DNA of 64,000 bases. Source: an uncultured Actinomycetes bacterium (GTDB lineage: Bacteria; Actinomycetota; Thermoleophilia; Solirubrobacterales; 70-9). The position numbers and the translations under genes are program-made. The notes beneath the pieces are model-generated. The model was given only the letters and a program-made list of their open reading frames with translations, was not told the origin of the DNA and ran no database searches. Shown piece by piece: positions 1-64,000 of the stretch (positions are counted from its first letter, which is position 1; the number at the start of each line of letters is the position of its first letter). The stretch is taken from positions 31,123 through 95,122 of the forward strand of contig CAVRIF010000001.1 of assembly GCA_963721215.1 (NCBI GenBank). Direction: 5' to 3'.

Positions 1-2
1 CC

Positions 3-239
3 GCCAAGGCGGCCGCCGAGAGCTGGACCCTGGCCCTCGCCGACTCGTTCAAGGACACCGCTGCGACGGCGAACATCATCGTTGTCAACGCGATCCTGAC
101 GCCTCGGATGCGCGAGGAGAGCCCGGACAAGTCGTTCGGAAGCTTCACCTCGGCCGAGCAGATCGCGGAGGCGATCGCCTTCGTCTGCAGCGATGCGGCC
201 GCGAAGATGAACGGCAAGCGGCTATCACTCCATCCTTGA
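3..239 (+). CDS. 3' end of a short-chain dehydrogenase/reductase-like gene (5' end outside window)
   Basis: Open frame from window edge to TGA 237-239. The translated tail AKAAAESWTLALADSF...NIIVVNAILTPRM...AEAIAFVCSDAAAKMNGKRLSL looks like the region from the SDR catalytic Y-x3-K to the C-terminus. The stop overlaps the next start (TTGA). Confidence 0.55.
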   Translation, partial: AKAAAESWTLALADSFKDTAATANIIVVNAILTPRMREESPDKSFGSFTSAEQIAEAIAFVCSDAAAKMNGKRLSLHP

Positions 240-1282
240 CGATCCACCCCCGCGGCTTCGCGAGCGACAACAACTCAGGAGCCCATCCCGACGTCCTGGC
301 CGCGATCGCCCAGGCGAACGACGGGCACGTGGTCGCCTATGGCGACGACGACTACACGGCCCTCGCCTGCCGGCGCTTTCGCGAGCACTTCGGCGATCAG
401 GCAGAGGCGTTCCTGGTCTTCAACGGCACCGGCGCCAACGTCCTCGCGCTCCAGGCGCTGGCCCGCCCCTACGAGGCGGTGATCTGCCCCGAGACCGCCC
501 ACCTGAATGTCGACGAATGCGGGGCACCGGAGCGAATCGCCGGAGTGAAGCTCCTGCCCGCCCCAACCTCCGACGGCAAGCTCACCCCGGAGCTGGTCGC
601 GGAGCGGATCGCCCGGGTCGGCGAGCAGCACGCGTCTCAGCCCCGCGTCGTCTCGATCTCCGAGTCGACCGAGCTCGGCACCGTCTACACGGCGGAGGAG
701 GTCGCCGCCCTGGCCGAGCTCGCCCACCAGCACCAGATGTGCCTGCACCTGGACGGCGCTCGGCTGGCCAACGCCGCGGCCGCTCTCGATTTGCCGCTCC
801 GCGCGCTGACCACCGACGCCGGCGTCGACGTCCTCTCCTTCGGGGGAACCAAAAACGGCCTGGTTCTCGGCGACGCGATCGTCTTCCTGCGCCCGGAGCT
901 GGCGCGCGACTTCCTCTTCATCCGCAAGCAATCCATGCAGCTCGCCTCCAAGATGCGATTTCTGGCGGCGCAGTTCGATGCCCTGCTCGGCGACGACCTT
1001 TGGCGCCGGAACGCCTCCCACGCCAACGCCATGGCACGCCGCCTCGCCGCGGCGATCTCCCCCATCGACGGCGCGGAGCTCGCCTATCCGGTGGAGGCCA
1101 ACGGCGTCTTCGTCACCCTGCCGGCGGCGGCGATCGATGGACTGCGCGCTTCGCTCCCGACCGAGCTCCCCTTCTACGTCTGGGACGAATCCGTGGGCAC
1201 GATCCGTCTCATGTGCACCTGGGACACCACCGAGGAGGACGTTGACGGCCTGGCGGCGGCCCTCGCCGCGGCGGTATCTTGA
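236..1282 (+). CDS. ltaE: low-specificity L-threonine aldolase (PLP-dependent)
   Basis: 348-aa ORF. It has an FASDNNSGAHPDVL N-terminus, NGTGANV and the GGTKNG PLP-lysine region typical of the threonine aldolase/beta-eliminating lyase family. Confidence 0.8.
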   Translation: MTIHPRGFASDNNSGAHPDVLAAIAQANDGHVVAYGDDDYTALACRRFREHFGDQAEAFLVFNGTGANVLALQALARPYEAVICPETAHLNVDECGAPERIAGVKLLPAPTSDGKLTPELVAERIARVGEQHASQPRVVSISESTELGTVYTAEEVAALAELAHQHQMCLHLDGARLANAAAALDLPLRALTTDAGVDVLSFGGTKNGLVLGDAIVFLRPELARDFLFIRKQSMQLASKMRFLAAQFDALLGDDLWRRNASHANAMARRLAAAISPIDGAELAYPVEANGVFVTLPAAAIDGLRASLPTELPFYVWDESVGTIRLMCTWDTTEEDVDGLAAALAAAVS

Positions 1283-1289
1283 ACGCCCC

Positions 1290-1362
1290 GCCCGGATAGC
1301 TCAGTTGGTAGAGCACCTCCATGGTAAGGAGGGGGTCGTCGGTTCGAGTCCGACTCCGGGCT
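1290..1362 (+). tRNA. tRNA-Thr (anticodon GGT)
   Basis: Hand-folded cloverleaf. Acceptor GCCCGGA/TCCGGGC, D arm GCTC-AGTTGGTA-GAGC, anticodon stem CCTCC/GGAGG with loop ATGGTAA (GGT), T arm GTCGG-TTCGAGT-CCGAC, discriminator T. No encoded CCA. Confidence 0.9.
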
Positions 1363-1363
1363 T

Positions 1364-2506
1364 GTGGACTTCTCCCTCACCGACGAGCAGGGCGACTTCG
1401 TCGCCGCGATCCGCGACTTCTGTCGCCGCGAGTGCGGGACGCAGGAGCAGCGCAAGAAGCTGACCAACGGCTACACGGAGGCTCACAACGATGGCCTCTA
1501 CCGCAAGATGGCCGAGCTGGGCTGGCTCGGGGTGACGATCCCCGACGAGCACGGCGGCTCCGGTGGCGGCATGCTCGAGGCTTGCCTGTTCATGGAGGAG
1601 AGCTCGCGCGGCCTCGCTCCGATCGGCGGCTACGCCACGACGCTGATCGTCGCCGGGGCCACGCAGCGGTTCGGCACGGACGACCAAAAGCACGACCTGC
1701 TCGGCGGCATCGCCCGCGGGGAGGTGGAGGCGATCGCGATGACCGAGCCCGAAGCCGGCTCCGACGTCGGCTCGCTCGCCACCTCTGCTGAGCGAGTTGA
1801 TGGCGGCTTCGTGATCCGTGGCCAGAAGGTGTTCTGCTCCAACGCCCGGATCGCCCGCCACATCCTGGTCGTCTGCCGCACCACCAAGGGGGAGGACAAG
1901 CACCAGGGCCTGTCGATGATCTGGATCCCCACCGACGCCCCGAACCTCCGCATCGACCCGATCGACACCATGGGCGGCCGCGAGACCGCCCACCTTTACC
2001 TGGACGAGGTCGAGGCGCCGCAGAGCGCGGTGCTCGGGGAGGTCGACCAGGGCTGGACCCAGCTGATGGCGGGGCTGAACGTGGAGCGCCTGATCCTCGC
2101 CGCGACCATGCTCGGGATCGGCGAGCGGGCCTTCGACGACGCTCTCTCCTACGTCAAGGAGCGGCGTCAGTTCGGCCGCCCGATCGGCTCCTTCCAGGCG
2201 CTTCAGCACCGCCTCGCCGACCTCGCCACAGAGCTCGAGGCAGCCCGGCTCTTGACCTACTGGGTGGCGAGCAAGGTCGACGACGACCCGGACCGCATGC
2301 TCCCGCGGGAGGCGTCGATGGTGAAGTTGTTCGTCACCGAGACCGCCCAGAAGGTGGCGCTCGAGGGCATGCAGATGATGGGGGGCTACGGCTACTCGTC
2401 CGAGTACGACATGGAGCGCCTGGTTCGCGCCACCCTCGTTTCGACCATCTACGGCGGCACCTCCGAGATCCAGCGCAACATCATCGCCAAGACGCTCGGC
2501 CTATAG
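1364..2506 (+). CDS. acyl-CoA dehydrogenase
   Basis: 380-aa ORF. MDFSLTDEQ N-terminus, TEPEAGSD, C-terminal GGTSEIQRNIIAK, all typical ACAD features. The GTG start lies 1 nt after the tRNA-Thr discriminator. Confidence 0.9.
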   Translation: MDFSLTDEQGDFVAAIRDFCRRECGTQEQRKKLTNGYTEAHNDGLYRKMAELGWLGVTIPDEHGGSGGGMLEACLFMEESSRGLAPIGGYATTLIVAGATQRFGTDDQKHDLLGGIARGEVEAIAMTEPEAGSDVGSLATSAERVDGGFVIRGQKVFCSNARIARHILVVCRTTKGEDKHQGLSMIWIPTDAPNLRIDPIDTMGGRETAHLYLDEVEAPQSAVLGEVDQGWTQLMAGLNVERLILAATMLGIGERAFDDALSYVKERRQFGRPIGSFQALQHRLADLATELEAARLLTYWVASKVDDDPDRMLPREASMVKLFVTETAQKVALEGMQMMGGYGYSSEYDMERLVRATLVSTIYGGTSEIQRNIIAKTLGL

Positions 2507-2539
2507 GCGGCCGGCGGAGCGCTATCCTTCGCCCACCTC

Positions 2540-2579
2540 GCGCCCCCTCGCCGCAATGCGAGGGGCGGGGGCTTTTTTC
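2540..2579 (+). terminator. intrinsic terminator after the acyl-CoA dehydrogenase gene
   Basis: GC-rich inverted repeat CGCCCCCTCG ... CGAGGGGCG followed by GGGGCTTTTTTCT. Confidence 0.7.
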
Positions 2580-2647
2580 TGAGAAGCGGGCGCCCCGCCC
2601 CCTGAAGCGCCGCCCGCCTGGATCGAAGAGGGAACCACGACCAGCCA

Positions 2648-2812
2648 ATGGCCCGCGGAGAAGTCCGAATCGCCGTCACGCTCGCCTGCGAGGAGTGCCG
2701 GCGACGCAACTACCAGTCCAACAAGTCGCGCCGCAACACGCCCGACCGGCTCGAGCTGCGCAAGTACTGCCACTGGTGCGGCCGGCACACTCCGCACAAG
2801 GAGACCCGCTGA
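2648..2812 (+). CDS. rpmG: 50S ribosomal protein L33 (Zn-ribbon type)
   Basis: Not in the ORF track (54 aa). ATG 2648 to TGA 2810-2812 translates as [54 protein letters not shown], with two CxxC pairs. It sits in the classical position upstream of secE-nusG. Confidence 0.9.
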
Positions 2813-2830
2813 GCGAGGATTGGTGTAGCG

Positions 2831-3433
2831 GTGGCGAAGACTCGGGCGCAGCGGAAGGCAGAGCGGCGAGCGCGAGAGGCACGGGCCGCTCGCGAGGCGC
2901 AACGCGACCGGGCCTCGGACAGCCGTGCCCAGGAGCGGACCCAGGTACCGGAGTCGGCCGAGGTGGTCGAGGCGGAGCTGGCCGAGCAAGGAGCCGACCT
3001 GGACGCCCTGAAGGAGAGCCCGACCGAGGCGGCCCCCGTTCGGGAGGTACAGGCCCCGAAGGAGGCGCCTGCCGAAGCGGCCGAGGAGCTGTCGGCGCCG
3101 GCGCCCTCGCGGGCCGACGTCGGAGTCCCCGCCGAGGCGGCCCCGGACCGGGTCAGCCGCCGGGAGCGGCGCCGCCAGGCCAAGGAGCGCGAGCGGCGTC
3201 GCAAGGAGTCCGAGCAGCGCCGCCAAGCCACTGCCGCGCCGCAGGAGAGACAGCGCGGCGCCGTGGCCGGGTTCATCGCCTCCTGCTGGGCGGAGTTGAA
3301 GCGTGTCCAGTGGCCCGACCGCGAGACCCTGATCCAAGCGTCCGCGGTGACTTTGGTGTTCATCGCCATCGCGGCCGCGTACCTGGGTGCGCTGGACGCG
3401 CTGTTCAATTTCCTCGTCCAGCGCCTCCTCTAG
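2831..3433 (+). CDS. secE: preprotein translocase subunit SecE with long charged N-terminal extension
   Basis: The C-terminal ~60 aa (FIASCWAELKRVQWPDRETLIQASAVTLVFIAIAAAYLGALDALFNFLV) is the canonical SecE TM segment. It lies between rpmG and nusG. The N-terminal ~140 aa is Arg/Glu/Ala-rich low complexity. Confidence 0.85.
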   Translation: MAKTRAQRKAERRAREARAAREAQRDRASDSRAQERTQVPESAEVVEAELAEQGADLDALKESPTEAAPVREVQAPKEAPAEAAEELSAPAPSRADVGVPAEAAPDRVSRRERRRQAKERERRRKESEQRRQATAAPQERQRGAVAGFIASCWAELKRVQWPDRETLIQASAVTLVFIAIAAAYLGALDALFNFLVQRLL

Positions 3434-3464
3434 GCCGGACCCTGGCACGAGTGACGAGTAACGA

Positions 3465-3989
3465 GTGATGTTCCGCTGGTATGTCATCAACACCTACTCC
3501 GGGCACGAGAACAAGGTCAAGCAGAACCTCGAGCACCGGATCGAGTCCATGGACCAGCGACAGCGCGTGCGCCAGGTCGTGGTCCCGACCGAGCAGGTCT
3601 CCGAGCTCAAGGATGGCCAGCGCGTGCAGGTTGAGAAGCGAACGATGCCCGGCTACGTGCTGGTCCAGATGGAGATGACGGACGAAGCCTGGAACCTGGT
3701 CAAGAACACGCCTGGGGTCACCGGCTTCGTCGGCTCGCGCAACAAGCCGATCCCGCTCTCCCAGCCCGAGGTCGACCGCCTGCTCCACCGCGAGACCGCC
3801 GAGAGGCCGCGCAGCCGCGCCCAGTTCACGGTCGGCGAGACGGTCAAGGTGATCGCCGGCCCCCTGTCGGACTTCTCGGGCGAAATCGCCGAGATCAACG
3901 AGGACGCCGCCAAGCTCAAGGTGCTGGTCTCGATCTTCGGGCGCGAGACGCCGGTCGAGGTGGGCTACGACCAGGTGAAGAAGGTCTAG
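3465..3989 (+). CDS. nusG: transcription termination/antitermination factor NusG
   Basis: RWYVINTYSGHENKVKQNLE N-terminus and a C-terminal KOW-like region. Synteny secE-nusG-rplK. An alternative ATG lies at 3468. Confidence 0.95.
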   Translation: MMFRWYVINTYSGHENKVKQNLEHRIESMDQRQRVRQVVVPTEQVSELKDGQRVQVEKRTMPGYVLVQMEMTDEAWNLVKNTPGVTGFVGSRNKPIPLSQPEVDRLLHRETAERPRSRAQFTVGETVKVIAGPLSDFSGEIAEINEDAAKLKVLVSIFGRETPVEVGYDQVKKV

Positions 3990-4001
3990 GGCGGCGACGC
4001 G

Positions 4002-4436
4002 ATGGCGAAGAAGGTTCTCACCATGATCAAGCTCCAGATCCCGGCTGGCGCCGCCAACCCGGCGCCGCCCGTCGGCCCCGCGCTCGGGCAGCACGGCGTG
4101 AACATCATGGAGTTCTGCAAGGCGTTCAACGCCCAGACGCAGCAGGACGCCGGCACGATCATCCCGGTCGAGATCACGGTCTTCGAGGATCGCTCGTTCG
4201 ACTTCATCACCAAGACCCCGCCGGCGGCGGTGCTGATCAAGGAGGCGGCCGGGCTCGAGAAGGGCTCGGGGGAGCCGAACCGCGAGAAGGTCGGCAGGAT
4301 CACGGCAGTTCAGGTGCGCCAGATCGCCGAGCGCAAGATGCCTGACCTGAATGCCAATGACCTCGAGGCCGCATCGCGGATCATCGCCGGCACCGCTCGA
4401 TCGATGGGTGTCGACGTCGAGGGGATGGAGGGGTAG
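4002..4436 (+). CDS. rplK: 50S ribosomal protein L11
   Basis: [35 protein letters not shown] signature. Confidence 0.97.
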
Positions 4437-4441
4437 TTCCC

Positions 4442-5212
4442 ATGACCCGCGGCAAGCGCTTCCGCGCCGCCTACGAGAAGGTCGATCGCGACCACAGCTA
4501 CACGCCCGCCGAGGCGATCGACCTGATCAAGGAGACCGCCAACGCCAAGTTCGACGAGACGGTCGAGGTGCACCTTCGCCTCGGGGTCAATGTCCGGCAC
4601 GCCGAGGAACAGCTTCGCGGGACGCTTGCGCTGCCCCACGGCCTCGGGAAGGAGGTGACGGTCGCCGTGTTCGCCCAGGGGGACGTGGCGAAGGCCGCCA
4701 CCGAGGCAGGCGCCGACCACGTCGGTGCCCAGGAGCTGGCCGACCGCGTCTCCGAGGGCTGGACCGACTTCGACGTAGCCATCGCCACTCCGGACCTGAT
4801 GGGACCGGTGGTCTCGAAGCTGGGCCGGATCCTGGGGCCGCAGGGCAAGATGCCCAACCCCAAGGTCGGGACAGTCACCAACGACGTCGCCAAGGCAGTC
4901 GGCGAGGCCAAGGCGGGCAAGGTCGAGTACCGCACCGACCGTCAGGCGGTCGTCCACCTGACGATTGGCAAGGCAAGTTTCGACGAGCGCGCGCTGCTGG
5001 AGAACTACGCGGCGGTAGTCGACGAGATTGTTCGCGCCAGGCCGGCCGCCGCCAAGGGGCGTTATCTGCTCTCGGTCACTCTGGCCACCACCATGGGCCC
5101 GGGCATCCGAGTGGATCCAACCCGCACCCGAGAGGCCGAGATCGTGGCGGGAGCCGCATCCGGCGACGGCGGGGGACCTGCCGCTTCGGAGACCGAGCCC
5201 GGACCTGGCTGA
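4442..5212 (+). CDS. rplA: 50S ribosomal protein L1 (with ~25-aa Gly/Pro/Glu C-terminal tail)
   Basis: [35 protein letters not shown] signature. The tail [27 protein letters not shown] extends beyond the usual L1 end. Confidence 0.95.
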
Positions 5213-5229
5213 CTTTCCGGACCGCATAG

Positions 5230-5420
5230 GTCCGTAACCTCAGTCACGTCTGCTGCGGCGCGGGCCAGGACGGGCGGGCAGCCCGCGATCGGCTACCATC
5301 GCGCGTCCAACCGGAACCTGCCGAAGACCGTCGGCGGGGCCGCTTCCCCAAGCGGCCCGGAAGACCGGCGCAGGCGAGGTCAGGAGCATGCCTGAGCCCG
5401 CCCGCGCGCGGGCTTTTTCG
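5230..5420 (+). promoter_or_regulatory. structured rplJ leader (L10-leader-like) ending in a terminator/attenuator hairpin
   Basis: 240-nt non-coding spacer between rplA and rplJ. It has strong hairpins (GGGCCGCTT-CCCC-AAGCGGCCC around 5337-5358; GCCCGC...GCGGGC 5396-5413 followed by TTTTT 5414-5418). L10/L12-mediated leader regulation of rplJL is well known. Assignment is by position and structure only. Confidence 0.5.
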
Positions 5421-5454
5421 TTCGGCGGTGGCGGCGAAGCCGATTGAGCTGAAG

Positions 5455-6399
5455 ATGAAGAAGGAAGACAAGGCAGCCCTGGTCGACGAGATCGCCGATC
5501 GCCTCGGCGACGCGGAGGCGATCTTCGCCGTCGACTATCGAGGCATCACGGTCCCGCAAGCAGCCGAGCTGCGCGCCAAGCTGGCCGAGGCGGAGGCGAA
5601 CTTCCGCGTGGTCAAGAACCGGCTCGCGAAACGGGCAACGGAACGGGCCGGCACCGCCGAGCTCGACCCCCTGTTCGAGGGCCCGACCGCGCTCGCATTC
5701 GTCAAGGGCGACGCGGTGGCGGCGGCGAAGGCGATCTCGACCTTCGGTCGCCAGCACGACATCCTGGAATACAAGGGCGGGCTGATGGACGGGGCGCCGC
5801 TCGACCCCGAACAGTTCAGGACGATCGCCCGCCTGCCTGGCCTGGACGTACTCCACGGCCAGCTTGCCGGCGTCGTCGCCAGCCCGCTCACCGGCCTCGT
5901 CCGCGGCCTCTCGTCGATGCTCTCCGGCCTCGCCGTGGCCCTCGGCCAGATCCAAGAGCAGGGCCTGGTGGGCGGGGAAGAGCCGGCCCAGGAAGAGCCC
6001 GAGCCGACCGACGAGGCGGAGCCGGAGGAGAGCGCCCGGGAGAGCACCGAGGAGACGGCGGAGGAGAGCACCGAGGAGGAGCCCGAGGAGACTGAAAAGG
6101 AGGAGCCGGCTGGGGCTAGCGACGAAGTCGCGGAAGGCACGGCCGAACCTACCGCCCCCCCGGAGCCCGAACCCGCCGGAAACGGAGCCGAAGGCGAGGC
6201 TTCCGGCGGTGATGTCTCCGAGGAAGGCGGCGGAATTATTTCGGAGGCTTCCGGCGGTGATGTCTCCGAGGAAGGCGGCGGAGAGATGCCAGAGGAACCA
6301 GAGACTTCAGACGAAGCTGCAAACGATGAGAAGGAATCCCTCGAGGAATCCGAAACCGCTGGCGAGGATCCCGAGGGAGCAAGTGAGGAGAACGACTAA
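5455..6399 (+). CDS. rplJ: 50S ribosomal protein L10 with ~145-aa acidic C-terminal extension
   Basis: From ATG 5455 the N-terminus [17 protein letters not shown]...[16 protein letters not shown] matches L10. The track start GTG 5428 is an in-frame alternative. The canonical part ends near ...[12 protein letters not shown] (about nt 5965). The ORF continues without a stop to TAA 6397-6399, overlapping the rplL ATG (TAATG). Confidence 0.93.
6113..6209 (+). repeat. structured ~98-bp repeat, copy A (in frame inside rplJ)
   Basis: GGGCTAGCGACGAAGTCGCGG...GAACCTACCGCC...AACCCGCCGGAAACG..GCCGAAGGCGAGGCTTCCGGCGG, read as [32 protein letters not shown]. Confidence 0.9.
6196..6291 (+). repeat. 48-bp tandem duplication (2 units) starting in the 3' arm of copy A
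   Basis: GAGGCTTCCGGCGGTGATGTCTCCGAGGAAGGCGGCGGA occurs at 6196-6234 and again at 6244-6282. It encodes [13 protein letters not shown] twice. Confidence 0.9.
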
Positions 6400-6791
6400 T
6401 GGCAACAAGTGCAATGTCCACCGATGAATGGATCGAGGAGCTGAAGACGATCTCGGTGATCGAGCTCTCTGAGCGCATCAAGGCGCTGGAGGAGGAGTTC
6501 GGCGTCTCGGCGACCGCGATCGCGGCTGCCCCGGCGGCCGGGGCCCCGGCCGCGGGCGATGAGGCCGGCGAGGAGGAGTCGACCACCGTCGACGTCGTGC
6601 TGACCGCCCCCGGCGACAAGAAGATCCAGGTGATCAAGGCGGTTCGGGCCGCCACCGGGCTCGGCCTGAAGGAGGCCAAGGCCCTCGTCGACAGCGCCCC
6701 GAAGGCCGTCAAGGAGGGGCTCGAGCGCGACGAGGCCGAGAAGCTCAAGTCCGATCTCGAGGAGGCCGGAGGCGAGGTCGAGCTGAAGTAG
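6399..6791 (+). CDS. rplL: 50S ribosomal protein L7/L12
   Basis: [34 protein letters not shown]...EVELK C-terminal domain. It has an Ala/Pro hinge. Confidence 0.97.
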
Positions 6792-6828
6792 CCACGCCTG
6801 CCGACCCGCCAACTCGCACCTGCTAGGC

Positions 6829-6858
6829 TTGCGTGAGCGTGCGTAGTTATGGTATTTT
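6829..6858 (+). promoter_or_regulatory. possible sigma-70-type promoter upstream of rpoB
   Basis: TTGCGT (6829-6834), an 18-nt spacer, then TATTTT (6853-6858), in an otherwise GC-rich 160-nt rplL-rpoB spacer. Sequence pattern only. Confidence 0.3.
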
Positions 6859-6951
6859 GCGGGGTCGCGCGCCGTTGGCCCTGCTTGCTTCGAATCTCTC
6901 GCGCGATTCGTTCGATTCGTTCTGCCCCGACCATCCGAGGAGTCGCCTAGT

Positions 6952-10524
<3,573 letters not shown>

Positions 10525-10539
10525 GGACCAGAAAGGCAG

Positions 10540-14553
<4,014 letters not shown>

Positions 14554-14572
14554 GGCCGCGACACCGGCCGTC

Positions 14573-14613
14573 TAGGCGCCCCGAAACACAGGTCATTTAG
14601 GCGCCCCGAAACA
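14573..14613 (+). repeat. two 16-bp direct repeats downstream of rpoC
   Basis: TAGGCGCCCCGAAACA at 14573-14588 and 14598-14613. The second can pair with the following GGCGC. Confidence 0.8.
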
Positions 14614-14805
14614 GGCGCAGTAGCCAGGCAGCCACCAGGCAGCCCTGCCCTTGGGTAGGTGAGCCGATGACGTTCCCTGATCCAATCGAATGTGGGATTG
14701 GGGACCGTATGGGTACCCAATCACTGACTCGACGCGCTCGCCCTACTTGCCCTGAAACGCATGCAGGTCCGCGCCTTAGCGAGCCGCGATTCGTGCGGAG
14801 GTGGG

Positions 14806-15132
14806 CTAACCGGGCCGTGCCGCCGGCTCCGCGGAGCCGCGGCCGCGGGCGGCCGCGCTCCGAGCCGGCACGGGCGGAGTCAGGATCCGGAGGCGCCCGC
14901 CGGGCGGGCACTCGGGAAGAGGCTGCGCGTCGGGCGCGTGAGGGCCGCGGCGGGGATCGCGCGGGCGGCGCGGCTGAAGGCGCCAGCGCCTGAACTGATG
15001 GTCGTCGGCGCCGGGCGGCGCCTCCTCGATCTCAGGCGTCTGATGGATCGCCCACCAGACGAGGTAGAGCAGGCAGGCGACGGGGATCTTCAAGATCACC
15101 GCGAGGAAGAAGATCGGCCAGAACCCCTCCAC
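14806..15132 (-). CDS. hypothetical small membrane protein
   Basis: GTG 15132 lies 5 nt after the stop of the upstream HAD gene. The N-terminal hydrophobic segment is GFWPIFFLAVILKIPVACLLYLVWWAI. The remainder is Pro/Arg-rich low complexity, so coding status is uncertain. Confidence 0.3.
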   Translation of the reverse strand: MEGFWPIFFLAVILKIPVACLLYLVWWAIHQTPEIEEAPPGADDHQFRRWRLQPRRPRDPRRGPHAPDAQPLPECPPGGRLRILTPPVPARSAAARGRGSAEPAARPG

Positions 15133-15136
15133 TGCT

Positions 15137-15631
15137 TCAGGCAGTGTAGCCCGCCCGGACCCACCCGAGCAGGGTCTCCACATGTGTGTCGGTGAGACCC
15201 CGATCGGGCTCGGTGGCTACCAGCAGCGTGGGGGCGGAGCGGTCGACCGCCCACGCCTGGCAGGTCTCGTCGATGCAGTCGTCCACCCAGGCAAGCGGGC
15301 GTTCGCCCGCGTAGCTGTCGATGGCGCCGATCTTCCAGTGGGCGGAGCCGAAGCGCGCGTTGCCGTCAAAGGTCAGGAAGGGGAGCTCTCCTGGAAGCCC
15401 AAGGATCTCCGGCAGCCAGTCGTTGGCCCGGTCCTCCCAACCCGTTGCCCAAATGATCTCGTAGTGGTCCGCGAGCCGGTTGAGCCGCTCGCCGATGCCC
15501 TCGGGAATGCAATGCGCCATCCCGTCGATCAGATGGAAGCGTCCGGGTGCCTCGTCCATAGGGCCCTGGAAGCCGAACAGGCTGATCACGCCGTCGACGT
15601 CCAGGGCGAGTATGGGCCGTGCTCTCTCCAC
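15137..15631 (-). CDS. HAD-superfamily hydrolase-like protein
   Basis: 164 aa. N-terminal LALDVDGV (DxDx motif I), WATGWE, and WVDD (motif IV-like). Confidence 0.65.
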
Positions 15632-15661
15632 ACTTTCAGCGTAGCCAAGAGCCAGGGCAGC

Positions 15662-15667
15662 TATATT
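15662..15667 (+). promoter_or_regulatory. -10-like box TATATT just upstream of rpsL
   Basis: CTATATT is an AT-rich hexamer in a GC-rich background. It ends 8 nt before the rpsL GTG, implying a leaderless or near-leaderless mRNA. Confidence 0.35.
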
Positions 15668-15675
15668 GCGTCGCC

Positions 15676-16068
15676 GTGCCGACGACGAGTCAGCTGATCA
15701 GAAAGGGCCGCACGCGCCCCCAAAAGAAGACCGCGACACCCGGCTTGAAGTCGGGGCAGGGGCGCAAGCGGCGGATCGCGGCCCCACAGCGGCGGGGCGT
15801 CTGCACCCGCGTCTACACGGCGACTCCGAAGAAGCCGAACTCGGCCCTGCGAAAGGTGGCCCGCGTGCGGTTGACGAACGGGATGGAAGTCACGACCTAC
15901 ATACCCGGCGAGGGCCACAACCTTCAGGAGCACTCCGTGGTGCTGGTGCGCGGCGGCCGCGTGAAGGACCTTCCGGGCGTCCGCTACAAGGTCGTTCGGG
16001 GCACGCTCGATGCCTCCGGCGTCTCCGACCGCCGGCAATCTCGCTCCCAGTATGGGGTCAAGCGTTAG
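15676..16068 (+). CDS. rpsL: 30S ribosomal protein S12
   Basis: From GTG 15676: [12 protein letters not shown]...[19 protein letters not shown]...[21 protein letters not shown]. The track ORF (from 15619) is trimmed to the homology-supported start. Confidence 0.95.
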
Positions 16069-16070
16069 CC

Positions 16071-16541
16071 GTGCCGCGCCGCGCCCGCGCAGCGATCCGC
16101 CCGATCGAGCCCGACGCCATGCACCGGAGCCGGCTCGTGCAGCAGGTGATCAACAAGGTGATGACCGATGGCAAGAAGTCGATCGCCGAACAAACCGTGT
16201 ACGGCTCTCTCACAATCGTCGGGGAGCGAACCAGCCGTCCGCCGGTCGAGGTGCTCGACGAGGCGATCAAGGAGCTGACCCCGGTGCTCGAGGTCCGCTC
16301 CCGCCGGGTCGGCGGCGCCACCTATCAGGTGCCGGTCGAGGTCCCAGCGCGGCGGGCCCGCACCCTTGCCGTCCGCTGGCTGGTCCAATTCGCCCGCAGC
16401 CGGCGCGAGAAGGCCATGGCCGAGCGTCTCGCCAACGAGGTCCTCGACGCCACCCAGCAGCAGGGTGGCGCCTGGAAACGCAAGGACGACATCTACCGGA
16501 TGGCGCAGGCCAACAAGGCCTTCGCGCATTACCGCTGGTAA
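16071..16541 (+). CDS. rpsG: 30S ribosomal protein S7
   Basis: From GTG 16071: [15 protein letters not shown]...[19 protein letters not shown]...[19 protein letters not shown]...AFAHYRW. Confidence 0.95.
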
Positions 16542-16560
16542 TCCGGCACTTTTGCGAGCA

Positions 16561-17085
16561 CTAGGGCTCGTGCTTCCGCCCCCCGAGCCAGCGGGGTCGG
16601 AGGCCGGCAAGCTGGCTCGGGGTCAGCGTTGCGAGGATCGCCCCGCTGAACATCAGCGCCAAGGCGCCGGCCATCTCCAGCCAGAAGCCGGTCTGGGCCA
16701 CGGCCTTTGTGTCGTCGAGCTGCCCGGGGAGCGACGTGCACTCCTCCGCGGGCGTGCCGACGCTGTTCGCGTCCGGCAGGTCGACGACCAAAAACAGGAC
16801 CAGGGCGGCCAAGCCTGCGATCGCCACCGAGATCGCGGCGGGCCTGGATGCCCATAGGACCGCGACCAGCACGGCAGCGATCGCGAACAAGGCGATCACG
16901 CCTAGCGCGAGGTGATGACGGTCCGAGGCCTGCTGATCGCACAGCGGCTCGCCCCCGGCGGGAACGAACTCGAAGGTGGTCGTGAACTCCGAAGCAAACA
17001 GCGCAAGCGCCGCGACGATGCAGGCGTAGGGCAGCAGGCGCTCGGGGTGGAAGCGGGTTCGCGGTGGCGGCTTGCCGGCGCTCAC
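16561..17085 (-). CDS. hypothetical 4-TM membrane protein (paralog B), antisense to the str operon
   Basis: GTG 17085 overlaps the stop of the upstream paralog (GTGA). It has hydrophobic segments and shared landmarks with paralog A (ASEF/ASQF after TM1, H-rich start of TM2, GFWLEM/GFWVQL before TM4). Confidence 0.6.
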   Translation of the reverse strand: MSAGKPPPRTRFHPERLLPYACIVAALALFASEFTTTFEFVPAGGEPLCDQQASDRHHLALGVIALFAIAAVLVAVLWASRPAAISVAIAGLAALVLFLVVDLPDANSVGTPAEECTSLPGQLDDTKAVAQTGFWLEMAGALALMFSGAILATLTPSQLAGLRPRWLGGRKHEP

Positions 17086-17699
17086 GTGGCGACTCCCTCC
17101 ACGCCCGAGCCGCCCGCGGAGGCCGCAAACGTGCTCCCTGCGACGCCGGCGCTCCCGCGCCGTTTCGCTGAGCGCGTTCGGCGCCTGGCGCGCTCGCCGC
17201 GCAGGTGGACCGCGAGCAGCGGGCCGCTGACAGCCAGCGTCACCCCGGAGCACAGCTGCACCCAAAAGCCGCCCAGCAGGGTCGCGTTGGCGCCCTGGTA
17301 GGTGGTCGCGGCCAGGCCCTCACGCAGCCCCTGGCGAGCGTCCACCAGGAGGCTGATGAGGATCACCGCCACCCCGAGCACGATCAGCAGGCGGGCCAGG
17401 CGCCACCTGCCGGCGACCGCGAAGGCCGTCACGAAGAGCGCCGCGATCGCGATCGCGAGCACCGCTACGCCGTGGGCGGATCGGGGCGACTTGCGGTCCC
17501 GCGCCGGGGCGGGCGCCACGTCCCGCACCCCCGTGTACTGGGAAGCCCCGATCTCGACGGCGCGATAGTCGCTGAACTGAGAGGCGCCGAGGGTGATGGT
17601 CGCAGCCAGCGCCACCACGGCGAGGCCGCGGGCCGGGGTGACTACGCGCTCACCAAATCGGACCGCCGAGCGCAACGCGCGCAGCTCCCGACGCCTCAT
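17082..17699 (-). CDS. hypothetical 4-TM membrane protein (paralog A), antisense to the str operon
   Basis: 205-aa ORF with four hydrophobic segments. It can be aligned by eye to the downstream gene. Confidence 0.6.
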   Translation of the reverse strand: MRRRELRALRSAVRFGERVVTPARGLAVVALAATITLGASQFSDYRAVEIGASQYTGVRDVAPAPARDRKSPRSAHGVAVLAIAIAALFVTAFAVAGRWRLARLLIVLGVAVILISLLVDARQGLREGLAATTYQGANATLLGGFWVQLCSGVTLAVSGPLLAVHLRGERARRRTRSAKRRGSAGVAGSTFAASAGGSGVEGVAT

Positions 17700-17731
17700 C
17701 CGGGCGTCCTGAGGGGCATCATGCCTCTGCT

Positions 17732-17737
17732 ATATTC
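17732..17737 (+). promoter_or_regulatory. -10-like box TATATT upstream of fusA leader
   Basis: CTATATT, the same heptamer as upstream of rpsL and tuf. It lies 144 nt before the fusA ATG. Confidence 0.3.
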
Positions 17738-17840
17738 AGCCGTCGCTCGTGCGCAAGCGGAGCGCGGCGTGCGAGCGGGAATCCATTCATGGAGAGCTGC
17801 ACGATATAGGCGTTTCGGGCTGAGCTGGCAACCGCGCCCC

Positions 17841-17862
17841 AGGCCCGCATGGGCCTTTTTTG
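17841..17862 (+). terminator. intrinsic terminator/attenuator hairpin 20 nt upstream of fusA
   Basis: AGGCCC-GCAT-GGGCCT followed by TTTTTTG on the + strand. The U-run is present only in the + orientation. Confidence 0.55.
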
Positions 17863-17880
17863 TGCGCGAATACCGAACTA

Positions 17881-19992
<2,112 letters not shown>

Positions 19993-19998
19993 TTTTCC

Positions 19999-20004
19999 TA
20001 TATT
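19999..20004 (+). promoter_or_regulatory. -10-like box TATATT upstream of tuf
   Basis: CCTATATTTCC lies in the 100-nt fusA-tuf spacer. AAAGGAG (SD) precedes the tuf ATG. Confidence 0.3.
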
Positions 20005-20092
20005 TCCGGGGTTCGCCGGAGTGGCGAGCCGAGACCCGCAGCGTTGAGCAGACAGACTTCGAGAGAAACCCGCGAGCACCAAAAGGAGCGAG

Positions 20093-21280
<1,188 letters not shown>

Positions 21281-21286
21281 CGGCTC

Positions 21287-21313
21287 GGGGCCGGCTTGGC
21301 CGGCCCCTTTTTG
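21287..21313 (+). terminator. intrinsic terminator after tuf
   Basis: GGGGCCGGC-TTG-GCCGGCCCC followed by TTTTTG. Confidence 0.8.
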
Positions 21314-21318
21314 TTGAG

Positions 21319-21390
21319 CCCGCGGCGAGTCGCGGGAGAAGTGAAAGGACATACGACCGGGGCGGCGCCCCACACAGGGGCGGCGCCCCA
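21319..21390 (+). promoter_or_regulatory. structured S10-operon leader
   Basis: Hairpin CCCGCG-GCGAGT-CGCGGG (21319-21336). It also has two tandem copies of the self-complementary GGGGCGGCGCCCCA (21359-21372, 21377-21390) just upstream of rpsJ. Function inferred from position only. Confidence 0.35.
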
Positions 21391-21407
21391 ACTGTGCGAT
21401 AGGACAG

Positions 21408-21728
21408 ATGTCAGCGGTAACAGCGAACAAGATCCGCATCCGCCTGAAGGCGTACGACCACGACGCCATCGACCGGGCGGCGCGGGAGATCGTGGAGACG
21501 GCACAACGGACCGGCGCGCGCGTCGCCGGGCCCGTACCCCTGCCCACCGACAAGAACGTCTATTGCGTGATTCGCTCGCCGTTCAAGGACAAGGACTCCC
21601 GCGAGCATTTCGAGATCCGCACGCACAAGCGGCTGATCGACATTCACCAGCCGACGCCGAAGACGATCGATTCCCTCCAGCGCCTCGACGCGCTGCCGGC
21701 CGGAGTCGACATCGAGATCAAGACCTAG
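21408..21728 (+). CDS. rpsJ: 30S ribosomal protein S10
   Basis: [40 protein letters not shown]. Confidence 0.97.
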
Positions 21729-21741
21729 GTAGCGGTGCTGG

Positions 21742-22353
21742 GTGGCGGCGATCATCGGTAAGAAGCTCGGGATGACACAAGTGTTCACGGATGACGGCAC
21801 CCGGGTGCCCGTCACCGTGATCGAGGCGGGTCCCTGCCCGGTCACCGCGGTGCGCGATGCCGACCGCGACGGCTACGCGGCGGTGCAACTCGCCTTCGCG
21901 GAAGTGCCGGAGCGCAAGCTCACCAAGGCGGAGCTGGGTCACCTGAAGAAGGCCGGCGCTCCCCCTGCCCGGACGCTGGTCGAGTTCCGCGATCAGGGAG
22001 AGCACCAGGTTGGCGAGACGCTCACGGTCGAGCAGTTCGAGCCGGGGCAGCGGGTCAAGGTCTCCGGGGTTGCGATCGGCAAGGGGTTCGCGGGCACGAT
22101 CCGCCGCCACAACTTCAGCCGCGGCCCCGTGACGCACGGCTCCCACAACATTCGGGCTCCGGGCTCGATTGGCGCCAGCGCCGACCCGGCGCGGGTCTTC
22201 AAAGGCGTCAGGATGCCCGGCCGCATGGGCGGCAAGCGCATCACCCAGCGACGCCTCGAGGTTGTCGAAGTGGACGCCGAACGCAACCTGCTGCTCGTCA
22301 AGGGCGCGGTGCCCGGCCCTCGCAACGGCACGGTGGAGATTCGGAGCGATTGA
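21742..22353 (+). CDS. rplC: 50S ribosomal protein L3
   Basis: IIGKKLGMTQVFTDDGTRVPVTVIEAGPC ... GKGFAGTIRRHNF. Confidence 0.97.
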   Translation: MAAIIGKKLGMTQVFTDDGTRVPVTVIEAGPCPVTAVRDADRDGYAAVQLAFAEVPERKLTKAELGHLKKAGAPPARTLVEFRDQGEHQVGETLTVEQFEPGQRVKVSGVAIGKGFAGTIRRHNFSRGPVTHGSHNIRAPGSIGASADPARVFKGVRMPGRMGGKRITQRRLEVVEVDAERNLLLVKGAVPGPRNGTVEIRSD

Positions 22354-23108
22354 TGGCTTCGCAAACGAAATCCGCGGGGAGTAGTCGTGCGGCGACGACG
22401 GGGGTTCGCGCGCCTGTGTTGGGCAAGACCTCAAAGGCGGATCTGCCGGCAGCCCTGTTCGGTGAGGAGTTTCATGAGTCGCTCGTCCACGAGACGGCGC
22501 GGGCCGACCTCGCCGCTCGGCGACGCGGCACGGCGTCCACGCTCGGTCGCGGCGAGGTCTCGATGACCACGGCCAAGGCCTGGCGGCAGAAGGGCACCGG
22601 TCGCGCCCGCGCCGGCGCGCTCAGCGTCCCGCACCGCCGTGGCGGAGGCGCAGCCTTTGGCCCGACGCCGCGCGTGTACGCCGTGAAGGTGAACCGCAAG
22701 GCTCGGCGGCGGGCGCTTCGCGCCGCGTTGTCAGTGCATGCTGCCCGGGGCAGTGTCGCCGTGATTGACGGCGCGGACTACTCCGAGCCCTCCACCAAGC
22801 AGGCCGCCGAGGCACTCGCCAAGTGGGCCCCCGAGGGCAGCGTCTTGGTGCTTCTCGCCGGCGATGAGGAGCTCACGGCGGCGAAGAGCTTCCACAACAT
22901 CCCCCGGGTAACCGTGGTCCAAGCCACCGCGGTGGGAGTGGCCGACATCATCGGTCACGCTTCTCTGGCGGTCTCCAAAGATGCGTTGGAAGTGCTTGAG
23001 GCTCGGGCCGTCGATGTCCAGCGTGGGGGGCGGACGACCGGCGCGGCTGAAACGGGTTCCCCCGAGGAATCGGAAGGCGTAGCCGAAGGCAAGGATTCCG
23101 AGGAGTAA
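22350..23108 (+). CDS. rplD: 50S ribosomal protein L4 (N- and C-terminal extensions)
   Basis: KAWRQKGTGRARAGALSVPHRRGGGAAFGPTPR core. The acidic tail is QRGGRTTGAAETGSPEESEGVAEGKDSEE. Confidence 0.95.
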   Translation: MMASQTKSAGSSRAATTGVRAPVLGKTSKADLPAALFGEEFHESLVHETARADLAARRRGTASTLGRGEVSMTTAKAWRQKGTGRARAGALSVPHRRGGGAAFGPTPRVYAVKVNRKARRRALRAALSVHAARGSVAVIDGADYSEPSTKQAAEALAKWAPEGSVLVLLAGDEELTAAKSFHNIPRVTVVQATAVGVADIIGHASLAVSKDALEVLEARAVDVQRGGRTTGAAETGSPEESEGVAEGKDSEE

Positions 23109-23110
23109 GC

Positions 23111-23407
23111 GTGGAGGCTCGCCAGGTGATCATCGAGCCGGTCGTCTCTGAGAAGAGCTATGCGCTGATGGCGGACGGCAAGTACACGTTCCGCGTGGAC
23201 GACCGGGCGCACAAGACCCAGGTCGCCCGGGCGATCGAGGAGATCTTCGAGGTTCGCGTGAAGGCAGTGCGAACCGCCAAGGTGCGCTCGAAGCCGAAGC
23301 GCCGTGGCCTGAACAGCGGTCGCACCCGCTCATGGAAGAAGGCGGTCGTGCAGCTCGCGCCCGGCGAACGGATCGAGCTGTTCGAGGGCGCCGCGGTGGC
23401 CGAGTGA
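23111..23407 (+). CDS. rplW: 50S ribosomal protein L23
   Basis: VIIEPVVSEKSYALMADGKYTFRVDDRAHKTQVARAIEEIFEV. Confidence 0.95.
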   Translation: MEARQVIIEPVVSEKSYALMADGKYTFRVDDRAHKTQVARAIEEIFEVRVKAVRTAKVRSKPKRRGLNSGRTRSWKKAVVQLAPGERIELFEGAAVAE

Positions 23408-23427
23408 GAGCAGCAGGCAACTGATCG

Positions 23428-24270
23428 ATGCCGATTCGAAAGTCAAAGCCAACCAGCCCCGGGAGGCGCTTCGCGACCTTCCAGCTTCGCGACGAGTTGA
23501 CCGTGGAGCAGCCCCACAAGCCCCTGACGAAGGGCAAGTCGAAGAGCGGTGGGCGCAACTCCCGTGGCCGCATCACTTCGCGACACCGAGGCGGCGGCGC
23601 CAAGCGCCGTTACCGTCGAATCGACTTCAAGCGCCGCAAGGACGGCGTGCCGGCGAGGGTGGCGACGGTCGAATACGACCCCAACCGCACCTGCTATATC
23701 GCCCTCGTGGAGTACGCGGACGGTGAGAAGCGGTACATCCTCGCTCCGCAGGGGCTGCAGCCCGGCGACCGAGTTGAGTCGGGCGAGCGCGCCGATATCC
23801 GGCCCGGCAACGCGCTGCCGCTGCGCTCAATCCCCACCGGGACGATCGTGCACAACGTCGAGCTTGTCCCCGGGCAGGGAGGGCGCCTGGGGCGTGCCGC
23901 TGGCTCTGCGATCCAGGTGGCCGCCAAGGAGGGCCCGAGGGTGACCCTGCGCCTCCCCTCCTCGGAGATGCGGATGGTGCGCGCGGACTGCCGCGCCACC
24001 GTCGGTACGCTCTCGAACGCGGAGCACCAGAACATCAAGCTGGGAAAGGCGGGCCGCTCCCGCCACAAGGGGCGCCGACCACAGACCCGGGGGGTGGCGA
24101 TGAATCCCGTCGACCACCCGCATGGCGGGGGCGAGGCGCATCACACACCGGGCGGCCATCCGGAAACTCCATGGGGCAAGCCGGCGCTGGGCTACCGGAC
24201 GCGCAAGAAGGGCAAGGGCTCCGACGCGATGATCGTTCGCGGCCGCCGGCGCGGGAAGAAGAAGCGATAG
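23428..24270 (+). CDS. rplB: 50S ribosomal protein L2
   Basis: [15 protein letters not shown]... [17 protein letters not shown]. Confidence 0.97.
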
Positions 24271-24272
24271 GG

Positions 24273-24545
24273 ATGGGGCGCTCGACCAAGAAGGGCCCGT
24301 TCGTGGAGGAACGCCTGCTGAGGCGGATCCAGCAGATGAACGAGAGCGGTCAGAAGCAGATGATCAAGACCTGGTCGAGGCACTCAACGATCTTCCCGGA
24401 CATGGTCGGACACACGATCGCCGTCCACGATGGCCGCAAGCACGTCCCGGTGTTCGTCTCCGAGTCGATGGTGGGGCACAAACTGGGCGAGTTCGCGCCC
24501 ACCCGCACGTTCCGGGCGCACTCGGGCACCAAGGCGGAGCGTTGA
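24273..24545 (+). CDS. rpsS: 30S ribosomal protein S19
   Basis: From ATG 24273: [16 protein letters not shown]...[32 protein letters not shown]. Confidence 0.96.
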
Positions 24546-24916
24546 TCGTGGCGGAGCGTAAGAAGCAGGATCCCGAGGGCCCGGTGGTGCGGGCGAGTGC
24601 TCGCTACATGCGGGTGGCACCGCGCAAGGCACGCTTGGTAGCCGACCAGGTCCGCGGCCTCACGGTCCCCGAGGCGCGTACTTTGCTCGACTTCTCGGTC
24701 CGTGGTGCGGCGCGCGACATCGCCAAGCTGATCGCCTCGGCAGCTGCCAATGCGGAGAACAATCACGAGCTGGTGGCCGAGGACATGCGGATCGTGGAGA
24801 TCCAGGTCGACGAGGGCCCGACCCTGAAGCGCTGGCGAGCTCGTGCGCGCGGCCGGGCGACCAAGATCGAGAAGCGAACGAGCCACGTGAGCGTCGCGCT
24901 GACGCCGTCCGAGTAG
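24542..24916 (+). CDS. rplV: 50S ribosomal protein L22
   Basis: [29 protein letters not shown]. The start overlaps the rpsS stop. Confidence 0.95.
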
Positions 24917-24928
24917 AAGAAGGGAACG

Positions 24929-26047
24929 ATGGGGCAGAAGATTCATCCCGAGGGCTTCAGAGTCGGCTACATCCACGACTGGAAGTCGAACTGGTTCAAC
25001 CAGCGCGAGTTCTCGGATTACCTGTTCGAGGACATTGCGATCCGCGAACACATCCAGCGCAAGCTCTCGCACGCTGGGCTCTCCGACATCACCATCGTCA
25101 AGCAGCGCGGCGAAGTCACGGTCGACATCCACACTGCGCGCCCAGGCATCGTGATTGGCAAGTCGGGGTCCGAGGTGGACGCCCTGCGCCGTGACCTGCA
25201 CAAGCTGCTGAACAAGCCAGTGAAAGTCAACATTCGCGAGATCAAGCGCCCCGAGCTGGACGCCAAGCTGGTCGCCCAGTCGATTGCTGAGCAGCTTCAG
25301 AACCGGGTCGCGTTCCGGAGGGCGATGAAGCGCGCCCTGACCTCGGCGATGCGCTCCGGTGCCAAGGGAGTCAAGGTCCAGGTCTCCGGTCGTCTGGGCG
25401 GTGCCGAGATGGCCCGTACCGAGGGCTACTCCGACGGCCGGGTTCCGCTTCATACGCTGCGCGCCGACATCGATTACGGCTTCGTGGAGGCGCGCACCAC
25501 CACCGGTCGGATCGGCGTCAAGTGCTGGATCAACAAGGGCGAGGTGATGCCGGAGGGCTATGGCCCCAGCTCCGGAGAGGAGGGCGCGGACACGCTGACA
25601 CCGCGCTCCGCCCGCCAGCGCCCGGGCCGTCCTGAGCGCCGCGAGCGAGGCCCGGGGCGCGCCAGGCCGCCCGCTCCCACCCGTCCCGAGACGCCGGCAC
25701 CGGCCGCCCCGGCCGCGTCCCAGCCCGCCCCCGCCGCAGCTGGTGCGGCCCCAGCAGTGGCTGCAGGCGGAGCGGCTAAAGCTGGACCGGCTGAAGGTCG
25801 ATCGGTTCGGGCTAGCGACGAAGTCGCGGAAGAAACGGCTGAACCTGCCGCCACGTCCGAGCCCAAACCCGCCGGAAACGTAGGCGAAGCCGAGGCTTCC
25901 GGCAGAGTGGTTCCCGAGCAGCCGGCGGATGATGAAGTCGCGGAAGGCACGGCTGAACCTGCCGCCACTCCGGAGCCGAAACCCGCCGGAAACGAAGCCG
26001 AAGGCGAGGCTTCCGGCGGAGATGATTCCGGCGGAGGTGATGATTGA
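24929..26047 (+). CDS. rpsC: 30S ribosomal protein S3 with ~160-aa C-terminal extension
   Basis: [23 protein letters not shown] ... [18 protein letters not shown] is canonical S3, ending about nt 25559. The ORF continues through a Pro/Ala/Arg-rich stretch and two repeat copies to a TGA overlapping the rplP ATG (ATGA). Confidence 0.93.
25809..25905 (+). repeat. structured repeat, copy B (in frame inside rpsC)
   Basis: GGGCTAGCGACGAAGTCGCGGAAGAAACGGCTGAACCTGCCGCCACGTCCGAGCCCAAACCCGCCGGAAACGTAGGCGAAGCCGAGGCTTCCGGCAG. Confidence 0.9.
25931..26019 (+). repeat. structured repeat, copy C (5'-truncated second unit of a dimer, in frame inside rpsC)
   Basis: GATGATGAAGTCGCGGAAGGCACGGCTGAACCTGCCGCC...AAACCCGCCGGAAACGAAGCCGAAGGCGAGGCTTCCGGCGG. 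The 3'-arm motif TTCCGGCGGA is repeated again at 26026-26035. Confidence 0.9.
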
Positions 26048-26466
26048 TGCTGATGCCGAAACGCGTCAAGCACCGCAAGGTCCATCGCGGGCGCATGCGG
26101 GGCAACTCGAAGGGAGGCCATCAGGTGGCCTTCGGCGAGTACGGGTTGAAGGCACTCGAGCGTGGTTGGGTCACCAACCGTCAGATCGAGGCTGCCCGTG
26201 TCGCCATGACCCGGAAAATCAAGCGCGGCGGCAAGGTGTGGATCAACGTCTTCCCCGACAAGCCCTACACGAAGAAGCCGGCCGAGACGCGGATGGGCTC
26301 GGGCAAGGGCAACCCGGAGGGCTGGGTCGCCGTCATCAAGCCGGGGCGCGTGATGTTCGAGCTCGCCGGCGTGCCCGAGGACCTGGCGCGCGACGCGATC
26401 CGGCTCGCCGGTCACAAGCTGCCCGTGAAGACGAAGTTCGTGAAGCGCGAAGGGGTCGCGGAGTGA
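26044..26466 (+). CDS. rplP: 50S ribosomal protein L16
   Basis: [19 protein letters not shown]... Confidence 0.97.
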
Positions 26467-26675
26467 AGGGGTCGGATGTTCATTCGCTCAACGATCACGA
26501 CCTCGTCGAGCGGCTCAAGGATGCACGCCAGGAGGCTTTCAACCTGCGCTTTCGCCAGGCGACCGGCGAGCTCGAGAACACCGCGGGCCTGCGTACGGCC
26601 CGCCGCGACGTCGCCCGACTGCTGAGCGTCGCCCGCCAGCGCGGCATCGACCTTCGGAAGGAGCTCAAGCGCTGA
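26463..26675 (+). CDS. rpmC: 50S ribosomal protein L29
   Basis: From GTG 26463 (GTGA overlap with the rplP stop): [56 protein letters not shown]. It is hidden in the track inside a longer frame run (25929..26675). Confidence 0.9.
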
Positions 26676-27418
26676 TGGCCGAGGAAGAGAAGAACCAGCC
26701 CGAAGCCAGCGAGGAAGTCGCTGAGGATGAGGCCGGGGCTAGCGACGAGATCGCGAACGAGGCGGCCGAGCCTGCCACGCCGTCGGAGGCTGCCGAGGAG
26801 CAGCCGGCCGAGGCGGAAGCTGGCGAGGAGCCGGCCGGCGACACCGAGGCTGAGGAGAGCGAGGTCAGGGCTAGCGACGAAGTCGCGGAGGGCACGGCCG
26901 AACCTGCCGCCACGCCGGAGCCCAAACCCGCCGGAGACGAAGCCGAAGGCGAGGCTTCCGGCGGAGTGGATCCTGGCCCAAAGGCCAGGCGCAGGCTGGA
27001 GCGCTCACGGGCCTCTGGGACGCCGCGTCCTTCGCGGACGCCCGAGGAGCGGGCGACCGAGCGCGCCGAGGGGCAGCGCGCTTCCGCGGAGCGCCGCCGC
27101 CGCTACCGAGCCGGCCGCCGCCGCAAGCGTGGCGAGCCGGGCACCGGGACCCCTCCGGCCCCTCGTCAGCCGGGGCCGAAGAAGGTTCGCCAGGGCACTG
27201 TGGTCTCGGCTGGGGGCGACAAGACGATCACGGTCGAGATCGCGGTCGTGCGGCGCCACCGAACCTACGAGAAGGTCGTTCGCCGGACCAGCAAGCTTCG
27301 CGCCCACGACGAGGCCAATCAGGCGCAGGAGGGCGACGTCGTCCGCGTCGTCGAGTCGCGGCCGCTGTCGCGAACGAAACGCTGGCGGCTGCTCGAGATC
27401 CTGGAGAAGGCCCGGTGA
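26675..27418 (+). CDS. rpsQ: 30S ribosomal protein S17 with ~168-aa N-terminal extension
   Basis: The C-terminal 78 aa ([68 protein letters not shown]) is canonical S17. The ORF starts at an ATG sharing its A with the rpmC TGA (TGATG). No alternative SD/start was seen near the conserved domain, so the extension is probably translated. An internal start cannot be excluded. Confidence 0.85.
26736..26790 (+). repeat. degenerate partial repeat copy D' (inside rpsQ 5' extension)
   Basis: GGGCTAGCGACGAGATCGCGAACGAGGCGGCCGAGCCTGCC retains the 5' motif and a shortened hairpin (GCGA..TCGC). The 3' half has diverged. Confidence 0.6.
26877..26973 (+). repeat. structured repeat, copy D (in frame inside rpsQ 5' extension)
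   Basis: GGGCTAGCGACGAAGTCGCGGAGGGCACGGCCGAACCTGCCGCCACGCCGGAGCCCAAACCCGCCGGAGACGAAGCCGAAGGCGAGGCTTCCGGCGG. Confidence 0.9.
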
Positions 27419-27783
27419 TCCAGCAGGAGACGAAGCTTCGGGTGGCAGACAACTCAGGCGCCCGCGAGATCCTCTGCATCCGCGTGAAGGGCGGGCACCA
27501 TCGCCGCTACGCGAGCGTCGGCGACGTGATCACGGCGACCGTCAAACAGGCGGCTCCTCACGGCGGCGTACGCAAGGGCGAGGTCGTGCAGGCGGTTGTC
27601 GTGCGCACCAAGAAGCAGCTCGGGCGCTCCGACGGGACCTACATCGCCTTCGACGAGAACGCGGCCGTGCTGATCGATCCGCAACTAAACCCTCGCGGAA
27701 CCCGGATCTTCGGCCCCGTTGCCCGGGAGCTGCGGGAGCGGAACTTCATGAAGATCGTGTCTTTAGCCCCGGAGGTTCTGTAG
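27415..27783 (+). CDS. rplN: 50S ribosomal protein L14
   Basis: [24 protein letters not shown]... Confidence 0.97.
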
Positions 27784-27785
27784 CA

Positions 27786-28127
27786 ATGGCGAAATCGATG
27801 AGGATCCGCAAGGACGACACGGTGGTCGTCACCGGCGGCAAGAATCGCGGCAAGACCGGGCGCGTCCTGCGCACCGACCCACAGAAGCGGCGGGTCTACG
27901 TCGAGGGCCTGAACATGGTCAAGCGCCACCAGCGCCCGCGCTCGGTGAAGGACACCCAGAAGGGGGCCCAGACCGGCGGCATCATCGAGAAGGAGGGGCC
28001 CATCCACGTCTCCAATGTGATGCTGCTCGATCCCACCGACAACAAGCCGACCCGCGTCGGCGTGCGCTCCACGCAGGCCGGCAAGCGCGAGCGCTACGCG
28101 AAGCGCACCGGCAAGGCGATCGAGTAG
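27786..28127 (+). CDS. rplX: 50S ribosomal protein L24
   Basis: From ATG 27786: [51 protein letters not shown] (KOW motif). It is trimmed from the 466-aa frame run in the track. Confidence 0.95.
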
Positions 28128-28135
28128 AGACATCG

Positions 28136-28939
28136 ATGGAAGCAAGTACTACAGAAGCTCAGCGCCCCGCCCCGCCGCCGCGCCTGCGCGATCGTTTCGA
28201 GAGCGAGGTCGTCGAGCGGCTCACGGCCAGGTTTAGCTACCGCAATCGCATGGAGATCCCGCGCCTGGAAAAGGTGACCGTCAACATGGGCGTCGGCGAA
28301 GCGAAACAGACCAGCTCGGTCCTCGAGGCGGCCACCGAGCAGCTCGCCGTGATTTCCGGACAGCGCCCCAACGTGCGGCGCGCCCGTAAGTCGATTGCCA
28401 ACTTCAAGGTTCGCGCGGGGATGCCGGTCGGCGTTGCGGTGACTCTGCGAGGGGCCCGGATGTGGGAGTTCGTCGACCGGCTGGTCTCGATCGCAATTCC
28501 GCGCATCCGCGACTTCCGCGGACTCAACCCGCGCTCGTTCGACGGGCGTGGCAACTACTCGCTCGGCATCCGTGAGCAGCTGATCTTTCCCGAGATCGAC
28601 TACGACTCGATCGACGAGGTCCGCGGGCTTGACGTGACCATCACGACCAGCGCCTCGAGCGACGAGGAGGCCTTCGAGCTGCTGCTCGCCCTGGGATTTC
28701 CCTTCTCCGCGGAGGGGCGGCCCGGTGAGGTCGACCGGGAGGCCGAGGAGGAGGAGCGACGCAGGGACGAGGCCCGCCGGCGGGCCGAGGCCGAAGCGGC
28801 CGCTCTCGAGCAGCTCAAGGAGGAGAACCCCGAGGCCTACGCCAAGCGGGTGCGGCCGGAGGAGGGCGAGGAAGGCGAGGAGGGCGCCGAGCAGAGCGAG
28901 ACCGATGAGGAAACCGAGAAGGAGGTGTCGGAGGACTAG
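28136..28939 (+). CDS. rplE: 50S ribosomal protein L5 with ~77-aa charged C-terminal extension
   Basis: [11 protein letters not shown]...[16 protein letters not shown]...[17 protein letters not shown] is the canonical core, ending near ALGFPF (about nt 28705). The tail is Glu/Arg/Ala-rich. Confidence 0.95.
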
Positions 28940-28968
28940 CTCGATCGACGAGCGACGAACGACGAACT

Positions 28969-29154
28969 ATGGCCAAGACTTCACAGACAGTCAGACAGCG
29001 GCGGAAGCCCAAGTACCGCTCGCGGGCCTACAACCGGTGCCGCCGTTGCGGGCGGTCGCGTGCCTACTACCGCAAGTTCGGCCTCTGCCGGCTGTGCCTA
29101 CGGGAGCTCGCGCACCAGGGCTACATACCCGGGATGACCAAGTCGAGCTGGTGA
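28969..29154 (+). CDS. rpsN: 30S ribosomal protein S14, type Z (zinc-binding)
   Basis: 61 aa with CRRCGR...CRLC. Confidence 0.95.
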
Positions 29155-29164
29155 ACAGGCCTGG

Positions 29165-29569
29165 ATGACACTGATGGTGACCGACCCGATATCCGACTAC
29201 CTGACCCGCGTCCGCAACGCGATCGCCGCGCAGCACGCGGAGGTCGAGGTGCCCGCGTCGCGTCTCAAGAAGGACATGACCCGGATTCTCGCCGAACAGG
29301 GCTACATCAACGACTACGTGGTCGAGCCCACGCGGGTGGGCGAGGCGATCCGGATCAGGCTCAAGTACACGGACGGGCGCGGATCCGTGATCACCGGCCT
29401 GAAGCGGGTCTCCCGCCCGGGCAGGCGTCGCTATGTGACCCACGAGGAGATCCCGCGCGTGATGGGTGGGATGGGCACCGCGATCCTCTCGACGTCGGTT
29501 GGCGTCATGACCGGCCACGAGGCGAGACAGCGAGGCGTGGGCGGCGAGGTCGTCGCCTACGTATGGTGA
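29165..29569 (+). CDS. rpsH: 30S ribosomal protein S8
   Basis: [19 protein letters not shown]... [28 protein letters not shown]. Confidence 0.97.
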
Positions 29570-29630
29570 GCGTGATTCGTTTCTCGTCGTTCGTCGTTCG
29601 AACGACAAAGACCAACGAACGATTGAGTCC

Positions 29631-30206
29631 ATGAGCAGAATCGGAAGGAAGCCCATAGCGATTCCGGACGGGGTGACCGTCGAGGTCGAGCCTGGTCTGG
29701 TTTCGGTCAAGGGGCCGAAGGGGGCGCTGACCCAGGCCGTGAGCCCTGAGATGGCGATCACCCAGGGGGAGACTTCCCCAGCAGAAGGGGACGACGGAGG
29801 GGAAGGCAACCCTGGCGCGCTGACCGTGAAGCGGCCGACGGATCGTGGCGAGCACCGCGCCCTGCACGGCCTGACCCGCAGCCTCATCGCGAACATGGTT
29901 CAAGGCGTCACGGAGGGCTTTGAGAAGCGGCTCGAGATTGAGGGAGTCGGCTACCGGGCGCGCCTTCAGGGCAAGGCGCTCGAGCTGAATGTGGGCTACT
30001 CGCACCCGGTCTCCGTGACCGCTCCCGAGGGCATCGAGTTCGAGGTGCCGGTCCCAACCCAGGTCGTGGTCAGGGGAATCGACAAACAGCTCGTCGGCGA
30101 GATCGCTGCCCGCATTCGCCGCTCCCGCCCGCCTGAGCCCTACAAGGGCAAGGGCATCCGCTACGCCGGCGAGCACGTGCGCCGCAAGGTCGGGAAGCGA
30201 GCCTAG
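29631..30206 (+). CDS. rplF: 50S ribosomal protein L6 (with ~20-aa acidic internal insertion)
   Basis: [19 protein letters not shown]... The insertion [21 protein letters not shown] precedes LTVKRP. Confidence 0.95.
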
Positions 30207-30559
30207 TGGCCGTTCTCACCAAGCCGCAGCGCAGGCTGCGCCGCCGCCGGCGGGTCCGCGCGAAGGTGCGGGGCACCGCCGAGCGTCCGCGCCTGTCGGT
30301 CTTTCGGTCCAACCGCGGCGTGTTCGCGCAGCTGATCGACGACGATGCGGCCCGCACCCTGGTGGCCGTGGCCTGGACCGAATCCGAGCTGCGCGGGCTG
30401 GGGTCGATGGAGCAGGCGAAGCGCGCGGGCGCGCTGCTCGCTGAGCGTGCGAAGCAGGCGGGCCTGACGACGTGCGTCTTCGACCGCGGCGGCTACCGCT
30501 ACCACGGCCGGGTGAGGGCCCTGGCCGAGAGTGCCCGCGAGGGTGGGCTGAGCTTTTGA
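30206..30559 (+). CDS. rplR: 50S ribosomal protein L18
   Basis: [35 protein letters not shown] ... [26 protein letters not shown]. Confidence 0.96.
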
Positions 30560-30568
30560 CCCGCTACC

Positions 30569-31372
30569 TTGCTTGATCGGCGCATGAACCACGAGATCGA
30601 GACAGTCAGCCCGCAGGGCCTCGACCTACAGGAGCGCGTGATCGAGATCAACCGCGTCGCAAAGGTCGTCAAGGGCGGCCGGCGCTTCTCGTTCACCGCC
30701 CTGGTTGCAGTGGGCGATGAGAGCTCCGTGGTCGGAATCGGCTACGGAAAGGCACGCGAGGTTCCGCTGGCGATCCAAAAAGCCGTCGAGAATGCGCGCA
30801 AGAGCCTCATCCGCGTGCCCATGTACGGGCAGACGATCCCGCACCGGATCATCGGGCGGTTCGGAGCCGGCCACGTCGTGTTGCGCCCAGCGAGCCCGGG
30901 TACCGGGGTGATCGCCGGCGGTGGCGTGCGGGCGGTGCTCGAGCTGGCGGGGATCCGCGACGTGCTCACGAAGAGCATCGGCACGCAGAACCCGATCAAC
31001 CTCGTCAAGGCGACCATGGAGGGGTTGATGAGCCTGCGCCGCCCAGAGCAGGTCGCCAAGCTCCGTGGCCTGAGCGTCAACCAGGTGCTCGGCATCCAGA
31101 AGAACGGCAAGAAGGCCGAAGCGACAGGGGGCGAGGCGGCCAAAGGTGGAGTGGTTGGGGCTAGGGACGAAGTCCCGGTCCAGTCGGCTGAACCTGCCGG
31201 CCCGTCGGCGCCCGAACCCGCCGGCAGCGGAGGCGAAGCCGAGCAGCCGGCGGATGATGAAGTCGCGGAAGAAACGGCTGAACCTGCCGCCACGTCCGAG
31301 CCCAAACCCGCCGGAAACGTAGGCGAAGCCGAGGCTTCCGGCGGAGTGGTTCCCGAGGAGGCTGCGGAGTGA
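30569..31372 (+). CDS. rpsE: 30S ribosomal protein S5 with ~90-aa C-terminal extension
   Basis: [29 protein letters not shown]...[19 protein letters not shown] is the canonical core, ending near nt 31094. The tail contains two repeat copies. The start is TTG 30569 or ATG 30584. Confidence 0.93.
31158..31253 (+). repeat. structured repeat, copy E (in frame inside rpsE)
   Basis: GGGCTAGGGACGAAGTCCCGGTCCAGTCGGCTGAACCTGCCGGCCCGTCGGCGCCCGAACCCGCCGGCAGCGGAGGCGAAGCCGAGCAGCCGGCGG. This is a variant with paired substitutions in its stems. Confidence 0.85.
31254..31344 (+). repeat. structured repeat, copy F (5'-truncated second unit of a dimer, in frame inside rpsE)
   Basis: ATGATGAAGTCGCGGAAGAAACGGCTGAACCTGCCGCCACGTCCGAGCCCAAACCCGCCGGAAACGTAGGCGAAGCCGAGGCTTCCGGCGG. 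It is nearly identical to copy B over the shared part. Confidence 0.9.
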
Positions 31373-31397
31373 TGTCCGAGGCTTCCGGCGGAGTGGT
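31329..31397 (+). repeat. 22-bp exact direct repeat bracketing the rpsE stop codon
   Basis: CCGAGGCTTCCGGCGGAGTGGT at 31329-31350 and 31376-31397. The second copy abuts the rpmD start and contains GGAG. Confidence 0.9.
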
Positions 31398-31583
31398 GTG
31401 ATGTTGGTCATCAAGCAGATCCGCTCGGCCAACGGCGCCAGCCCGAGGCAGCGCGACACGCTTCGCTCGCTCCGGCTGGGTCGGATCGGCCGGGAGTCCA
31501 AGCGGGCCGACAGTCCCGAGCTGCGCGGCATGCTGAGGGTGGTGGGCCACATGGTGGAGGTCCAGGAGGAGGCGGGGTCCTGA
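31398..31583 (+). CDS. rpmD: 50S ribosomal protein L30
   Basis: MLVIKQIRSANGASPRQRDTLRSLRLGRIGRES. GTG 31398 or ATG 31401. Confidence 0.93.
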   Translation: MMLVIKQIRSANGASPRQRDTLRSLRLGRIGRESKRADSPELRGMLRVVGHMVEVQEEAGS

Positions 31584-32125
31584 TGCCTCGCCTGGCTCCA
31601 GAGGAGGTCGGGCTGCATTCGCTGCGCCCCAAGCCGGGCTCGCGTCGTGATCGCAAGCGGGTTGGCCGAGGCGCCGGATCGGGCGTTGGCAAGACCTCCG
31701 GCCGTGGTCACAAGGGTGCCGGCGCCCGCTCGGGCAACAAGCGCAAGCCCGGGTACGAGGGCGGGCAAAACCCGATCCACATGCGGACCCGGAAGCTGCG
31801 AGGCCCGCGGCGGAAGATGTCGATGCCCTTTGAGCAGTTCCGGACCCACACCCAGCCGGTCAACGTCGCCGACCTCGAGGCCCGCTTCGCCGCTGGCGAC
31901 GAAGTGACGCTCGAGAGCCTGCGCGCGGCGGGTCTGGCCAAGCGCCGCCACCCGGTGAAGGTGCTGGGCCGAGGCGAGCTGACCAAGAAGCTCACCGTCC
32001 GCGCGCACGCCTTCAGCGCCTCCGCGAAGGAGAAGATCGAGAAGGTCGGCGGCACGGTCGCAATCGTGGCCGTCGGTCCCGGAGCCGGCACGGATGCCAA
32101 GTTGGGCGAGGAGCCGGCGGAGTAA
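31583..32125 (+). CDS. rplO: 50S ribosomal protein L15
   Basis: LRPKPGSRRDRKRVGRGAGSGVGKTSGRGHKG. Confidence 0.96.
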   Translation: MPRLAPEEVGLHSLRPKPGSRRDRKRVGRGAGSGVGKTSGRGHKGAGARSGNKRKPGYEGGQNPIHMRTRKLRGPRRKMSMPFEQFRTHTQPVNVADLEARFAAGDEVTLESLRAAGLAKRRHPVKVLGRGELTKKLTVRAHAFSASAKEKIEKVGGTVAIVAVGPGAGTDAKLGEEPAE

Positions 32126-32128
32126 CTA

Positions 32129-33400
32129 GTGCTTCAGACGATCGCCAACGCCTTCAAGGTTGCCGAGATTCGCAAGAAGCTCGCGTTCACGGCCGCGATG
32201 CTGCTGCTCTACAGGCTCGGCGCCTACATCCCGGCGCCTGGGGTGGACCTCAACACGGTCAAGGAGATCGAGGAGAACTTCTCGGGCAACTCGATCCTCG
32301 GCTTCCTCAACCTGTTCAGCGGCGGCAGCCTGTCGAGGCTGTCCCTGTTCGCGCTGGGGATCATGCCCTACATCACCGCCTCGATCATCCTGCAGCTGCT
32401 GACCGTGGTGGTGCCCTCGCTCGAGCGGCTTCAGAAGGAGGGCGAGGTCGGCCAGCAGAAGATCACGCAGTACACGCGCTACCTGACCGTGGCGCTGGCC
32501 TTCGCGCAGTCGCTGGGCTACGTGTTCCTGTTCCAGTCGTTCCAGGACCAGGCCGGAACCAGCGTAGTCGGCAACCTCACCTTCGCGAAGGTGTTCCTGA
32601 TCGTCATCGCCCTCACCGCCGGCTGCACGCTGTTGATGTGGCTCGGCGAGCTGATCACCCAGCGCGGGGTCGGGAACGGGATCTCGCTGATGATCTTCGC
32701 CTCCATCGTCGCCTCGCTCCCCGCCGGGATCCAGGCGTGGTGGACCAACCCGGACCAGGTCTTCATCGTGATGATGCCGTTCATCGCCCTGGCGGTGATT
32801 GTCGGGATCGTCTTCGTCCAGGAGGGCCAGCGCCGTATTCCGGTCCAGTACGCGAAGCGGGTCGTCGGCCGCCGGATGACAACCGGCGGCTCGACCTATC
32901 TGCCGCTTCGCGTCAACATGGCTGGCGTCATCCCGGTGATCTTCGCGGCCTCGATCATGGCCTTCCCGCCGACCATCGGCCAGCTCCTGAATACCCCGGC
33001 AGCGCTCGACTTCGCCGCCTTCTTCAGCCCCGACGGGTGGGCGTACGTCGTCGGGGAGGTCTTCTTCATCGTCGTCTTCACCTACTTCTACACCGCGGTC
33101 ACCTTCAATCCCGTGGACCAAGCGGACAATCTGAAGAAGTACGGGGGCTTCATCCCCGGGGTGAGGCCGGGACGACCAACCGCCGAGTACCTGGACCGCA
33201 TCCTGTCCAGGCTCACCTTTCCGGGGGCCCTGTACCTGGGGGCGGTGGCCGCGTTGCCGACCATCCTGATCAGCCAGACGTCGGCGAACTTCTTCTTCGG
33301 TGGCACCTCGATCCTGATCGTTGTCGGCGTCGCCCTCGACACGGTGAAGCAGCTTGAAGCCCAGCTCATGATGCGCAACTACGAGGGTTTTCTGAAGTAG
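32129..33400 (+). CDS. secY: preprotein translocase subunit SecY
   Basis: 423 aa, multi-TM. LFALGIMPYITASIILQLL, GELITQRGVGNGISLMIF. Confidence 0.97.
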   Translation: MLQTIANAFKVAEIRKKLAFTAAMLLLYRLGAYIPAPGVDLNTVKEIEENFSGNSILGFLNLFSGGSLSRLSLFALGIMPYITASIILQLLTVVVPSLERLQKEGEVGQQKITQYTRYLTVALAFAQSLGYVFLFQSFQDQAGTSVVGNLTFAKVFLIVIALTAGCTLLMWLGELITQRGVGNGISLMIFASIVASLPAGIQAWWTNPDQVFIVMMPFIALAVIVGIVFVQEGQRRIPVQYAKRVVGRRMTTGGSTYLPLRVNMAGVIPVIFAASIMAFPPTIGQLLNTPAALDFAAFFSPDGWAYVVGEVFFIVVFTYFYTAVTFNPVDQADNLKKYGGFIPGVRPGRPTAEYLDRILSRLTFPGALYLGAVAALPTILISQTSANFFFGGTSILIVVGVALDTVKQLEAQLMMRNYEGFLK

Positions 33401-33554
33401 CTGGCGCGGGGGCTGCAAACCTTCGCCTGCCGTTGTCCTCGGCTGATCGTCTCGCTCACGTACGTTTTCAGTACGCTCGCTTCGCCGATCGCCCTGCGTC
33501 CTTGGCAGGCTCGGTTTTCGCGCCCGTTCGCCCACCCAATCCCCTGGTCAATCG

Positions 33555-34229
33555 ATGTCTGAGCTGAACCTCGTTCTATTAGGTCCGCCTGGTTCCGGCA
33601 AGGGGACGCAGGGCGAGCGGCTGCAGGAGGACTTCCGGTTGCCCTACTACGCGACCGGCGACATCCTTCGCGCGGCGGTTCGCGAGGGCACCGAGCTCGG
33701 CGTGGCGGCGAAGGAGTACATGGATCGGGGCGACCTGGCACCGGACGATGTGATTGTGGGGGTGATCGCCGAGCGCGTCGCCCGCAGCGAGGCGGCGGAC
33801 GGCTTCATCCTCGACGGCTTCCCGCGAACGATTGCCCAGGCTGAGGCACTGGACTCAAAGATGGAGGAGCTGGGCCGCAACCTGACAGCCGCCGTCCTGA
33901 TCGAGGTATCCGACGACGAGGTCGTGCGCCGCCTCGGCGGTCGTCGCACGTGCGTCAAGCAGGGGCACATCTTTCACCTCGAGTTCGATCCGCCGAAGAA
34001 CGAGGGCATCTGTGACATCTGCGGCGCCCGTCTGGAGATCCGCGATGACGACAAGCCCGAGGTCATTCGCCACCGCGTGGAGCAGTACCACGCGAAGACG
34101 GAGCCGCTGGTGGCCTACTACGAGGGCGAGGGACTGTTGCGGCGGGTAGACGGGTCGATGGGGCCGGACGAGGTCAACGACCGGATCCGCGCCCTGCTTG
34201 CCACCCTGCGCATGGAGGAAGAGCTCTAG
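33555..34229 (+). CDS. adk: adenylate kinase
   Basis: LLGPPGSGKGTQ P-loop, GFILDGFPRT, and a lid region with C/H/C/C ligands. Confidence 0.96.
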   Translation: MSELNLVLLGPPGSGKGTQGERLQEDFRLPYYATGDILRAAVREGTELGVAAKEYMDRGDLAPDDVIVGVIAERVARSEAADGFILDGFPRTIAQAEALDSKMEELGRNLTAAVLIEVSDDEVVRRLGGRRTCVKQGHIFHLEFDPPKNEGICDICGARLEIRDDDKPEVIRHRVEQYHAKTEPLVAYYEGEGLLRRVDGSMGPDEVNDRIRALLATLRMEEEL

Positions 34230-34245
34230 AAGGCCTCATCGCGCG

Positions 34246-35001
34246 TTGATCATCAGGAAGACCGAGGAGCAAATCGAACGGATGGCCGCGGCCGGCGCGA
34301 TCCAGGCCCGCTGCCTGCGCATGCTGCGCTCGAAGTGCCAACCCGGCATCACCACGGCTGAGCTCGACGAGGCGGCGCAGCGCTTCATCGCTTCGCAGGG
34401 AGCCCAGGCCTCGTTCAAGGGCTACCGTGGCTTTCCCGGCTCGATCTGCACGTCGCCGAATTCGATGGTCGTCCATGGGATCCCGGGCGCTTATGAGCTG
34501 AAGCGCGGAGACATCATCTCGCTCGACGTGGGGGTGACCAAGGACGGCTGGGTGGCCGACGCCGCGATCACGGTCCCGGTCGGGCCCGTGAACCCGGAGA
34601 CCCGCCGGCTGCTCGAGGCCACGAGGGGCGCGTTGCTGGCCGGCGCCGAACAGGCGCTGCCGAACAACCGGTTGGGCGACGTCTCAGCCGCGATTCAGCG
34701 CGAGGTCGAGTTGGAGGGCTTCTCGATCATCCGTTCGCTGGTTGGTCACGGAATCGGCCGTGACATGCACGAGGACCCGCAGATTCCCAACTACGGGGAG
34801 CCCGGCAAGGGCCCCGAGCTCGAGCCGGGCATGGTGCTGGCGATCGAGCCGATGGTCAACGTCGGCAGCCCTGAGGTCCGCGTGGGCGAGGACAACTGGG
34901 CGGTCTACTCCGCGGATGGCTCGCTGGCCGCCCACTTCGAGTTCACGGTTGCGGTCACCGAGAACGGCCCCCGCGTGCTCACCCCGTGGCACGAGGACTA
35001 G
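34246..35001 (+). CDS. map: type I methionine aminopeptidase
   Basis: From TTG 34246: LIIRKTEEQIERMAAAG... VHGIP, DVGV, GHGIGRDMHE, EPMV metal-ligand blocks. The track start 34198 would overlap adk. Confidence 0.9.
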   Translation: MIIRKTEEQIERMAAAGAIQARCLRMLRSKCQPGITTAELDEAAQRFIASQGAQASFKGYRGFPGSICTSPNSMVVHGIPGAYELKRGDIISLDVGVTKDGWVADAAITVPVGPVNPETRRLLEATRGALLAGAEQALPNNRLGDVSAAIQREVELEGFSIIRSLVGHGIGRDMHEDPQIPNYGEPGKGPELEPGMVLAIEPMVNVGSPEVRVGEDNWAVYSADGSLAAHFEFTVAVTENGPRVLTPWHED

Positions 35002-35224
35002 GTAGCGATCAATCAGGCAGCTCGAGAGCGCCTCGGCGGCCGACGACCGTGATGCGGCCGAGGACGTCGCCGAGATGATCGGTTCGTTCGGCGTCTAGCG
35101 CCCGAAGGTGCCCTGCTACCATCTCCGGTCGGCCGTGGGGCCGTCTTGTGTGTCCGCGGGCCCGATTCATGGGGCCGGTGGGCTTTCTCCGAAAAGTGAT
35201 TGGATACGACCCAGCGAAGGGGCG

Positions 35225-35338
35225 ATGAAGGTTCGAGCGTCCGTAAAGCCGATGTGTGAGCGCTGCCGGGTGATCCGGAGGCGCGGTGTCGTGCTGGTCA
35301 TCTGCTCGAATCCTCGCCACAAGCAGCGGCAGGGTTGA
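35225..35338 (+). CDS. rpmJ: 50S ribosomal protein L36
   Basis: [37 protein letters not shown] (37 aa). GAAGGGG (SD) lies upstream. Confidence 0.95.
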
Positions 35339-35360
35339 GGCTGCAGGAAGGTCATTTGAT

Positions 35361-35744
35361 TTGGCTCGCATCGCTGGCGTAAACATCCCGCTCAACAAGC
35401 GCGTCGAGGTAGGACTCACCTACGTCCACGGGATCGGCCACTCGACCGCGAGAAAGATCGTCGCCGACACCGGCGTCGACCCGAATACCTACGTCAAGGA
35501 TCTGACCGACGACGAGGTGGTGAAGCTTCGCGAGGCGGTCGAGTCCCGTGAGGTGGAGGGGGACCTGCGCCGCGAGCGCTCCCAGAACATCAAGCGACTG
35601 TCCGAGATCGGTGCCTACCGCGGCCTCCGACATCGCCGCGGCCTCCCGGTCCGGGGGCAGCGAACGAAGACCAACGCCCGCAGCCGCAAGGGCCCACGGC
35701 GGATGAGCGTCGCAGGCAGGCGCCGGGCGTCGTCGCCGACGTAG
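35361..35744 (+). CDS. rpsM: 30S ribosomal protein S13
   Basis: From TTG 35361: [33 protein letters not shown]. Confidence 0.95.
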
Positions 35745-35755
35745 GAGGCTGGGAG

Positions 35756-36163
35756 ATGGCGCAGCCGAAGAAGGCCGCACGCGGCAAGGGACGCTCCCGC
35801 CGGCGCGTGAAGAAGAACATCGCGTACGGAATCGCCCACATCAAGACGAGCTTCAACAACACGATCGTGACGATCACCGACACCGACGGAAGCGTCATCT
35901 GCTGGGAGTCCGCGGGCTCGGCCGGCTTCAAGGGCTCGCGCAAGTCGACCCCGTTCGCCGCTCAGGTGACGGCCGACTCGGCCGCGCGCAAGGGGATGGA
36001 GCACGGCCTCGAGCGGGTCGAGGTCCACGCCAAGGGCGCGGGCTCCGGTCGCGACACCGCGATCCGCTCGCTGCAGGCGGCCGGGCTCCAAGTCACGACC
36101 GTCAAGGACGTCAGCCCCCAAGCGCACAACGGCTGCCGGCCCCGGAAGCGCCGCCGAGTCTGA
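35756..36163 (+). CDS. rpsK: 30S ribosomal protein S11
   Basis: [46 protein letters not shown]. Confidence 0.97.
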
Positions 36164-36783
36164 TGGCCCGAGATACGAGTCCACAGTGCAAGCAGTGCCG
36201 CCGCGAGGGGCAGAAGCTGTTCCTCAAGGGCGAACGCTGCCAGACCGAGAAGTGCGGCGTGGAGCGCCGGTCCTACCCGCCCGGCGAGCACGGGCGTGGC
36301 CGCGTGCGCCAGTCGGAGTACCGGCAGCAGCTGCGCGAGAAGCAGAAGGCCCGACGGTACTACCAGTTGCTCGAAAAGCAATTCCGCGGCTACTACCAGA
36401 AGGCCTCACGCCAGCCGGGAGTCACCGGCGAGAACCTCCTGCGACTGCTCGAGCGGAGGCTCGACAACGTGCTTGTGCGTCTCGGCTTTGCCGCCTCGCG
36501 CCGGCAGGCCCGGCAGCTGGTGGGTCACGGCCACTGGCTCGTCAATGGCCGCCGAGTCGACATCCCCTCTTACCAGGTCCGCCCGGACGACGTGATCACG
36601 ATCCGTCCGAACTCGGCGGCGAGCGATGTCGTGCGCTCCGCGACGGAGCTCACGGCCGTCGTGCCGCCCTGGTTGCAGGCGGACCACGATGCCCTGACCG
36701 CGAAGGTGCTCCGCCTGCCCGAGCGCAGCGAGATCACGTCGCCGGTTCAGGAGCAGCTGATCGTCGAGCTCTACTCCAAGTAG
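36163..36783 (+). CDS. rpsD: 30S ribosomal protein S4
   Basis: [18 protein letters not shown] ... [15 protein letters not shown] ... S4 RNA-binding domain. Confidence 0.97.
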
Positions 36784-36820
36784 CGCTCACACCAACGCGA
36801 CAACGACAAACCCAGAGGAA

Positions 36821-37789
36821 GTGATGACCACCCTGCCCGAGTTCCAGATCCCGAAGATCTCCTCCGAGGAGGTCGCCGACAACCGCGGCACCTTCACGGT
36901 CGAGCCCCTTGACAAGGGCTTCGGCTACACGTTCGGCAACAGCCTCCGCCGGGTGTTGCTCTCCTCGCTGGGTGGCGCTGCGATCAAGAGCGTTCGGATC
37001 GAGGGCGTCGCGCACGAGTTCTCCGACGTCCCCGGTGTGAAGGAGGACGTCACGGACATCGTCCTCAACCTCAAGGACATCGTGATCCGCATGCACACGG
37101 ATGCGGACGAGGTCGAGGCGCCGCTGGTCGCCACCGGACCCGGCGAGGTGAAGGCGAAGGACATCGACCTGCCCGCCGGAGTCGAGATCCTTAACCCCGA
37201 CGTCCCCATCGCCACGCTCGAGAAGCGGACCAAGCTGGAGGTCTATCTGACCATCGGCCGAGGCCGGGGGTATTCGCCGGCGGAGGAGAACAAGACCGAG
37301 GACCAGCCGCTCGGGGTGATCCCGATCGACTCGATCTTCTCGCCGATCCGGCGCGCCTCCTACGCTGTCGACTCCGCGCGGGTCGGCCAGCGGACCGACT
37401 TCGACAAGCTGTTGATGGAGATCGAGACCGATGGCTCGATGGAGCCGGCTTCGGCGCTTCGGGAGGCGGCCGAGATCCTGATCAAGAGCCTGGCGATCTT
37501 CACCGACGCCGACCGGGTCGAGGAGCTCACCAGCCGCGACGGCGCCGGGGCGGCCGAGCCGGGCTACGCGCCTCTCGCCACCGGCGAGGGCGACGATCGC
37601 CTGATCGAGGAGCTGGAGATCGGGGTCCGCGCCTACAACTGCCTGAAGCGGGCCGGGATCCAGACGGTCGGCGACCTGATCCAGCGCTCCGAGTCGGAGC
37701 TGAACGCGATCCCCAACTTCGGCAGGCGCTCCACGGAAGAGGTGATCGAGGCCATCGACGCCCTCGGCTTCTCGCTCAGGGACGAGTGA
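36821..37789 (+). CDS. rpoA: DNA-directed RNA polymerase subunit alpha
   Basis: TVEPLDKGFGYTFGNSLRRVLLSSL ... C-terminal IEELEIGVRAYNCLKRAGIQTVGDL. Confidence 0.97.
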   Translation: MMTTLPEFQIPKISSEEVADNRGTFTVEPLDKGFGYTFGNSLRRVLLSSLGGAAIKSVRIEGVAHEFSDVPGVKEDVTDIVLNLKDIVIRMHTDADEVEAPLVATGPGEVKAKDIDLPAGVEILNPDVPIATLEKRTKLEVYLTIGRGRGYSPAEENKTEDQPLGVIPIDSIFSPIRRASYAVDSARVGQRTDFDKLLMEIETDGSMEPASALREAAEILIKSLAIFTDADRVEELTSRDGAGAAEPGYAPLATGEGDDRLIEELEIGVRAYNCLKRAGIQTVGDLIQRSESELNAIPNFGRRSTEEVIEAIDALGFSLRDE

Positions 37790-37805
37790 GCGGGAGGCCA
37801 CCAGG

Positions 37806-38159
37806 ATGCGCCACCGGAAGACGAGGCACAAGCTCAGCCGGGATGCGGCGCACCGCCGGTCATTGCTTCGGAACCTCTGCCGGCAGGTGATCGAGCACGA
37901 GCGGATCAAGACCAGCCAAGCGAAGGCCAAGGCCGTGAAGCCCGAGCTCGAGAAGCTGATCACGCTGGCCAAGCGCGGCGACCTCCACGCGCGTCGCCGC
38001 GCCCTTTCCGAGCTCGGCCAGGACAAGTTCATCGTCCACAAGCTGTTCGAGGAGATCGCGCCTCGCTACGCAGAGCGCCCGGGCGGCTACACCCGGATCG
38101 TCAAGCTCGGGCCCCGTCGCTCCGACTCCACCGAGATGGTCTTCCTCGAGCTCGTCTAG
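37806..38159 (+). CDS. rplQ: 50S ribosomal protein L17
   Basis: MRHRKTRHKLSRDAAHRRSLLRNL ... RPGGYTRIVKLGPRRSDSTEMVFLELV. Confidence 0.97.
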   Translation: MRHRKTRHKLSRDAAHRRSLLRNLCRQVIEHERIKTSQAKAKAVKPELEKLITLAKRGDLHARRRALSELGQDKFIVHKLFEEIAPRYAERPGGYTRIVKLGPRRSDSTEMVFLELV

Positions 38160-38186
38160 CACCTTCGTCACACGGTAAGGCCGGCC

Positions 38187-38942
38187 TTGATGGGAGCCGT
38201 TCGCCTCACGATCGCCTACGACGGGACGCCGTTCGCCGGCTGGGCGGCGCAGCCAGGGCTGCGCACCGTGCAGGGAGAGCTCGACGCGGCGCTGGGACGG
38301 ATCCTCGGCGAGCCGGTATCGCTGACCGTTGCCGGCCGCACCGACGCGGGCGTTCACGCCTGGGGGCAGGTGGCAAGCTTCGAGCTCGAGGGTGCGCCGC
38401 CGGACGGTCTGGCGCACCGCCTGAACGCGGTCCTGCCATCGGCGATTTCCGTGATCGAGGCTGCCGCCGCCCCGGTGGGGTTCGATGCCCGGCGCGAGGC
38501 CCGGTCGCGAACGTACTGTTATTGGGTGCTGGCCTCCCCGGTGCGGCACCCGCTCGAGATCGGGCGGGCACTGTGGTGGCCGCACGCGGTCGAGCGGGCG
38601 GCGCTGGAGCGGTGCGCAGAGTCGCTGGTCGGGCGGCACGACTTCACGGCCTTCACACCCACGCAGACCGAGCACGTCCGCTTCGAGCGGGAGGTGATCC
38701 GCGCCGAGTGGCGCAGTCACAGGCTCGCGGAGCCATTTACGGGCGAGCTGCTCGAGTTCTGGATTGAGGCGGACGCCTTCATGCGCCACATGGTCCGGGT
38801 CCTGGTGGGGACGATGCTCGAGCTGGCAAACGGCAGGCGCAGCGCTGGGGAGTTCGAGGAGCTGCTTCGCGGCGCTCCGCGCGAGAGCGCCGGCGACACG
38901 GCTCCTCCCCACGGGCTCTACCTCGCGTCGGTCCGGTACTAA
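38187..38942 (+). CDS. truA: tRNA pseudouridine(38-40) synthase
   Basis: IAYDGTPFAGWAAQPG, VAGRTDAGVHAWGQV catalytic Asp region. Synteny after rplQ. Confidence 0.9.
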   Translation: MMGAVRLTIAYDGTPFAGWAAQPGLRTVQGELDAALGRILGEPVSLTVAGRTDAGVHAWGQVASFELEGAPPDGLAHRLNAVLPSAISVIEAAAAPVGFDARREARSRTYCYWVLASPVRHPLEIGRALWWPHAVERAALERCAESLVGRHDFTAFTPTQTEHVRFEREVIRAEWRSHRLAEPFTGELLEFWIEADAFMRHMVRVLVGTMLELANGRRSAGEFEELLRGAPRESAGDTAPPHGLYLASVRY

Positions 38943-40015
38943 TCGGCGTCCTCGCGGCCACTCAACTCCACCTCGCCGAGGCTTGCAGGGCGCGCGGGCA
39001 GGTAGATCGAGGAGCCGGTGGCCAGCAGGACGGGCTTGCCTTCGGCGTTGGTCACCGTGGCGCGGGTGATGGCGATCGTGCGGCCTGCGTGGACGATTTC
39101 CGCCCGCGCGGTCAGCTCGGTCTCGTCGGGCGGCACGGGGCGCAAGAAGTTGGCCTTTAGGTCGAGGCCGGCGAAGGCCAGCCCCGCAGGGGTGGTCGTC
39201 TCGACAGCGATCAGCATCGCGAAGTCGGCGAGCATCGCGATTGCGCCGCCCTGTAGCCGGCCGCTGGGGCTGGCGAGCCACTCGGTGCAAGGCATGACCA
39301 CGGTGGCCGCGCCGTTGCCGATCTCCACCGGTCGCAGCCCAGTCAGATGATGGAGTGGGGGTGGCGGCAGCTCGCCGGCGAGCTGACGGCGCACGATCTC
39401 AGCGCCGGGGAGCTCGTCCCAGACCTCTTGCTCGATCACCCCGTTCGGGGCCGGCCGGAGGTAGGGATCGGGCATTCCGTGCTGGGGCGCCTCGAACGGC
39501 TCCAGGTCGGTGGGTGGCTCGGGTGCAGGATCCAGCGGCGGAAAGATGGTCAGGCGCGAGGTGCCGTGGGCGAGTAGGCGCTCGCTTCGCTTCTCGATCA
39601 CGAAGACCTCCGAGAGCCCCACCGACCGGCCCACATGGATCGCCTGGCCGCTCGCCGTCAGGGTGCCCCCGGGGCGTGCAGGACGCAGGAACGACAGCGA
39701 TAACTCGGCGGTCGTAAAGGCCGTCGCCGCGGGCAGTTCAGTCTCGATGGAGCAGCCGAAGGCGATGTCGGCGAGTATCGCCAGGGTCCCGCCGGTGATC
39801 ACCCCATTCGACGCCACAAGCCAGCCCGAGGCGGGCATCTCGGCGTCGGCCGTTCCGGACCCGAACCCGGTTGGCCGAGCGCCCGTGAGGTGGGAAAGCG
39901 GTGGCGGCGGCCACAGACCCCGCCGCCAGCCCTCCAGGCGCTCGCGTCCCGGCAGCGCGATCAGCCGGCGATCCGGGTAGGAGCCCCGAACCGGCTCGTG
40001 CCAAATCCTCGCCAT
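38939..40015 (-). CDS. tandem hotdog-fold (PaaI-type) thioesterase-like protein
   Basis: Two repeats of the pattern HLTG.RP.. G....V.MP...WL....G...GG..A.LAD.A. The start is trimmed to ATG 40015 to avoid overlapping the upstream gene. Confidence 0.65.
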   Translation of the reverse strand: MARIWHEPVRGSYPDRRLIALPGRERLEGWRRGLWPPPPLSHLTGARPTGFGSGTADAEMPASGWLVASNGVITGGTLAILADIAFGCSIETELPAATAFTTAELSLSFLRPARPGGTLTASGQAIHVGRSVGLSEVFVIEKRSERLLAHGTSRLTIFPPLDPAPEPPTDLEPFEAPQHGMPDPYLRPAPNGVIEQEVWDELPGAEIVRRQLAGELPPPPLHHLTGLRPVEIGNGAATVVMPCTEWLASPSGRLQGGAIAMLADFAMLIAVETTTPAGLAFAGLDLKANFLRPVPPDETELTARAEIVHAGRTIAITRATVTNAEGKPVLLATGSSIYLPARPASLGEVELSGREDAD

Positions 40016-40052
40016 CTCGTGGCCATTCACCGCGCCTGACGCTACCCGACCC

Positions 40053-40601
40053 TCACAGGTCGAGTGGGGCCTGCGAGGGGCGATAGGTGAGCAGATCTCC
40101 CTCAACCACGGCGAACGGCGTCAGGTGGTGCTCCTCACAGCCGCCGCCGGGCTGGATGTGAACGACGCGCCAGCCGCGGATCAACAGCGCGTCGGCGATC
40201 AGCCGGCGATGACACCGTTGCCAATCGCCCTCAGCGCACATGATCGCCGCGCGACGCTCCCGCGCCCGGTCCTCGAGGCACCTCAGGCCGGCGGTGAACG
40301 CGGCGCTCTGCATGTGGTCGGCATAGGCGGCAAACGCGGCCACGCGCCAACCCATGTTCGGGGAATCGCGGCGCGGCCGACGCCGACCGCCGAGCTGCCT
40401 ACCAAGGCTCAGGTAGGCGATTCCCTCTTCCTCAAGCGTCGCGCTCAGCGAGTCGGCATTGAACTGGGGGTGCCTTCGCGACCCCGGGTAACGGCGAACG
40501 TCGGCGAGCAGGTCGATCCGGTGCACTCGAAGCAGCTCCTCGAAGCGATCCTGCGCGTGCGTCGAGTGGCCAATCGTGAGCACGCGTGGAGGGACAGGCA
40601 C
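40053..40601 (-). CDS. DUF488 family protein
   Basis: VLTIGHSTH...LLADVRRYPGSRRHPQF ... AAIMCAEGDWQRCHRRLIADAL is the typical DUF488 pattern. Confidence 0.75.
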   Translation of the reverse strand: MPVPPRVLTIGHSTHAQDRFEELLRVHRIDLLADVRRYPGSRRHPQFNADSLSATLEEEGIAYLSLGRQLGGRRRPRRDSPNMGWRVAAFAAYADHMQSAAFTAGLRCLEDRARERRAAIMCAEGDWQRCHRRLIADALLIRGWRVVHIQPGGGCEEHHLTPFAVVEGDLLTYRPSQAPLDL

Positions 40602-40653
40602 ACCCCAATTCTCGCGCCCGCGCGTCCAAGCGCCCTCCCTAGAATCGGTGGAG

Positions 40654-43481
<2,828 letters not shown>

Positions 43482-43482
43482 T

Positions 43483-43581
43483 CCGCCGGAAGCCTCGCCT
43501 GCGGCTGCGTTTCCGGCGGGCGAGGGTTCCGGCCTGACCCGGCAGGTCGATTCGCAACTACCGCGACTTCGTCGCTAGCCC
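43483..43581 (-). repeat. structured repeat, copy G (intergenic, inverted orientation)
   Basis: The reverse complement reads GGGCTAGCGACGAAGTCGCGGTAGTTGCGAATCGACCTGCCGGGTCAGGCCGGAACCCTCGCCCGCCGGAAACGCAGCCGCAGGCGAGGCTTCCGGCGG. It begins 1 nt after the ligA TAG. Confidence 0.9.
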
Positions 43582-44838
43582 GGGCGTCTGTACCGTGCGA
43601 TCAGCGCCGCCATCTTGTCCTGGGCGCGGTGCGCGGTGGCGATGTCGACCGAGTTCATCAGGATCGAGAAGGCGACCAGTCGGTGGCCCGCGCGGCAGTA
43701 TCCCGAGAAGGTGCTGACGCCGATCAGGGTCCCGGTCTTGACTCGGCAGCGACCCTGGGCGGCGGTCCCGTTCATCCGCCGGCGGAGGGTGCCCTGGCGC
43801 CCCGCCAGCGGCAGCGAGTGACGAAATGCGCGCCCGCTGGGCTGGCGGTCCATCGCCACGAGGAAGCGCCCCAGATGGCGCGGGGAGGCGCGATTGGAGC
43901 GCGACAGCCCCGAGCCGTTTTCCATCCGGACGTGGGCGCCCAGCTTGCGCGCGAAGTTCTCGGCCTTGTGCGCCCCGCCGAGTCGTCCCCTTCACCCCGC
44001 GACGGGCCGCGAGGCGCTTGAGAAGCATCTCCGCGAAGAAGTTGTTCGAGGGCCTGTTCGTCTCGGCGATCAGTTGCGCCAGCTTGGGCGACCTGACGCT
44101 GCCGAGTGGCTGGCGCCGAAGGACTCGGGCGGGAAGACGGGCGCGGCCCGTCCCCCGCTTGACGCGCACTCCCAGCTCTCGCAGCCGGCGCCTCAGCTTC
44201 CGCGCAGCGGCTCGCTCCGGGCTCGCAGCGTAGTGGCCGCCCCCGAAGCCCGAGTTGTAGGCAAGGCCCGAGAGCGGGCCCAGCTCCCCAGATCCATCGA
44301 CCCCACTAGTCGGCACCCCGCGGCGGCGGTCGAAGACCGTGTCGTCGGCGAGGATGGCGCCGGTGACGCGCCTGATTCCCGCCTTGCGGACGTCCCTCGC
44401 CAGGTTGGCGATCGAGGTCAGGGGCAGGTCGTTGCGCCGCGCGAAGCCCACGCTGGCCAGGGCAGGATCGCCGGCCCCGACGATCACCAAGCTGCCCCTG
44501 AGGGTGTGCCCGCGGAGGGCGTGCCTGCGACGCGGGTACAGCCTGGTCTTCAGCCGGTTGGTGGCGCCGAAGCGGTCGAGCACGGCGGCAGTCGTGAACA
44601 GCTTCGTATTCGAGGCCAGGATGCGACGCGTGTGCGACGCCCAGCTGAACAGCACCCGGTTGCGCGGCGCCGCGATGTCCATCACCCAGGCGCCGCTCGC
44701 GCCTCCCGCCTTCTGCATCTGGTTCTCAAGTCCGTTACGCAGCTTTGAGCGCGAGATGGAGCCCGGCGCATCGCTCGGCGCGAGCAGCGGCACGCACACA
44801 AGTGCAGCCATCGCTATCCCAAAGGTCCTTCCCCGCAC
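43575..44838 (-). pseudogene. dacB: PBP4-family D-alanyl-D-alanine carboxypeptidase/endopeptidase, frameshifted
   Basis: The N-terminal 2/3 (signal peptide, ASNTKLFT SxxK motif) is in the frame of ORF 43558..44838. The C-terminal third (ENGSGLSRSN, KTGTL) is in the frame of ORF 43575..43925. The frames switch by 1 nt inside CGCCCCGCCG at about 43971-43982. Confidence 0.65.
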
Positions 44839-44889
44839 CGCCGGCAGGGTAGCCGCTGCACCCGGACGCCGCCGCTGCCTGAATGCGGC

Positions 44890-46230
44890 ATGCCGCAGCC
44901 TGCCTCACCGGACGGCATAATGGGTGACTCCATGGGCAAGGTCGTCGAGCTCGAGACGCCCCGTACGGACTCGCGGGCGGCTCGGAGCAAGAGAAGTCGC
45001 CGGCAGCGATCAAAGACTGCGCTCGTGCTCGGCGGAGGGGGTTTCACCGGCGGCGTGTACGAAATCGGCGCCCTTCGGGCCCTCGACCTGCTGGCCGTCA
45101 ACCGTACGATCAACGAGTTCGACGTCTACGTGGGCACCAGCGCGGGGTCGTTTGTGGCCAGTATGGTGGCCAACGGGATCACGCCCGAGGAGATGATGCG
45201 GGTGCTGAACCACGAGCTGCCGTCGCCGTTGCGGGACATCTCGCTGGGCACCCTGCTGAAACCGAACTACAGCGGTTTCGTACGCAAGTCGCTCACCTTC
45301 CCGCTGCGGGTGGCGGGAGTGGCGAAGGAAGTGGCCAGCCATCTGAGCGAGCTCTCGGCAGTCGACGTCGTCACCGGTCTGGCGAGCGGCCTGCCGACGG
45401 GCATCTACAGCGGGCGCGGGATCGAGAGCTACGTCGCCGAGGTGCTGGCGGACCCGGATCGAAGCAACGACTTCCGGCTCCTCGACGCGGAGCTGTACCT
45501 GACCGCGACCGACCTCGACACGACAGAACGCGTCGTGATGGGCGAGGGCGATTGGGCTGACGTTCCGATCTCCACGGCGGTTGCGGCCTCCGGCGCCCTG
45601 CCGATGATCTACGAGCCCGTGGAGATCAACGGTCGCGAATTCATCGACGGCGGCATCCGCTCGACGACGAACGTCGATGTAGCGGTCGAGCATGGCGCCA
45701 AGTTCATCGTGGTCATCAACCCGCTGGTGCCTTACACGAACGACTTCTCCAAGCGGATCCCGACGGTTACCGGAACCCGGGCGCGCCGGGTGTCCGACAT
45801 GGGGTTCACAGCGATTGGCAATCAGGCCTTCCGGGTGCTCTCACACGAGCGCCTCCACGTCGCGGTCCAGCATTGGGAGCAGCGCTATCCGGGTGTCGAC
45901 ATCATCCTGATCGAGCCCGACCTGCACGACGAGCTGATGTTCGGCACCTCCATCCTCGATTACGGCGCCCGCCTCGAGATCGCCAAGCACGGCTTCGAGT
46001 CGGTGACCCTGAAGCTCGCCCGCGACTACGACCGCTACAAGGCGATCGCTGAGCGCCATGGCATCCAAATAGCGGCTCGCCGCGTCCGCCACGTGCTCGA
46101 CCAGGTCGAGCGCGAGCGCGAGAAGCAGTCAGCGTGGCGGCGCGTATTGGAGCAGACGACGGCGGTGCTGCTCAGGCAACAGAACTCCGAAGCCGCTGAG
46201 CCAGCCTCGGAGGCAGCCGAGCCGGACTAG
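44890..46230 (+). CDS. patatin-like phospholipase family protein
   Basis: LVLGGGGFTGGVYEIGALRAL oxyanion region, GTSAGS nucleophile elbow, DGGI catalytic Asp. Confidence 0.85.
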   Translation: MPQPASPDGIMGDSMGKVVELETPRTDSRAARSKRSRRQRSKTALVLGGGGFTGGVYEIGALRALDLLAVNRTINEFDVYVGTSAGSFVASMVANGITPEEMMRVLNHELPSPLRDISLGTLLKPNYSGFVRKSLTFPLRVAGVAKEVASHLSELSAVDVVTGLASGLPTGIYSGRGIESYVAEVLADPDRSNDFRLLDAELYLTATDLDTTERVVMGEGDWADVPISTAVAASGALPMIYEPVEINGREFIDGGIRSTTNVDVAVEHGAKFIVVINPLVPYTNDFSKRIPTVTGTRARRVSDMGFTAIGNQAFRVLSHERLHVAVQHWEQRYPGVDIILIEPDLHDELMFGTSILDYGARLEIAKHGFESVTLKLARDYDRYKAIAERHGIQIAARRVRHVLDQVEREREKQSAWRRVLEQTTAVLLRQQNSEAAEPASEAAEPD

Positions 46231-46255
46231 CCTCCCGCTGGCGGCGGGACAGCCG

Positions 46256-48067
46256 TCAGCTCGAGTAGAGAGACTGGATTTCGCCGGCGTACTTGTCGGC
46301 GACCACGTTGCGCTTCACCTTCAGCGTCGGAGTCAGCTCACCCTCCTGCTGGGAGAGATCGCGGGGCAGGATCTTGAACTTCTTCACCTGCTCGACGCGG
46401 GCGAACTTCTGGTTCGCCTTCTCGATGTGCTCCTCGATCGCTTGGCGGACCTCGGCGTTCGAGGCCATCGCCTCCGGATCCTCCGGCAGCCCGTGCTCTT
46501 TGGCGAAGGTCGCCGCCTCCTCGGGGTCGAGCGTGACCAGGGCGACGAGGTACGGCTGGCGGTCGCCGATCACCACGCACTGCGAGACCAGCGGATGTTG
46601 CTTCACCTCGGCCTCGATGTTCGCGGGGGTGATGTTCTTGCCCCCGGCGGTGATGATGATGTCCTTCTTGCGGCCGGTGATCTTGAGGAAGCCGTCGGCG
46701 TCGATCTCGCCGATGTCGCCGGTGTGGAGCCAGCCATCCACGAGCGTTTCGCGGGTCGCCTCGGGGTTCTTGTAGTAGCCCTGGAAGACGTTCGGCCCGC
46801 GCACCAGGATCTCGCCGTCGTCGGCGATCTTCACCTCGCAGCCGGGGAACGGCTTGCCGATCGTCCCGAACTTGAACTCGTCGGCCCTCGCGATCGTCGC
46901 CGCGGTTGAGGTCTCCGTCATCCCCCAGCCCTCGAGCACGAGCACGCCGGATGCGTCGAAGAAGCGGAGGATCTCCGGGTTGATCGGGGCGGCGCCGGAG
47001 ACCGCCTCGATGATCCGTCCCCCGAACAGATTGCGGATGTTCGACAGCACCAGGCGGTCCGCGATCTCGTACTGGATGCGAAGCGGGGGCCACGGGCTCT
47101 TGCCCTGGCGCTCGAGCTCGCGGACTCGGTGGCCCACGCCCACCGCCCAGTTGAAGATCGCCTTCTGCACGCCGCCCGCGCTCTCCGCCTTCGAGGTCGC
47201 GGTGGTGTAGATCTTCTCGAAGATCCGCGGCACGGAGGGGAAGTAGTGAGGTTTGACTTCGGCCAGGTTGGGGAGGATCTTCAGCGGGTCGCGGTCCCAG
47301 TAGGCGAGGACGCCGCCGACGTCGAAGCTGAGCAGCTGGATCAGGAGTGCGAACGAGTGGGCGAGAGGCAGGTAGAGATAGGTGATCCGACCGGCCTCGA
47401 GCACGCTCTGCTCCAGCGACATGTTGAGCATCGCGCGGTAGTTGCCGTGCGAGATCACGCAGCCCTTGGGCGGGCCGGTGGTGCCTGACGTGTAGATGAA
47501 CGTGCAAATGTCGTCTGGGACGACCGAGCGCCACCGCTCCTCCCACTCCGAGACCTCGTGCGAGGCGCCGCGCTGAGCGAGCTCGTCGGCCGAGATCGCG
47601 TCGTCGCTGGAGCCGGTCATCAGGATCACGTGCTCGAGCTTCGGGCAACGGTCGCGGACCTGCCGGATCTTGTCGAGCTGCTCGGAGTCCTCGACCACCA
47701 CAACCTTGGCGTCGGAGTTCTCGAGCACGTACTGGCATTCCTCGGGCGAGTTGGTCTGGTAGATCGGCACCACGATCGCGCCGGCGGTCAGCGCGGCGAA
47801 GTCGTGGTGGGTCCACTCCGGGCGGGTGTTCGCGAGGATCGACACCTTGTCGCCCTTCTGAACTCCGAGATCGATCAGGCCAAGCGCCAGGCTGCGAACC
47901 CGATCGCCGACCTCGGCAAAGCTCTGGGTGGCCCACTCGCCGGAGTCGTCGCGGTACATCACCGCGGCCTGGGAGCCGTACTTCTTCACGGCGGCCGGAA
48001 GGAGGTCCGCGATCGTCACCGAACCGGCGCCGGTCGCCGAACGGGACTCGACGGTCGCTGTCTCCAT
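46256..48067 (-). CDS. fadD: long-chain fatty-acid--CoA ligase (AMP-binding)
   Basis: IYTSGTTGPPKG AMP-binding motif, GWLHTGDIG, GKNITPANIE, typical FACS C-terminus. Confidence 0.9.
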   Translation of the reverse strand: METATVESRSATGAGSVTIADLLPAAVKKYGSQAAVMYRDDSGEWATQSFAEVGDRVRSLALGLIDLGVQKGDKVSILANTRPEWTHHDFAALTAGAIVVPIYQTNSPEECQYVLENSDAKVVVVEDSEQLDKIRQVRDRCPKLEHVILMTGSSDDAISADELAQRGASHEVSEWEERWRSVVPDDICTFIYTSGTTGPPKGCVISHGNYRAMLNMSLEQSVLEAGRITYLYLPLAHSFALLIQLLSFDVGGVLAYWDRDPLKILPNLAEVKPHYFPSVPRIFEKIYTTATSKAESAGGVQKAIFNWAVGVGHRVRELERQGKSPWPPLRIQYEIADRLVLSNIRNLFGGRIIEAVSGAAPINPEILRFFDASGVLVLEGWGMTETSTAATIARADEFKFGTIGKPFPGCEVKIADDGEILVRGPNVFQGYYKNPEATRETLVDGWLHTGDIGEIDADGFLKITGRKKDIIITAGGKNITPANIEAEVKQHPLVSQCVVIGDRQPYLVALVTLDPEEAATFAKEHGLPEDPEAMASNAEVRQAIEEHIEKANQKFARVEQVKKFKILPRDLSQQEGELTPTLKVKRNVVADKYAGEIQSLYSS

Positions 48068-48175
48068 TCGCTCTCCTCCTTCGTTTGGAGTTCTGAGATC
48101 GACCGAGCGCCTCGCGCCAAGACCGATCGAGCGGCTGATTCCGCTGCTTGTGAAGGCTATCTCAGCGAACCGGCG

Positions 48176-48358
48176 CTAGGCGGCGGCCCGGGGCTGTTTC
48201 GGTTGCTGCGCGAGCTGGCGCAGCGAGGAGAGGAAAAGGGTCTTGTCGATACGGCCGTTGAAGATTGGGACGCCCATCTCCATGCACTTAGAGATCACCT
48301 CGCGCCGCTTCATGTCGACTTCCTCAGCGAGCTCGGTGGGCGTCAAGTGGATGGCCAC
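48176..48358 (-). CDS. small helix-turn-helix DNA-binding protein (excisionase/MerR-like HTH)
   Basis: 60 aa from GTG 48358, preceded by a strong SD (GGGAGGAG, 8-nt spacer). LTPTELAEEVDMKRREVISKCMEMGVPIFNGRIDKTLF resembles HTH_17-type domains. Confidence 0.6.
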   Translation of the reverse strand: MAIHLTPTELAEEVDMKRREVISKCMEMGVPIFNGRIDKTLFLSSLRQLAQQPKQPRAAA

Positions 48359-48475
48359 GAATTGAACTCCTCCCGGTCGTTTGCCTATCTGATTCTTATC
48401 GCCCGAGGCGGATGTGTCAACGCTTTTTCCCCCAAATTGCGCCACATCAGGCGCGCCGGTCGAAGCGCATCTACG

Positions 48476-48769
48476 ATGTTTCGCACCGTGGTCGACGAGG
48501 CACAGTCGCTTTCGCCCCCCACCGAGCCGCTCGCCGGCGACGAGGGCTCGTTCCTGGAGTCGCTGATGGACACTGAGCTGTACTCGATCGGCGCCTTCTT
48601 CTGCGACGAGCATCCGGACCTGGTGGACGAGGTGGTGGCCCGCAGCGAGGCGATCGAGCGCAGCGGGCTGGAGGCCTACTCGCGGCAGAGCGGCGGGCCG
48701 ATCGAGGAGAGCTTCGAGACGCTCCTCACCGGCCTCGCGGTTCGCTACTACAAGGCGGTCGCCGGGTAG
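48476..48769 (+). CDS. hypothetical acidic protein
   Basis: 97 aa from ATG 48476, directly followed by the start of the next gene (TAGATG). No recognisable motif and no clear SD. Confidence 0.4.
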   Translation: MFRTVVDEAQSLSPPTEPLAGDEGSFLESLMDTELYSIGAFFCDEHPDLVDEVVARSEAIERSGLEAYSRQSGGPIEESFETLLTGLAVRYYKAVAG

Positions 48770-49459
48770 ATGCACAGGAGCCCATGGCTGCCGCGCCTGC
48801 TGCTGGGCGTCGGCGCCGTAGGCCTCCTCGCGGCGGTCGTGTCCCTCTCGATCGGCGAAGGTGGCCCCGAGAAGATCGCGATCAGCGGCGGCGAGCAAAC
48901 CCAGCAGCTGATCGCCGGGATTCCGCAGGACGGCCCCTATCTGGGCCCGAGCGACGCGCCGGTCACGATCACCGTCTTCAGCGACCTCCAGTGCTCGAGC
49001 TGCGACGACTACCAGCTCCACACGGTCGACCCGTTGATCGAGCAGTACGCTCGCAGCCGCGAGGCCAGGCTCGAGTTCCGCCACATCTCGCTCCAGGAGG
49101 CCGAGACGACGGAGGCCGCCTACGCCGCAACCGCAGCGGGGGAGCAGGACCGCCAGTGGCAGTACATCGACCTCCTGTTCCGCAACCAGGACGAGGCTCC
49201 CGCGAACATCGTCTCGGACGAGTTCCTCGAGGACATCGGTAACGCGATCCCGGACTTCGACCTCGATGCTTGGAAGCAGGCGCGCGACTCGTCCGAGGTA
49301 GCAGACCGGGTCGAGACCGACGCGGCGCTCGCCGCCGAGCTGGGCCTGCGGGTCGAGGGGCCGTCGGTGATGGTCAGCGGGCCCGGCGGCACGGAGGTGC
49401 TTCAGGACTCGCCGTCCAAAGAGCAGATAGACGCCGCCGTGTCGGCCGTCGGGGTCTAG
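48770..49459 (+). CDS. DsbA-like thioredoxin-fold protein (membrane-anchored/secreted)
   Basis: N-terminal hydrophobic anchor. PVTITVFSDLQCSSCDDY contains a CxxC active site in DsbA-family context. Confidence 0.75.
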   Translation: MHRSPWLPRLLLGVGAVGLLAAVVSLSIGEGGPEKIAISGGEQTQQLIAGIPQDGPYLGPSDAPVTITVFSDLQCSSCDDYQLHTVDPLIEQYARSREARLEFRHISLQEAETTEAAYAATAAGEQDRQWQYIDLLFRNQDEAPANIVSDEFLEDIGNAIPDFDLDAWKQARDSSEVADRVETDAALAAELGLRVEGPSVMVSGPGGTEVLQDSPSKEQIDAAVSAVGV

Positions 49460-49489
49460 TCAGGGCGCCTTTGGCAGAATGAATCGCCT

Positions 49490-49563
49490 CGGGGCGTGGC
49501 GCAGCCTGGTAGCGCGCACCGTTCGGGTCGGTGAGGTCGCCGGTTCAAATCCGGCCGCCCCGA
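49490..49563 (+). tRNA. tRNA-Pro (anticodon CGG)
   Basis: Hand-folded. Acceptor CGGGGCG/CGCCCCG, D arm GCGC-AGCCTGGTA-GCGC, anticodon stem CACCG/CGGTG with loop TTCGGGT (CGG), T arm GCCGG-TTCAAAT-CCGGC, discriminator A. Confidence 0.9.
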
Positions 49564-49639
49564 TACCTCACTGGGCGTTCTGGAGCAATCGATACCAGCC
49601 CAGGGGGCGCGATAGCCTCCCAGCCATGGAGGCCGCCCG

Positions 49640-50065
49640 GTGATCAGCGAGCGAGCGATGCGCGCCGTGCTGATCGTGCTGGGCGCCGTTCAGGCCGCCT
49701 CGGGCGCCCTCGCGCTGGTCGCGCCAGGCACCTTCTTCGACGAGATCGGCCGCTACGGGGTCGAGAACCAGCACTACGTCGGCGACGTGGGGGCCTTCGT
49801 GCTCGCCTTCGGGGCAGCGCTCCTGGTCGCCGCCTGGCATCCGTCGTGGCGGGTGCCGGTGCTGGCCCTGGGGGCGCTCTGGTCCGGGCTTCACGTGATC
49901 AACCACGTGTTCGACGTCGGCGAGGCGCGAAGCGACGCACGGGGGGCCTTCGATGCGGTCTACCTCGGCATCGCCGGGCTGCTCTATGTCTACCTGGCCT
50001 GGGCGGCGGCCAGGCTCCAAGCGCCAGGGGCGGCGAGCCCAGCCCGGGAGGAGGAGACCTCATGA
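49640..50065 (+). CDS. hypothetical 4-TM membrane protein
   Basis: 141 aa with four hydrophobic segments. The stop overlaps the next start (ATGA). Confidence 0.55.
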   Translation: MISERAMRAVLIVLGAVQAASGALALVAPGTFFDEIGRYGVENQHYVGDVGAFVLAFGAALLVAAWHPSWRVPVLALGALWSGLHVINHVFDVGEARSDARGAFDAVYLGIAGLLYVYLAWAAARLQAPGAASPAREEETS

Positions 50066-50994
50066 AGGTCTTCGTCGCCGGTGCCAGCGGAGTGATTGGG
50101 GGGCCGCTGGTGCGCCAGCTCGTTGACGCGGGACACGAGGTCACCGGGGCGACGAGCAAGCCGGAGAACACCGCCCGGCTCGAGGCTGCCGGCGCGACGG
50201 CGATCGTCTGCGATGCGCTCGATCCCGAGGCGGTGCACGCTGCGGTCCGGGAGGCGGCGCCGGAGGTCGTGATCAGCCAGCTCACCCGGCTTCCGCGCGA
50301 GTACAACCCGCGGAAGATCGACTACGGGCCAACCAACCGGGCGCGTGCCGAGGGCGGGCACAACATGATCGAGGCGGCACGTGCCGCCGGAGTCAGGCGC
50401 TTCATCACCCAGAGCGTCGCCTTTCTCTACGCGCCAGAGGGCGGGATGATCAAAGACGAGGAGGCGCGGCCGTGGGCGGACGCGCCAGACCCCTTCCGCA
50501 GCGGCGCCGACTCGACGCTGGAGCACGAGCGAGAAGCGACGCACACAGCCGGGCTCGAGGGCCTGGTGCTGCGCTACGGCCAGTTCTACGGGCCGGGCAC
50601 CTATTACGCCTCCGACGGGAACATCGCCGAGCAGGTGCGCCGCCGTCGCTTCCCGATCGTGGGCCGCGGCGAGGGGATGTTCTCCTTCATCCACGTTGAA
50701 GACGCCGCCTCGGCCACCCTTGCCTCGCTGGAGCGGGGCACGCCCGGCGTCTACAACGTCGTTGACGACGAGCCTGCCCTGCTGCGCGAGTGGCTGCCGG
50801 TTTACGCGGATGTACTGGGCGCGAAACGACCCCGTCGGGTGCCGACGTTCCTGGCACGGCTGGCGGCGGGCCCGTTCGCGGTGGCCTTCGCGACTGAGCT
50901 CCGCGGCGCCTCGAACGCCAAGGCCAAGCGCGAGCTCGGCTGGGAGCCCCGCTATGCGAGCTGGCGCCAGGGGTTTCGAGAGGCGCTTGGATAG
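50062..50994 (+). CDS. NAD(P)-dependent epimerase/dehydratase family protein
   Basis: From ATG 50062: MKVFVAGASGVIGGPLVRQLVDAGHEV Rossmann motif. Trimmed from a longer frame run. Confidence 0.8.
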   Translation: MKVFVAGASGVIGGPLVRQLVDAGHEVTGATSKPENTARLEAAGATAIVCDALDPEAVHAAVREAAPEVVISQLTRLPREYNPRKIDYGPTNRARAEGGHNMIEAARAAGVRRFITQSVAFLYAPEGGMIKDEEARPWADAPDPFRSGADSTLEHEREATHTAGLEGLVLRYGQFYGPGTYYASDGNIAEQVRRRRFPIVGRGEGMFSFIHVEDAASATLASLERGTPGVYNVVDDEPALLREWLPVYADVLGAKRPRRVPTFLARLAAGPFAVAFATELRGASNAKAKRELGWEPRYASWRQGFREALG

Positions 50995-51029
50995 GTTTCA
51001 GGCTCACAGCGAGCTAAGGAGAAGTGCAG

Positions 51030-51626
<597 letters not shown>

Positions 51627-51639
51627 AGATCAGGCCGGG

Positions 51640-53286
51640 TCAGCCTGCGGGCGTCGCGGTCCGCTCATCGGGCCGGGCAGCTCCGTCGCGCTCCGGCACG
51701 AAGGACATCGCCCGTTCGGCGAGGGCGGTGATCGTAAGGCTCGGGTTGACGCCCGGATTGGCTGGGACTGCGGCTCCGTCGCAGACCAGCAGGTTGGCGT
51801 AGCCGAAGACCCGGTTGCGGGCGTCCACGACGCCGGTGGAGGGATCTGTGCCAATCACGGCGCCGCCGAGGATGTGGGCGGTGGTGGGGATGTTCAGCAT
51901 CGACTCGGTGAGCGCACTCTGCGGAATGCCCCCTGTGTGCTCCGCGAACCAGCGGGCGGCCCGCCCGGCCGCGGGGATGTAGGTGGGGTTGGGCCGCCTC
52001 GGATCCTGCTCCGTCTGGAGGCGCACGCGGCGCCCCCGCCGCCTTGGGTTCGCACGCAGGCGCATCGCGGTGTCCAGCGACTGCATTACCAGCAGGATCA
52101 CGGTCCGCTGCGACCACTTGCCGGGCCACAGCAGCCGGACGGTTTGGAGAGGGTGGCGAATCATCGCGGCCAGCCACTTCAGCGGCCGCGTGATCCGGGT
52201 CCCGGGTCCGGTCATGGTGGTGAACAGGCCGCTCATCGCGTCGCCGGCCCGCCCGTACGTGACCACCTCGATATGCGTGTCAGGATCGGGGTAGATGCTC
52301 GACGTGATGGCGACCGAGCGGGCGAAGTCGCGGCTGTCGTCGGGAGCGGTAACGGCCTGAATCGACTCCGAATTGGTCCGTACCAGGTACCCGAGCCGCG
52401 TCGAGAGGCGGGGGAGAGCCCCGCTGTGCTTGCAGTCGGCCAGCAGCTGGTTCGTGCCCAGCGCCCCCGCGGCGATCACAACGCCGCGGGCCGTCAGGGT
52501 GCGCTCGCGGCGTCGCAGCCACGCGCCTGGACGCACGGTGGTGACCGCGTAGCCGTCGGAGCCATCGGCCGCTTCCAGGGGGCGAACCTCGATCGCCTGC
52601 CGCTCGGGCAGGACCTCGGCGCCCAGCCGCTCCGCGAACCAGAGATAGTTCTTGACAAGGGTGTTCTTGGCGCCGTGCCGGCAGCCGACCATGCAGCTCC
52701 CACAGCGGATGCAGCCGGATCGCGGCGGCCCCTCGCCGCCGAAATAGGGGTCGGGGACCTGCTTGCCCGGCTCGCCGAAGAAGATCCCCACTCGCGTCGG
52801 CTTGAAGGTCTCGGCAACGCCGATCTGGGCGGCGTACGCGCGCAGCAGCTCGTCGGCCGGGGTCATGCCCTGGTACTCGGTGACGCCGAGCATGCGCTCG
52901 GCGGTGTCGTAGTAAGGCCGCAGCTCGTCCTCCCAGTCGGCAAGGCCGTCCCACTGGGGATCGGTGAAGAACGCGGGGCGCGCGCGGTAGAGGGTGTTCG
53001 CGTAGCCAAGGCTGCCACCCCCGACCCCGTTCCCGGAAACGATGAACACGTCCTTGAAGAAAGTCAGGCGGAAGATGCCCCGCAGGCCCAGGCGCGGCAA
53101 CCAGAAGTAGCGGCGCAGGTTCCAGGCCGAGTTGGCGAAATCGTCGTCGGCGAACCGGCTGCCGCACTCGACCACGCCCACCCGGTAGCCCCTTTCGGCG
53201 AGCCGCAGCGCCGAGACGCTGCCCCCGAAGCCCGAGCCGATCACGAGCCAGTCATAGTCGTGGCCTTGGGCCGGAGCGCCGGTCAT
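51640..53286 (-). CDS. GMC-family FAD-dependent oxidoreductase (cholesterol-oxidase-like)
   Basis: From ATG 53286: ...DYDWLVIGSGFGGSVSALRLAERGYRVGVVECG FAD-binding fold. C-terminal GMC region (HILGGAVIG...). Confidence 0.8.
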   Translation of the reverse strand: MTGAPAQGHDYDWLVIGSGFGGSVSALRLAERGYRVGVVECGSRFADDDFANSAWNLRRYFWLPRLGLRGIFRLTFFKDVFIVSGNGVGGGSLGYANTLYRARPAFFTDPQWDGLADWEDELRPYYDTAERMLGVTEYQGMTPADELLRAYAAQIGVAETFKPTRVGIFFGEPGKQVPDPYFGGEGPPRSGCIRCGSCMVGCRHGAKNTLVKNYLWFAERLGAEVLPERQAIEVRPLEAADGSDGYAVTTVRPGAWLRRRERTLTARGVVIAAGALGTNQLLADCKHSGALPRLSTRLGYLVRTNSESIQAVTAPDDSRDFARSVAITSSIYPDPDTHIEVVTYGRAGDAMSGLFTTMTGPGTRITRPLKWLAAMIRHPLQTVRLLWPGKWSQRTVILLVMQSLDTAMRLRANPRRRGRRVRLQTEQDPRRPNPTYIPAAGRAARWFAEHTGGIPQSALTESMLNIPTTAHILGGAVIGTDPSTGVVDARNRVFGYANLLVCDGAAVPANPGVNPSLTITALAERAMSFVPERDGAARPDERTATPAG

Positions 53287-53410
53287 GGCCCGCAGGATAG
53301 GCACCCGGGGATCACGGCTGGCCACCGACGCGGGCTGTCCGCTGGCGCGGGGGCATAGGATCCCGCCAGCCCGCCACGGCGGCATCGCGAGCACGAGGAG
53401 AGGAGAAGAG

Positions 53411-53827
53411 TTGGCCTATTTCAACGACGCCCAGGAGGTCTATGACACGCTCGGCAAGCTGTTCGTTGACCTCGCGGAGGACGAGGAGCTGGCGCCGAAG
53501 TTCCGCAAGGCGAACACGATCGTCCGCTACGAGTACCGCGAGCCCGAGTCCACGATCACCGTGCGCCTCCAGGAGGGCCAGCCGGGCGACGTCGACTTCG
53601 GCAAGTCCGAGATGGAGCCCGAGGTGGTGATGTCTATGGAGGCCGACACCGCGCACCGGTTCTGGCTTGGCAAGGTGAACGTCACCGTGGCGCTCGCGCG
53701 AGGCCAGATCAAGGCCAAGGGCCCGGTGGCCAAGATTCTCAAGCTGGTGCCGTTGACGAAGCCGGTCTTCCCCCGCTACAAGGCCCAACTCGAGTCCCAG
53801 GGCCGCTCAGATCTGATCGAGGCTTGA
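53411..53827 (+). CDS. SCP2 sterol-binding-domain protein
   Basis: From TTG 53411, preceded by AGGAGAAGAG. ...MEADTAHRFWLGKVNVTVALARGQIKAKGPVAKILKLVPL is typical of SCP-2 domain proteins. Confidence 0.7.
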   Translation: MAYFNDAQEVYDTLGKLFVDLAEDEELAPKFRKANTIVRYEYREPESTITVRLQEGQPGDVDFGKSEMEPEVVMSMEADTAHRFWLGKVNVTVALARGQIKAKGPVAKILKLVPLTKPVFPRYKAQLESQGRSDLIEA

Positions 53828-55020
53828 CCTTCAAGGACTTCTACCAGTTCGCCTCGCCCACGCGGATCGTCTCGGGACGTGAGCTGATTCCGAGCGCGGG
53901 CTTCGAGTTCGCAAAGGAGGGCGCCGAGCGCGTGCTGCTCGTCACCGACCGGGTGATCCGGGGCACCGGGTTGGTGGAGAAGGTCGAAAACGGGATCGCC
54001 GACGGCGGACTCGAGGTCGCGGGCGTCTTCGACGACGTCCCGCAGGACTCCGATACCGCGGTTGTGGTGAGGTGTGCTGAGCAGGCGAAGGATGAGGGCG
54101 CCGACAGCTTCCTGGCCGTCGGTGGAGGATCGGTGATCGACACCACCAAGGCCGCCGACGTGATCTTCAGCCACGGCGGCACGATTCCGGAGTGGGAGGG
54201 AGTCTTCGGGCTGCCGCGCGAACGCGACGGGATGGGAAGGCCGCTGCCGTTGGCGCCGCTGGGAGTCATTCCCACCACCGCGGGCACCGGCTCGGAGGCG
54301 AGCCCCGTGGCCGTGATCAAGGACTCCGAACGGGGCATCAAGTTCGTAGTCCTCGACTTCCCGCTGGCCCCGGACCTGGCGATCCTGGACCCCGAGTCCA
54401 CGGCGACCCTGCCGGCGCCGATCGCGGCGGCGACCGGAATGGACGCGCTCACGCACGCGATCGAGGGTGTGACCTCGACCGAGTGGAGCCCGCATGGAGA
54501 CGCCTACGCGCTTCACGCGATCCGGCTGATCCGCGACAACCTGGAGCGCGCCGTCGTCGACACCTCGGATGAGGAGGCCCGCGGCAACATGCTGGTTGCC
54601 GCGAACCTGGCGATCGCCCCCACCGGGTTCGGCGCGACCGGCGTCACCCACTCGATGTCGCACCCGTGCGGGGCCCGCTACGGCGTTCCACACGGGGTTG
54701 CGAACGCGATCAACCTGCCGCCGGTGATCGAGTTCAACGCCGTGGCCAGTGAAGAGGTGGCGGACCAGTTCCGCACTGCCGCCGAGCTTCTCGGGGTGGA
54801 TGCCCGTGGCGAGGGCGAGCAGGTTGGCCGGGCGCTCGCCGATCATGTCCGGGACCTGAGAACGAGCCTCGGCCTACCCGGCCGCCTGTCGGAGGTCGGT
54901 GTCCCGGAGCAGGGCATACCCCAGCTCGCCGAGGATGCGATGGGCGAGGGGTCGACGCTGGTCAATCCGCGCGAGCCGAGCGCTGAGGACTTCGTCGAGC
55001 TGTTCCATCGAGCGCTGTGA
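53824..55020 (+). CDS. iron-containing alcohol dehydrogenase
   Basis: AVGGGSVIDTTKA, GTGSE, and His-rich metal-site blocks (ALTHAIE, HSMSHPCG). Confidence 0.88.
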   Translation: MTFKDFYQFASPTRIVSGRELIPSAGFEFAKEGAERVLLVTDRVIRGTGLVEKVENGIADGGLEVAGVFDDVPQDSDTAVVVRCAEQAKDEGADSFLAVGGGSVIDTTKAADVIFSHGGTIPEWEGVFGLPRERDGMGRPLPLAPLGVIPTTAGTGSEASPVAVIKDSERGIKFVVLDFPLAPDLAILDPESTATLPAPIAAATGMDALTHAIEGVTSTEWSPHGDAYALHAIRLIRDNLERAVVDTSDEEARGNMLVAANLAIAPTGFGATGVTHSMSHPCGARYGVPHGVANAINLPPVIEFNAVASEEVADQFRTAAELLGVDARGEGEQVGRALADHVRDLRTSLGLPGRLSEVGVPEQGIPQLAEDAMGEGSTLVNPREPSAEDFVELFHRAL

Positions 55021-55050
55021 TGGCTGCCACCAGCGGGCTCGCCGGCTGAC

Positions 55051-55731
55051 GTGAGCGCCAGCGACGAAGCCCGGGCCTGGGCCGAGGCCGTGCAGGCGGT
55101 CGCGAGGGATCGCGACCTCGTCTACGAGCCGGTTGGTGGCATCAACCCGGTCGGGGGGCCGGTGGCGCTCTGTCCTGGCGGGACCAACCGGGTCACGGGG
55201 CAGCTGGCGGAGGGCTTCTGGGGCGCATCCTGCGACGCCGATGAGCGCGAGGAGGGAGGGCTGTTCTCGAAGGCCGTGCTTCCCGGTGCAGTGCTGGCCA
55301 AGTCGCACGTTCCCGACCTGGCGAAGGTGATGCCGCCCTTCAACGTCGAGTCGATCGAGCGCCGTCCGGACGAGCTGGTGATGCAACGCGCCTCTCGCCG
55401 GAAGGTCGAGTTCGAGAGCCTGGACTTCAACCGGCGCTTCCTGGCGACCGTGCCGAGCGAGTACGACCCGGTCGCGTTGCGGGAGGTCTTCAGCCCCGCG
55501 TTCCTGGAGTGGGTGACGACGATCGACAACGAGATCGACTTCGGCGTCTCCGAGCAGCAGCTGTGGTTCCTTTGGCGACTCGGTGAGCGCAGCCGCGACC
55601 AGCTCGACGCCGCGCTCGACAACGGCGGCGCGCTTTTCAAGCAAGTCTGCAAGGAGGTGGAGGAGTCGGGGGTCCACACCTATCCGGCGGGTCCCTGGCA
55701 CGCCGGGCTGGAGCCCTTCCCTAAGACATAA
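55051..55731 (+). CDS. hypothetical protein
   Basis: 226-aa ORF with GC3-rich codon pattern. No motif recognised. Confidence 0.5.
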   Translation: MSASDEARAWAEAVQAVARDRDLVYEPVGGINPVGGPVALCPGGTNRVTGQLAEGFWGASCDADEREEGGLFSKAVLPGAVLAKSHVPDLAKVMPPFNVESIERRPDELVMQRASRRKVEFESLDFNRRFLATVPSEYDPVALREVFSPAFLEWVTTIDNEIDFGVSEQQLWFLWRLGERSRDQLDAALDNGGALFKQVCKEVEESGVHTYPAGPWHAGLEPFPKT

Positions 55732-55733
55732 CT

Positions 55734-55831
55734 CCGCCGGAAGCCTCGGCCTTCGGCCTACGTTTCCGGCGGGTTTGACGCGGGCGGGGCGGCAGGTTCA
55801 CTCGCGTGACCCGCGACTTCGTCGCTAGCCC
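55734..55831 (-). repeat. structured repeat, copy H (intergenic, inverted orientation)
   Basis: The reverse complement reads GGGCTAGCGACGAAGTCGCGGGTCACGCGAGTGAACCTGCCGCCCCGCCCGCGTCAAACCCGCCGGAAACGTAGGCCGAAGGCCGAGGCTTCCGGCGG. It begins 2 nt after the TAA of ORF 55051-55731. Confidence 0.9.
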
Positions 55832-55863
55832 GAGCGGCCCCACCTTGGTTCTCGGCTCTGTCC

Positions 55864-56829
55864 CTAGTTGGAACGCGACTTGAGCTCGCGGCGGGCTGTG
55901 CGGTAGAAGCGGAGGGACCTGCGCATGGTGCTTCGGTACCTGCCCAGCACGCCCTTGTTCGGGAGCTCCAAGCCTCCCACGAGCTTATGCGGCGCGAGCG
56001 CCCAGCCCGCGCCCCTTCGTATGAGGTCGCCGCGGACCTGGAAGTTCTCGCGCCAGTTGAAGTCGGCGTCGTGGCTGTGCGCCGTTAGGCAGGCGAGGCC
56101 CTCGGCCAAAGGCAGGCCTGCCGGCTGGGTATCGAGGAGGATCTGGCGGGAGCCGGCGTCGAGGCTCACCGGGACGCGCACGGCGAGCGGGAAGCCATCA
56201 GGGGCGACCAAGGCGAGCACGGCAGTCGCATAGCGCCGACCCAACTGCTCGATTCGCTCGTCCCATGCCAGGGCCCCGCCGCTGGGGGGCTCGTGCGCCT
56301 CGAGCGGCTCCTCACTGTGGCCCGAGCGGACCTCTTCCATGTGCGAGCCATGCATCTGTGGCGGCTTCGTGGGCTCTCCCGCCGGCCACACGAACACGCG
56401 CTCGGGGCGAACCTTGATGTAGATGCGGTTGACGTACCACGCGAACGCGCCGTGCAGGATGCGCGGCACCCGCACCCCCCTCGCGCTTCCCAGCTTGACT
56501 GCCGACTCACGCTCGTAGCGTTCGAGGTTCGCCGCTAGATCGCGGTCGTCAACCTTGGCGGTGCCCTGGACGAGCACCTGGATGCCGCTCTCGATCCCGG
56601 AGCCGGTCGGGTCGGAGAACAGGAGCGCTACATGGGGGTTGCGGCGGGCATCGTCGGCCTTCTTCGGGTAGCCCAGCCCGGTGGTGGTGTCGATAGTTTG
56701 GGCTCCGGGCGAGTAGTACGGCGTCACCGGCCAAACGATCGGCTGCTGTCGGGCGTCGATGGTGGTGAACTCGCAGGTGACGAAGCGCTCGAAGGCGTCG
56801 CGGACCTCCTGTGGCAGGGTGGCGGTCAT
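55864..56829 (-). CDS. pyridoxamine 5'-phosphate oxidase-like (split-barrel flavin-binding) two-domain protein
   Basis: From ATG 56829: MTATLPQEVRDAFERFVTCEFTTIDARQQPIVWPVTPYY...NPHVALLFSD. The track ORF is trimmed because its 5' part overlaps the NUDIX gene. Confidence 0.6.
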   Translation of the reverse strand: MTATLPQEVRDAFERFVTCEFTTIDARQQPIVWPVTPYYSPGAQTIDTTTGLGYPKKADDARRNPHVALLFSDPTGSGIESGIQVLVQGTAKVDDRDLAANLERYERESAVKLGSARGVRVPRILHGAFAWYVNRIYIKVRPERVFVWPAGEPTKPPQMHGSHMEEVRSGHSEEPLEAHEPPSGGALAWDERIEQLGRRYATAVLALVAPDGFPLAVRVPVSLDAGSRQILLDTQPAGLPLAEGLACLTAHSHDADFNWRENFQVRGDLIRRGAGWALAPHKLVGGLELPNKGVLGRYRSTMRRSLRFYRTARRELKSRSN

Positions 56830-56882
56830 AGGAGCGAAACATAGCCCGCCCGTTCGCCCGGTCGGCTCTCGCGTCCACAGGA

Positions 56883-57512
56883 TCAGTACCCGGGCTCGCC
56901 GGGCAGGACCACGCGTCGCCCCTCTCCCTCGCCGACGACGCGCGGCAGAATCGGTTCGATCCGGCGCCCGCGTGCGGCGGCCAGTACCTCCTCGGCGCTC
57001 GAGTTGGGGAGCAGCGCCTCGAGGTGCTTGATGGTCGGGAAGACCAACGACAGCTCGCCGGCCGCGTGGCGGTCGAGCGCCTCGCGAGGCGAGATCCAGG
57101 CGGCCTCGGTGGTCTCGGCTCCGTCGGGGCGTGGCGGCGAGTGGGGTGGCGCGAGCGTGACATAGAAGCGGGTGTCGAAGCGAACCGGCACGATTTCGGG
57201 AGTGATCCATCGCGACCAGGGGAGCAGCTCGGCGTCGGCGGCCAGCTCGATTCCGGCCTCCTCGCGGAGCTCCCGCACCGCGCAGGCCCGGTGCGCGAGC
57301 TCCTCGCCGTCGGTCGCGCTGCCCGCTTCGACCTCGGGCGCCACGGACTCGTCGGCCTCCACCACGCCGCCCGGGAACACCCAGACGCCGGGCATGAAGG
57401 TCGCCTCGAGGCTGCGCCGCACGAGCAGGAGCTCGACCCCGTGTTGGCGGTGCTTGCCGCCCCGGCGCAGCAGGATCAGCGAGGCGGCGGGGCGGGGGGC
57501 TGCCGGGACCAT
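56883..57512 (-). CDS. NUDIX hydrolase
   Basis: Nudix box GGVVEADES...AHRACAVRELREEAGIEL. Confidence 0.8.
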   Translation of the reverse strand: MVPAAPRPAASLILLRRGGKHRQHGVELLLVRRSLEATFMPGVWVFPGGVVEADESVAPEVEAGSATDGEELAHRACAVRELREEAGIELAADAELLPWSRWITPEIVPVRFDTRFYVTLAPPHSPPRPDGAETTEAAWISPREALDRHAAGELSLVFPTIKHLEALLPNSSAEEVLAAARGRRIEPILPRVVGEGEGRRVVLPGEPGY

Positions 57513-57582
57513 CTCGCCTCAACACTAGTGGTGATTTCCGGAAGTACGGCGCCGCCCACGGGTTTGGGTAAGCTGGCGCGCG

Positions 57583-57768
57583 ATGCCCACCGAAACCCAG
57601 ACTGTTCAGCTCTGGATCTGCACGTCCTGCGGCTTCATCTACGACCCGGAGGAGGGCGATCCTGACGGCGGCATCCCGCCGGGCACCCCCTTCGAGCAGA
57701 TCCCAGACGACTGGTTCTGCCCAGTTTGCGGCGCCCGCAAGGCGGACTTCGAGCCTTACGAGGAGTAG
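57583..57768 (+). CDS. rubredoxin
   Basis: [47 protein letters not shown], with two CxxCG knuckles. Confidence 0.93.
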
Positions 57769-57817
57769 TAGCGGGCTGGCGCCGCGGTCGCGGTAGTTGC
57801 GGAGGTGGGGCTGGCCC

Positions 57818-57916
57818 GGGCTAGGGACAAGGTCCCGGTAGTGGCGTGTGGACCTGCCGGGTGAGGCTGGGACCCTAGCCCGGCGGAAACGTAGGCGAAG
57901 CCGAGGCTTCCGCCGG
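57818..57916 (+). repeat. structured repeat, copy I (intergenic)
   Basis: GGGCTAGGGACAAGGTCCCGGTAGTGGCGTGTGGACCTGCCGGGTGAGGCTGGGACCCTAGCCCGGCGGAAACGTAGGCGAAGCCGAGGCTTCCGCCGG. A fragment GTCGCGGTAGTTGCG, matching copy G, lies just upstream (57787-57801). Confidence 0.85.
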
Positions 57917-57924
57917 AGTTGTTC

Positions 57925-59115
57925 CTAGATTTGGTCGAGGGCCCGCTCGCGCCGCAGGCGCTCCAGGGCTCGGGCGCCCAGCCAGATCAGCGCCGCCAGG
58001 ATCGCCAGCGGGCCGAGAACGGCGGCGCTGACCAGTAGCACGCCGGCGGTCACAGAGAGGACCTTGCCGGCGTCGCTGACGGCGTCGCTGAGGCTCCACC
58101 CACCGGCGTCGCCGCCGTCGCTGAGGGTGCGGTCCGCGTCGATCGTGACGCTGACAGGCACCAGGCTCACACGCCGCTGGGCGGCGCCGAGGTCCTCCTC
58201 GGCCGCGGAGAGCTGCGCTTCGACGATCTCAAGGCGCCGCTTGATGCTCTCCTGCTCGGTCACAGTCACCGCCTCGGCGAGCTTGCGCAGCAGCCTCTGG
58301 CGCGTCTCCTCGAGCGCGGCGATCCGCTTCTGGGCCGATACGAACCGGCTCGTGATGTCCACTCGCCCGTCGGTTCGCGAGACGACGTGGCCGAGGTCCG
58401 AGAGATCGCCCAGGGCGGCGGACAGCTCACGGGCGGGGATCCGAAGAGTGAAGCTCGCGTGGCCGAGCTGTGAGCGCGGCGTGTCGGGATCGCCCCCGGA
58501 GACGCTCGAGCGCAGGACGTAGCCGCGGTGGTCGCGCACCACGTCGAGGACGCCGTCGGCCGCGGTCCGGAAGCGCTCGGGCGGGGTCGATAGCGCCAGG
58601 TCGACGCGTCGGGCGACCTTGCGCTTGGCGGGGGGAACGTTGCTGGCGCGCGCCGCGTCTGTCGAGCGGAGAAAGGCTTGTGACGCGGCCGGCGAGTTGG
58701 CGGTTGCCTCCTGCCCCGCTGCGGGTTGGTCGACCGGCTCCGGCACCGACTGCGGGCTGACGCCGCCATTGCCGCTTCCGATTTCGCTGCTTTGGCTGAT
58801 CGCCACGCCGACGAGTACCAGCAGCGTCGCCGCGGCTCCAGCCGGGGCGAGGATGCGGCGCGGCGGCGTTGCGGCCAGCCGCTTGCGCAACCCCGCGAGG
58901 CGGCCGGGGCGCGGGAATCCGTCCGCGACCCGCTGGTCGAGCTCAGCCGCGAAGCCGGGCTCGGCGCCGACTCGCTCCTCACGCATCTCCCGGGCCAGCT
59001 CGGCCAGGGGCTCGAGGTCCGGGTCGACCAACTCGCCGGCGAGCGCTCGGTCGATCGCCTCGAGCTCGCGCTCGACCTCGGGATCCAGCGGCATCTCGCG
59101 CTCACGCAGCCTCAT
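57925..59115 (-). CDS. DUF4349-like membrane protein, putative anti-sigma partner
   Basis: 396 aa, overlapping the sigma-factor stop. It has a central TM (ILAPAGAATLLVLVGVAI), a coiled-coil region and a C-terminal TM pair, as in DUF4349 proteins. The anti-sigma role is inferred from operon context only. Confidence 0.55.
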   Translation of the reverse strand: MRLREREMPLDPEVERELEAIDRALAGELVDPDLEPLAELAREMREERVGAEPGFAAELDQRVADGFPRPGRLAGLRKRLAATPPRRILAPAGAAATLLVLVGVAISQSSEIGSGNGGVSPQSVPEPVDQPAAGQEATANSPAASQAFLRSTDAARASNVPPAKRKVARRVDLALSTPPERFRTAADGVLDVVRDHRGYVLRSSVSGGDPDTPRSQLGHASFTLRIPARELSAALGDLSDLGHVVSRTDGRVDITSRFVSAQKRIAALEETRQRLLRKLAEAVTVTEQESIKRRLEIVEAQLSAAEEDLGAAQRRVSLVPVSVTIDADRTLSDGGDAGGWSLSDAVSDAGKVLSVTAGVLLVSAAVLGPLAILAALIWLGARALERLRRERALDQI

Positions 59116-59668
59116 CGCAGGCCCTCCTCAATTTCTCGATCACCCTGTGGAGTCGGCTGCCGGCATTCGTCTCCGAGATCCCGATCACGCGGGCAATCTC
59201 GGGGTTGGTGAGGCCGGCGAAGAACTTGAGCGCCACCAGTTCCCGCTCGCGTGGCGCCAGCGAGCCGAGCGCCGCGCGCAGCGTCGCGCGGCGGATAGCC
59301 ACCTCGGCCCCCTGCTCGGGTGGGATCGCCGCCTCGTCGACGGGATCGCCGACCAGCGCCGCCTGGCGCCGGCGGCGTCGCAGCTCGTCGAGCGCCGCGT
59401 TGCGGGCGATCCCGAACAGCCAGGCGCGCCGCGTTCCGCGCTTCGCGTTGAAGCTTCGGCGGCGCCGGTAGGCCCGCTCGAACGCCAGGGCGGTGACGTC
59501 CTCGGCTGCCGAGCGGTCGCGCAGCAACCCGGCGACGTACGCGTATACGTCGTCGCGATCTCGCCTGTAGAGCTGATCGAAGGCGACATCCGCGTCAGTC
59601 GGGATCTCGGTCGCCGCGGCGGCCACGGTCTCGTTCACGCCCCTACTACGTGCCGAAGCGGCCTTCAT
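59102..59668 (-). CDS. ECF-type RNA polymerase sigma-70 factor
   Basis: From ATG 59668: region 2 (FDQLYRRDRDDVYAYVAGLL...DVTALAFERAY) and region 4 HTH (RERELVALKFFAGLTNPEIARVIGISETNAGSRLHRV). Confidence 0.85.
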   Translation of the reverse strand: MKAASARSRGVNETVAAAATEIPTDADVAFDQLYRRDRDDVYAYVAGLLRDRSAAEDVTALAFERAYRRRRSFNAKRGTRRAWLFGIARNAALDELRRRRRQAALVGDPVDEAAIPPEQGAEVAIRRATLRAALGSLAPRERELVALKFFAGLTNPEIARVIGISETNAGSRLHRVIEKLRRACDEAA

Positions 59669-59726
59669 CACACCCAATATCGGCCCTGCGGGGCCGAGGC
59701 GCAACCCGCAGGGGGATGCTGACGCT

Positions 59727-61151
59727 CTAGGCGGCCTCGGCGAGCTCGACGCCTGGCCTCTCGCCGTACGTTGAGGCGTACGCGGCCAGGATCGACGCGG
59801 CGACCATGTCGACCAGGCGCTGGAGGTCGCGCTTGCCAATCGTCAGAGGCGGCATCAGGACGACGACGTCGCCGAGGGGGCGAATGATTGCCCCGCGCTG
59901 GCGCGCCTCGAGCGCCACTCGATGGCCAAGCCGAAGTGCCGGATCGTGCTGTCCAAGGTCGATGCCGGCCATGAAGCCCCTCCCGCGCACCTCGGCGACC
60001 TCGGGCAGCCTCGCCACCTCGCCCAGCAGCTCACCGAGCAGGCGGATCTTCGGTTGCAGACGAACCAGCGTGCCCTCGCGCTCGAAGGCATCGAGGTTTG
60101 CGAGCGCGGCGGCGCAGGCGAGCGGGTTGCCGGTGAAGGTATGCCCGTGGAAGAAGGTGCGGCTCTCCTCCGGAGCCCCGAGGAATCCCTCGTAGACGCG
60201 TTCGGTGGTCAGCGTCGCGGCGAGTGGCAGGTAGCCGCCGGTGAGTCCCTTGCCCAGGCAGAGGAAATCCGGCGCGACGCGTTCCTGCTCGCAGGCGAAC
60301 ATCGTCCCGGTGCGCCCGAAGCCGGTGGCGACCTCGTCGCAGATCAGCAGCACGTCGTGGCGCTCCGTGAGCTCGCGCACCCGACGCAGATACCCCGGGG
60401 GATGGACCCGGATCCCCGCCGCCCCCTGCACGAGCGGCTCGATGATCACCGCCGCGGTCTCCTCCGCGTGGAAGTCGAGCATGCGCTCGAGCTGCTCCAC
60501 GTCGCCGGCCTTCACCCGATGCGCCTGGAACAGGAGGGGGGAGTAGGCGGCATGGAAGAGGTCGATGCCGCCGACGGACACCGCGCCGAGTGTGTCGCCG
60601 TGGTAGGCGTCGCGCAGGCAGACGAAGGAGGTACGCCGCCGGTGCTGACCTCCCCGCTGCTGCCAGTACTGAAAGGCCATCTTGAGGGCGATCTCGGTCG
60701 CGCTCGAGCCGGAGTCCGAGTAGAACACGCGATCCAGCCCGGGCGGTGCGAGCTCGACCAGGCGCCCGGCCAGTTCGGCCGCGCCGCGGTGGGTGAGGCC
60801 GAGCATGGTCGAGTGGGCCACCCGGTCCAGCTGCTCCCGCACCGCCTCGTCGATCAGGGGGTGCCGATGGCCGTGGACGTTGCACCAAAGCGACGAGACG
60901 CCGTCGATGTAGCGCCGCCCCTCCGAGTCCACCAGCTCGGCGCCCTCGGCACGCTCGATCACGAGCGGATCCTCGCTACACCAGTCCCGCTGCTGGGTGA
61001 ACGGATGCCATAGATGGCGGTGGTCGAGCTCGCCGACTGCCGTGAAGGCAGTGCCGAGTGACGCCTGCCGATCCCTCATCTCAACCGACCATAGATGGAG
61101 GCGCGGCGGAACCGGCTTGCGCGACGGACGGGCAGAGATGGAGCAGCTCAA
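59727..61151 (-). CDS. bioA: adenosylmethionine-8-amino-7-oxononanoate aminotransferase
   Basis: HLWHPFTQQ, class-III aminotransferase blocks, LICDEVATGFGRTG PLP-lysine region. ATG 61151 overlaps the bioD stop (ATGA). The alternative start ATG 61079 fits homologue length better. Confidence 0.9.
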   Translation of the reverse strand: MSCSISARPSRKPVPPRLHLWSVEMRDRQASLGTAFTAVGELDHRHLWHPFTQQRDWCSEDPLVIERAEGAELVDSEGRRYIDGVSSLWCNVHGHRHPLIDEAVREQLDRVAHSTMLGLTHRGAAELAGRLVELAPPGLDRVFYSDSGSSATEIALKMAFQYWQQRGGQHRRRTSFVCLRDAYHGDTLGAVSVGGIDLFHAAYSPLLFQAHRVKAGDVEQLERMLDFHAEETAAVIIEPLVQGAAGIRVHPPGYLRRVRELTERHDVLLICDEVATGFGRTGTMFACEQERVAPDFLCLGKGLTGGYLPLAATLTTERVYEGFLGAPEESRTFFHGHTFTGNPLACAAALANLDAFEREGTLVRLQPKIRLLGELLGEVARLPEVAEVRGRGFMAGIDLGQHDPALRLGHRVALEARQRGAIIRPLGDVVVLMPPLTIGKRDLQRLVDMVAASILAAYASTYGERPGVELAEAA

Positions 61152-61801
61152 TCATCGGGCCTCAGAGGCGGCCAGGATTCGGGAGCACCGAGATCGAGCT
61201 CGGGCAAGGCCTCCACCTGAACCGAGCCCAGCCGCTCGATCGCCTCGCGATTGGAGCGTTCGATGACCGACGGGTCGCCGGGCCAGGGCGTGAGCACCAC
61301 CAGCGCGGGCTCCAGGCCGACCGCTCGCGCCGCCTCGATTGTCAACAGCGTGTGGTTGATCGTCCCCAGGCCGGGGTGCGCGGCGATCACCAGCGGCAGC
61401 CCGAGGTCGCGGGCGAAGTCACGGACCAGGTAACCGAGAGTCAGCGGCACCAGCAGCCCGCCCACCCCCTCGACCACCACAGCGTCCGCACGGTCTGAGG
61501 CGCTCCGCGCTGCTGCGAGCAGCCCCGCAGGATCGACTTGGGCGCCGGCCAGCTTTGCGCCCAGGTGAGGGGACACCGGCGGGCCGAACCGGTAGGGCGC
61601 GATTTCGTCGTCGGTCTGCGTCGAGCGGGCGGCCCGCCGAAGCAGCGCATGGTCCGGTTCCCCATCGTCTGCCAGACCGGTTACCGCGGGCTTGAAGACG
61701 GCGACCCCGGTCCCGGCGGCCACAAGCGAGCGCGCGATTACCGCGGCCACCACGGTCTTTCCAACTTCGGTGCCCGTGCCGGTGACGAAGAAGCCCCGCA
61801 T
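61148..61801 (-). CDS. bioD: dethiobiotin synthetase
   Basis: MRGFFVTGTGTEVGKTVV P-loop. It lies between bioF and bioA. Confidence 0.88.
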   Translation of the reverse strand: MRGFFVTGTGTEVGKTVVAAVIARSLVAAGTGVAVFKPAVTGLADDGEPDHALLRRAARSTQTDDEIAPYRFGPPVSPHLGAKLAGAQVDPAGLLAAARSASDRADAVVVEGVGGLLVPLTLGYLVRDFARDLGLPLVIAAHPGLGTINHTLLTIEAARAVGLEPALVVLTPWPGDPSVIERSNREAIERLGSVQVEALPELDLGAPESWPPLRPDD

Positions 61802-61833
61802 CTACACCGGCGGCCGCACGAAACAGCCTTTGA

Positions 61834-63045
61834 CTACGCCGCGCGCCTCAGGGGGGCGGAGATCGGAGTCCGCCGCTCTACGGCCGTGACCCCCAGCTCG
61901 TGGGCCGCGTCTGCGATCACGCGTGCGGCTGCGCCCAGCTCGTCGGCTCGGTGGTTGGCCATCACCGACAGGCGCAGCCGTGAAGTTCCGTCAGGCACGG
62001 TCGGCGGCCGGATCGCTTGAGCGAACACCCGGCCCTCGAGTGCCTGCTCGCAGAGGGCCATCGCCCGCCTCGCCTCCCCGACCACCACCGGAACGATCTG
62101 TGTGCGCGAGGCGCCGACCTCCAGACCGTGCCCGGCCAGGGCGTCTCGCAGGATGGCGCCGTTACGGCGCAGTTGCTCGACCATTCCCGGCTGCCCGTCG
62201 AGCAAGGTGAGCGCTGCGAGCGCGGCCCCGACAGCGGGAGGGGGAAGAGCGGTGGAGAAGATGAACGGTCGGGCGGTGTTGATCAGCAGATCGACGACCT
62301 TCGCGCTGGCGCAGACATAAGCGCCGTAGCTTCCCAGCGTCTTCCCCAGCGTGCCGACGATCAAGTCCACCTCTCCGGAGAGCCCGGCCTCGGCGACCGC
62401 GCCGCCTCCACCGGGACCGAGCGCGCCCGTCGCGTGCGCCTCGTCGACCATCAGGAGGCATCGGTGCCGGCGAGCAAGCTCAAGCAGCGCGGCGATTGGG
62501 GCGACGTCCCCATCCATCGAGAAAACGGCGTCGGTCACTATCAGGCCGCCGGCGCGGGCTTCCTTGCGCAGCCCCCAGGACAGATGCTCGAGGTCACCGT
62601 GACGGTAGATGAAGCACTCGGCGCGGGACATCCGGCAGCCGTCGATGATGCTCGCGTGGTTGAGCTCGTCGGAGAAGACGACCTGGCCGCGGCCGGCCAG
62701 CGCGGCGATCGTCCCGAGATTGGCCAGGTAGCCGGATCCGAACAGGAGCGCCGTCTCGTATCCGGCAAAGGTCGCGAGCCGCTCCTCCAGGCGACGGTGG
62801 AGGGACATGTTCCCGGAGATCAGGCGGGAAGCCCCGGCGCCGGCGCCGAACCGCTCCGCGGCGTCCGCTGCTGCCTGGCGGACGCGTGGATGGTCGGCGA
62901 GGCCCAGGTAGTTGTTGGAGCAGAGCAGCAAGACCTCGACGCCGTCGAGCGTCACCCGCGGCCCCTGCGGGCTCTCGATCAGCCGCAGGCGGCGATACAG
63001 GCCCGCCCGGCGAAGGTCCTCGAGCCGGTCCGCAACCTCACTCAT
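61834..63045 (-). CDS. bioF: 8-amino-7-oxononanoate synthase
   Basis: LLCSNNYLGL, VDEAHATG, GTLGKTLGS PLP-lysine block. Confidence 0.9.
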   Translation of the reverse strand: MSEVADRLEDLRRAGLYRRLRLIESPQGPRVTLDGVEVLLLCSNNYLGLADHPRVRQAAADAAERFGAGAGASRLISGNMSLHRRLEERLATFAGYETALLFGSGYLANLGTIAALAGRGQVVFSDELNHASIIDGCRMSRAECFIYRHGDLEHLSWGLRKEARAGGLIVTDAVFSMDGDVAPIAALLELARRHRCLLMVDEAHATGALGPGGGGAVAEAGLSGEVDLIVGTLGKTLGSYGAYVCASAKVVDLLINTARPFIFSTALPPPAVGAALAALTLLDGQPGMVEQLRRNGAILRDALAGHGLEVGASRTQIVPVVVGEARRAMALCEQALEGRVFAQAIRPPTVPDGTSRLRLSVMANHRADELGAAARVIADAAHELGVTAVERRTPISAPLRRAA

Positions 63046-64000
63046 CGAAGTCAGCGGACGAGGACGTGGTGGTTGACGTGGGATACGGCGGAGGCTTGCG
63101 CTTCTTCTTCACCACGCGGAGCTGCTCCGAGGGGTCCCAGAAGTTGGCGTCGGCTTGGCTGTCCACCAGCTCGTCGATCGGGGTCGGCGGCGTTTCGCCC
63201 TCGAGCCAACCGGAACGGTTGTCTGGCCGGGGGTTGGCGCCGTTGTCATCCTGTCGCGCCACGTTCAATCCCAGCTCCTCGAACATCGCCCGGTCGTCGG
63301 CGGGCTCGGCGCCCAGCGTGGTCAGGAAGTTCCCCATCATCACCCCGTTGAGCCCCGCCTTGACCGCCAGCGGTTGCAGCTCGTCGAGGTTCTCGACCCG
63401 CCCACCGCAGAGGCGGAACAAGGCGTCCGGGAGGATCAGCCGAAAGATCGCCACCCACTTGACGACCTCCCACGGGTCCATCAGTTCACGGTCGCCGAAC
63501 TTGGTCCCGGCCCGGGGATTGAGCAGGTTGATGGGCACCGACGTGGGATCGATCTCGGCCAGCTCGAAGGCCATCTCGACCCGCTGGCGCGGCGACTCGC
63601 CGAGATTGAGGATCCCGCCGACGCAGGTCTCGAGCCCCGCTTCCTTGACGGCGTCGATCGTGCGCATGCGCCCCTCGTAGCGGACGGTGGTCGTGACCTG
63701 TGGGTAGTAGGAGCGCGCGCTCTCGACGTTGTGGTGGACGCGCTGCACTCCCGCGTCGGCGAGCCGCCTGGCGCGATCAGCCGAGATGTGTCCGATCGAC
63801 ACGCAGCGCTTCAGGTTGGTCTGCTCGGCGACCAGCCGGGCGCCATCGACGATCTTCTCGAAGTCACGCTTCGAAAGCCCCTGCCCCTGGGTGACCATGC
63901 AGAACCGGTGCGCTCCGGCCGCCTCGGCTGCCTTGGCGTGCTCGAGGATCTGCTCGGCGTCCATCATCGCGTGCATCGGGGTGTCCGCCTCCGCATAGCG
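63038..64000 (-). CDS. bioB: biotin synthase (5' end outside window) with ~70-aa C-terminal extension
   Basis: FCMVTQGQG, YHNVESAR-like HHNVESARSYY, NLLNPRAGT, GANSIM-like GLNGVMMGNFLTT. The radical-SAM CxxxCxxC lies beyond the window edge. The stop overlaps the bioF start. Confidence 0.88.
   Translation of the reverse strand, partial: RYAEADTPMHAMMDAEQILEHAKAAEAAGAHRFCMVTQGQGLSKRDFEKIVDGARLVAEQTNLKRCVSIGHISADRARRLADAGVQRVHHNVESARSYYPQVTTTVRYEGRMRTIDAVKEAGLETCVGGILNLGESPRQRVEMAFELAEIDPTSVPINLLNPRAGTKFGDRELMDPWEVVKWVAIFRLILPDALFRLCGGRVENLDELQPLAVKAGLNGVMMGNFLTTLGAEPADDRAMFEELGLNVARQDDNGANPRPDNRSGWLEGETPPTPIDELVDSQADANFWDPSEQLRVVKKKRKPPPYPTSTTTSSSADFDE

Follow-up and report, generated by a model that had tools for sequence, protein, structure and literature searches.

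For 25 years, the Rickettsia palindromic elements (RPEs) have been the extreme case of selfish DNA inside protein-coding genes, and they are usually discussed for reduced intracellular genomes. As summarised in a review of MITEs (PMC10969869), the RPEs (Ogata et al. 2000 and 2002) are interspersed repeats of ~100-150 bp that are predicted to fold into a stable hairpin, present between genes and within unrelated housekeeping ORFs; their intragenic copies are in frame, encode a conserved peptide and occupy linker or surface sites that fit the host fold, and no transposase is known for them. The repeat described here, which was analyzed in a stretch of DNA of 64,000 nucleotides (hereafter the window), resembles the RPEs in all of these respects: it is an interspersed hairpin repeat of ~105-110 nt, with in-frame copies that are read in one phase and that avoid folded domains. 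An earlier note on this DNA had called it RPE-like, a reading supported by a structured repeat that is both intergenic and, as judged from open frames, coding in frame.

Given the different phylum and base composition, sequence homology to RPE-1 to RPE-10 appears implausible, and the likeness is probably one of features. The RPE host is an AT-rich, reduced, intracellular alphaproteobacterium, whereas the present lineage is a free-living soil actinobacterial one with 69% GC. In addition, the peptide encoded here is acidic, Pro/Ala-rich and apparently disordered, several hosts are ribosomal proteins, and the intergenic copies are strongly tied to stop codons, with the element itself providing stops. 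Abundant free-living high-GC soil Actinomycetota now show this phenomenon too, with an intragenic frequency similar to that of the RPEs, and it has reached the most conserved genes known (S3, S5, S17, L10, S9, L19, NusA, Der, and NuoG).

REP/BIME sequences and REPINs, mobilised by RAYTs (IS200/IS605-like Y1 transposases), are likewise extragenic hairpin repeats that cluster at the 3′ ends of genes and in convergent spacers, without terminal inverted repeats or target-site duplication, with a short motif (here CTAG) immediately 5′ of the palindrome and with compensatory stem variation between subfamilies. CTAG and a 13-nt palindrome are present in our element, but the unit itself is composite and often intragenic: it measures ~110 nt and has two unlike hairpin domains, in contrast to the 20-40 nt palindrome or inverted doublet of REPs, and a quarter of the copies among the matches listed are intragenic and apparently translated. 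Actinobacterial short repeats at intercistronic operon junctions reportedly include the mycobacterial interspersed repetitive units (MIRUs) of Supply et al. (1997), which are said to contain small ORFs whose ends overlap the flanking stop and start codons. The mini-ORF MSEASGGVV* between rpsE and rpmD, which overlaps a flanking stop and a flanking start, and the insertions at ATGA/TGATG junctions recall the MIRUs in their layout. MIRUs are mainly tandem VNTR arrays, unlike the structured two-hairpin units seen here, and to our knowledge they are not inserted in frame into essential genes.

The pneumococcal BOX, enterobacterial ERIC and Coxiella QMITE1 elements share with our repeat modular 5′, middle and 3′ parts, which occur alone or re-duplicated, and occasional intragenic copies giving in-frame fusions, but they are defined by terminal inverted repeats or other boxes and have a far lower intragenic fraction (PMC10969869). 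Neither the terminal inverted repeats nor the fixed-length target-site duplication of classical MITEs was found for the present element. No description of such a repeat was found in the literature on Solirubrobacterales or Thermoleophilia, and we consider the family, from the order Solirubrobacterales (class Thermoleophilia, phylum Actinomycetota), to be previously undescribed. It is probably a new RPE/REP-like family of small, non-autonomous, hairpin-forming, interspersed elements, whose in-frame copies survive as harmless disordered peptide.

Anatomy of the repeat and its copies in the window

The window contains nine near-full copies of one repeat, one half copy and three solo 3′-arm units. 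The 20-mer GGCTAGSGACRARGTCSCGG occurs 8 times in the window (≤2 mismatches), compared with 0.02 expected from shuffles, and families D1-D5 and inverted pairs I1-I13 of a repeat finder tie the copies A-F to G, H, and I. A covariance model (CM) built from the copies recovered exactly nine of them in the window (E 6e-18 to 5e-8) and matched the half copy, D′, weakly; beyond the known copies, the CM search of the window gave nothing better than E 0.007. The weaker CM matches in the window were mostly reverse-strand echoes of known copies.

The unit is ~105-110 nt long, with boundaries set by the inverted pair and by empty sites. Its 5′ domain consists of GGGCT, a hairpin (GCGAC-GAA-GTCGC) and AGCCC, and its 3′ domain of a long interrupted hairpin (CCGCCGGAA..GSC-GAAG-GSC..TTCCGGCGG) followed by AGTTATTC(C). 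The build is modular, and 3′-arm units also occur alone or re-duplicated. All copies named in the earlier note (A to I) are present, in place or displaced by a few bases, and the translations bear out its claim of a single element frame, in the + orientation, for A-F and D′. However, the element extends ~5 nt further at its 3′ end (AGT[T/G]ATTC[C]), copy D begins at 26868 (GGGCTAG) rather than at 26877, and copies C and F lack the first arm of hairpin 1.

Seven copies are located, in sense orientation and in a single reading frame throughout, within genes identified by Pfam as encoding L10, S3, S17, and S5. In rplJ (5428-6399, + strand, 323 aa; L10 core at residues 10-106 by Pfam; stop coupled to rplL by TAATG), the C-terminal tail holds the full copy A (6111-6217, +; CM match at 6111-6212, E 2.9e-16; translation), with an orthologous copy at this position in the loci L046 and L110, and a 48-nt tandem duplication of 3′-arm units (6196-6291, +; family D8, 88% identity). 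These units, GAGGCTTCCGGCGG.. and GAGGAAGGCGGCGG.. (pattern matches at 6196 and 6244), have their peptide read twice. The C-terminal tail of rpsC (24929-26047, +, 372 aa) holds the full copy B (25807-25913, +; CM E 6e-18; translation) and copy C (25921-26037, +; CM match at 25921-26022, E 5e-16), which runs into an extra degenerate 3′-arm unit (26021-26037, pattern match at 26021). The stop of rpsC is coupled to rplP by TGATG (stop at 26045-47, ATG at 26047-49) and not by ATGA, as had been read earlier.

In rpsQ (26675-27418, +, 247 aa; start coupled to rpmC by TGATG), the element occupies an N-terminal extension, with the degenerate 5′ half D′ (26734-26798, +; CM E 0.24; 72-74% identity over 43-66 nt in families D3 and D5; the 20-mer with 2 mismatches) and the full copy D (26866-26973, +; CM E 1.8e-16; translation), an internal insertion that precedes the S17 core (residues 174-241, Pfam). 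The tail of rpsE (30569-31372, +, 267 aa counted from the first TTG in frame; an ATG 5 codons further on may be the true start) holds copy E (31156-31255, +; CM E 5e-8; nhmmer 31157-31255; translation), which has a compensated GGGAC/GTCCC variant in hairpin 1 and a GAGCAGCCGGCGG variant of the 3′ arm, and copy F (31246-31353, +; CM E 5e-16; sequence), joined to E. A common junction, GAGCAGCCGGCGGATGATGAAGTCGCGG, joins C and F to the preceding copy in the pairs B/C and E/F. The 9-codon mini-ORF between rpsE and rpmD is a solo 3′-arm unit (31372-31401, +; 3′-arm pattern at 31378-31394 with 0 mismatches) with TGATG coupling at both ends, and is missing from the L007 orthologue as a 26-nt indel.

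The copies G, H, and I are located between convergent genes. Copy G (43480-43583, −; CM E 4e-15) lies between ligA and a PBP4-like ORF (Pfam); its 3′ tail overlaps the last codons and the stop of ligA (43479-81), and its 5′ part provides the stop of the opposite gene. At this site in L032, the element is also present, in the opposite orientation. The 3′ end of copy H (55731-55833, −; CM E 1.6e-13; sequence) adjoins the TAA stop of the ORF at 55051-55731. Copy I (57816-57924, +; CM E 8e-15), between rubredoxin and a convergent DUF4349 gene (Pfam), has compensated variants in hairpin 1 and in the 3′ stem (fold z = −2.7), and its end directly adjoins the TAG stop of the DUF4349 gene (57925-27).

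No stop codon lies ahead of the coding copies in the translations of the window, as the earlier note had maintained, and translation of the tails is predicted from the open frames and translational coupling. The extensions of 90-170 aa that it had ascribed to the element do exist as open frames, but only in part do they stem from it, at ~33 aa per copy. Long Pro/Ala-rich tails that lack the element entirely occur in S3 relatives. The long S3 tail is older than the element, and so is part of each tail. AlphaFold gave no secondary structure for the S3 tail (pLDDT 40-50), in a model of low confidence overall (pLDDT 55, including part of the core). An exact look-up of the window's S3 returned no record, and look-ups of EF-Tu and L16 led to near-identical ENA contigs, which are unfit as clean strain-level comparisons because of their indel errors.

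Further copies and conservation of the hairpins

A scan for further copies, as proposed in the earlier note, returned many. In the collection loci and the window, nhmmer gave at least 153 matches in at least 111 loci, from at least ~32 species-level genomes of Solirubrobacterales, and the CM gave at least 101 matches; this sample of loci is biased because every collection locus was fetched for containing the 20-mer of the 5′ hairpin. Gene calls in the loci come from our own dicodon caller and are not validated annotation, and many relatives are long-read MAGs with indel errors, in which frame calls are blurred. Among the matches listed, about a quarter of the copies are coding, and roughly two-thirds of the near-full copies are intergenic, in both orientations. 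The 47-aa consensus peptide had 1 match in an index of 5.8 billion proteins, and the 40-aa peptide of copy D, a short and low-complexity query, had none at E ≤ 0.001 among 1.84 billion representatives. Such queries are unusable at this database size, and host diversity was therefore taken from the DNA scan.

The copies share a two-domain hairpin fold with strong covariation, in coding and intergenic copies alike. In the CM-fitted alignment of the matches listed, 94% of cells were paired versus 83% in shuffles, double-change cells numbered 227 versus 71 in shuffles, and the covariation score (0.236 versus 0.066) was reached by 0 of 500 shuffles, with slid controls at 0.01-0.04. A structure-blind MAFFT alignment of 104 copies among the matches listed gave 92% paired in register versus 30-55% when slid, with robust compensatory swaps at six pairs (e.g., CG81/GC23, GC53/AT31/CG11, and GC59/CG36); across the two alignments of these listed matches, 6-13 pairs showed double changes. 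Among the matches listed, stems were kept in 92% of the pair cells of coding copies and 93% of those of intergenic copies, and GU and AC mismatches (37 versus 45) showed no strand asymmetry; the fold therefore looks DNA-level or strand-independent. Thermodynamic stability alone was modest (fold z between −0.4 and −2.0 in coding copies and between −1.9 and −3.7 in intergenic ones).

Stop codons are closely associated with the element. Among the matches listed, the upstream sense gene terminates at the element's own TAG in 12 copies, 27 of 46 copies have the stop of a convergent gene between −2 and +8 nt relative to the model end, and spacers between convergent genes are over-represented 2.6-fold (p = 9e-4). 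This location at gene 3′ ends, with adjoining stop codons, could point to a functional cis-acting signal, such as a bidirectional terminator, a 3′-end mRNA stabiliser or insulator, or a protein-binding site, selected at gene ends and with coding copies as tolerated by-products. Functions of this sort have been proposed for REP/BIME and SPRITE-type repeats, and they would agree with stems maintained by covariation, with a structure on either strand, as expected of a bidirectional hairpin, and with the AGTTATTCC that follows the sense 3′ hairpin and is relatively T-rich for a 69% GC genome. We nevertheless doubt this explanation. A consensus terminator scan of 43000-59000 left copies G, H, and I all unflagged, the loop being interrupted and the tail having fewer than 5 T in 8, unlike an intrinsic terminator; Rfam detected two tRNAs only in the window at the gathering score and nothing in 55600-58000 even at E ≤ 1. 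Between co-directional genes, 28 sense and 21 antisense copies were found among the matches listed, and copies sit at tightly coupled junctions (rplO/secY and rpsE/rpmD), where termination would harm. Moreover, about a quarter of the copies listed are within essential ORFs, and the same gene ends in close relatives have neither the element nor a replacement.

Reading frame and hosts of the coding copies

In sense orientation, the element's TAG codons are met within 25 nt in two frames, and the third frame is open throughout. Among the matches listed, 30 of the 42 coding copies use this frame (+0; binomial p about 1e-12 to 1e-14), a figure that is partly definitional at gene 3′ ends because the other two sense frames reach the TAG and are then scored as intergenic. 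Every one of the 12 internal insertions among these matches is in frame +0, which alone is fully open, and is placed in a linker or tail. Hosts beyond the window include OdhA, FbiC, Der, a UvrD-like helicase, NuoG, NuoEF, NusA, S9, L19, and ABC ATPases; the element falls between Pfam domain boundaries or in tails, and folded domains are avoided. With 24% A, 16% E, 13% P, and 12% G among the matches listed, the encoded peptide is acidic and Pro/Ala-rich, has no hydrophobic core and appears to be disordered.

A protein-coding module, namely an acidic low-complexity tail cassette spread by recombination or gene conversion, would leave the intergenic copies as decayed or displaced fragments. It would suit the 7 of 10 window copies that are coding in one frame, the identical dimer junction in B/C and E/F, which suggests copying between r-protein genes, and the tandem 3′-arm units, which act like peptide repeats (EASGGVVP). 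This origin is very unlikely, and the covariation and GC3 results have largely refuted it: what covariation conserves is pairing rather than codons, the Watson-Crick pairs are kept equally in both classes and intergenic copies fold better, and GC3 among the matches listed is 0.67 in coding copies, far under the 0.88 of host genes and on a par with the 0.70 of intergenic copies. By the same figures, the coding copies do not look like the protein-level conservation that the earlier note had set against an inserted element. Coding copies have also not drifted further from the consensus than the intergenic ones have (median 67.5 versus 61.2 bits among the matches listed), and the intergenic majority of near-full copies, in both orientations, tells against such a module as well.

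It is hardly credible that the coding copies are a product of faulty assembly or annotation (e.g., mis-joined repeats or collapsed reads) and that the genuine r-protein genes stop upstream of them. Frameshifts in the tails do occur in near-identical long-read contigs (L113) and in other MAG contigs with MFD names, and S3, S5, and S17 are truncated there by some gene callers, but the tail frameshifts look like sequencing errors because indels are also found in ordinary r-protein genes of the same contigs. At least six independent assemblies have the element at the same positions in r-protein genes, an assembly with short-read-style contig names (JBDTSW, L076) has an intact frame, and the four ORFs of the window are open and end in coupled stop/start overlaps. 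Coding copies in frame "+1" (GLATKSRK...), all from MFD-named MAG contigs, were deemed unreliable because a near-identical ENA contig of the same contig_N naming has indel errors and one relative (P0032) shows an implausible fusion of S3 with L16.

Gain and loss of copies and possible routes of spread

Comparison of orthologues, which the earlier note had recommended, revealed discrete insertions: close relatives have empty sites, and the number of copies in S3 orthologues whose cores are 94-97% identical is 0, 1 or 2. Between L103 (filled) and L108 (empty), with flanks 96 and 92% identical, the insertion lies precisely in a stop codon; other insertions fell into an ATGA stop/start overlap and at the junction of rplO with secY. 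Derivatives with deletions were seen at 97% flank identity, and a site shared by the window and L032, like one shared by L010 and L103, holds the element in opposite orientations. Genomes that are 90-96% identical are far enough apart in time for copies to have been gained and lost. Not every copy is a recent insertion, because some orthologous copies are old, such as that of rplJ in three genomes, and some may have acquired function.

No terminal inverted repeats were found, the 5′ end CCGGGCTAGCGAC being unrelated to the reverse complement of the 3′ end GGAATAACTCCGCC. Flanking repeats of 2-5 nt, at all boundary offsets in 113 copies among the matches listed, gave no consistent peak of target duplication; ATGA is found on both sides at one insertion site, and no such repeat at another. 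In 8-kb blocks around the matches, neither a 5′-module...ORF...3′-module arrangement nor a transposase or autonomous partner was found, and the label "mobile" therefore rests on presence/absence and orientation polymorphism, for which gene conversion or recombination could be an alternative source.

The element lands preferentially at or beside stop codons and stop/start junctions, in either orientation, and a trans-acting enzyme recognising DNA hairpins may be its spreading machinery. The lack of terminal inverted repeats and of a consistent target duplication fits a REP/RAYT-like route, or one by recombination, better than that of a classical MITE. A gene entered in either TAG-bearing sense frame would simply end in the element, whereas in the third, open sense frame an Ala-, Glu-, Pro-, and Gly-rich peptide would be added; selection would therefore keep internal copies only in that frame and orientation, in linkers or tails. 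The already disordered tails of L10, S3, S5, and S17 may have been permissive landing sites, each copy adding ~33 aa.

A bolder proposal, conceivable but rather unlikely in our opinion, is that of a stop-codon-seeking mobile cassette which remodels C-termini, linkers and operon junctions and has possibly been co-opted for gene-end hairpins and acidic tails. Insertion would then target stops and stop/start overlaps, the AT-containing sites that are rare in a high-GC genome, and every outcome would be viable, with stops built into two sense frames and one antisense frame and one sense frame left open to encode a disordered acidic peptide. The co-opted acidic tails would be those on ribosomal proteins and other core machinery.

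The RPE/REP-like family that we favour offers a tractable comparative system, with dozens of species, empty and filled sites and orientation flips, which could address repeat movement, stop-codon siting and the origin of disordered tails and linkers in proteins. Phylogenomics is affected because r-protein marker alignments will contain non-orthologous inserts. In MAG annotation, the copies give truncated or fused gene calls in error-prone assemblies as well as a false tmRNA call: the "tmRNA*" that ARAGORN reported at copy G has no support from Rfam and was dismissed as a false positive.

A structured repeat in coding and intergenic copies

The repeat copies that the earlier note had claimed for the window, inside ribosomal-protein genes (A in rplJ; B and C in rpsC; D and the half copy D' in rpsQ; E and F in rpsE) or intergenic (G and H on the minus strand, I on the plus strand), are real, as shown by a repeat finder, a 20-mer excess, and a covariance model. 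The repeat finder returned direct copies at 6108-6226, 25804-25922, 25918-26036, 26863-26981, 31153-31271, and 31243-31361, and tied 43482-43585, 55749-55835, and 57814-57917 to these r-protein copies as direct or inverted copies. In the window, the 20-mer GGCTAGSGACRARGTCSCGG occurred eight times at ≤2 mismatches, against 0.02 expected. In an unfiltered scan of the full window, a covariance model trained on the nine window copies recovered exactly these nine (E 6e-18 to 5e-8). D' gave a weak match (E 0.24), and no further match better than E 0.007 was found in the window, the weaker ones being mostly reverse-strand echoes of known copies. Copy D starts at 26868 and not, as first proposed, at 26877. 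In copies C and F, hairpin 1 is missing its first arm, and the two have one junction sequence in common.

RNAalifold of the nine copies gave a 5' domain, GGGCU...AGCCC around GCGAC-GAA-GUCGC, and a 3' hairpin that is long and interrupted. Within the window alone, compensation was seen at five pairs; for example, GCGAC/GUCGC became GGGAC/GUCCC in E and I, GCC/GGC became GGC/GCC in four of the nine copies, and CCGCCGG/CCGGCGG was swapped in copy I. Because single-sequence folds were only modestly more stable than those of shuffles (coding copies, z = −0.4 to −2.0; intergenic copies, z = −1.9 to −3.7), the case for a structure rests on covariation. Among 101 model-aligned copies, 94% of cells were paired versus 83% in shuffles, double-change cells numbered 227 versus 71, and the covariation score was 0.236 versus 0.066 shuffled (reached in 0/500 shuffles) and 0.01-0.04 when partners were slid. 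As this alignment had been fitted to the covariance model, the count was repeated on 104 near-full copies that MAFFT had aligned without regard to structure, where 92% were paired in register versus 30-55% when slid, and six pairs showed robust swaps (CG81/GC23; CG69/GC11/AT6; GC53/AT31/CG11; AT46/CG31; GC75/CG22; GC59/CG36). Mismatches were near parity between G-U (37) and A-C (45), so neither strand is favoured, which points to a hairpin at the DNA level or to a strand-independent role. The repeat is a structured nucleic-acid element and not only a peptide repeat, and no Rfam family matched it in searches of the window.

The 3' arm (GAGGCTTCCGGCGGAGTGGTTCC, read EASGGVVP) was often re-duplicated downstream of full copies in the loci, which suggests slippage or partial re-insertion at the 3' hairpin; in the window, a pattern search found additional solo 3'-arm units at 6244, 26021, and 31378. 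The rplJ tail (6196-6291) holds a 48-nt tandem duplication with two 3'-arm variants as its units. A longer subfamily of about 135-140 nt, with an extra insert within the 3' hairpin (..GGAATCCGAGCAAGCTCGGATCACCGGTCGCC..CTCCCTCC..), was seen in the relatives' loci L002, L009, L015, L053, L086, and L103. In a second subfamily, the co-varying arms GACA/TGTC replace GGAA/TTCC and the peptide EDVGG replaces EASGG.

Distribution of the family among relatives

The family was sampled by one exact-pattern scan of contigs, with one genome per species. At least 111 loci were obtained from at least about 32 assemblies, nearly all of them MAGs labelled Solirubrobacterales (an order within Thermoleophilia, Actinomycetota), Actinomycetes, or Actinomycetota. 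A search for further copies, which the earlier note had proposed for the complete genome, gave at least 153 nhmmer matches in 925 kb among the loci listed. The repeat family is large and lineage-specific. At least two pattern loci (Streptomyces and Hyphomonadaceae) were set aside as chance 20-mer matches, the full element being absent there.

Among the matches listed, the closest genome was MFD00962.bin.2.105 (94-95% nucleotide identity to the window), and ENA also has contigs that share 99.4-99.8% identity with the window. L113 (ENA ERZ25039591 contig_73375), 99.4% identical to window 20054-32464, carries 1-3 nt indels at window positions 22398, 24546, 25756, 25909, 25931, 26970, 29607, 29618, and 30207, which lie within repeats and also within ordinary r-protein genes, and its S3 and S17 genes were truncated by gene callers. 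In long-read MAGs from this Solirubrobacterales clade, r-protein tails will be mis-annotated. That the in-frame copies are an artefact of assembly is unlikely.

Placement was classified with a self-trained dicodon gene caller for 133 near-full copies from the loci listed. Thirty lay within ORFs in the sense frame +0, four in +1, and none in +2; eight overlapped ORFs in antisense, half of these being tiny, doubtful ORFs, and about 91 were intergenic. Among the latter, co-directional cases numbered 28 in sense and 21 in antisense; 25 were convergent and 9 divergent, and for the remainder one flank had no called gene. Cases in +1 were confined to MFD-named MAG contigs, taken to be long-read assemblies, and were treated as unreliable because a near-identical ENA contig, likewise named contig_N, has 1-3 nt indels inside and outside repeats and because an S3-L16 fusion occurs in one relative.

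Reading frame and host proteins

As claimed previously, translations of A-F and D' agreed on a single element frame, giving one peptide (G or R followed by 26 letters, not shown). Their hosts were identified by Pfam as L10 (core 10-106 of 323 aa), S3, S17 (core 174-241 of 247 aa), and S5. In sense orientation, +0 is the sole frame open throughout; its peptide is rich in A (24%), E (16%), P (13%), and G (12%), with hydrophobic and aromatic residues almost absent. Frame +2 meets an immediate TAG within GGGCTAG, exactly where the upstream gene ended in 12 copies, and frame +1 meets a TAG right after hairpin 1 (..GTCGCGGTAG) in most intergenic copies, as seen for three genes. On the +1 TAG of copy G, a PBP4-like ORF of the window (43558-44838, minus strand) ends with PGLATKSR*, its last codons falling in the copy. 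Being "in frame" at gene 3' ends is therefore partly definitional, and the real evidence that +0 is probably read and selected comes from internal insertions (≥40 codons upstream and ≥100 downstream), of which 12/12 were in +0. By Pfam, such copies separate the lipoyl domains of an OdhA-like E2/E1 fusion, the CofG half of FbiC from its CofH half, the two GTPase domains of Der, and UvrD-N from UvrD-C. In NuoG the site precedes the C-terminal molybdopterin-binding domain; elsewhere copies lay in N-terminal extensions (S9, NuoEF) or in C-tails (L19, NusA, ABC ATPases).

GC3 was 0.67 in the element, 0.88 in host genes, and 0.70 in the same phase of intergenic copies, and the codon usage of the element is foreign to its hosts. 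Stems were kept as Watson-Crick pairs in 92% of coding versus 93% of intergenic cases, and divergence from the consensus was no greater in coding than in intergenic copies. Given this low GC3, equal stem retention, and equal divergence, coding copies are conserved as nucleic acid and not optimised as protein. It is unlikely that the repeat originated as a protein module.

That copies are discrete insertions was borne out by empty sites in relatives and by S3 orthologues with 0, 1, or 2 copies. S3 homologues with cores 94-97% identical to the window's had tails of 46-190 aa, carrying no element peptide (e.g. P0037-P0043), one (many), or two (P0002, P0003, P0025). Every S3 of the clade has a C-terminal Pro/Ala/Arg-rich tail of 45-190 aa even without the element (window 25560-25800; homologues P0037-P0121); the Pro/Ala-rich tail is therefore older than the element, which is a variable insert in it. 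S5 holds two copies in the window and one each in L111 and L101; L10 has one at an equal position in the window, L046, and L110; and in S17, besides D' and D of the window, L101 carries two copies, L076 one, and L111 no more than a remnant. The N-terminal extension of S17 is basic and about 90 aa long (including 19 letters not shown). The lineage-specific S3 and S17 extensions are independent of the repeat.

The window ORFs are open through all seven copies and have coupled ends (TAATG, TGATG, TGATG), the rpsC/rplP junction being TGATG and not ATGA as read earlier. The r-protein tails are thus probably translated, and the peptide may be neutral. From residue 210 onwards the S3 AlphaFold model had no secondary structure (pLDDT 40-50), but the model was poor overall and supports a disordered tail only weakly.

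Gain and loss at stop codons

Convergent spacers were 2.6-fold enriched in copies (21/79 vs 101/832, p = 9e-4). The stop of the convergent gene lay at −2 to +8 nt from the model end in 27/46 copies, abutting or within the AGTTATTC tail, the reverse complement of which contains TAA. The 136-nt variant at L103 4340-4475 has an empty site in L108 (flanks 96 and 92% identical) and L086. The empty sequence ..CCCTGG|TTAGGCC.. compared with the filled ..CCCTGG[CTCGGGCTAG...CCGGTTGATTC]AGGCC.. shows that the stop codon was the insertion point; the element's last base now forms part of a new stop codon in L103. At this site, compared at coarser than base resolution, L010 (5167-5264) carries the element in opposite orientation. 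In L080, L103, and L108, a copy lies within an ATGA stop/start overlap, with ATGA on both sides, versus an intact overlap in L010. A copy of L076 lies between rplO and secY, the TGATG there being restored, and the window and L034 have none at this junction. Where flanks are 97% identical, the full copy of L053 corresponds to only a 33-nt 5' module in L011, and that of L077 to only a 3' arm in L021.

Over its rivals, the best-supported reading is that of an RPE/REP-like non-autonomous family. The repeat is probably a new, hairpin-dependent family of this kind, whose copies are gained and lost near stop codons and whose internal coding copies would survive only in frame +0, where they would give a harmless disordered acidic peptide. 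In a genome of 69% GC, the copies would favour stop-codon sites for the AT that these contain. A cis-acting role of intergenic copies at gene ends, as terminator or stabiliser, would be compatible with this reading but is less likely: a terminator scan gave no support, and copies at coupled operon junctions fit it poorly.

The RPE/REP-like element works as RPE do, may have location features in common with REP/BIME, and has junction features in common with MIRU. It differs from a classical MITE in both defining features, terminal inverted repeats being absent from the element and no consistent target duplication being found among the copies examined. A 2024 review of prokaryotic MITEs (PMC10969869) describes RPE, ERIC, BOX, QMITE1, and Anabaena MITEs as sources of in-frame fusions, RPE being the extreme case; a term search of the review found neither "Actinobacteria" nor "ribosomal protein". 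We found no description of such an element in literature on Solirubrobacterales or Thermoleophilia. The family is of moderate-to-high interest because of its core ribosomal and transcription/translation hosts, its free-living high-GC lineage, and its unusually clear association with stop codons.

Between rpsE and rpmD, a mini-ORF of 9 codons (31372-31401) derives from a solo 3'-arm unit. It has a TGATG overlap at each end, a MIRU-like arrangement, and is missing by a clean 26-nt indel from L007, the closest relative among the matches listed.

Copy G (43480-43583) lies antisense after ligA, which ends ..KLVE*. In L032 (95% identical; 1311-1457), the element is in sense with exactly the left junction of copy G (CTGGTC|), and ligA ends ..KLVPG* on the element's TAG. 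At both sites with opposite orientations, the element may have entered a hot spot more than once or may have been inverted in place. The Pfam match (Peptidase_S13) of the PBP4-like ORF 43558-44838 is limited to residues 48-176, and the dicodon model prefers another frame (43575-43925) for its 3' part; this ORF may be a frameshifted gene or a pseudogene. A permuted "tmRNA*" called by ARAGORN at 43370-43986 (minus strand), where Rfam has no tmRNA, is almost certainly a false positive from copy G; its tag peptide (13 letters, not shown) contains the element peptide.

Follow-up and report, generated by a model that had tools for sequence, protein, structure and literature searches.

Rickettsia palindromic elements (RPEs) are hairpin-forming dispersed repeats of ~100-150 bp that lie between genes and, in frame, within many unrelated housekeeping genes, where they add a conserved-looking peptide in tolerant regions (PMC10969869). 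Three other reports (PMC3116915, PMC3337134, bioRxiv 10.1101/2021.07.10.451892) describe REPs and REPINs as high-copy hairpin repeats that occur at gene 3' ends, avoid promoters, are inherited vertically and persist for long at orthologous sites. Bacterial MITEs (Correia/NEMIS, ERIC, Coxiella QMITE1 and Anabaena MITEs) are sometimes translated as in-frame fusions (PMC10969869; PMC5896051).

The repeat analyzed here is ~110-125 nt long. A covariance-model search found nine copies and one partial copy of it in a stretch of DNA of 64,000 nucleotides (the window), and 108 copies in 603 kb of related soil Actinomycetota MAGs (~12). A pattern scan and an nhmmer search of related genomes were also run, the latter giving 128 matches, and in soil metagenomes more than 120 contigs carried the 5' module, with 96 covariance-model matches. 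Copies are abundant in this clade of uncultured soil Actinomycetota; the base composition of the hosts is ~68% G+C. Probably, the repeat represents a family of interspersed DNA elements that are structured and non-autonomous; in its behaviour this family resembles the RPEs (see below).

Element anatomy and copies in the window

The element consists of two modules with different sequences and separate folds, and a mutual-information scan found no covariation between the two halves. The 5' module starts with GGGCTAG, followed by a 5-bp stem with a GAA triloop (stem 1) and by GGTAG; a conserved GTAG is located 3' of stem 1. The 3' module is a bipartite hairpin of 37-40 nt, formed by an outer stem of 9-10 bp (stem 2), an internal loop and an apical stem of 3-4 bp with a GNA triloop (stem 3), and it is followed by the tail GGAGTTATTC. 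Two subfamilies were distinguished, type 1 and type 2, the latter being 2 nt longer and presenting stops in the open frame of type 1. Many copies in other genomes are followed by partial 3'-arm repeats, and the tandem number of 3' arms varies. Terminal inverted repeats were absent: the best complementarity of the upstream 28 nt to the 3' 30 nt averaged 5.58 nt, as compared with 5.76 nt in mismatched copy pairs, and no copy reached 9 nt. Rfam searches gave two tRNAs and nothing else in the whole window at the gathering threshold, and only chance-level matches (<=18.7 bits) around copies G and I at E <=10. A scan of positions 43000-58500 for the intrinsic terminator consensus, which covers U-tract terminators (a G+C-rich hairpin plus a T run), found no site at copies G, H or I, and four sites versus 5.3 expected.

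Copies A to F are on the + strand, in ribosomal protein genes. Copy A (6105..6223, 107.7 bits with the covariance model; stem 1 at 6119-6131, stems 2 and 3 at 6173-6209) is in frame in the C-terminal tail of L10 (ORF 5428-6399, assigned by translation and Pfam Ribosomal_L10). A repeat search (family D9, 88% identity) revealed a 48-nt tandem duplication of its 3' arm and tail (GAGGCTTCCGGCGGTGATGTCTCC..., 6196..6291, + strand), in which the same 13-residue peptide is translated twice. The C-terminal tail of S3 (ORF 24929-26047) contains copy B in frame (25801..25919, 124.6 bits; stem 1 at 25815-25827, stems 2 and 3 at 25869-25905) in tandem with copy C (25920..26033, 88.2 bits; stems 2 and 3 at 25983-26019), which is devoid of the 5' arm of stem 1 and is missing from the orthologous S3 tail in L018 (gap of 30 in L018 versus 148 in the window). 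The N-terminal extension of S17 (ORF 26675-27418) harbors copy D in frame (26860..26978, 112.4 bits; stem 1 at 26874-26886, stems 2 and 3 at 26928-26964) and the partial, degenerate copy D0, with the 5' module only (GCGACGAGATCGC, 26728..26798, + strand, 28.6 bits; repeat families D3/D5, 72-74% identity); Pfam Ribosomal_S17 covers only residues 174-241 of this protein. In the C-terminal tail of S5 (ORF 30569-31372), copy E is in frame (31150..31255, 61.2 bits, or 31140-31255 by nhmmer; stem 1 at 31164-31176, stems 2 and 3 at 31218-31253) and in tandem with copy F (31240..31358, 104.3 bits; stems 2 and 3 at 31308-31344), also without the 5' arm of stem 1; in L018, L021 and L063, a single copy occupies the part of the S5 tail that holds E and F in the window.

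The remaining copies are non-coding and located between convergent genes. Copy G (43469..43589, - strand, type 2, 119.3 bits; stem 1 at 43563-43575, stems 2 and 3 at 43483-43519) fills the gap between a ligA-like gene (41466-43481, + strand) and a PBP4-like gene (- strand), and its ends supply the stop codons of both. Copy H (55720..55839, - strand, 110.3 bits; stem 1 at 55813-55825, stems 2 and 3 at 55734-55772) is of type 1 with one additional nucleotide that breaks the frame; its orthologues are found in L025 and L040. Copy I (57810..57930, + strand, type 2, 123.7 bits; stem 1 at 57824-57836, stems 2 and 3 at 57880-57916) lies just downstream of a degenerate solo 5' module (GGGCTGGCGCCGCGGTCGCGGTAGTTGCG, 57773..57801, + strand), read by eye and homologous to the inverted block of L025 (see below).

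All coordinates and sequences in the original prediction, which had reported compensatory flips in the three stems, agreed with the window. Stem 1 reads GCGAC-GAA-GTCGC in copies A, B, D, G and H, and a C:G pair is flipped to G:C in E (GGGAC-GAA-GTCCC) and in I (GGGAC-AAG-GTCCC). Stem 2 is CCGCCGGAA...TTCCGGCGG in copies A, C, D, F, G and H, with CCGCCGGAG in D producing a G/T wobble; both arms are changed in copy I (CCGGCGGAA...TTCCGCCGG, that is, CCGGCGG.../...CCGCCGG), and copy E presents CCGCCGGC...GCCGGCGG. The variant of copy E is real and not a junction artefact, since the identical variant is present in an rpsE orthologue (L018:7580-7699). Copy B, whose stem 2 ends in ...CCGGCAG, contains one C/A mismatch that the prediction had left out. 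Stem 3 is GCC-GAA-GGC in A, C and D, GCC-GCA-GGC in G, GGC-GAA-GCC in B, E, F and I, and the 4-bp GGCC-GAA-GGCC in H. Translation showed that the flips are non-synonymous in the coding copies (AEG versus GEA; ASDEVA versus ARDEVP), as had been claimed.

Base pairing and the encoded peptide

Sequences matching the stem-1 13-mer with <=2 mismatches occurred 23 times, versus 8.5 +/- 2.7 in shuffles. In each of three data sets, covariation, the proposed check of selection on structure, far exceeded that of the shuffled and slid controls. In a MAFFT alignment of 96 copies (A2), 96.2% of the stem cells were paired (86.0 +/- 0.5 in shuffles) and 141 two-sided changes were counted, versus 42 +/- 4 in shuffles, none of 500 reaching the observed value, and 8-24 in slid controls. 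The covariance-model alignment (A5) showed 98.7% pairing and 176 two-sided changes (51 in shuffles), found in 11 of 18 pairs. A metagenome set (A6), chosen on the 5' module only and therefore independent for stems 2 and 3, gave 95.9% and 175 (54 in shuffles). Slid controls ranged from 7 to 26 two-sided changes across the three sets, in none of which any of 500 shuffles matched the observed count. In the unbiased mutual-information scan, stem pairs ranked highest and made up seven of the top 11 column pairs, with at least 95% Watson-Crick or wobble pairing; covariation was limited to base-paired columns.

Pair states were nearly unlinked across stems (34/35/14/11 for stem 1 by stem 3, p = 0.73; p = 0.84 for adjacent pairs) while the two arms of each pair remained 97-99% coupled, and subfamily hitch-hiking was thus discarded as the cause of the covariation. 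Pairing was 97.0% in coding versus 96.0% in non-coding copies. Fold energies of 91 copies were only modestly better than those of dinucleotide shuffles (mean z of -1.83, all below 0 and 44% below -2); the window copies ranged from -0.7 to -3.1, with -3.13 for copy I. Wobbles favoured GU (21) over AC (8) overall, and also in copies antisense to host genes when read in the element's own orientation (GU 9 versus AC 1), an asymmetry that comprises ~30 cells from non-independent copies.

One sense frame of the element is free of stops and encodes an Ala/Glu/Pro/Gly-rich peptide, and the other two hit TAG at +4 or +21. The peptide is not wholly irrelevant, given that 20 of 21 in-ORF copies use this sole stop-free sense frame; occasionally the element is read in an antisense frame as a C-terminal extension. 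Differences between orthologous coding copies were distributed 44:59:46 over the three codon positions, versus 20:15:88 in the flanking host coding DNA, and therefore the peptide is not conserved. These data support a constraint that acts on base pairing and not on the peptide, and this part of the proposed functional RNA or ssDNA structure inside ORFs was upheld. A functional RNA of the rpsC or rpsE messages, the other part, found no support in the form proposed: coding copies are a minority (about 20 of 97), both orientations occur, presence varies and there is no Rfam relative.

Genomic context and changes at orthologous sites

About 20-21 of the 97 classified copies are inside ORFs. Non-coding copies were found in convergent (23), tandem sense (14), tandem antisense (26-29) and divergent (~5) contexts; those at gene ends occur in both orientations and often supply the stop codons of the neighbours, and in L024 they span the intergenic gap precisely, from the stop to the start codon. 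The element is not restricted to ribosomal-protein mRNA; it is a repeat dispersed at gene ends in both orientations. In-ORF copies are confined to tolerant places, such as termini and inter-domain linkers. Pfam searches placed in-frame copies between the lipoyl domains of an E2 acyltransferase, between the N and C domains of a UvrD-like helicase and between the domains of a DEAD/Helicase_C helicase; further hosts are a radical-SAM enzyme, an ABC ATPase, RuvX, NuoJ, Cu-oxidase_4 and the ribosomal proteins L10, S17, S3 and S5.

For most copies the orthologous site was occupied in other MAG species, with flanks 85-97% identical. Comparison of orthologous sites among related genomes revealed copies that had been gained, lost, partly duplicated or inverted. 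The site at L001:6385-6429 is empty and its counterpart in L030 is filled, with no target duplication. Another site is empty in L061, filled in one orientation and position in L044, and filled in the opposite orientation, at the stop codon, in L016 and L057; here the insertion in L016 is bordered by TAA...TAA, the 3' TTA belonging to the consensus tail of the element, and the comparison with L044 revealed a doubtful, diverged 8-9-nt repeat. These two are the only clean empty sites, and their junctions define no common target or duplication: on the element's strand, the clean insertions are 3' of ...GGGTTA and ...GAGTCTA, i.e., of TTA or CTA. In other copies the 5' flank often shows TA ~15 nt upstream of GGGCTAG, at a position that is not fixed. 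Orientation was opposite in 7 of 52 orthologous pairs. L054 and L042 are mutually inverted at a site where L048 keeps only a 15-nt remnant, the copy G site has the opposite orientation in L006, and the whole intergenic block of copy I is inverted in L025. Repeats may be assembled wrongly in MAGs, although these junctions were encountered again in independent assemblies. Many of the apparent flips between same-site copies are probably exchanges among family members and not new mutations in place.

Origin of the element and relation to known systems

We propose that the element spreads, or once spread, as DNA, and that the hairpins would be what the propagation machinery recognises, most plausibly in a folded single strand of the kind used by IS200/IS605-type or REP/RAYT-type systems. 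Such a substrate is suggested because terminal inverted repeats and a clear target duplication are missing, and because G/T exceeds A/C on the element's top strand whatever the direction of host transcription. By exchange between copies, stem variants would be reshuffled, and any copy whose arms mismatch would be removed or repaired. Copies in ORFs would be translated passengers, surviving because their frame is open and the peptide harmless. In the DNA sampled, no transposase of any type was detected; a search of ~1.25 Mb of copy-bearing DNA for Y1/HUH transposases gave none (tblastn with three Y1 sequences, nothing better than E = 0.25), and the genes between inverted copies were housekeeping-like. 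As most copies are shared at orthologous sites, movement would be slow or old; such long retention could also mean benefit to the host.

A benefit could come from a cis-acting RNA: in the transcript, the hairpins would stabilise 3' ends, serve as processing sites or work as bidirectional, U-tract-poor terminators at gene ends, and the host would keep them paired on that account, a role compatible with a mobile origin. The position of non-coding copies at gene 3' ends, avoiding divergent (promoter) regions (~5 of 68), agrees with it, but copies are also found midway through the S10/spc ribosomal operon and within genes for helicases and E2, places where a terminator would do harm. Most copies are kept at orthologous sites across ~8-12 species, yet occupancy differs between close relatives. 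The closest orthologous pairs (unpaired identity >=90%) differ by eight two-sided and three wobble changes with no disrupting single change, as host selection on an RNA would have it; however, tandem contexts are sense in 14 cases versus antisense in 26-29, and the wobble bias tracks the strand of the element, not the transcript. Finally, AGUUAUUC follows the 3' hairpin, with GUUNGGG in reverse, but the terminator scan called none of G, H and I, and Rfam provided no relative. We consider this role possible, though doubtful.

Pairing could also be kept without selection. Apparent compensatory changes would arise mechanically if hairpin-templated repair (quasi-palindrome correction), or else gene conversion in short tracts among the many copies, rewrote one arm after the other or swapped entire hairpins. 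A few pair states do recur at many sites (C:G versus G:C, 51:50 for stem 3 and 73:28 for stem 1), the variants of separate stems occur in new combinations, and orthologous copies often diverge more than their flanks (84% identity in unpaired columns versus ~90%), with changes clustered in the 3' hairpin. Conversion tracts ending between the arms of stem 2, 20-30 nt apart, should however often leave mismatches, yet 97-99% of the cells pair; templating from one arm would also remove the internal loop and the A/C mismatch at consensus 78:96, two conserved features that persist; and the tolerance of G/T over A/C suggests a filter on one folded strand. We judge a purely mechanical origin unlikely. 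A selected acidic, disordered tail peptide duplicated among ribosomal proteins, with DNA similarity and stems as by-products, would account for the seven coding copies of the window sharing one frame and for the similar Ala/Glu/Pro-rich peptides in the tails of L10, S3, S17 and S5. This is already contradicted and hardly credible: most copies are non-coding, type 2 has stops in that frame, the element occurs also in unrelated enzymes and is sometimes read antisense, there is no third-position excess (44:59:46 versus 20:15:88 in host genes), covariation is found only in base-paired columns, and the peptide profile retrieved no more than 10 of 5.8 billion proteins, most of them short ORFs predicted over intergenic copies.

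The preferred reading, a structured DNA element that spreads or once spread as DNA, admits a bolder and rather improbable version: an undescribed strand-specific hairpin transposon or recombination module, with a mover outside the known REP/IS200 partners. Without inverted ends or target duplication, it would home to stop-codon edges, bring replacement stops at both ends and one "safe" open frame, and re-enter or flip in the same few-nt gap; ribosomal proteins, helicases and E2 enzymes throughout a whole soil lineage would thereby have acquired new disordered tails and linkers. The mobilising enzyme, if identified, could be a new single-strand hairpin recombinase. The family offers an unusually clean natural data set, in which pairing is kept, the peptide drifts and stem variants recombine freely, useful for the interplay of selfish DNA, nucleic-acid structure and protein evolution. 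It also matters for annotation: copies give rise to spurious small ORFs and wrong gene ends, account for at least one erroneous tmRNA call, and lengthen ribosomal proteins in MAGs.

Like REPs and REPINs, the element is present in high copy number, is found at gene 3' ends, avoids promoters, is inherited vertically, persists for long at orthologous sites and has no terminal inverted repeats, with a folded single strand as the likely substrate. REPs are extragenic by definition, whereas around one fifth of the element copies are inside ORFs; a REPIN is made of two inverted copies of one REP, and the element of two different hairpins. REPs carry GTAG 5' of the palindrome, unlike the element, in which it is 3' of stem 1, and no RAYT was found in 1.25 Mb of copy-bearing DNA. 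Like MITEs, the element is small (~120 nt), multi-copy, foldable, non-autonomous and sometimes translated in frame, but it has no terminal inverted repeats, and no clear target-site duplication or parent insertion sequence was found. Minimal, palindrome-associated elements derived from IS200/IS605 have hairpins near both ends, lack terminal inverted repeats and target duplication, use a strand-specific ssDNA substrate and insert 3' of a short target. The anatomy of the element and its top-strand wobble bias fit this scheme, as do the two clean insertions 3' of TTA or CTA, although two events are not enough to establish a target; the search of ~1.25 Mb detected no Y1 transposase, and the covarying bipartite 37-nt hairpin is presumably unlike the ends of IS608. 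MIRUs are actinobacterial repeats of 40-100 bp in operons, whose ends overlap the flanking stop and start codons and whose tandem copy number varies, as the element fills intergenic gaps from stop to start (L024) and varies in its tandem number of 3' arms. MIRUs are, however, direct tandem repeats without hairpin covariation, and to our knowledge they are not found as in-frame insertions in ribosomal proteins or helicases.

The RPE is the closest analogue, as a hairpin-forming repeat that occurs intergenically and also in frame within numerous unrelated genes, to which it adds a peptide. The likeness is one of behaviour; sequence homology is unlikely because phylum and G+C content differ, the hosts being high-G+C Actinomycetota (~68%) versus AT-rich Rickettsia. 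In contrast to RPEs, the element has two distinct hairpin modules and stops in two of the three sense frames, its 3' arm is often partly duplicated in tandem, its orientation differs at orthologous sites, and its hosts include the ribosomal proteins S3, S5, L10 and S17. The family extends to abundant high-G+C soil Actinomycetota a phenomenon otherwise best documented in Rickettsia, the in-frame entry of a hairpin repeat into essential genes, here with core ribosomal proteins among them.

Repeat copies in the window and their relatives

The window (G+C ~67-69%), whose + strand carries the rpoB/rpoC, str, S10, spc and alpha ribosomal operons, contained nine copies and one fragment of a repeat of ~105-120 nt with the consensus GGGCTAG-CGACGAAGTCG-CGG..ACCTGCCG....CCCGCCGGAAACGNAGSCGAAGSCGAGGCTTCCGGCGGAG. 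Its 5' module holds a 5-bp triloop hairpin (stem 1), and stems 2 and 3 are the outer and apical parts of its 3' hairpin. Copies A to F, all on the + strand, were located in tails or extensions of L10, S3, S17 and S5 in a single shared reading frame: A (6105-6223) was translated in the L10 tail, B (25801-25919) and C (25920-26033) in the S3 tail, D (26860-26978) in the S17 extension, together with the partial copy D0 (26728-26798), and E (31150-31255) and F (31240-31358) in the S5 tail. Copies G (43469-43589, -), H (55720-55839, -) and I (57810-57930, +) occupied convergent intergenic gaps. Tandem partial repeats of the 3' arm were present at 6196-6291, and in the family one to three partial 3'-arm repeats directly followed many copies. 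A weak covariance-model match at 23070-23101 (+), at the C-terminal end of L4 (16.5 bits; model positions 74-104, i.e., the 3' hairpin only), may be what is left of a decayed copy. The exact 13-mer GCGACGAAGTCGC at 1392-1404 (-), within an EF-Tu-like gene region, has no other part of the element around it and was rejected as a copy, being either coincidental or unrelated. Note also that two minus-strand genes at 16561-17651 (-), between the rpsL/rpsG-like genes and fusA, break the co-directional str operon.

A pattern anchored outside the stems and scanned against 185,579 species genomes gave at least 80 loci; among the matches listed ~68 were real, all from roughly a dozen uncultured Actinomycetota MAGs. 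An nhmmer search produced 128 matches in the scan loci and the window, and 108 copies in 603 kb were recognised by a covariance model combining a MAFFT alignment with the three stems. The 5' module alone recovered at least 120 metagenome contigs, drawn from numerous JGI soil and rhizosphere samples, and the contigs listed yielded 96 further copies. IMG/VR contained no copy, its one match lacking the hairpin and being due to chance, and Rfam had no match to the repeat. Two subfamilies were distinguished: type 1 (ACCTGCCGCCCCG...), open in the ASDEV frame, and type 2 (ACCTGCCGGGTCAGG...CCCTAGCCC), 2 nt longer and with stop codons. Upstream, conservation reached ~5-15 nt beyond GGGCTAG; downstream, it reached the tail GGAGTTATTC.

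Gene contexts were classified with a gene caller that scores codon log-odds and was trained on these loci; GC3 alone confuses sense with mirrored antisense frames. Non-coding copies numbered 23 in convergent gaps, 14 in tandem-sense, 26-29 in tandem-antisense and only ~5 in divergent gaps; in one case the copy made up all of the sequence between a stop codon and the following start codon. Stop codons of flanking genes were often supplied by the element, on the sense side as TAG at +4 or +21 or as TGA/TAG at -19 to -6, and on the other side by the tail (TTATTC or TTCTTA) in reverse complement. At copy G, ARAGORN reported a permuted tmRNA (43370-43986, -) whose 'tag' is the translated 3' hairpin of the copy; as the window has no Rfam match to tmRNA, the call is almost certainly a false positive due to the repeat. 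The PBP4/D-Ala-D-Ala carboxypeptidase-like ORF at 43558-44838 (-) was Arg/Pro-rich over its last ~150 residues, and codon usage placed the true 3' part of the gene (43575-43982) in another frame ending at the TAG of GGGCTAG, which suggests a frameshift due to pseudogenization or to an error in assembly.

Base pairing and covariation of the stems

The original prediction held that compensatory flips in the three stems point to selection on nucleic-acid structure and not on the peptide. All the stem sequences it quoted were found in place, with three small corrections: stem 2 of copy B has a C/A mismatch, copies C and F are without the 5' arm of stem 1, and the unusual 3' arm of copy E is a real variant. 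For copy E, a deletion or an artefact of the E-F junction was ruled out by the identical variant in its orthologue L018, a locus from a related MAG.

Covariation was evident in three alignments, in all of which two-sided changes far exceeded those in shuffled and slid controls. In A2 (MAFFT, 96 copies, not fitted to structure), 96.2% of stem cells were paired (86.0 +/- 0.5% when shuffled), with 141 two-sided changes against 42 +/- 4 in shuffled and 8-24 in slid controls. The covariance-model alignment A5 (108 copies) had 98.7% of stem cells paired (shuffled, 86.9 +/- 0.5%) and 176 two-sided changes at 11 of 18 pairs (shuffled, 51 +/- 5; slid, 7-17), and the metagenome set A6 (96 copies) had 95.9% (shuffled, 83.0 +/- 0.5%) and 175 changes (shuffled, 54 +/- 5; slid, 8-26). 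None of 500 shuffles reached the observed values in any alignment. Because its copies were chosen on the 5' module alone, A6 gives independent evidence on stems 2 and 3. It also added pair types; one pair in stem 2, for example, was C:G (46) or A:U (35). Single copies also folded better than dinucleotide shuffles, but only modestly: z ranged from -0.7 to -3.1 for the window copies and averaged -1.83 over 91 copies, all negative and 44% below -2.

A mutual-information scan of all variable columns, run without structure input, placed seven stem pairs among its top eleven, each with at least 95% standard pairs; other high scorers were adjacent columns marking the two subfamilies. The states of stems 1 and 3 occurred in all four combinations (34/35/14/11, p = 0.73) and adjacent pairs in stem 2 were unlinked (p = 0.84), while the two arms of each pair remained coupled up to ~30 nt apart. 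Therefore, the stem covariation is not subfamily hitch-hiking. No other helix with compensatory support was detected by covariation among all variable columns; such support was lacking both for a hairpin in the middle of the element (GGACCTG/CAGGTCC) and for long-range pairing of GGGCTAG with CTAGCCC in type 2 copies, and both were rejected as stems. Within stem 2, A5 columns 156 and 220 presented a conserved A/C mismatch, exchanged for C/A in ~10 copies (AC 85, CA 10), which covaries and never turns into a standard pair.

Reading frame and peptide of the coding copies

Orthologous coding copies (S5 tail, E2 linker and helicase) differed at codon positions 1:2:3 in the proportions 44:59:46, against 20:15:88 in host coding sequence next to the copies in those genomes, and stem pairing was 97.0% in coding and 96.0% in non-coding copies. 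The even spread over codon positions and the equal pairing bear out the central inference that pairing, not the peptide, is conserved. The peptide does matter in one limited respect, its reading frame. The same frame was used by 20 of 21 in-ORF copies, and the remaining two sense frames are closed by the TAG of GGGC-TAG (+4) or of CGG-TAG (+21). Internal insertions were all in the common frame, within linkers between Pfam domains, and the stop-bearing type 2 copies were never inside ORFs. In a few genes, reading into the element in an antisense frame added short C-terminal extensions. Splicing or translational bypass was rejected, as all in-ORF copies were open and frame-preserving. A peptide profile searched against 5.8 billion proteins gave only 10 matches, all short, and no host range. 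An exact-match look-up with the S5 protein also returned no entry.

The ribosomal proteins of this lineage are unusually extended. Besides its repeat copies, S3 (24929-26047) has a Pro/Ala/Arg-rich linker of ~80 aa, and S17 (26675-27418) has an N-terminal extension of ~170 aa, acidic and then strongly basic, with Pfam S17 covering residues 174-241 only.

Orthologous sites, proposed mode of propagation and known repeats

Most copies were common to orthologous sites across species with 85-97% flank identity, and gain, loss and inversion were observed at some of these sites. Among the loci from related MAGs, L001 is a clean empty site relative to the filled L030, in which the insertion separates the TAG of an antisense gene from its last sense codon. 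Elsewhere, L061 lacks the element, L044 has it 14 nt beyond the stop, and L016 and L057 have it in the reverse orientation right at the stop. The copies of L054 and L042 are mutually inverted, with a 15-nt remnant in L048, and L041 retains an internally deleted remnant. Compared with copy G, the element in L006 has the opposite orientation and an identical left junction (after CTGGTC), and copy I and its upstream solo 5' fragment are inverted as one block in L025. Opposite orientation was seen in 7 of 52 orthologous pairs. A supposed empty site, L028/L055, was dropped, the sequences not being alignable. Remnants of ~15-45 nt, internally deleted or 5'-only (L041:5026-5093, L048:1496-1514 and L042:1925-2062), suggest that copies are lost imprecisely, perhaps through deletions spanning the hairpin. 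In the empty L008:1740-1760, compared with L022:1168-1239, the host sequence GCCCGCTCGGGACATCC is already similar to GCYCGGGCTAG, the 5' edge of the element, which hints at a target preference or at 5'-junction microhomology.

In 804 stem-pair comparisons between orthologous copies, 60 changes were two-sided and compensated, 16 were single and wobble-preserving and 33 single and disrupting; the 13 closest pairs showed 8, 3 and 0, respectively. Orthologous copies were often less alike than their flanks (84% vs ~90% identity) and the same few pair states recurred, so many of the differences probably reflect exchange with other copies plus a pairing filter, rather than compensatory mutations newly arisen at the site. 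Hairpin-templated repair or gene conversion, which would keep pairing mechanically, probably contributes, but alone it cannot yield 97-99% pairing together with free stem assortment and a conserved internal loop. G/T wobbles outnumbered A/C by 21 to 8 overall, and by 9 to 1 on the element's own strand in copies antisense to host genes (small numbers in both). This own-strand bias argues against a host transcript as the selected molecule; a host-level role of hairpins at gene 3' ends may coexist with DNA propagation. Since the copies had no terminal inverted repeats, empty and filled sites revealed no clear target duplication, and the wobbles are biased, the element would propagate as DNA through recognition of its folded single strand. 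No transposase was found in ~1.25 Mb of copy-bearing DNA with approximate Y1 queries and inspection of genes near copies; a small gene between two copies in L044 was not a transposase, and genes between inverted copies were housekeeping-like.

The repeat is dispersed, structured and partly translated, and the constraint acts on its pairing. The proposal of a functional RNA or ssDNA structure carried inside ORFs stands as regards structure versus peptide, and was too narrow as to the object, a dispersed repeat family. No description of the repeat sequence, or of such an element in Actinomycetota, was found in the literature; among the structured interspersed repeats of bacteria it forms a new family, with a new combination of features. 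Unlike a classical MITE, it has no terminal inverted repeats. Its persistence and location resemble those of REP/REPIN elements, but it is neither extragenic nor an inverted doublet. Its anatomy is compatible with an IS200/IS605-type mini-element, which offers a lead. The closest behaviour is that of the Rickettsia palindromic elements, in-frame hairpin repeats in unrelated genes (PMC10969869).
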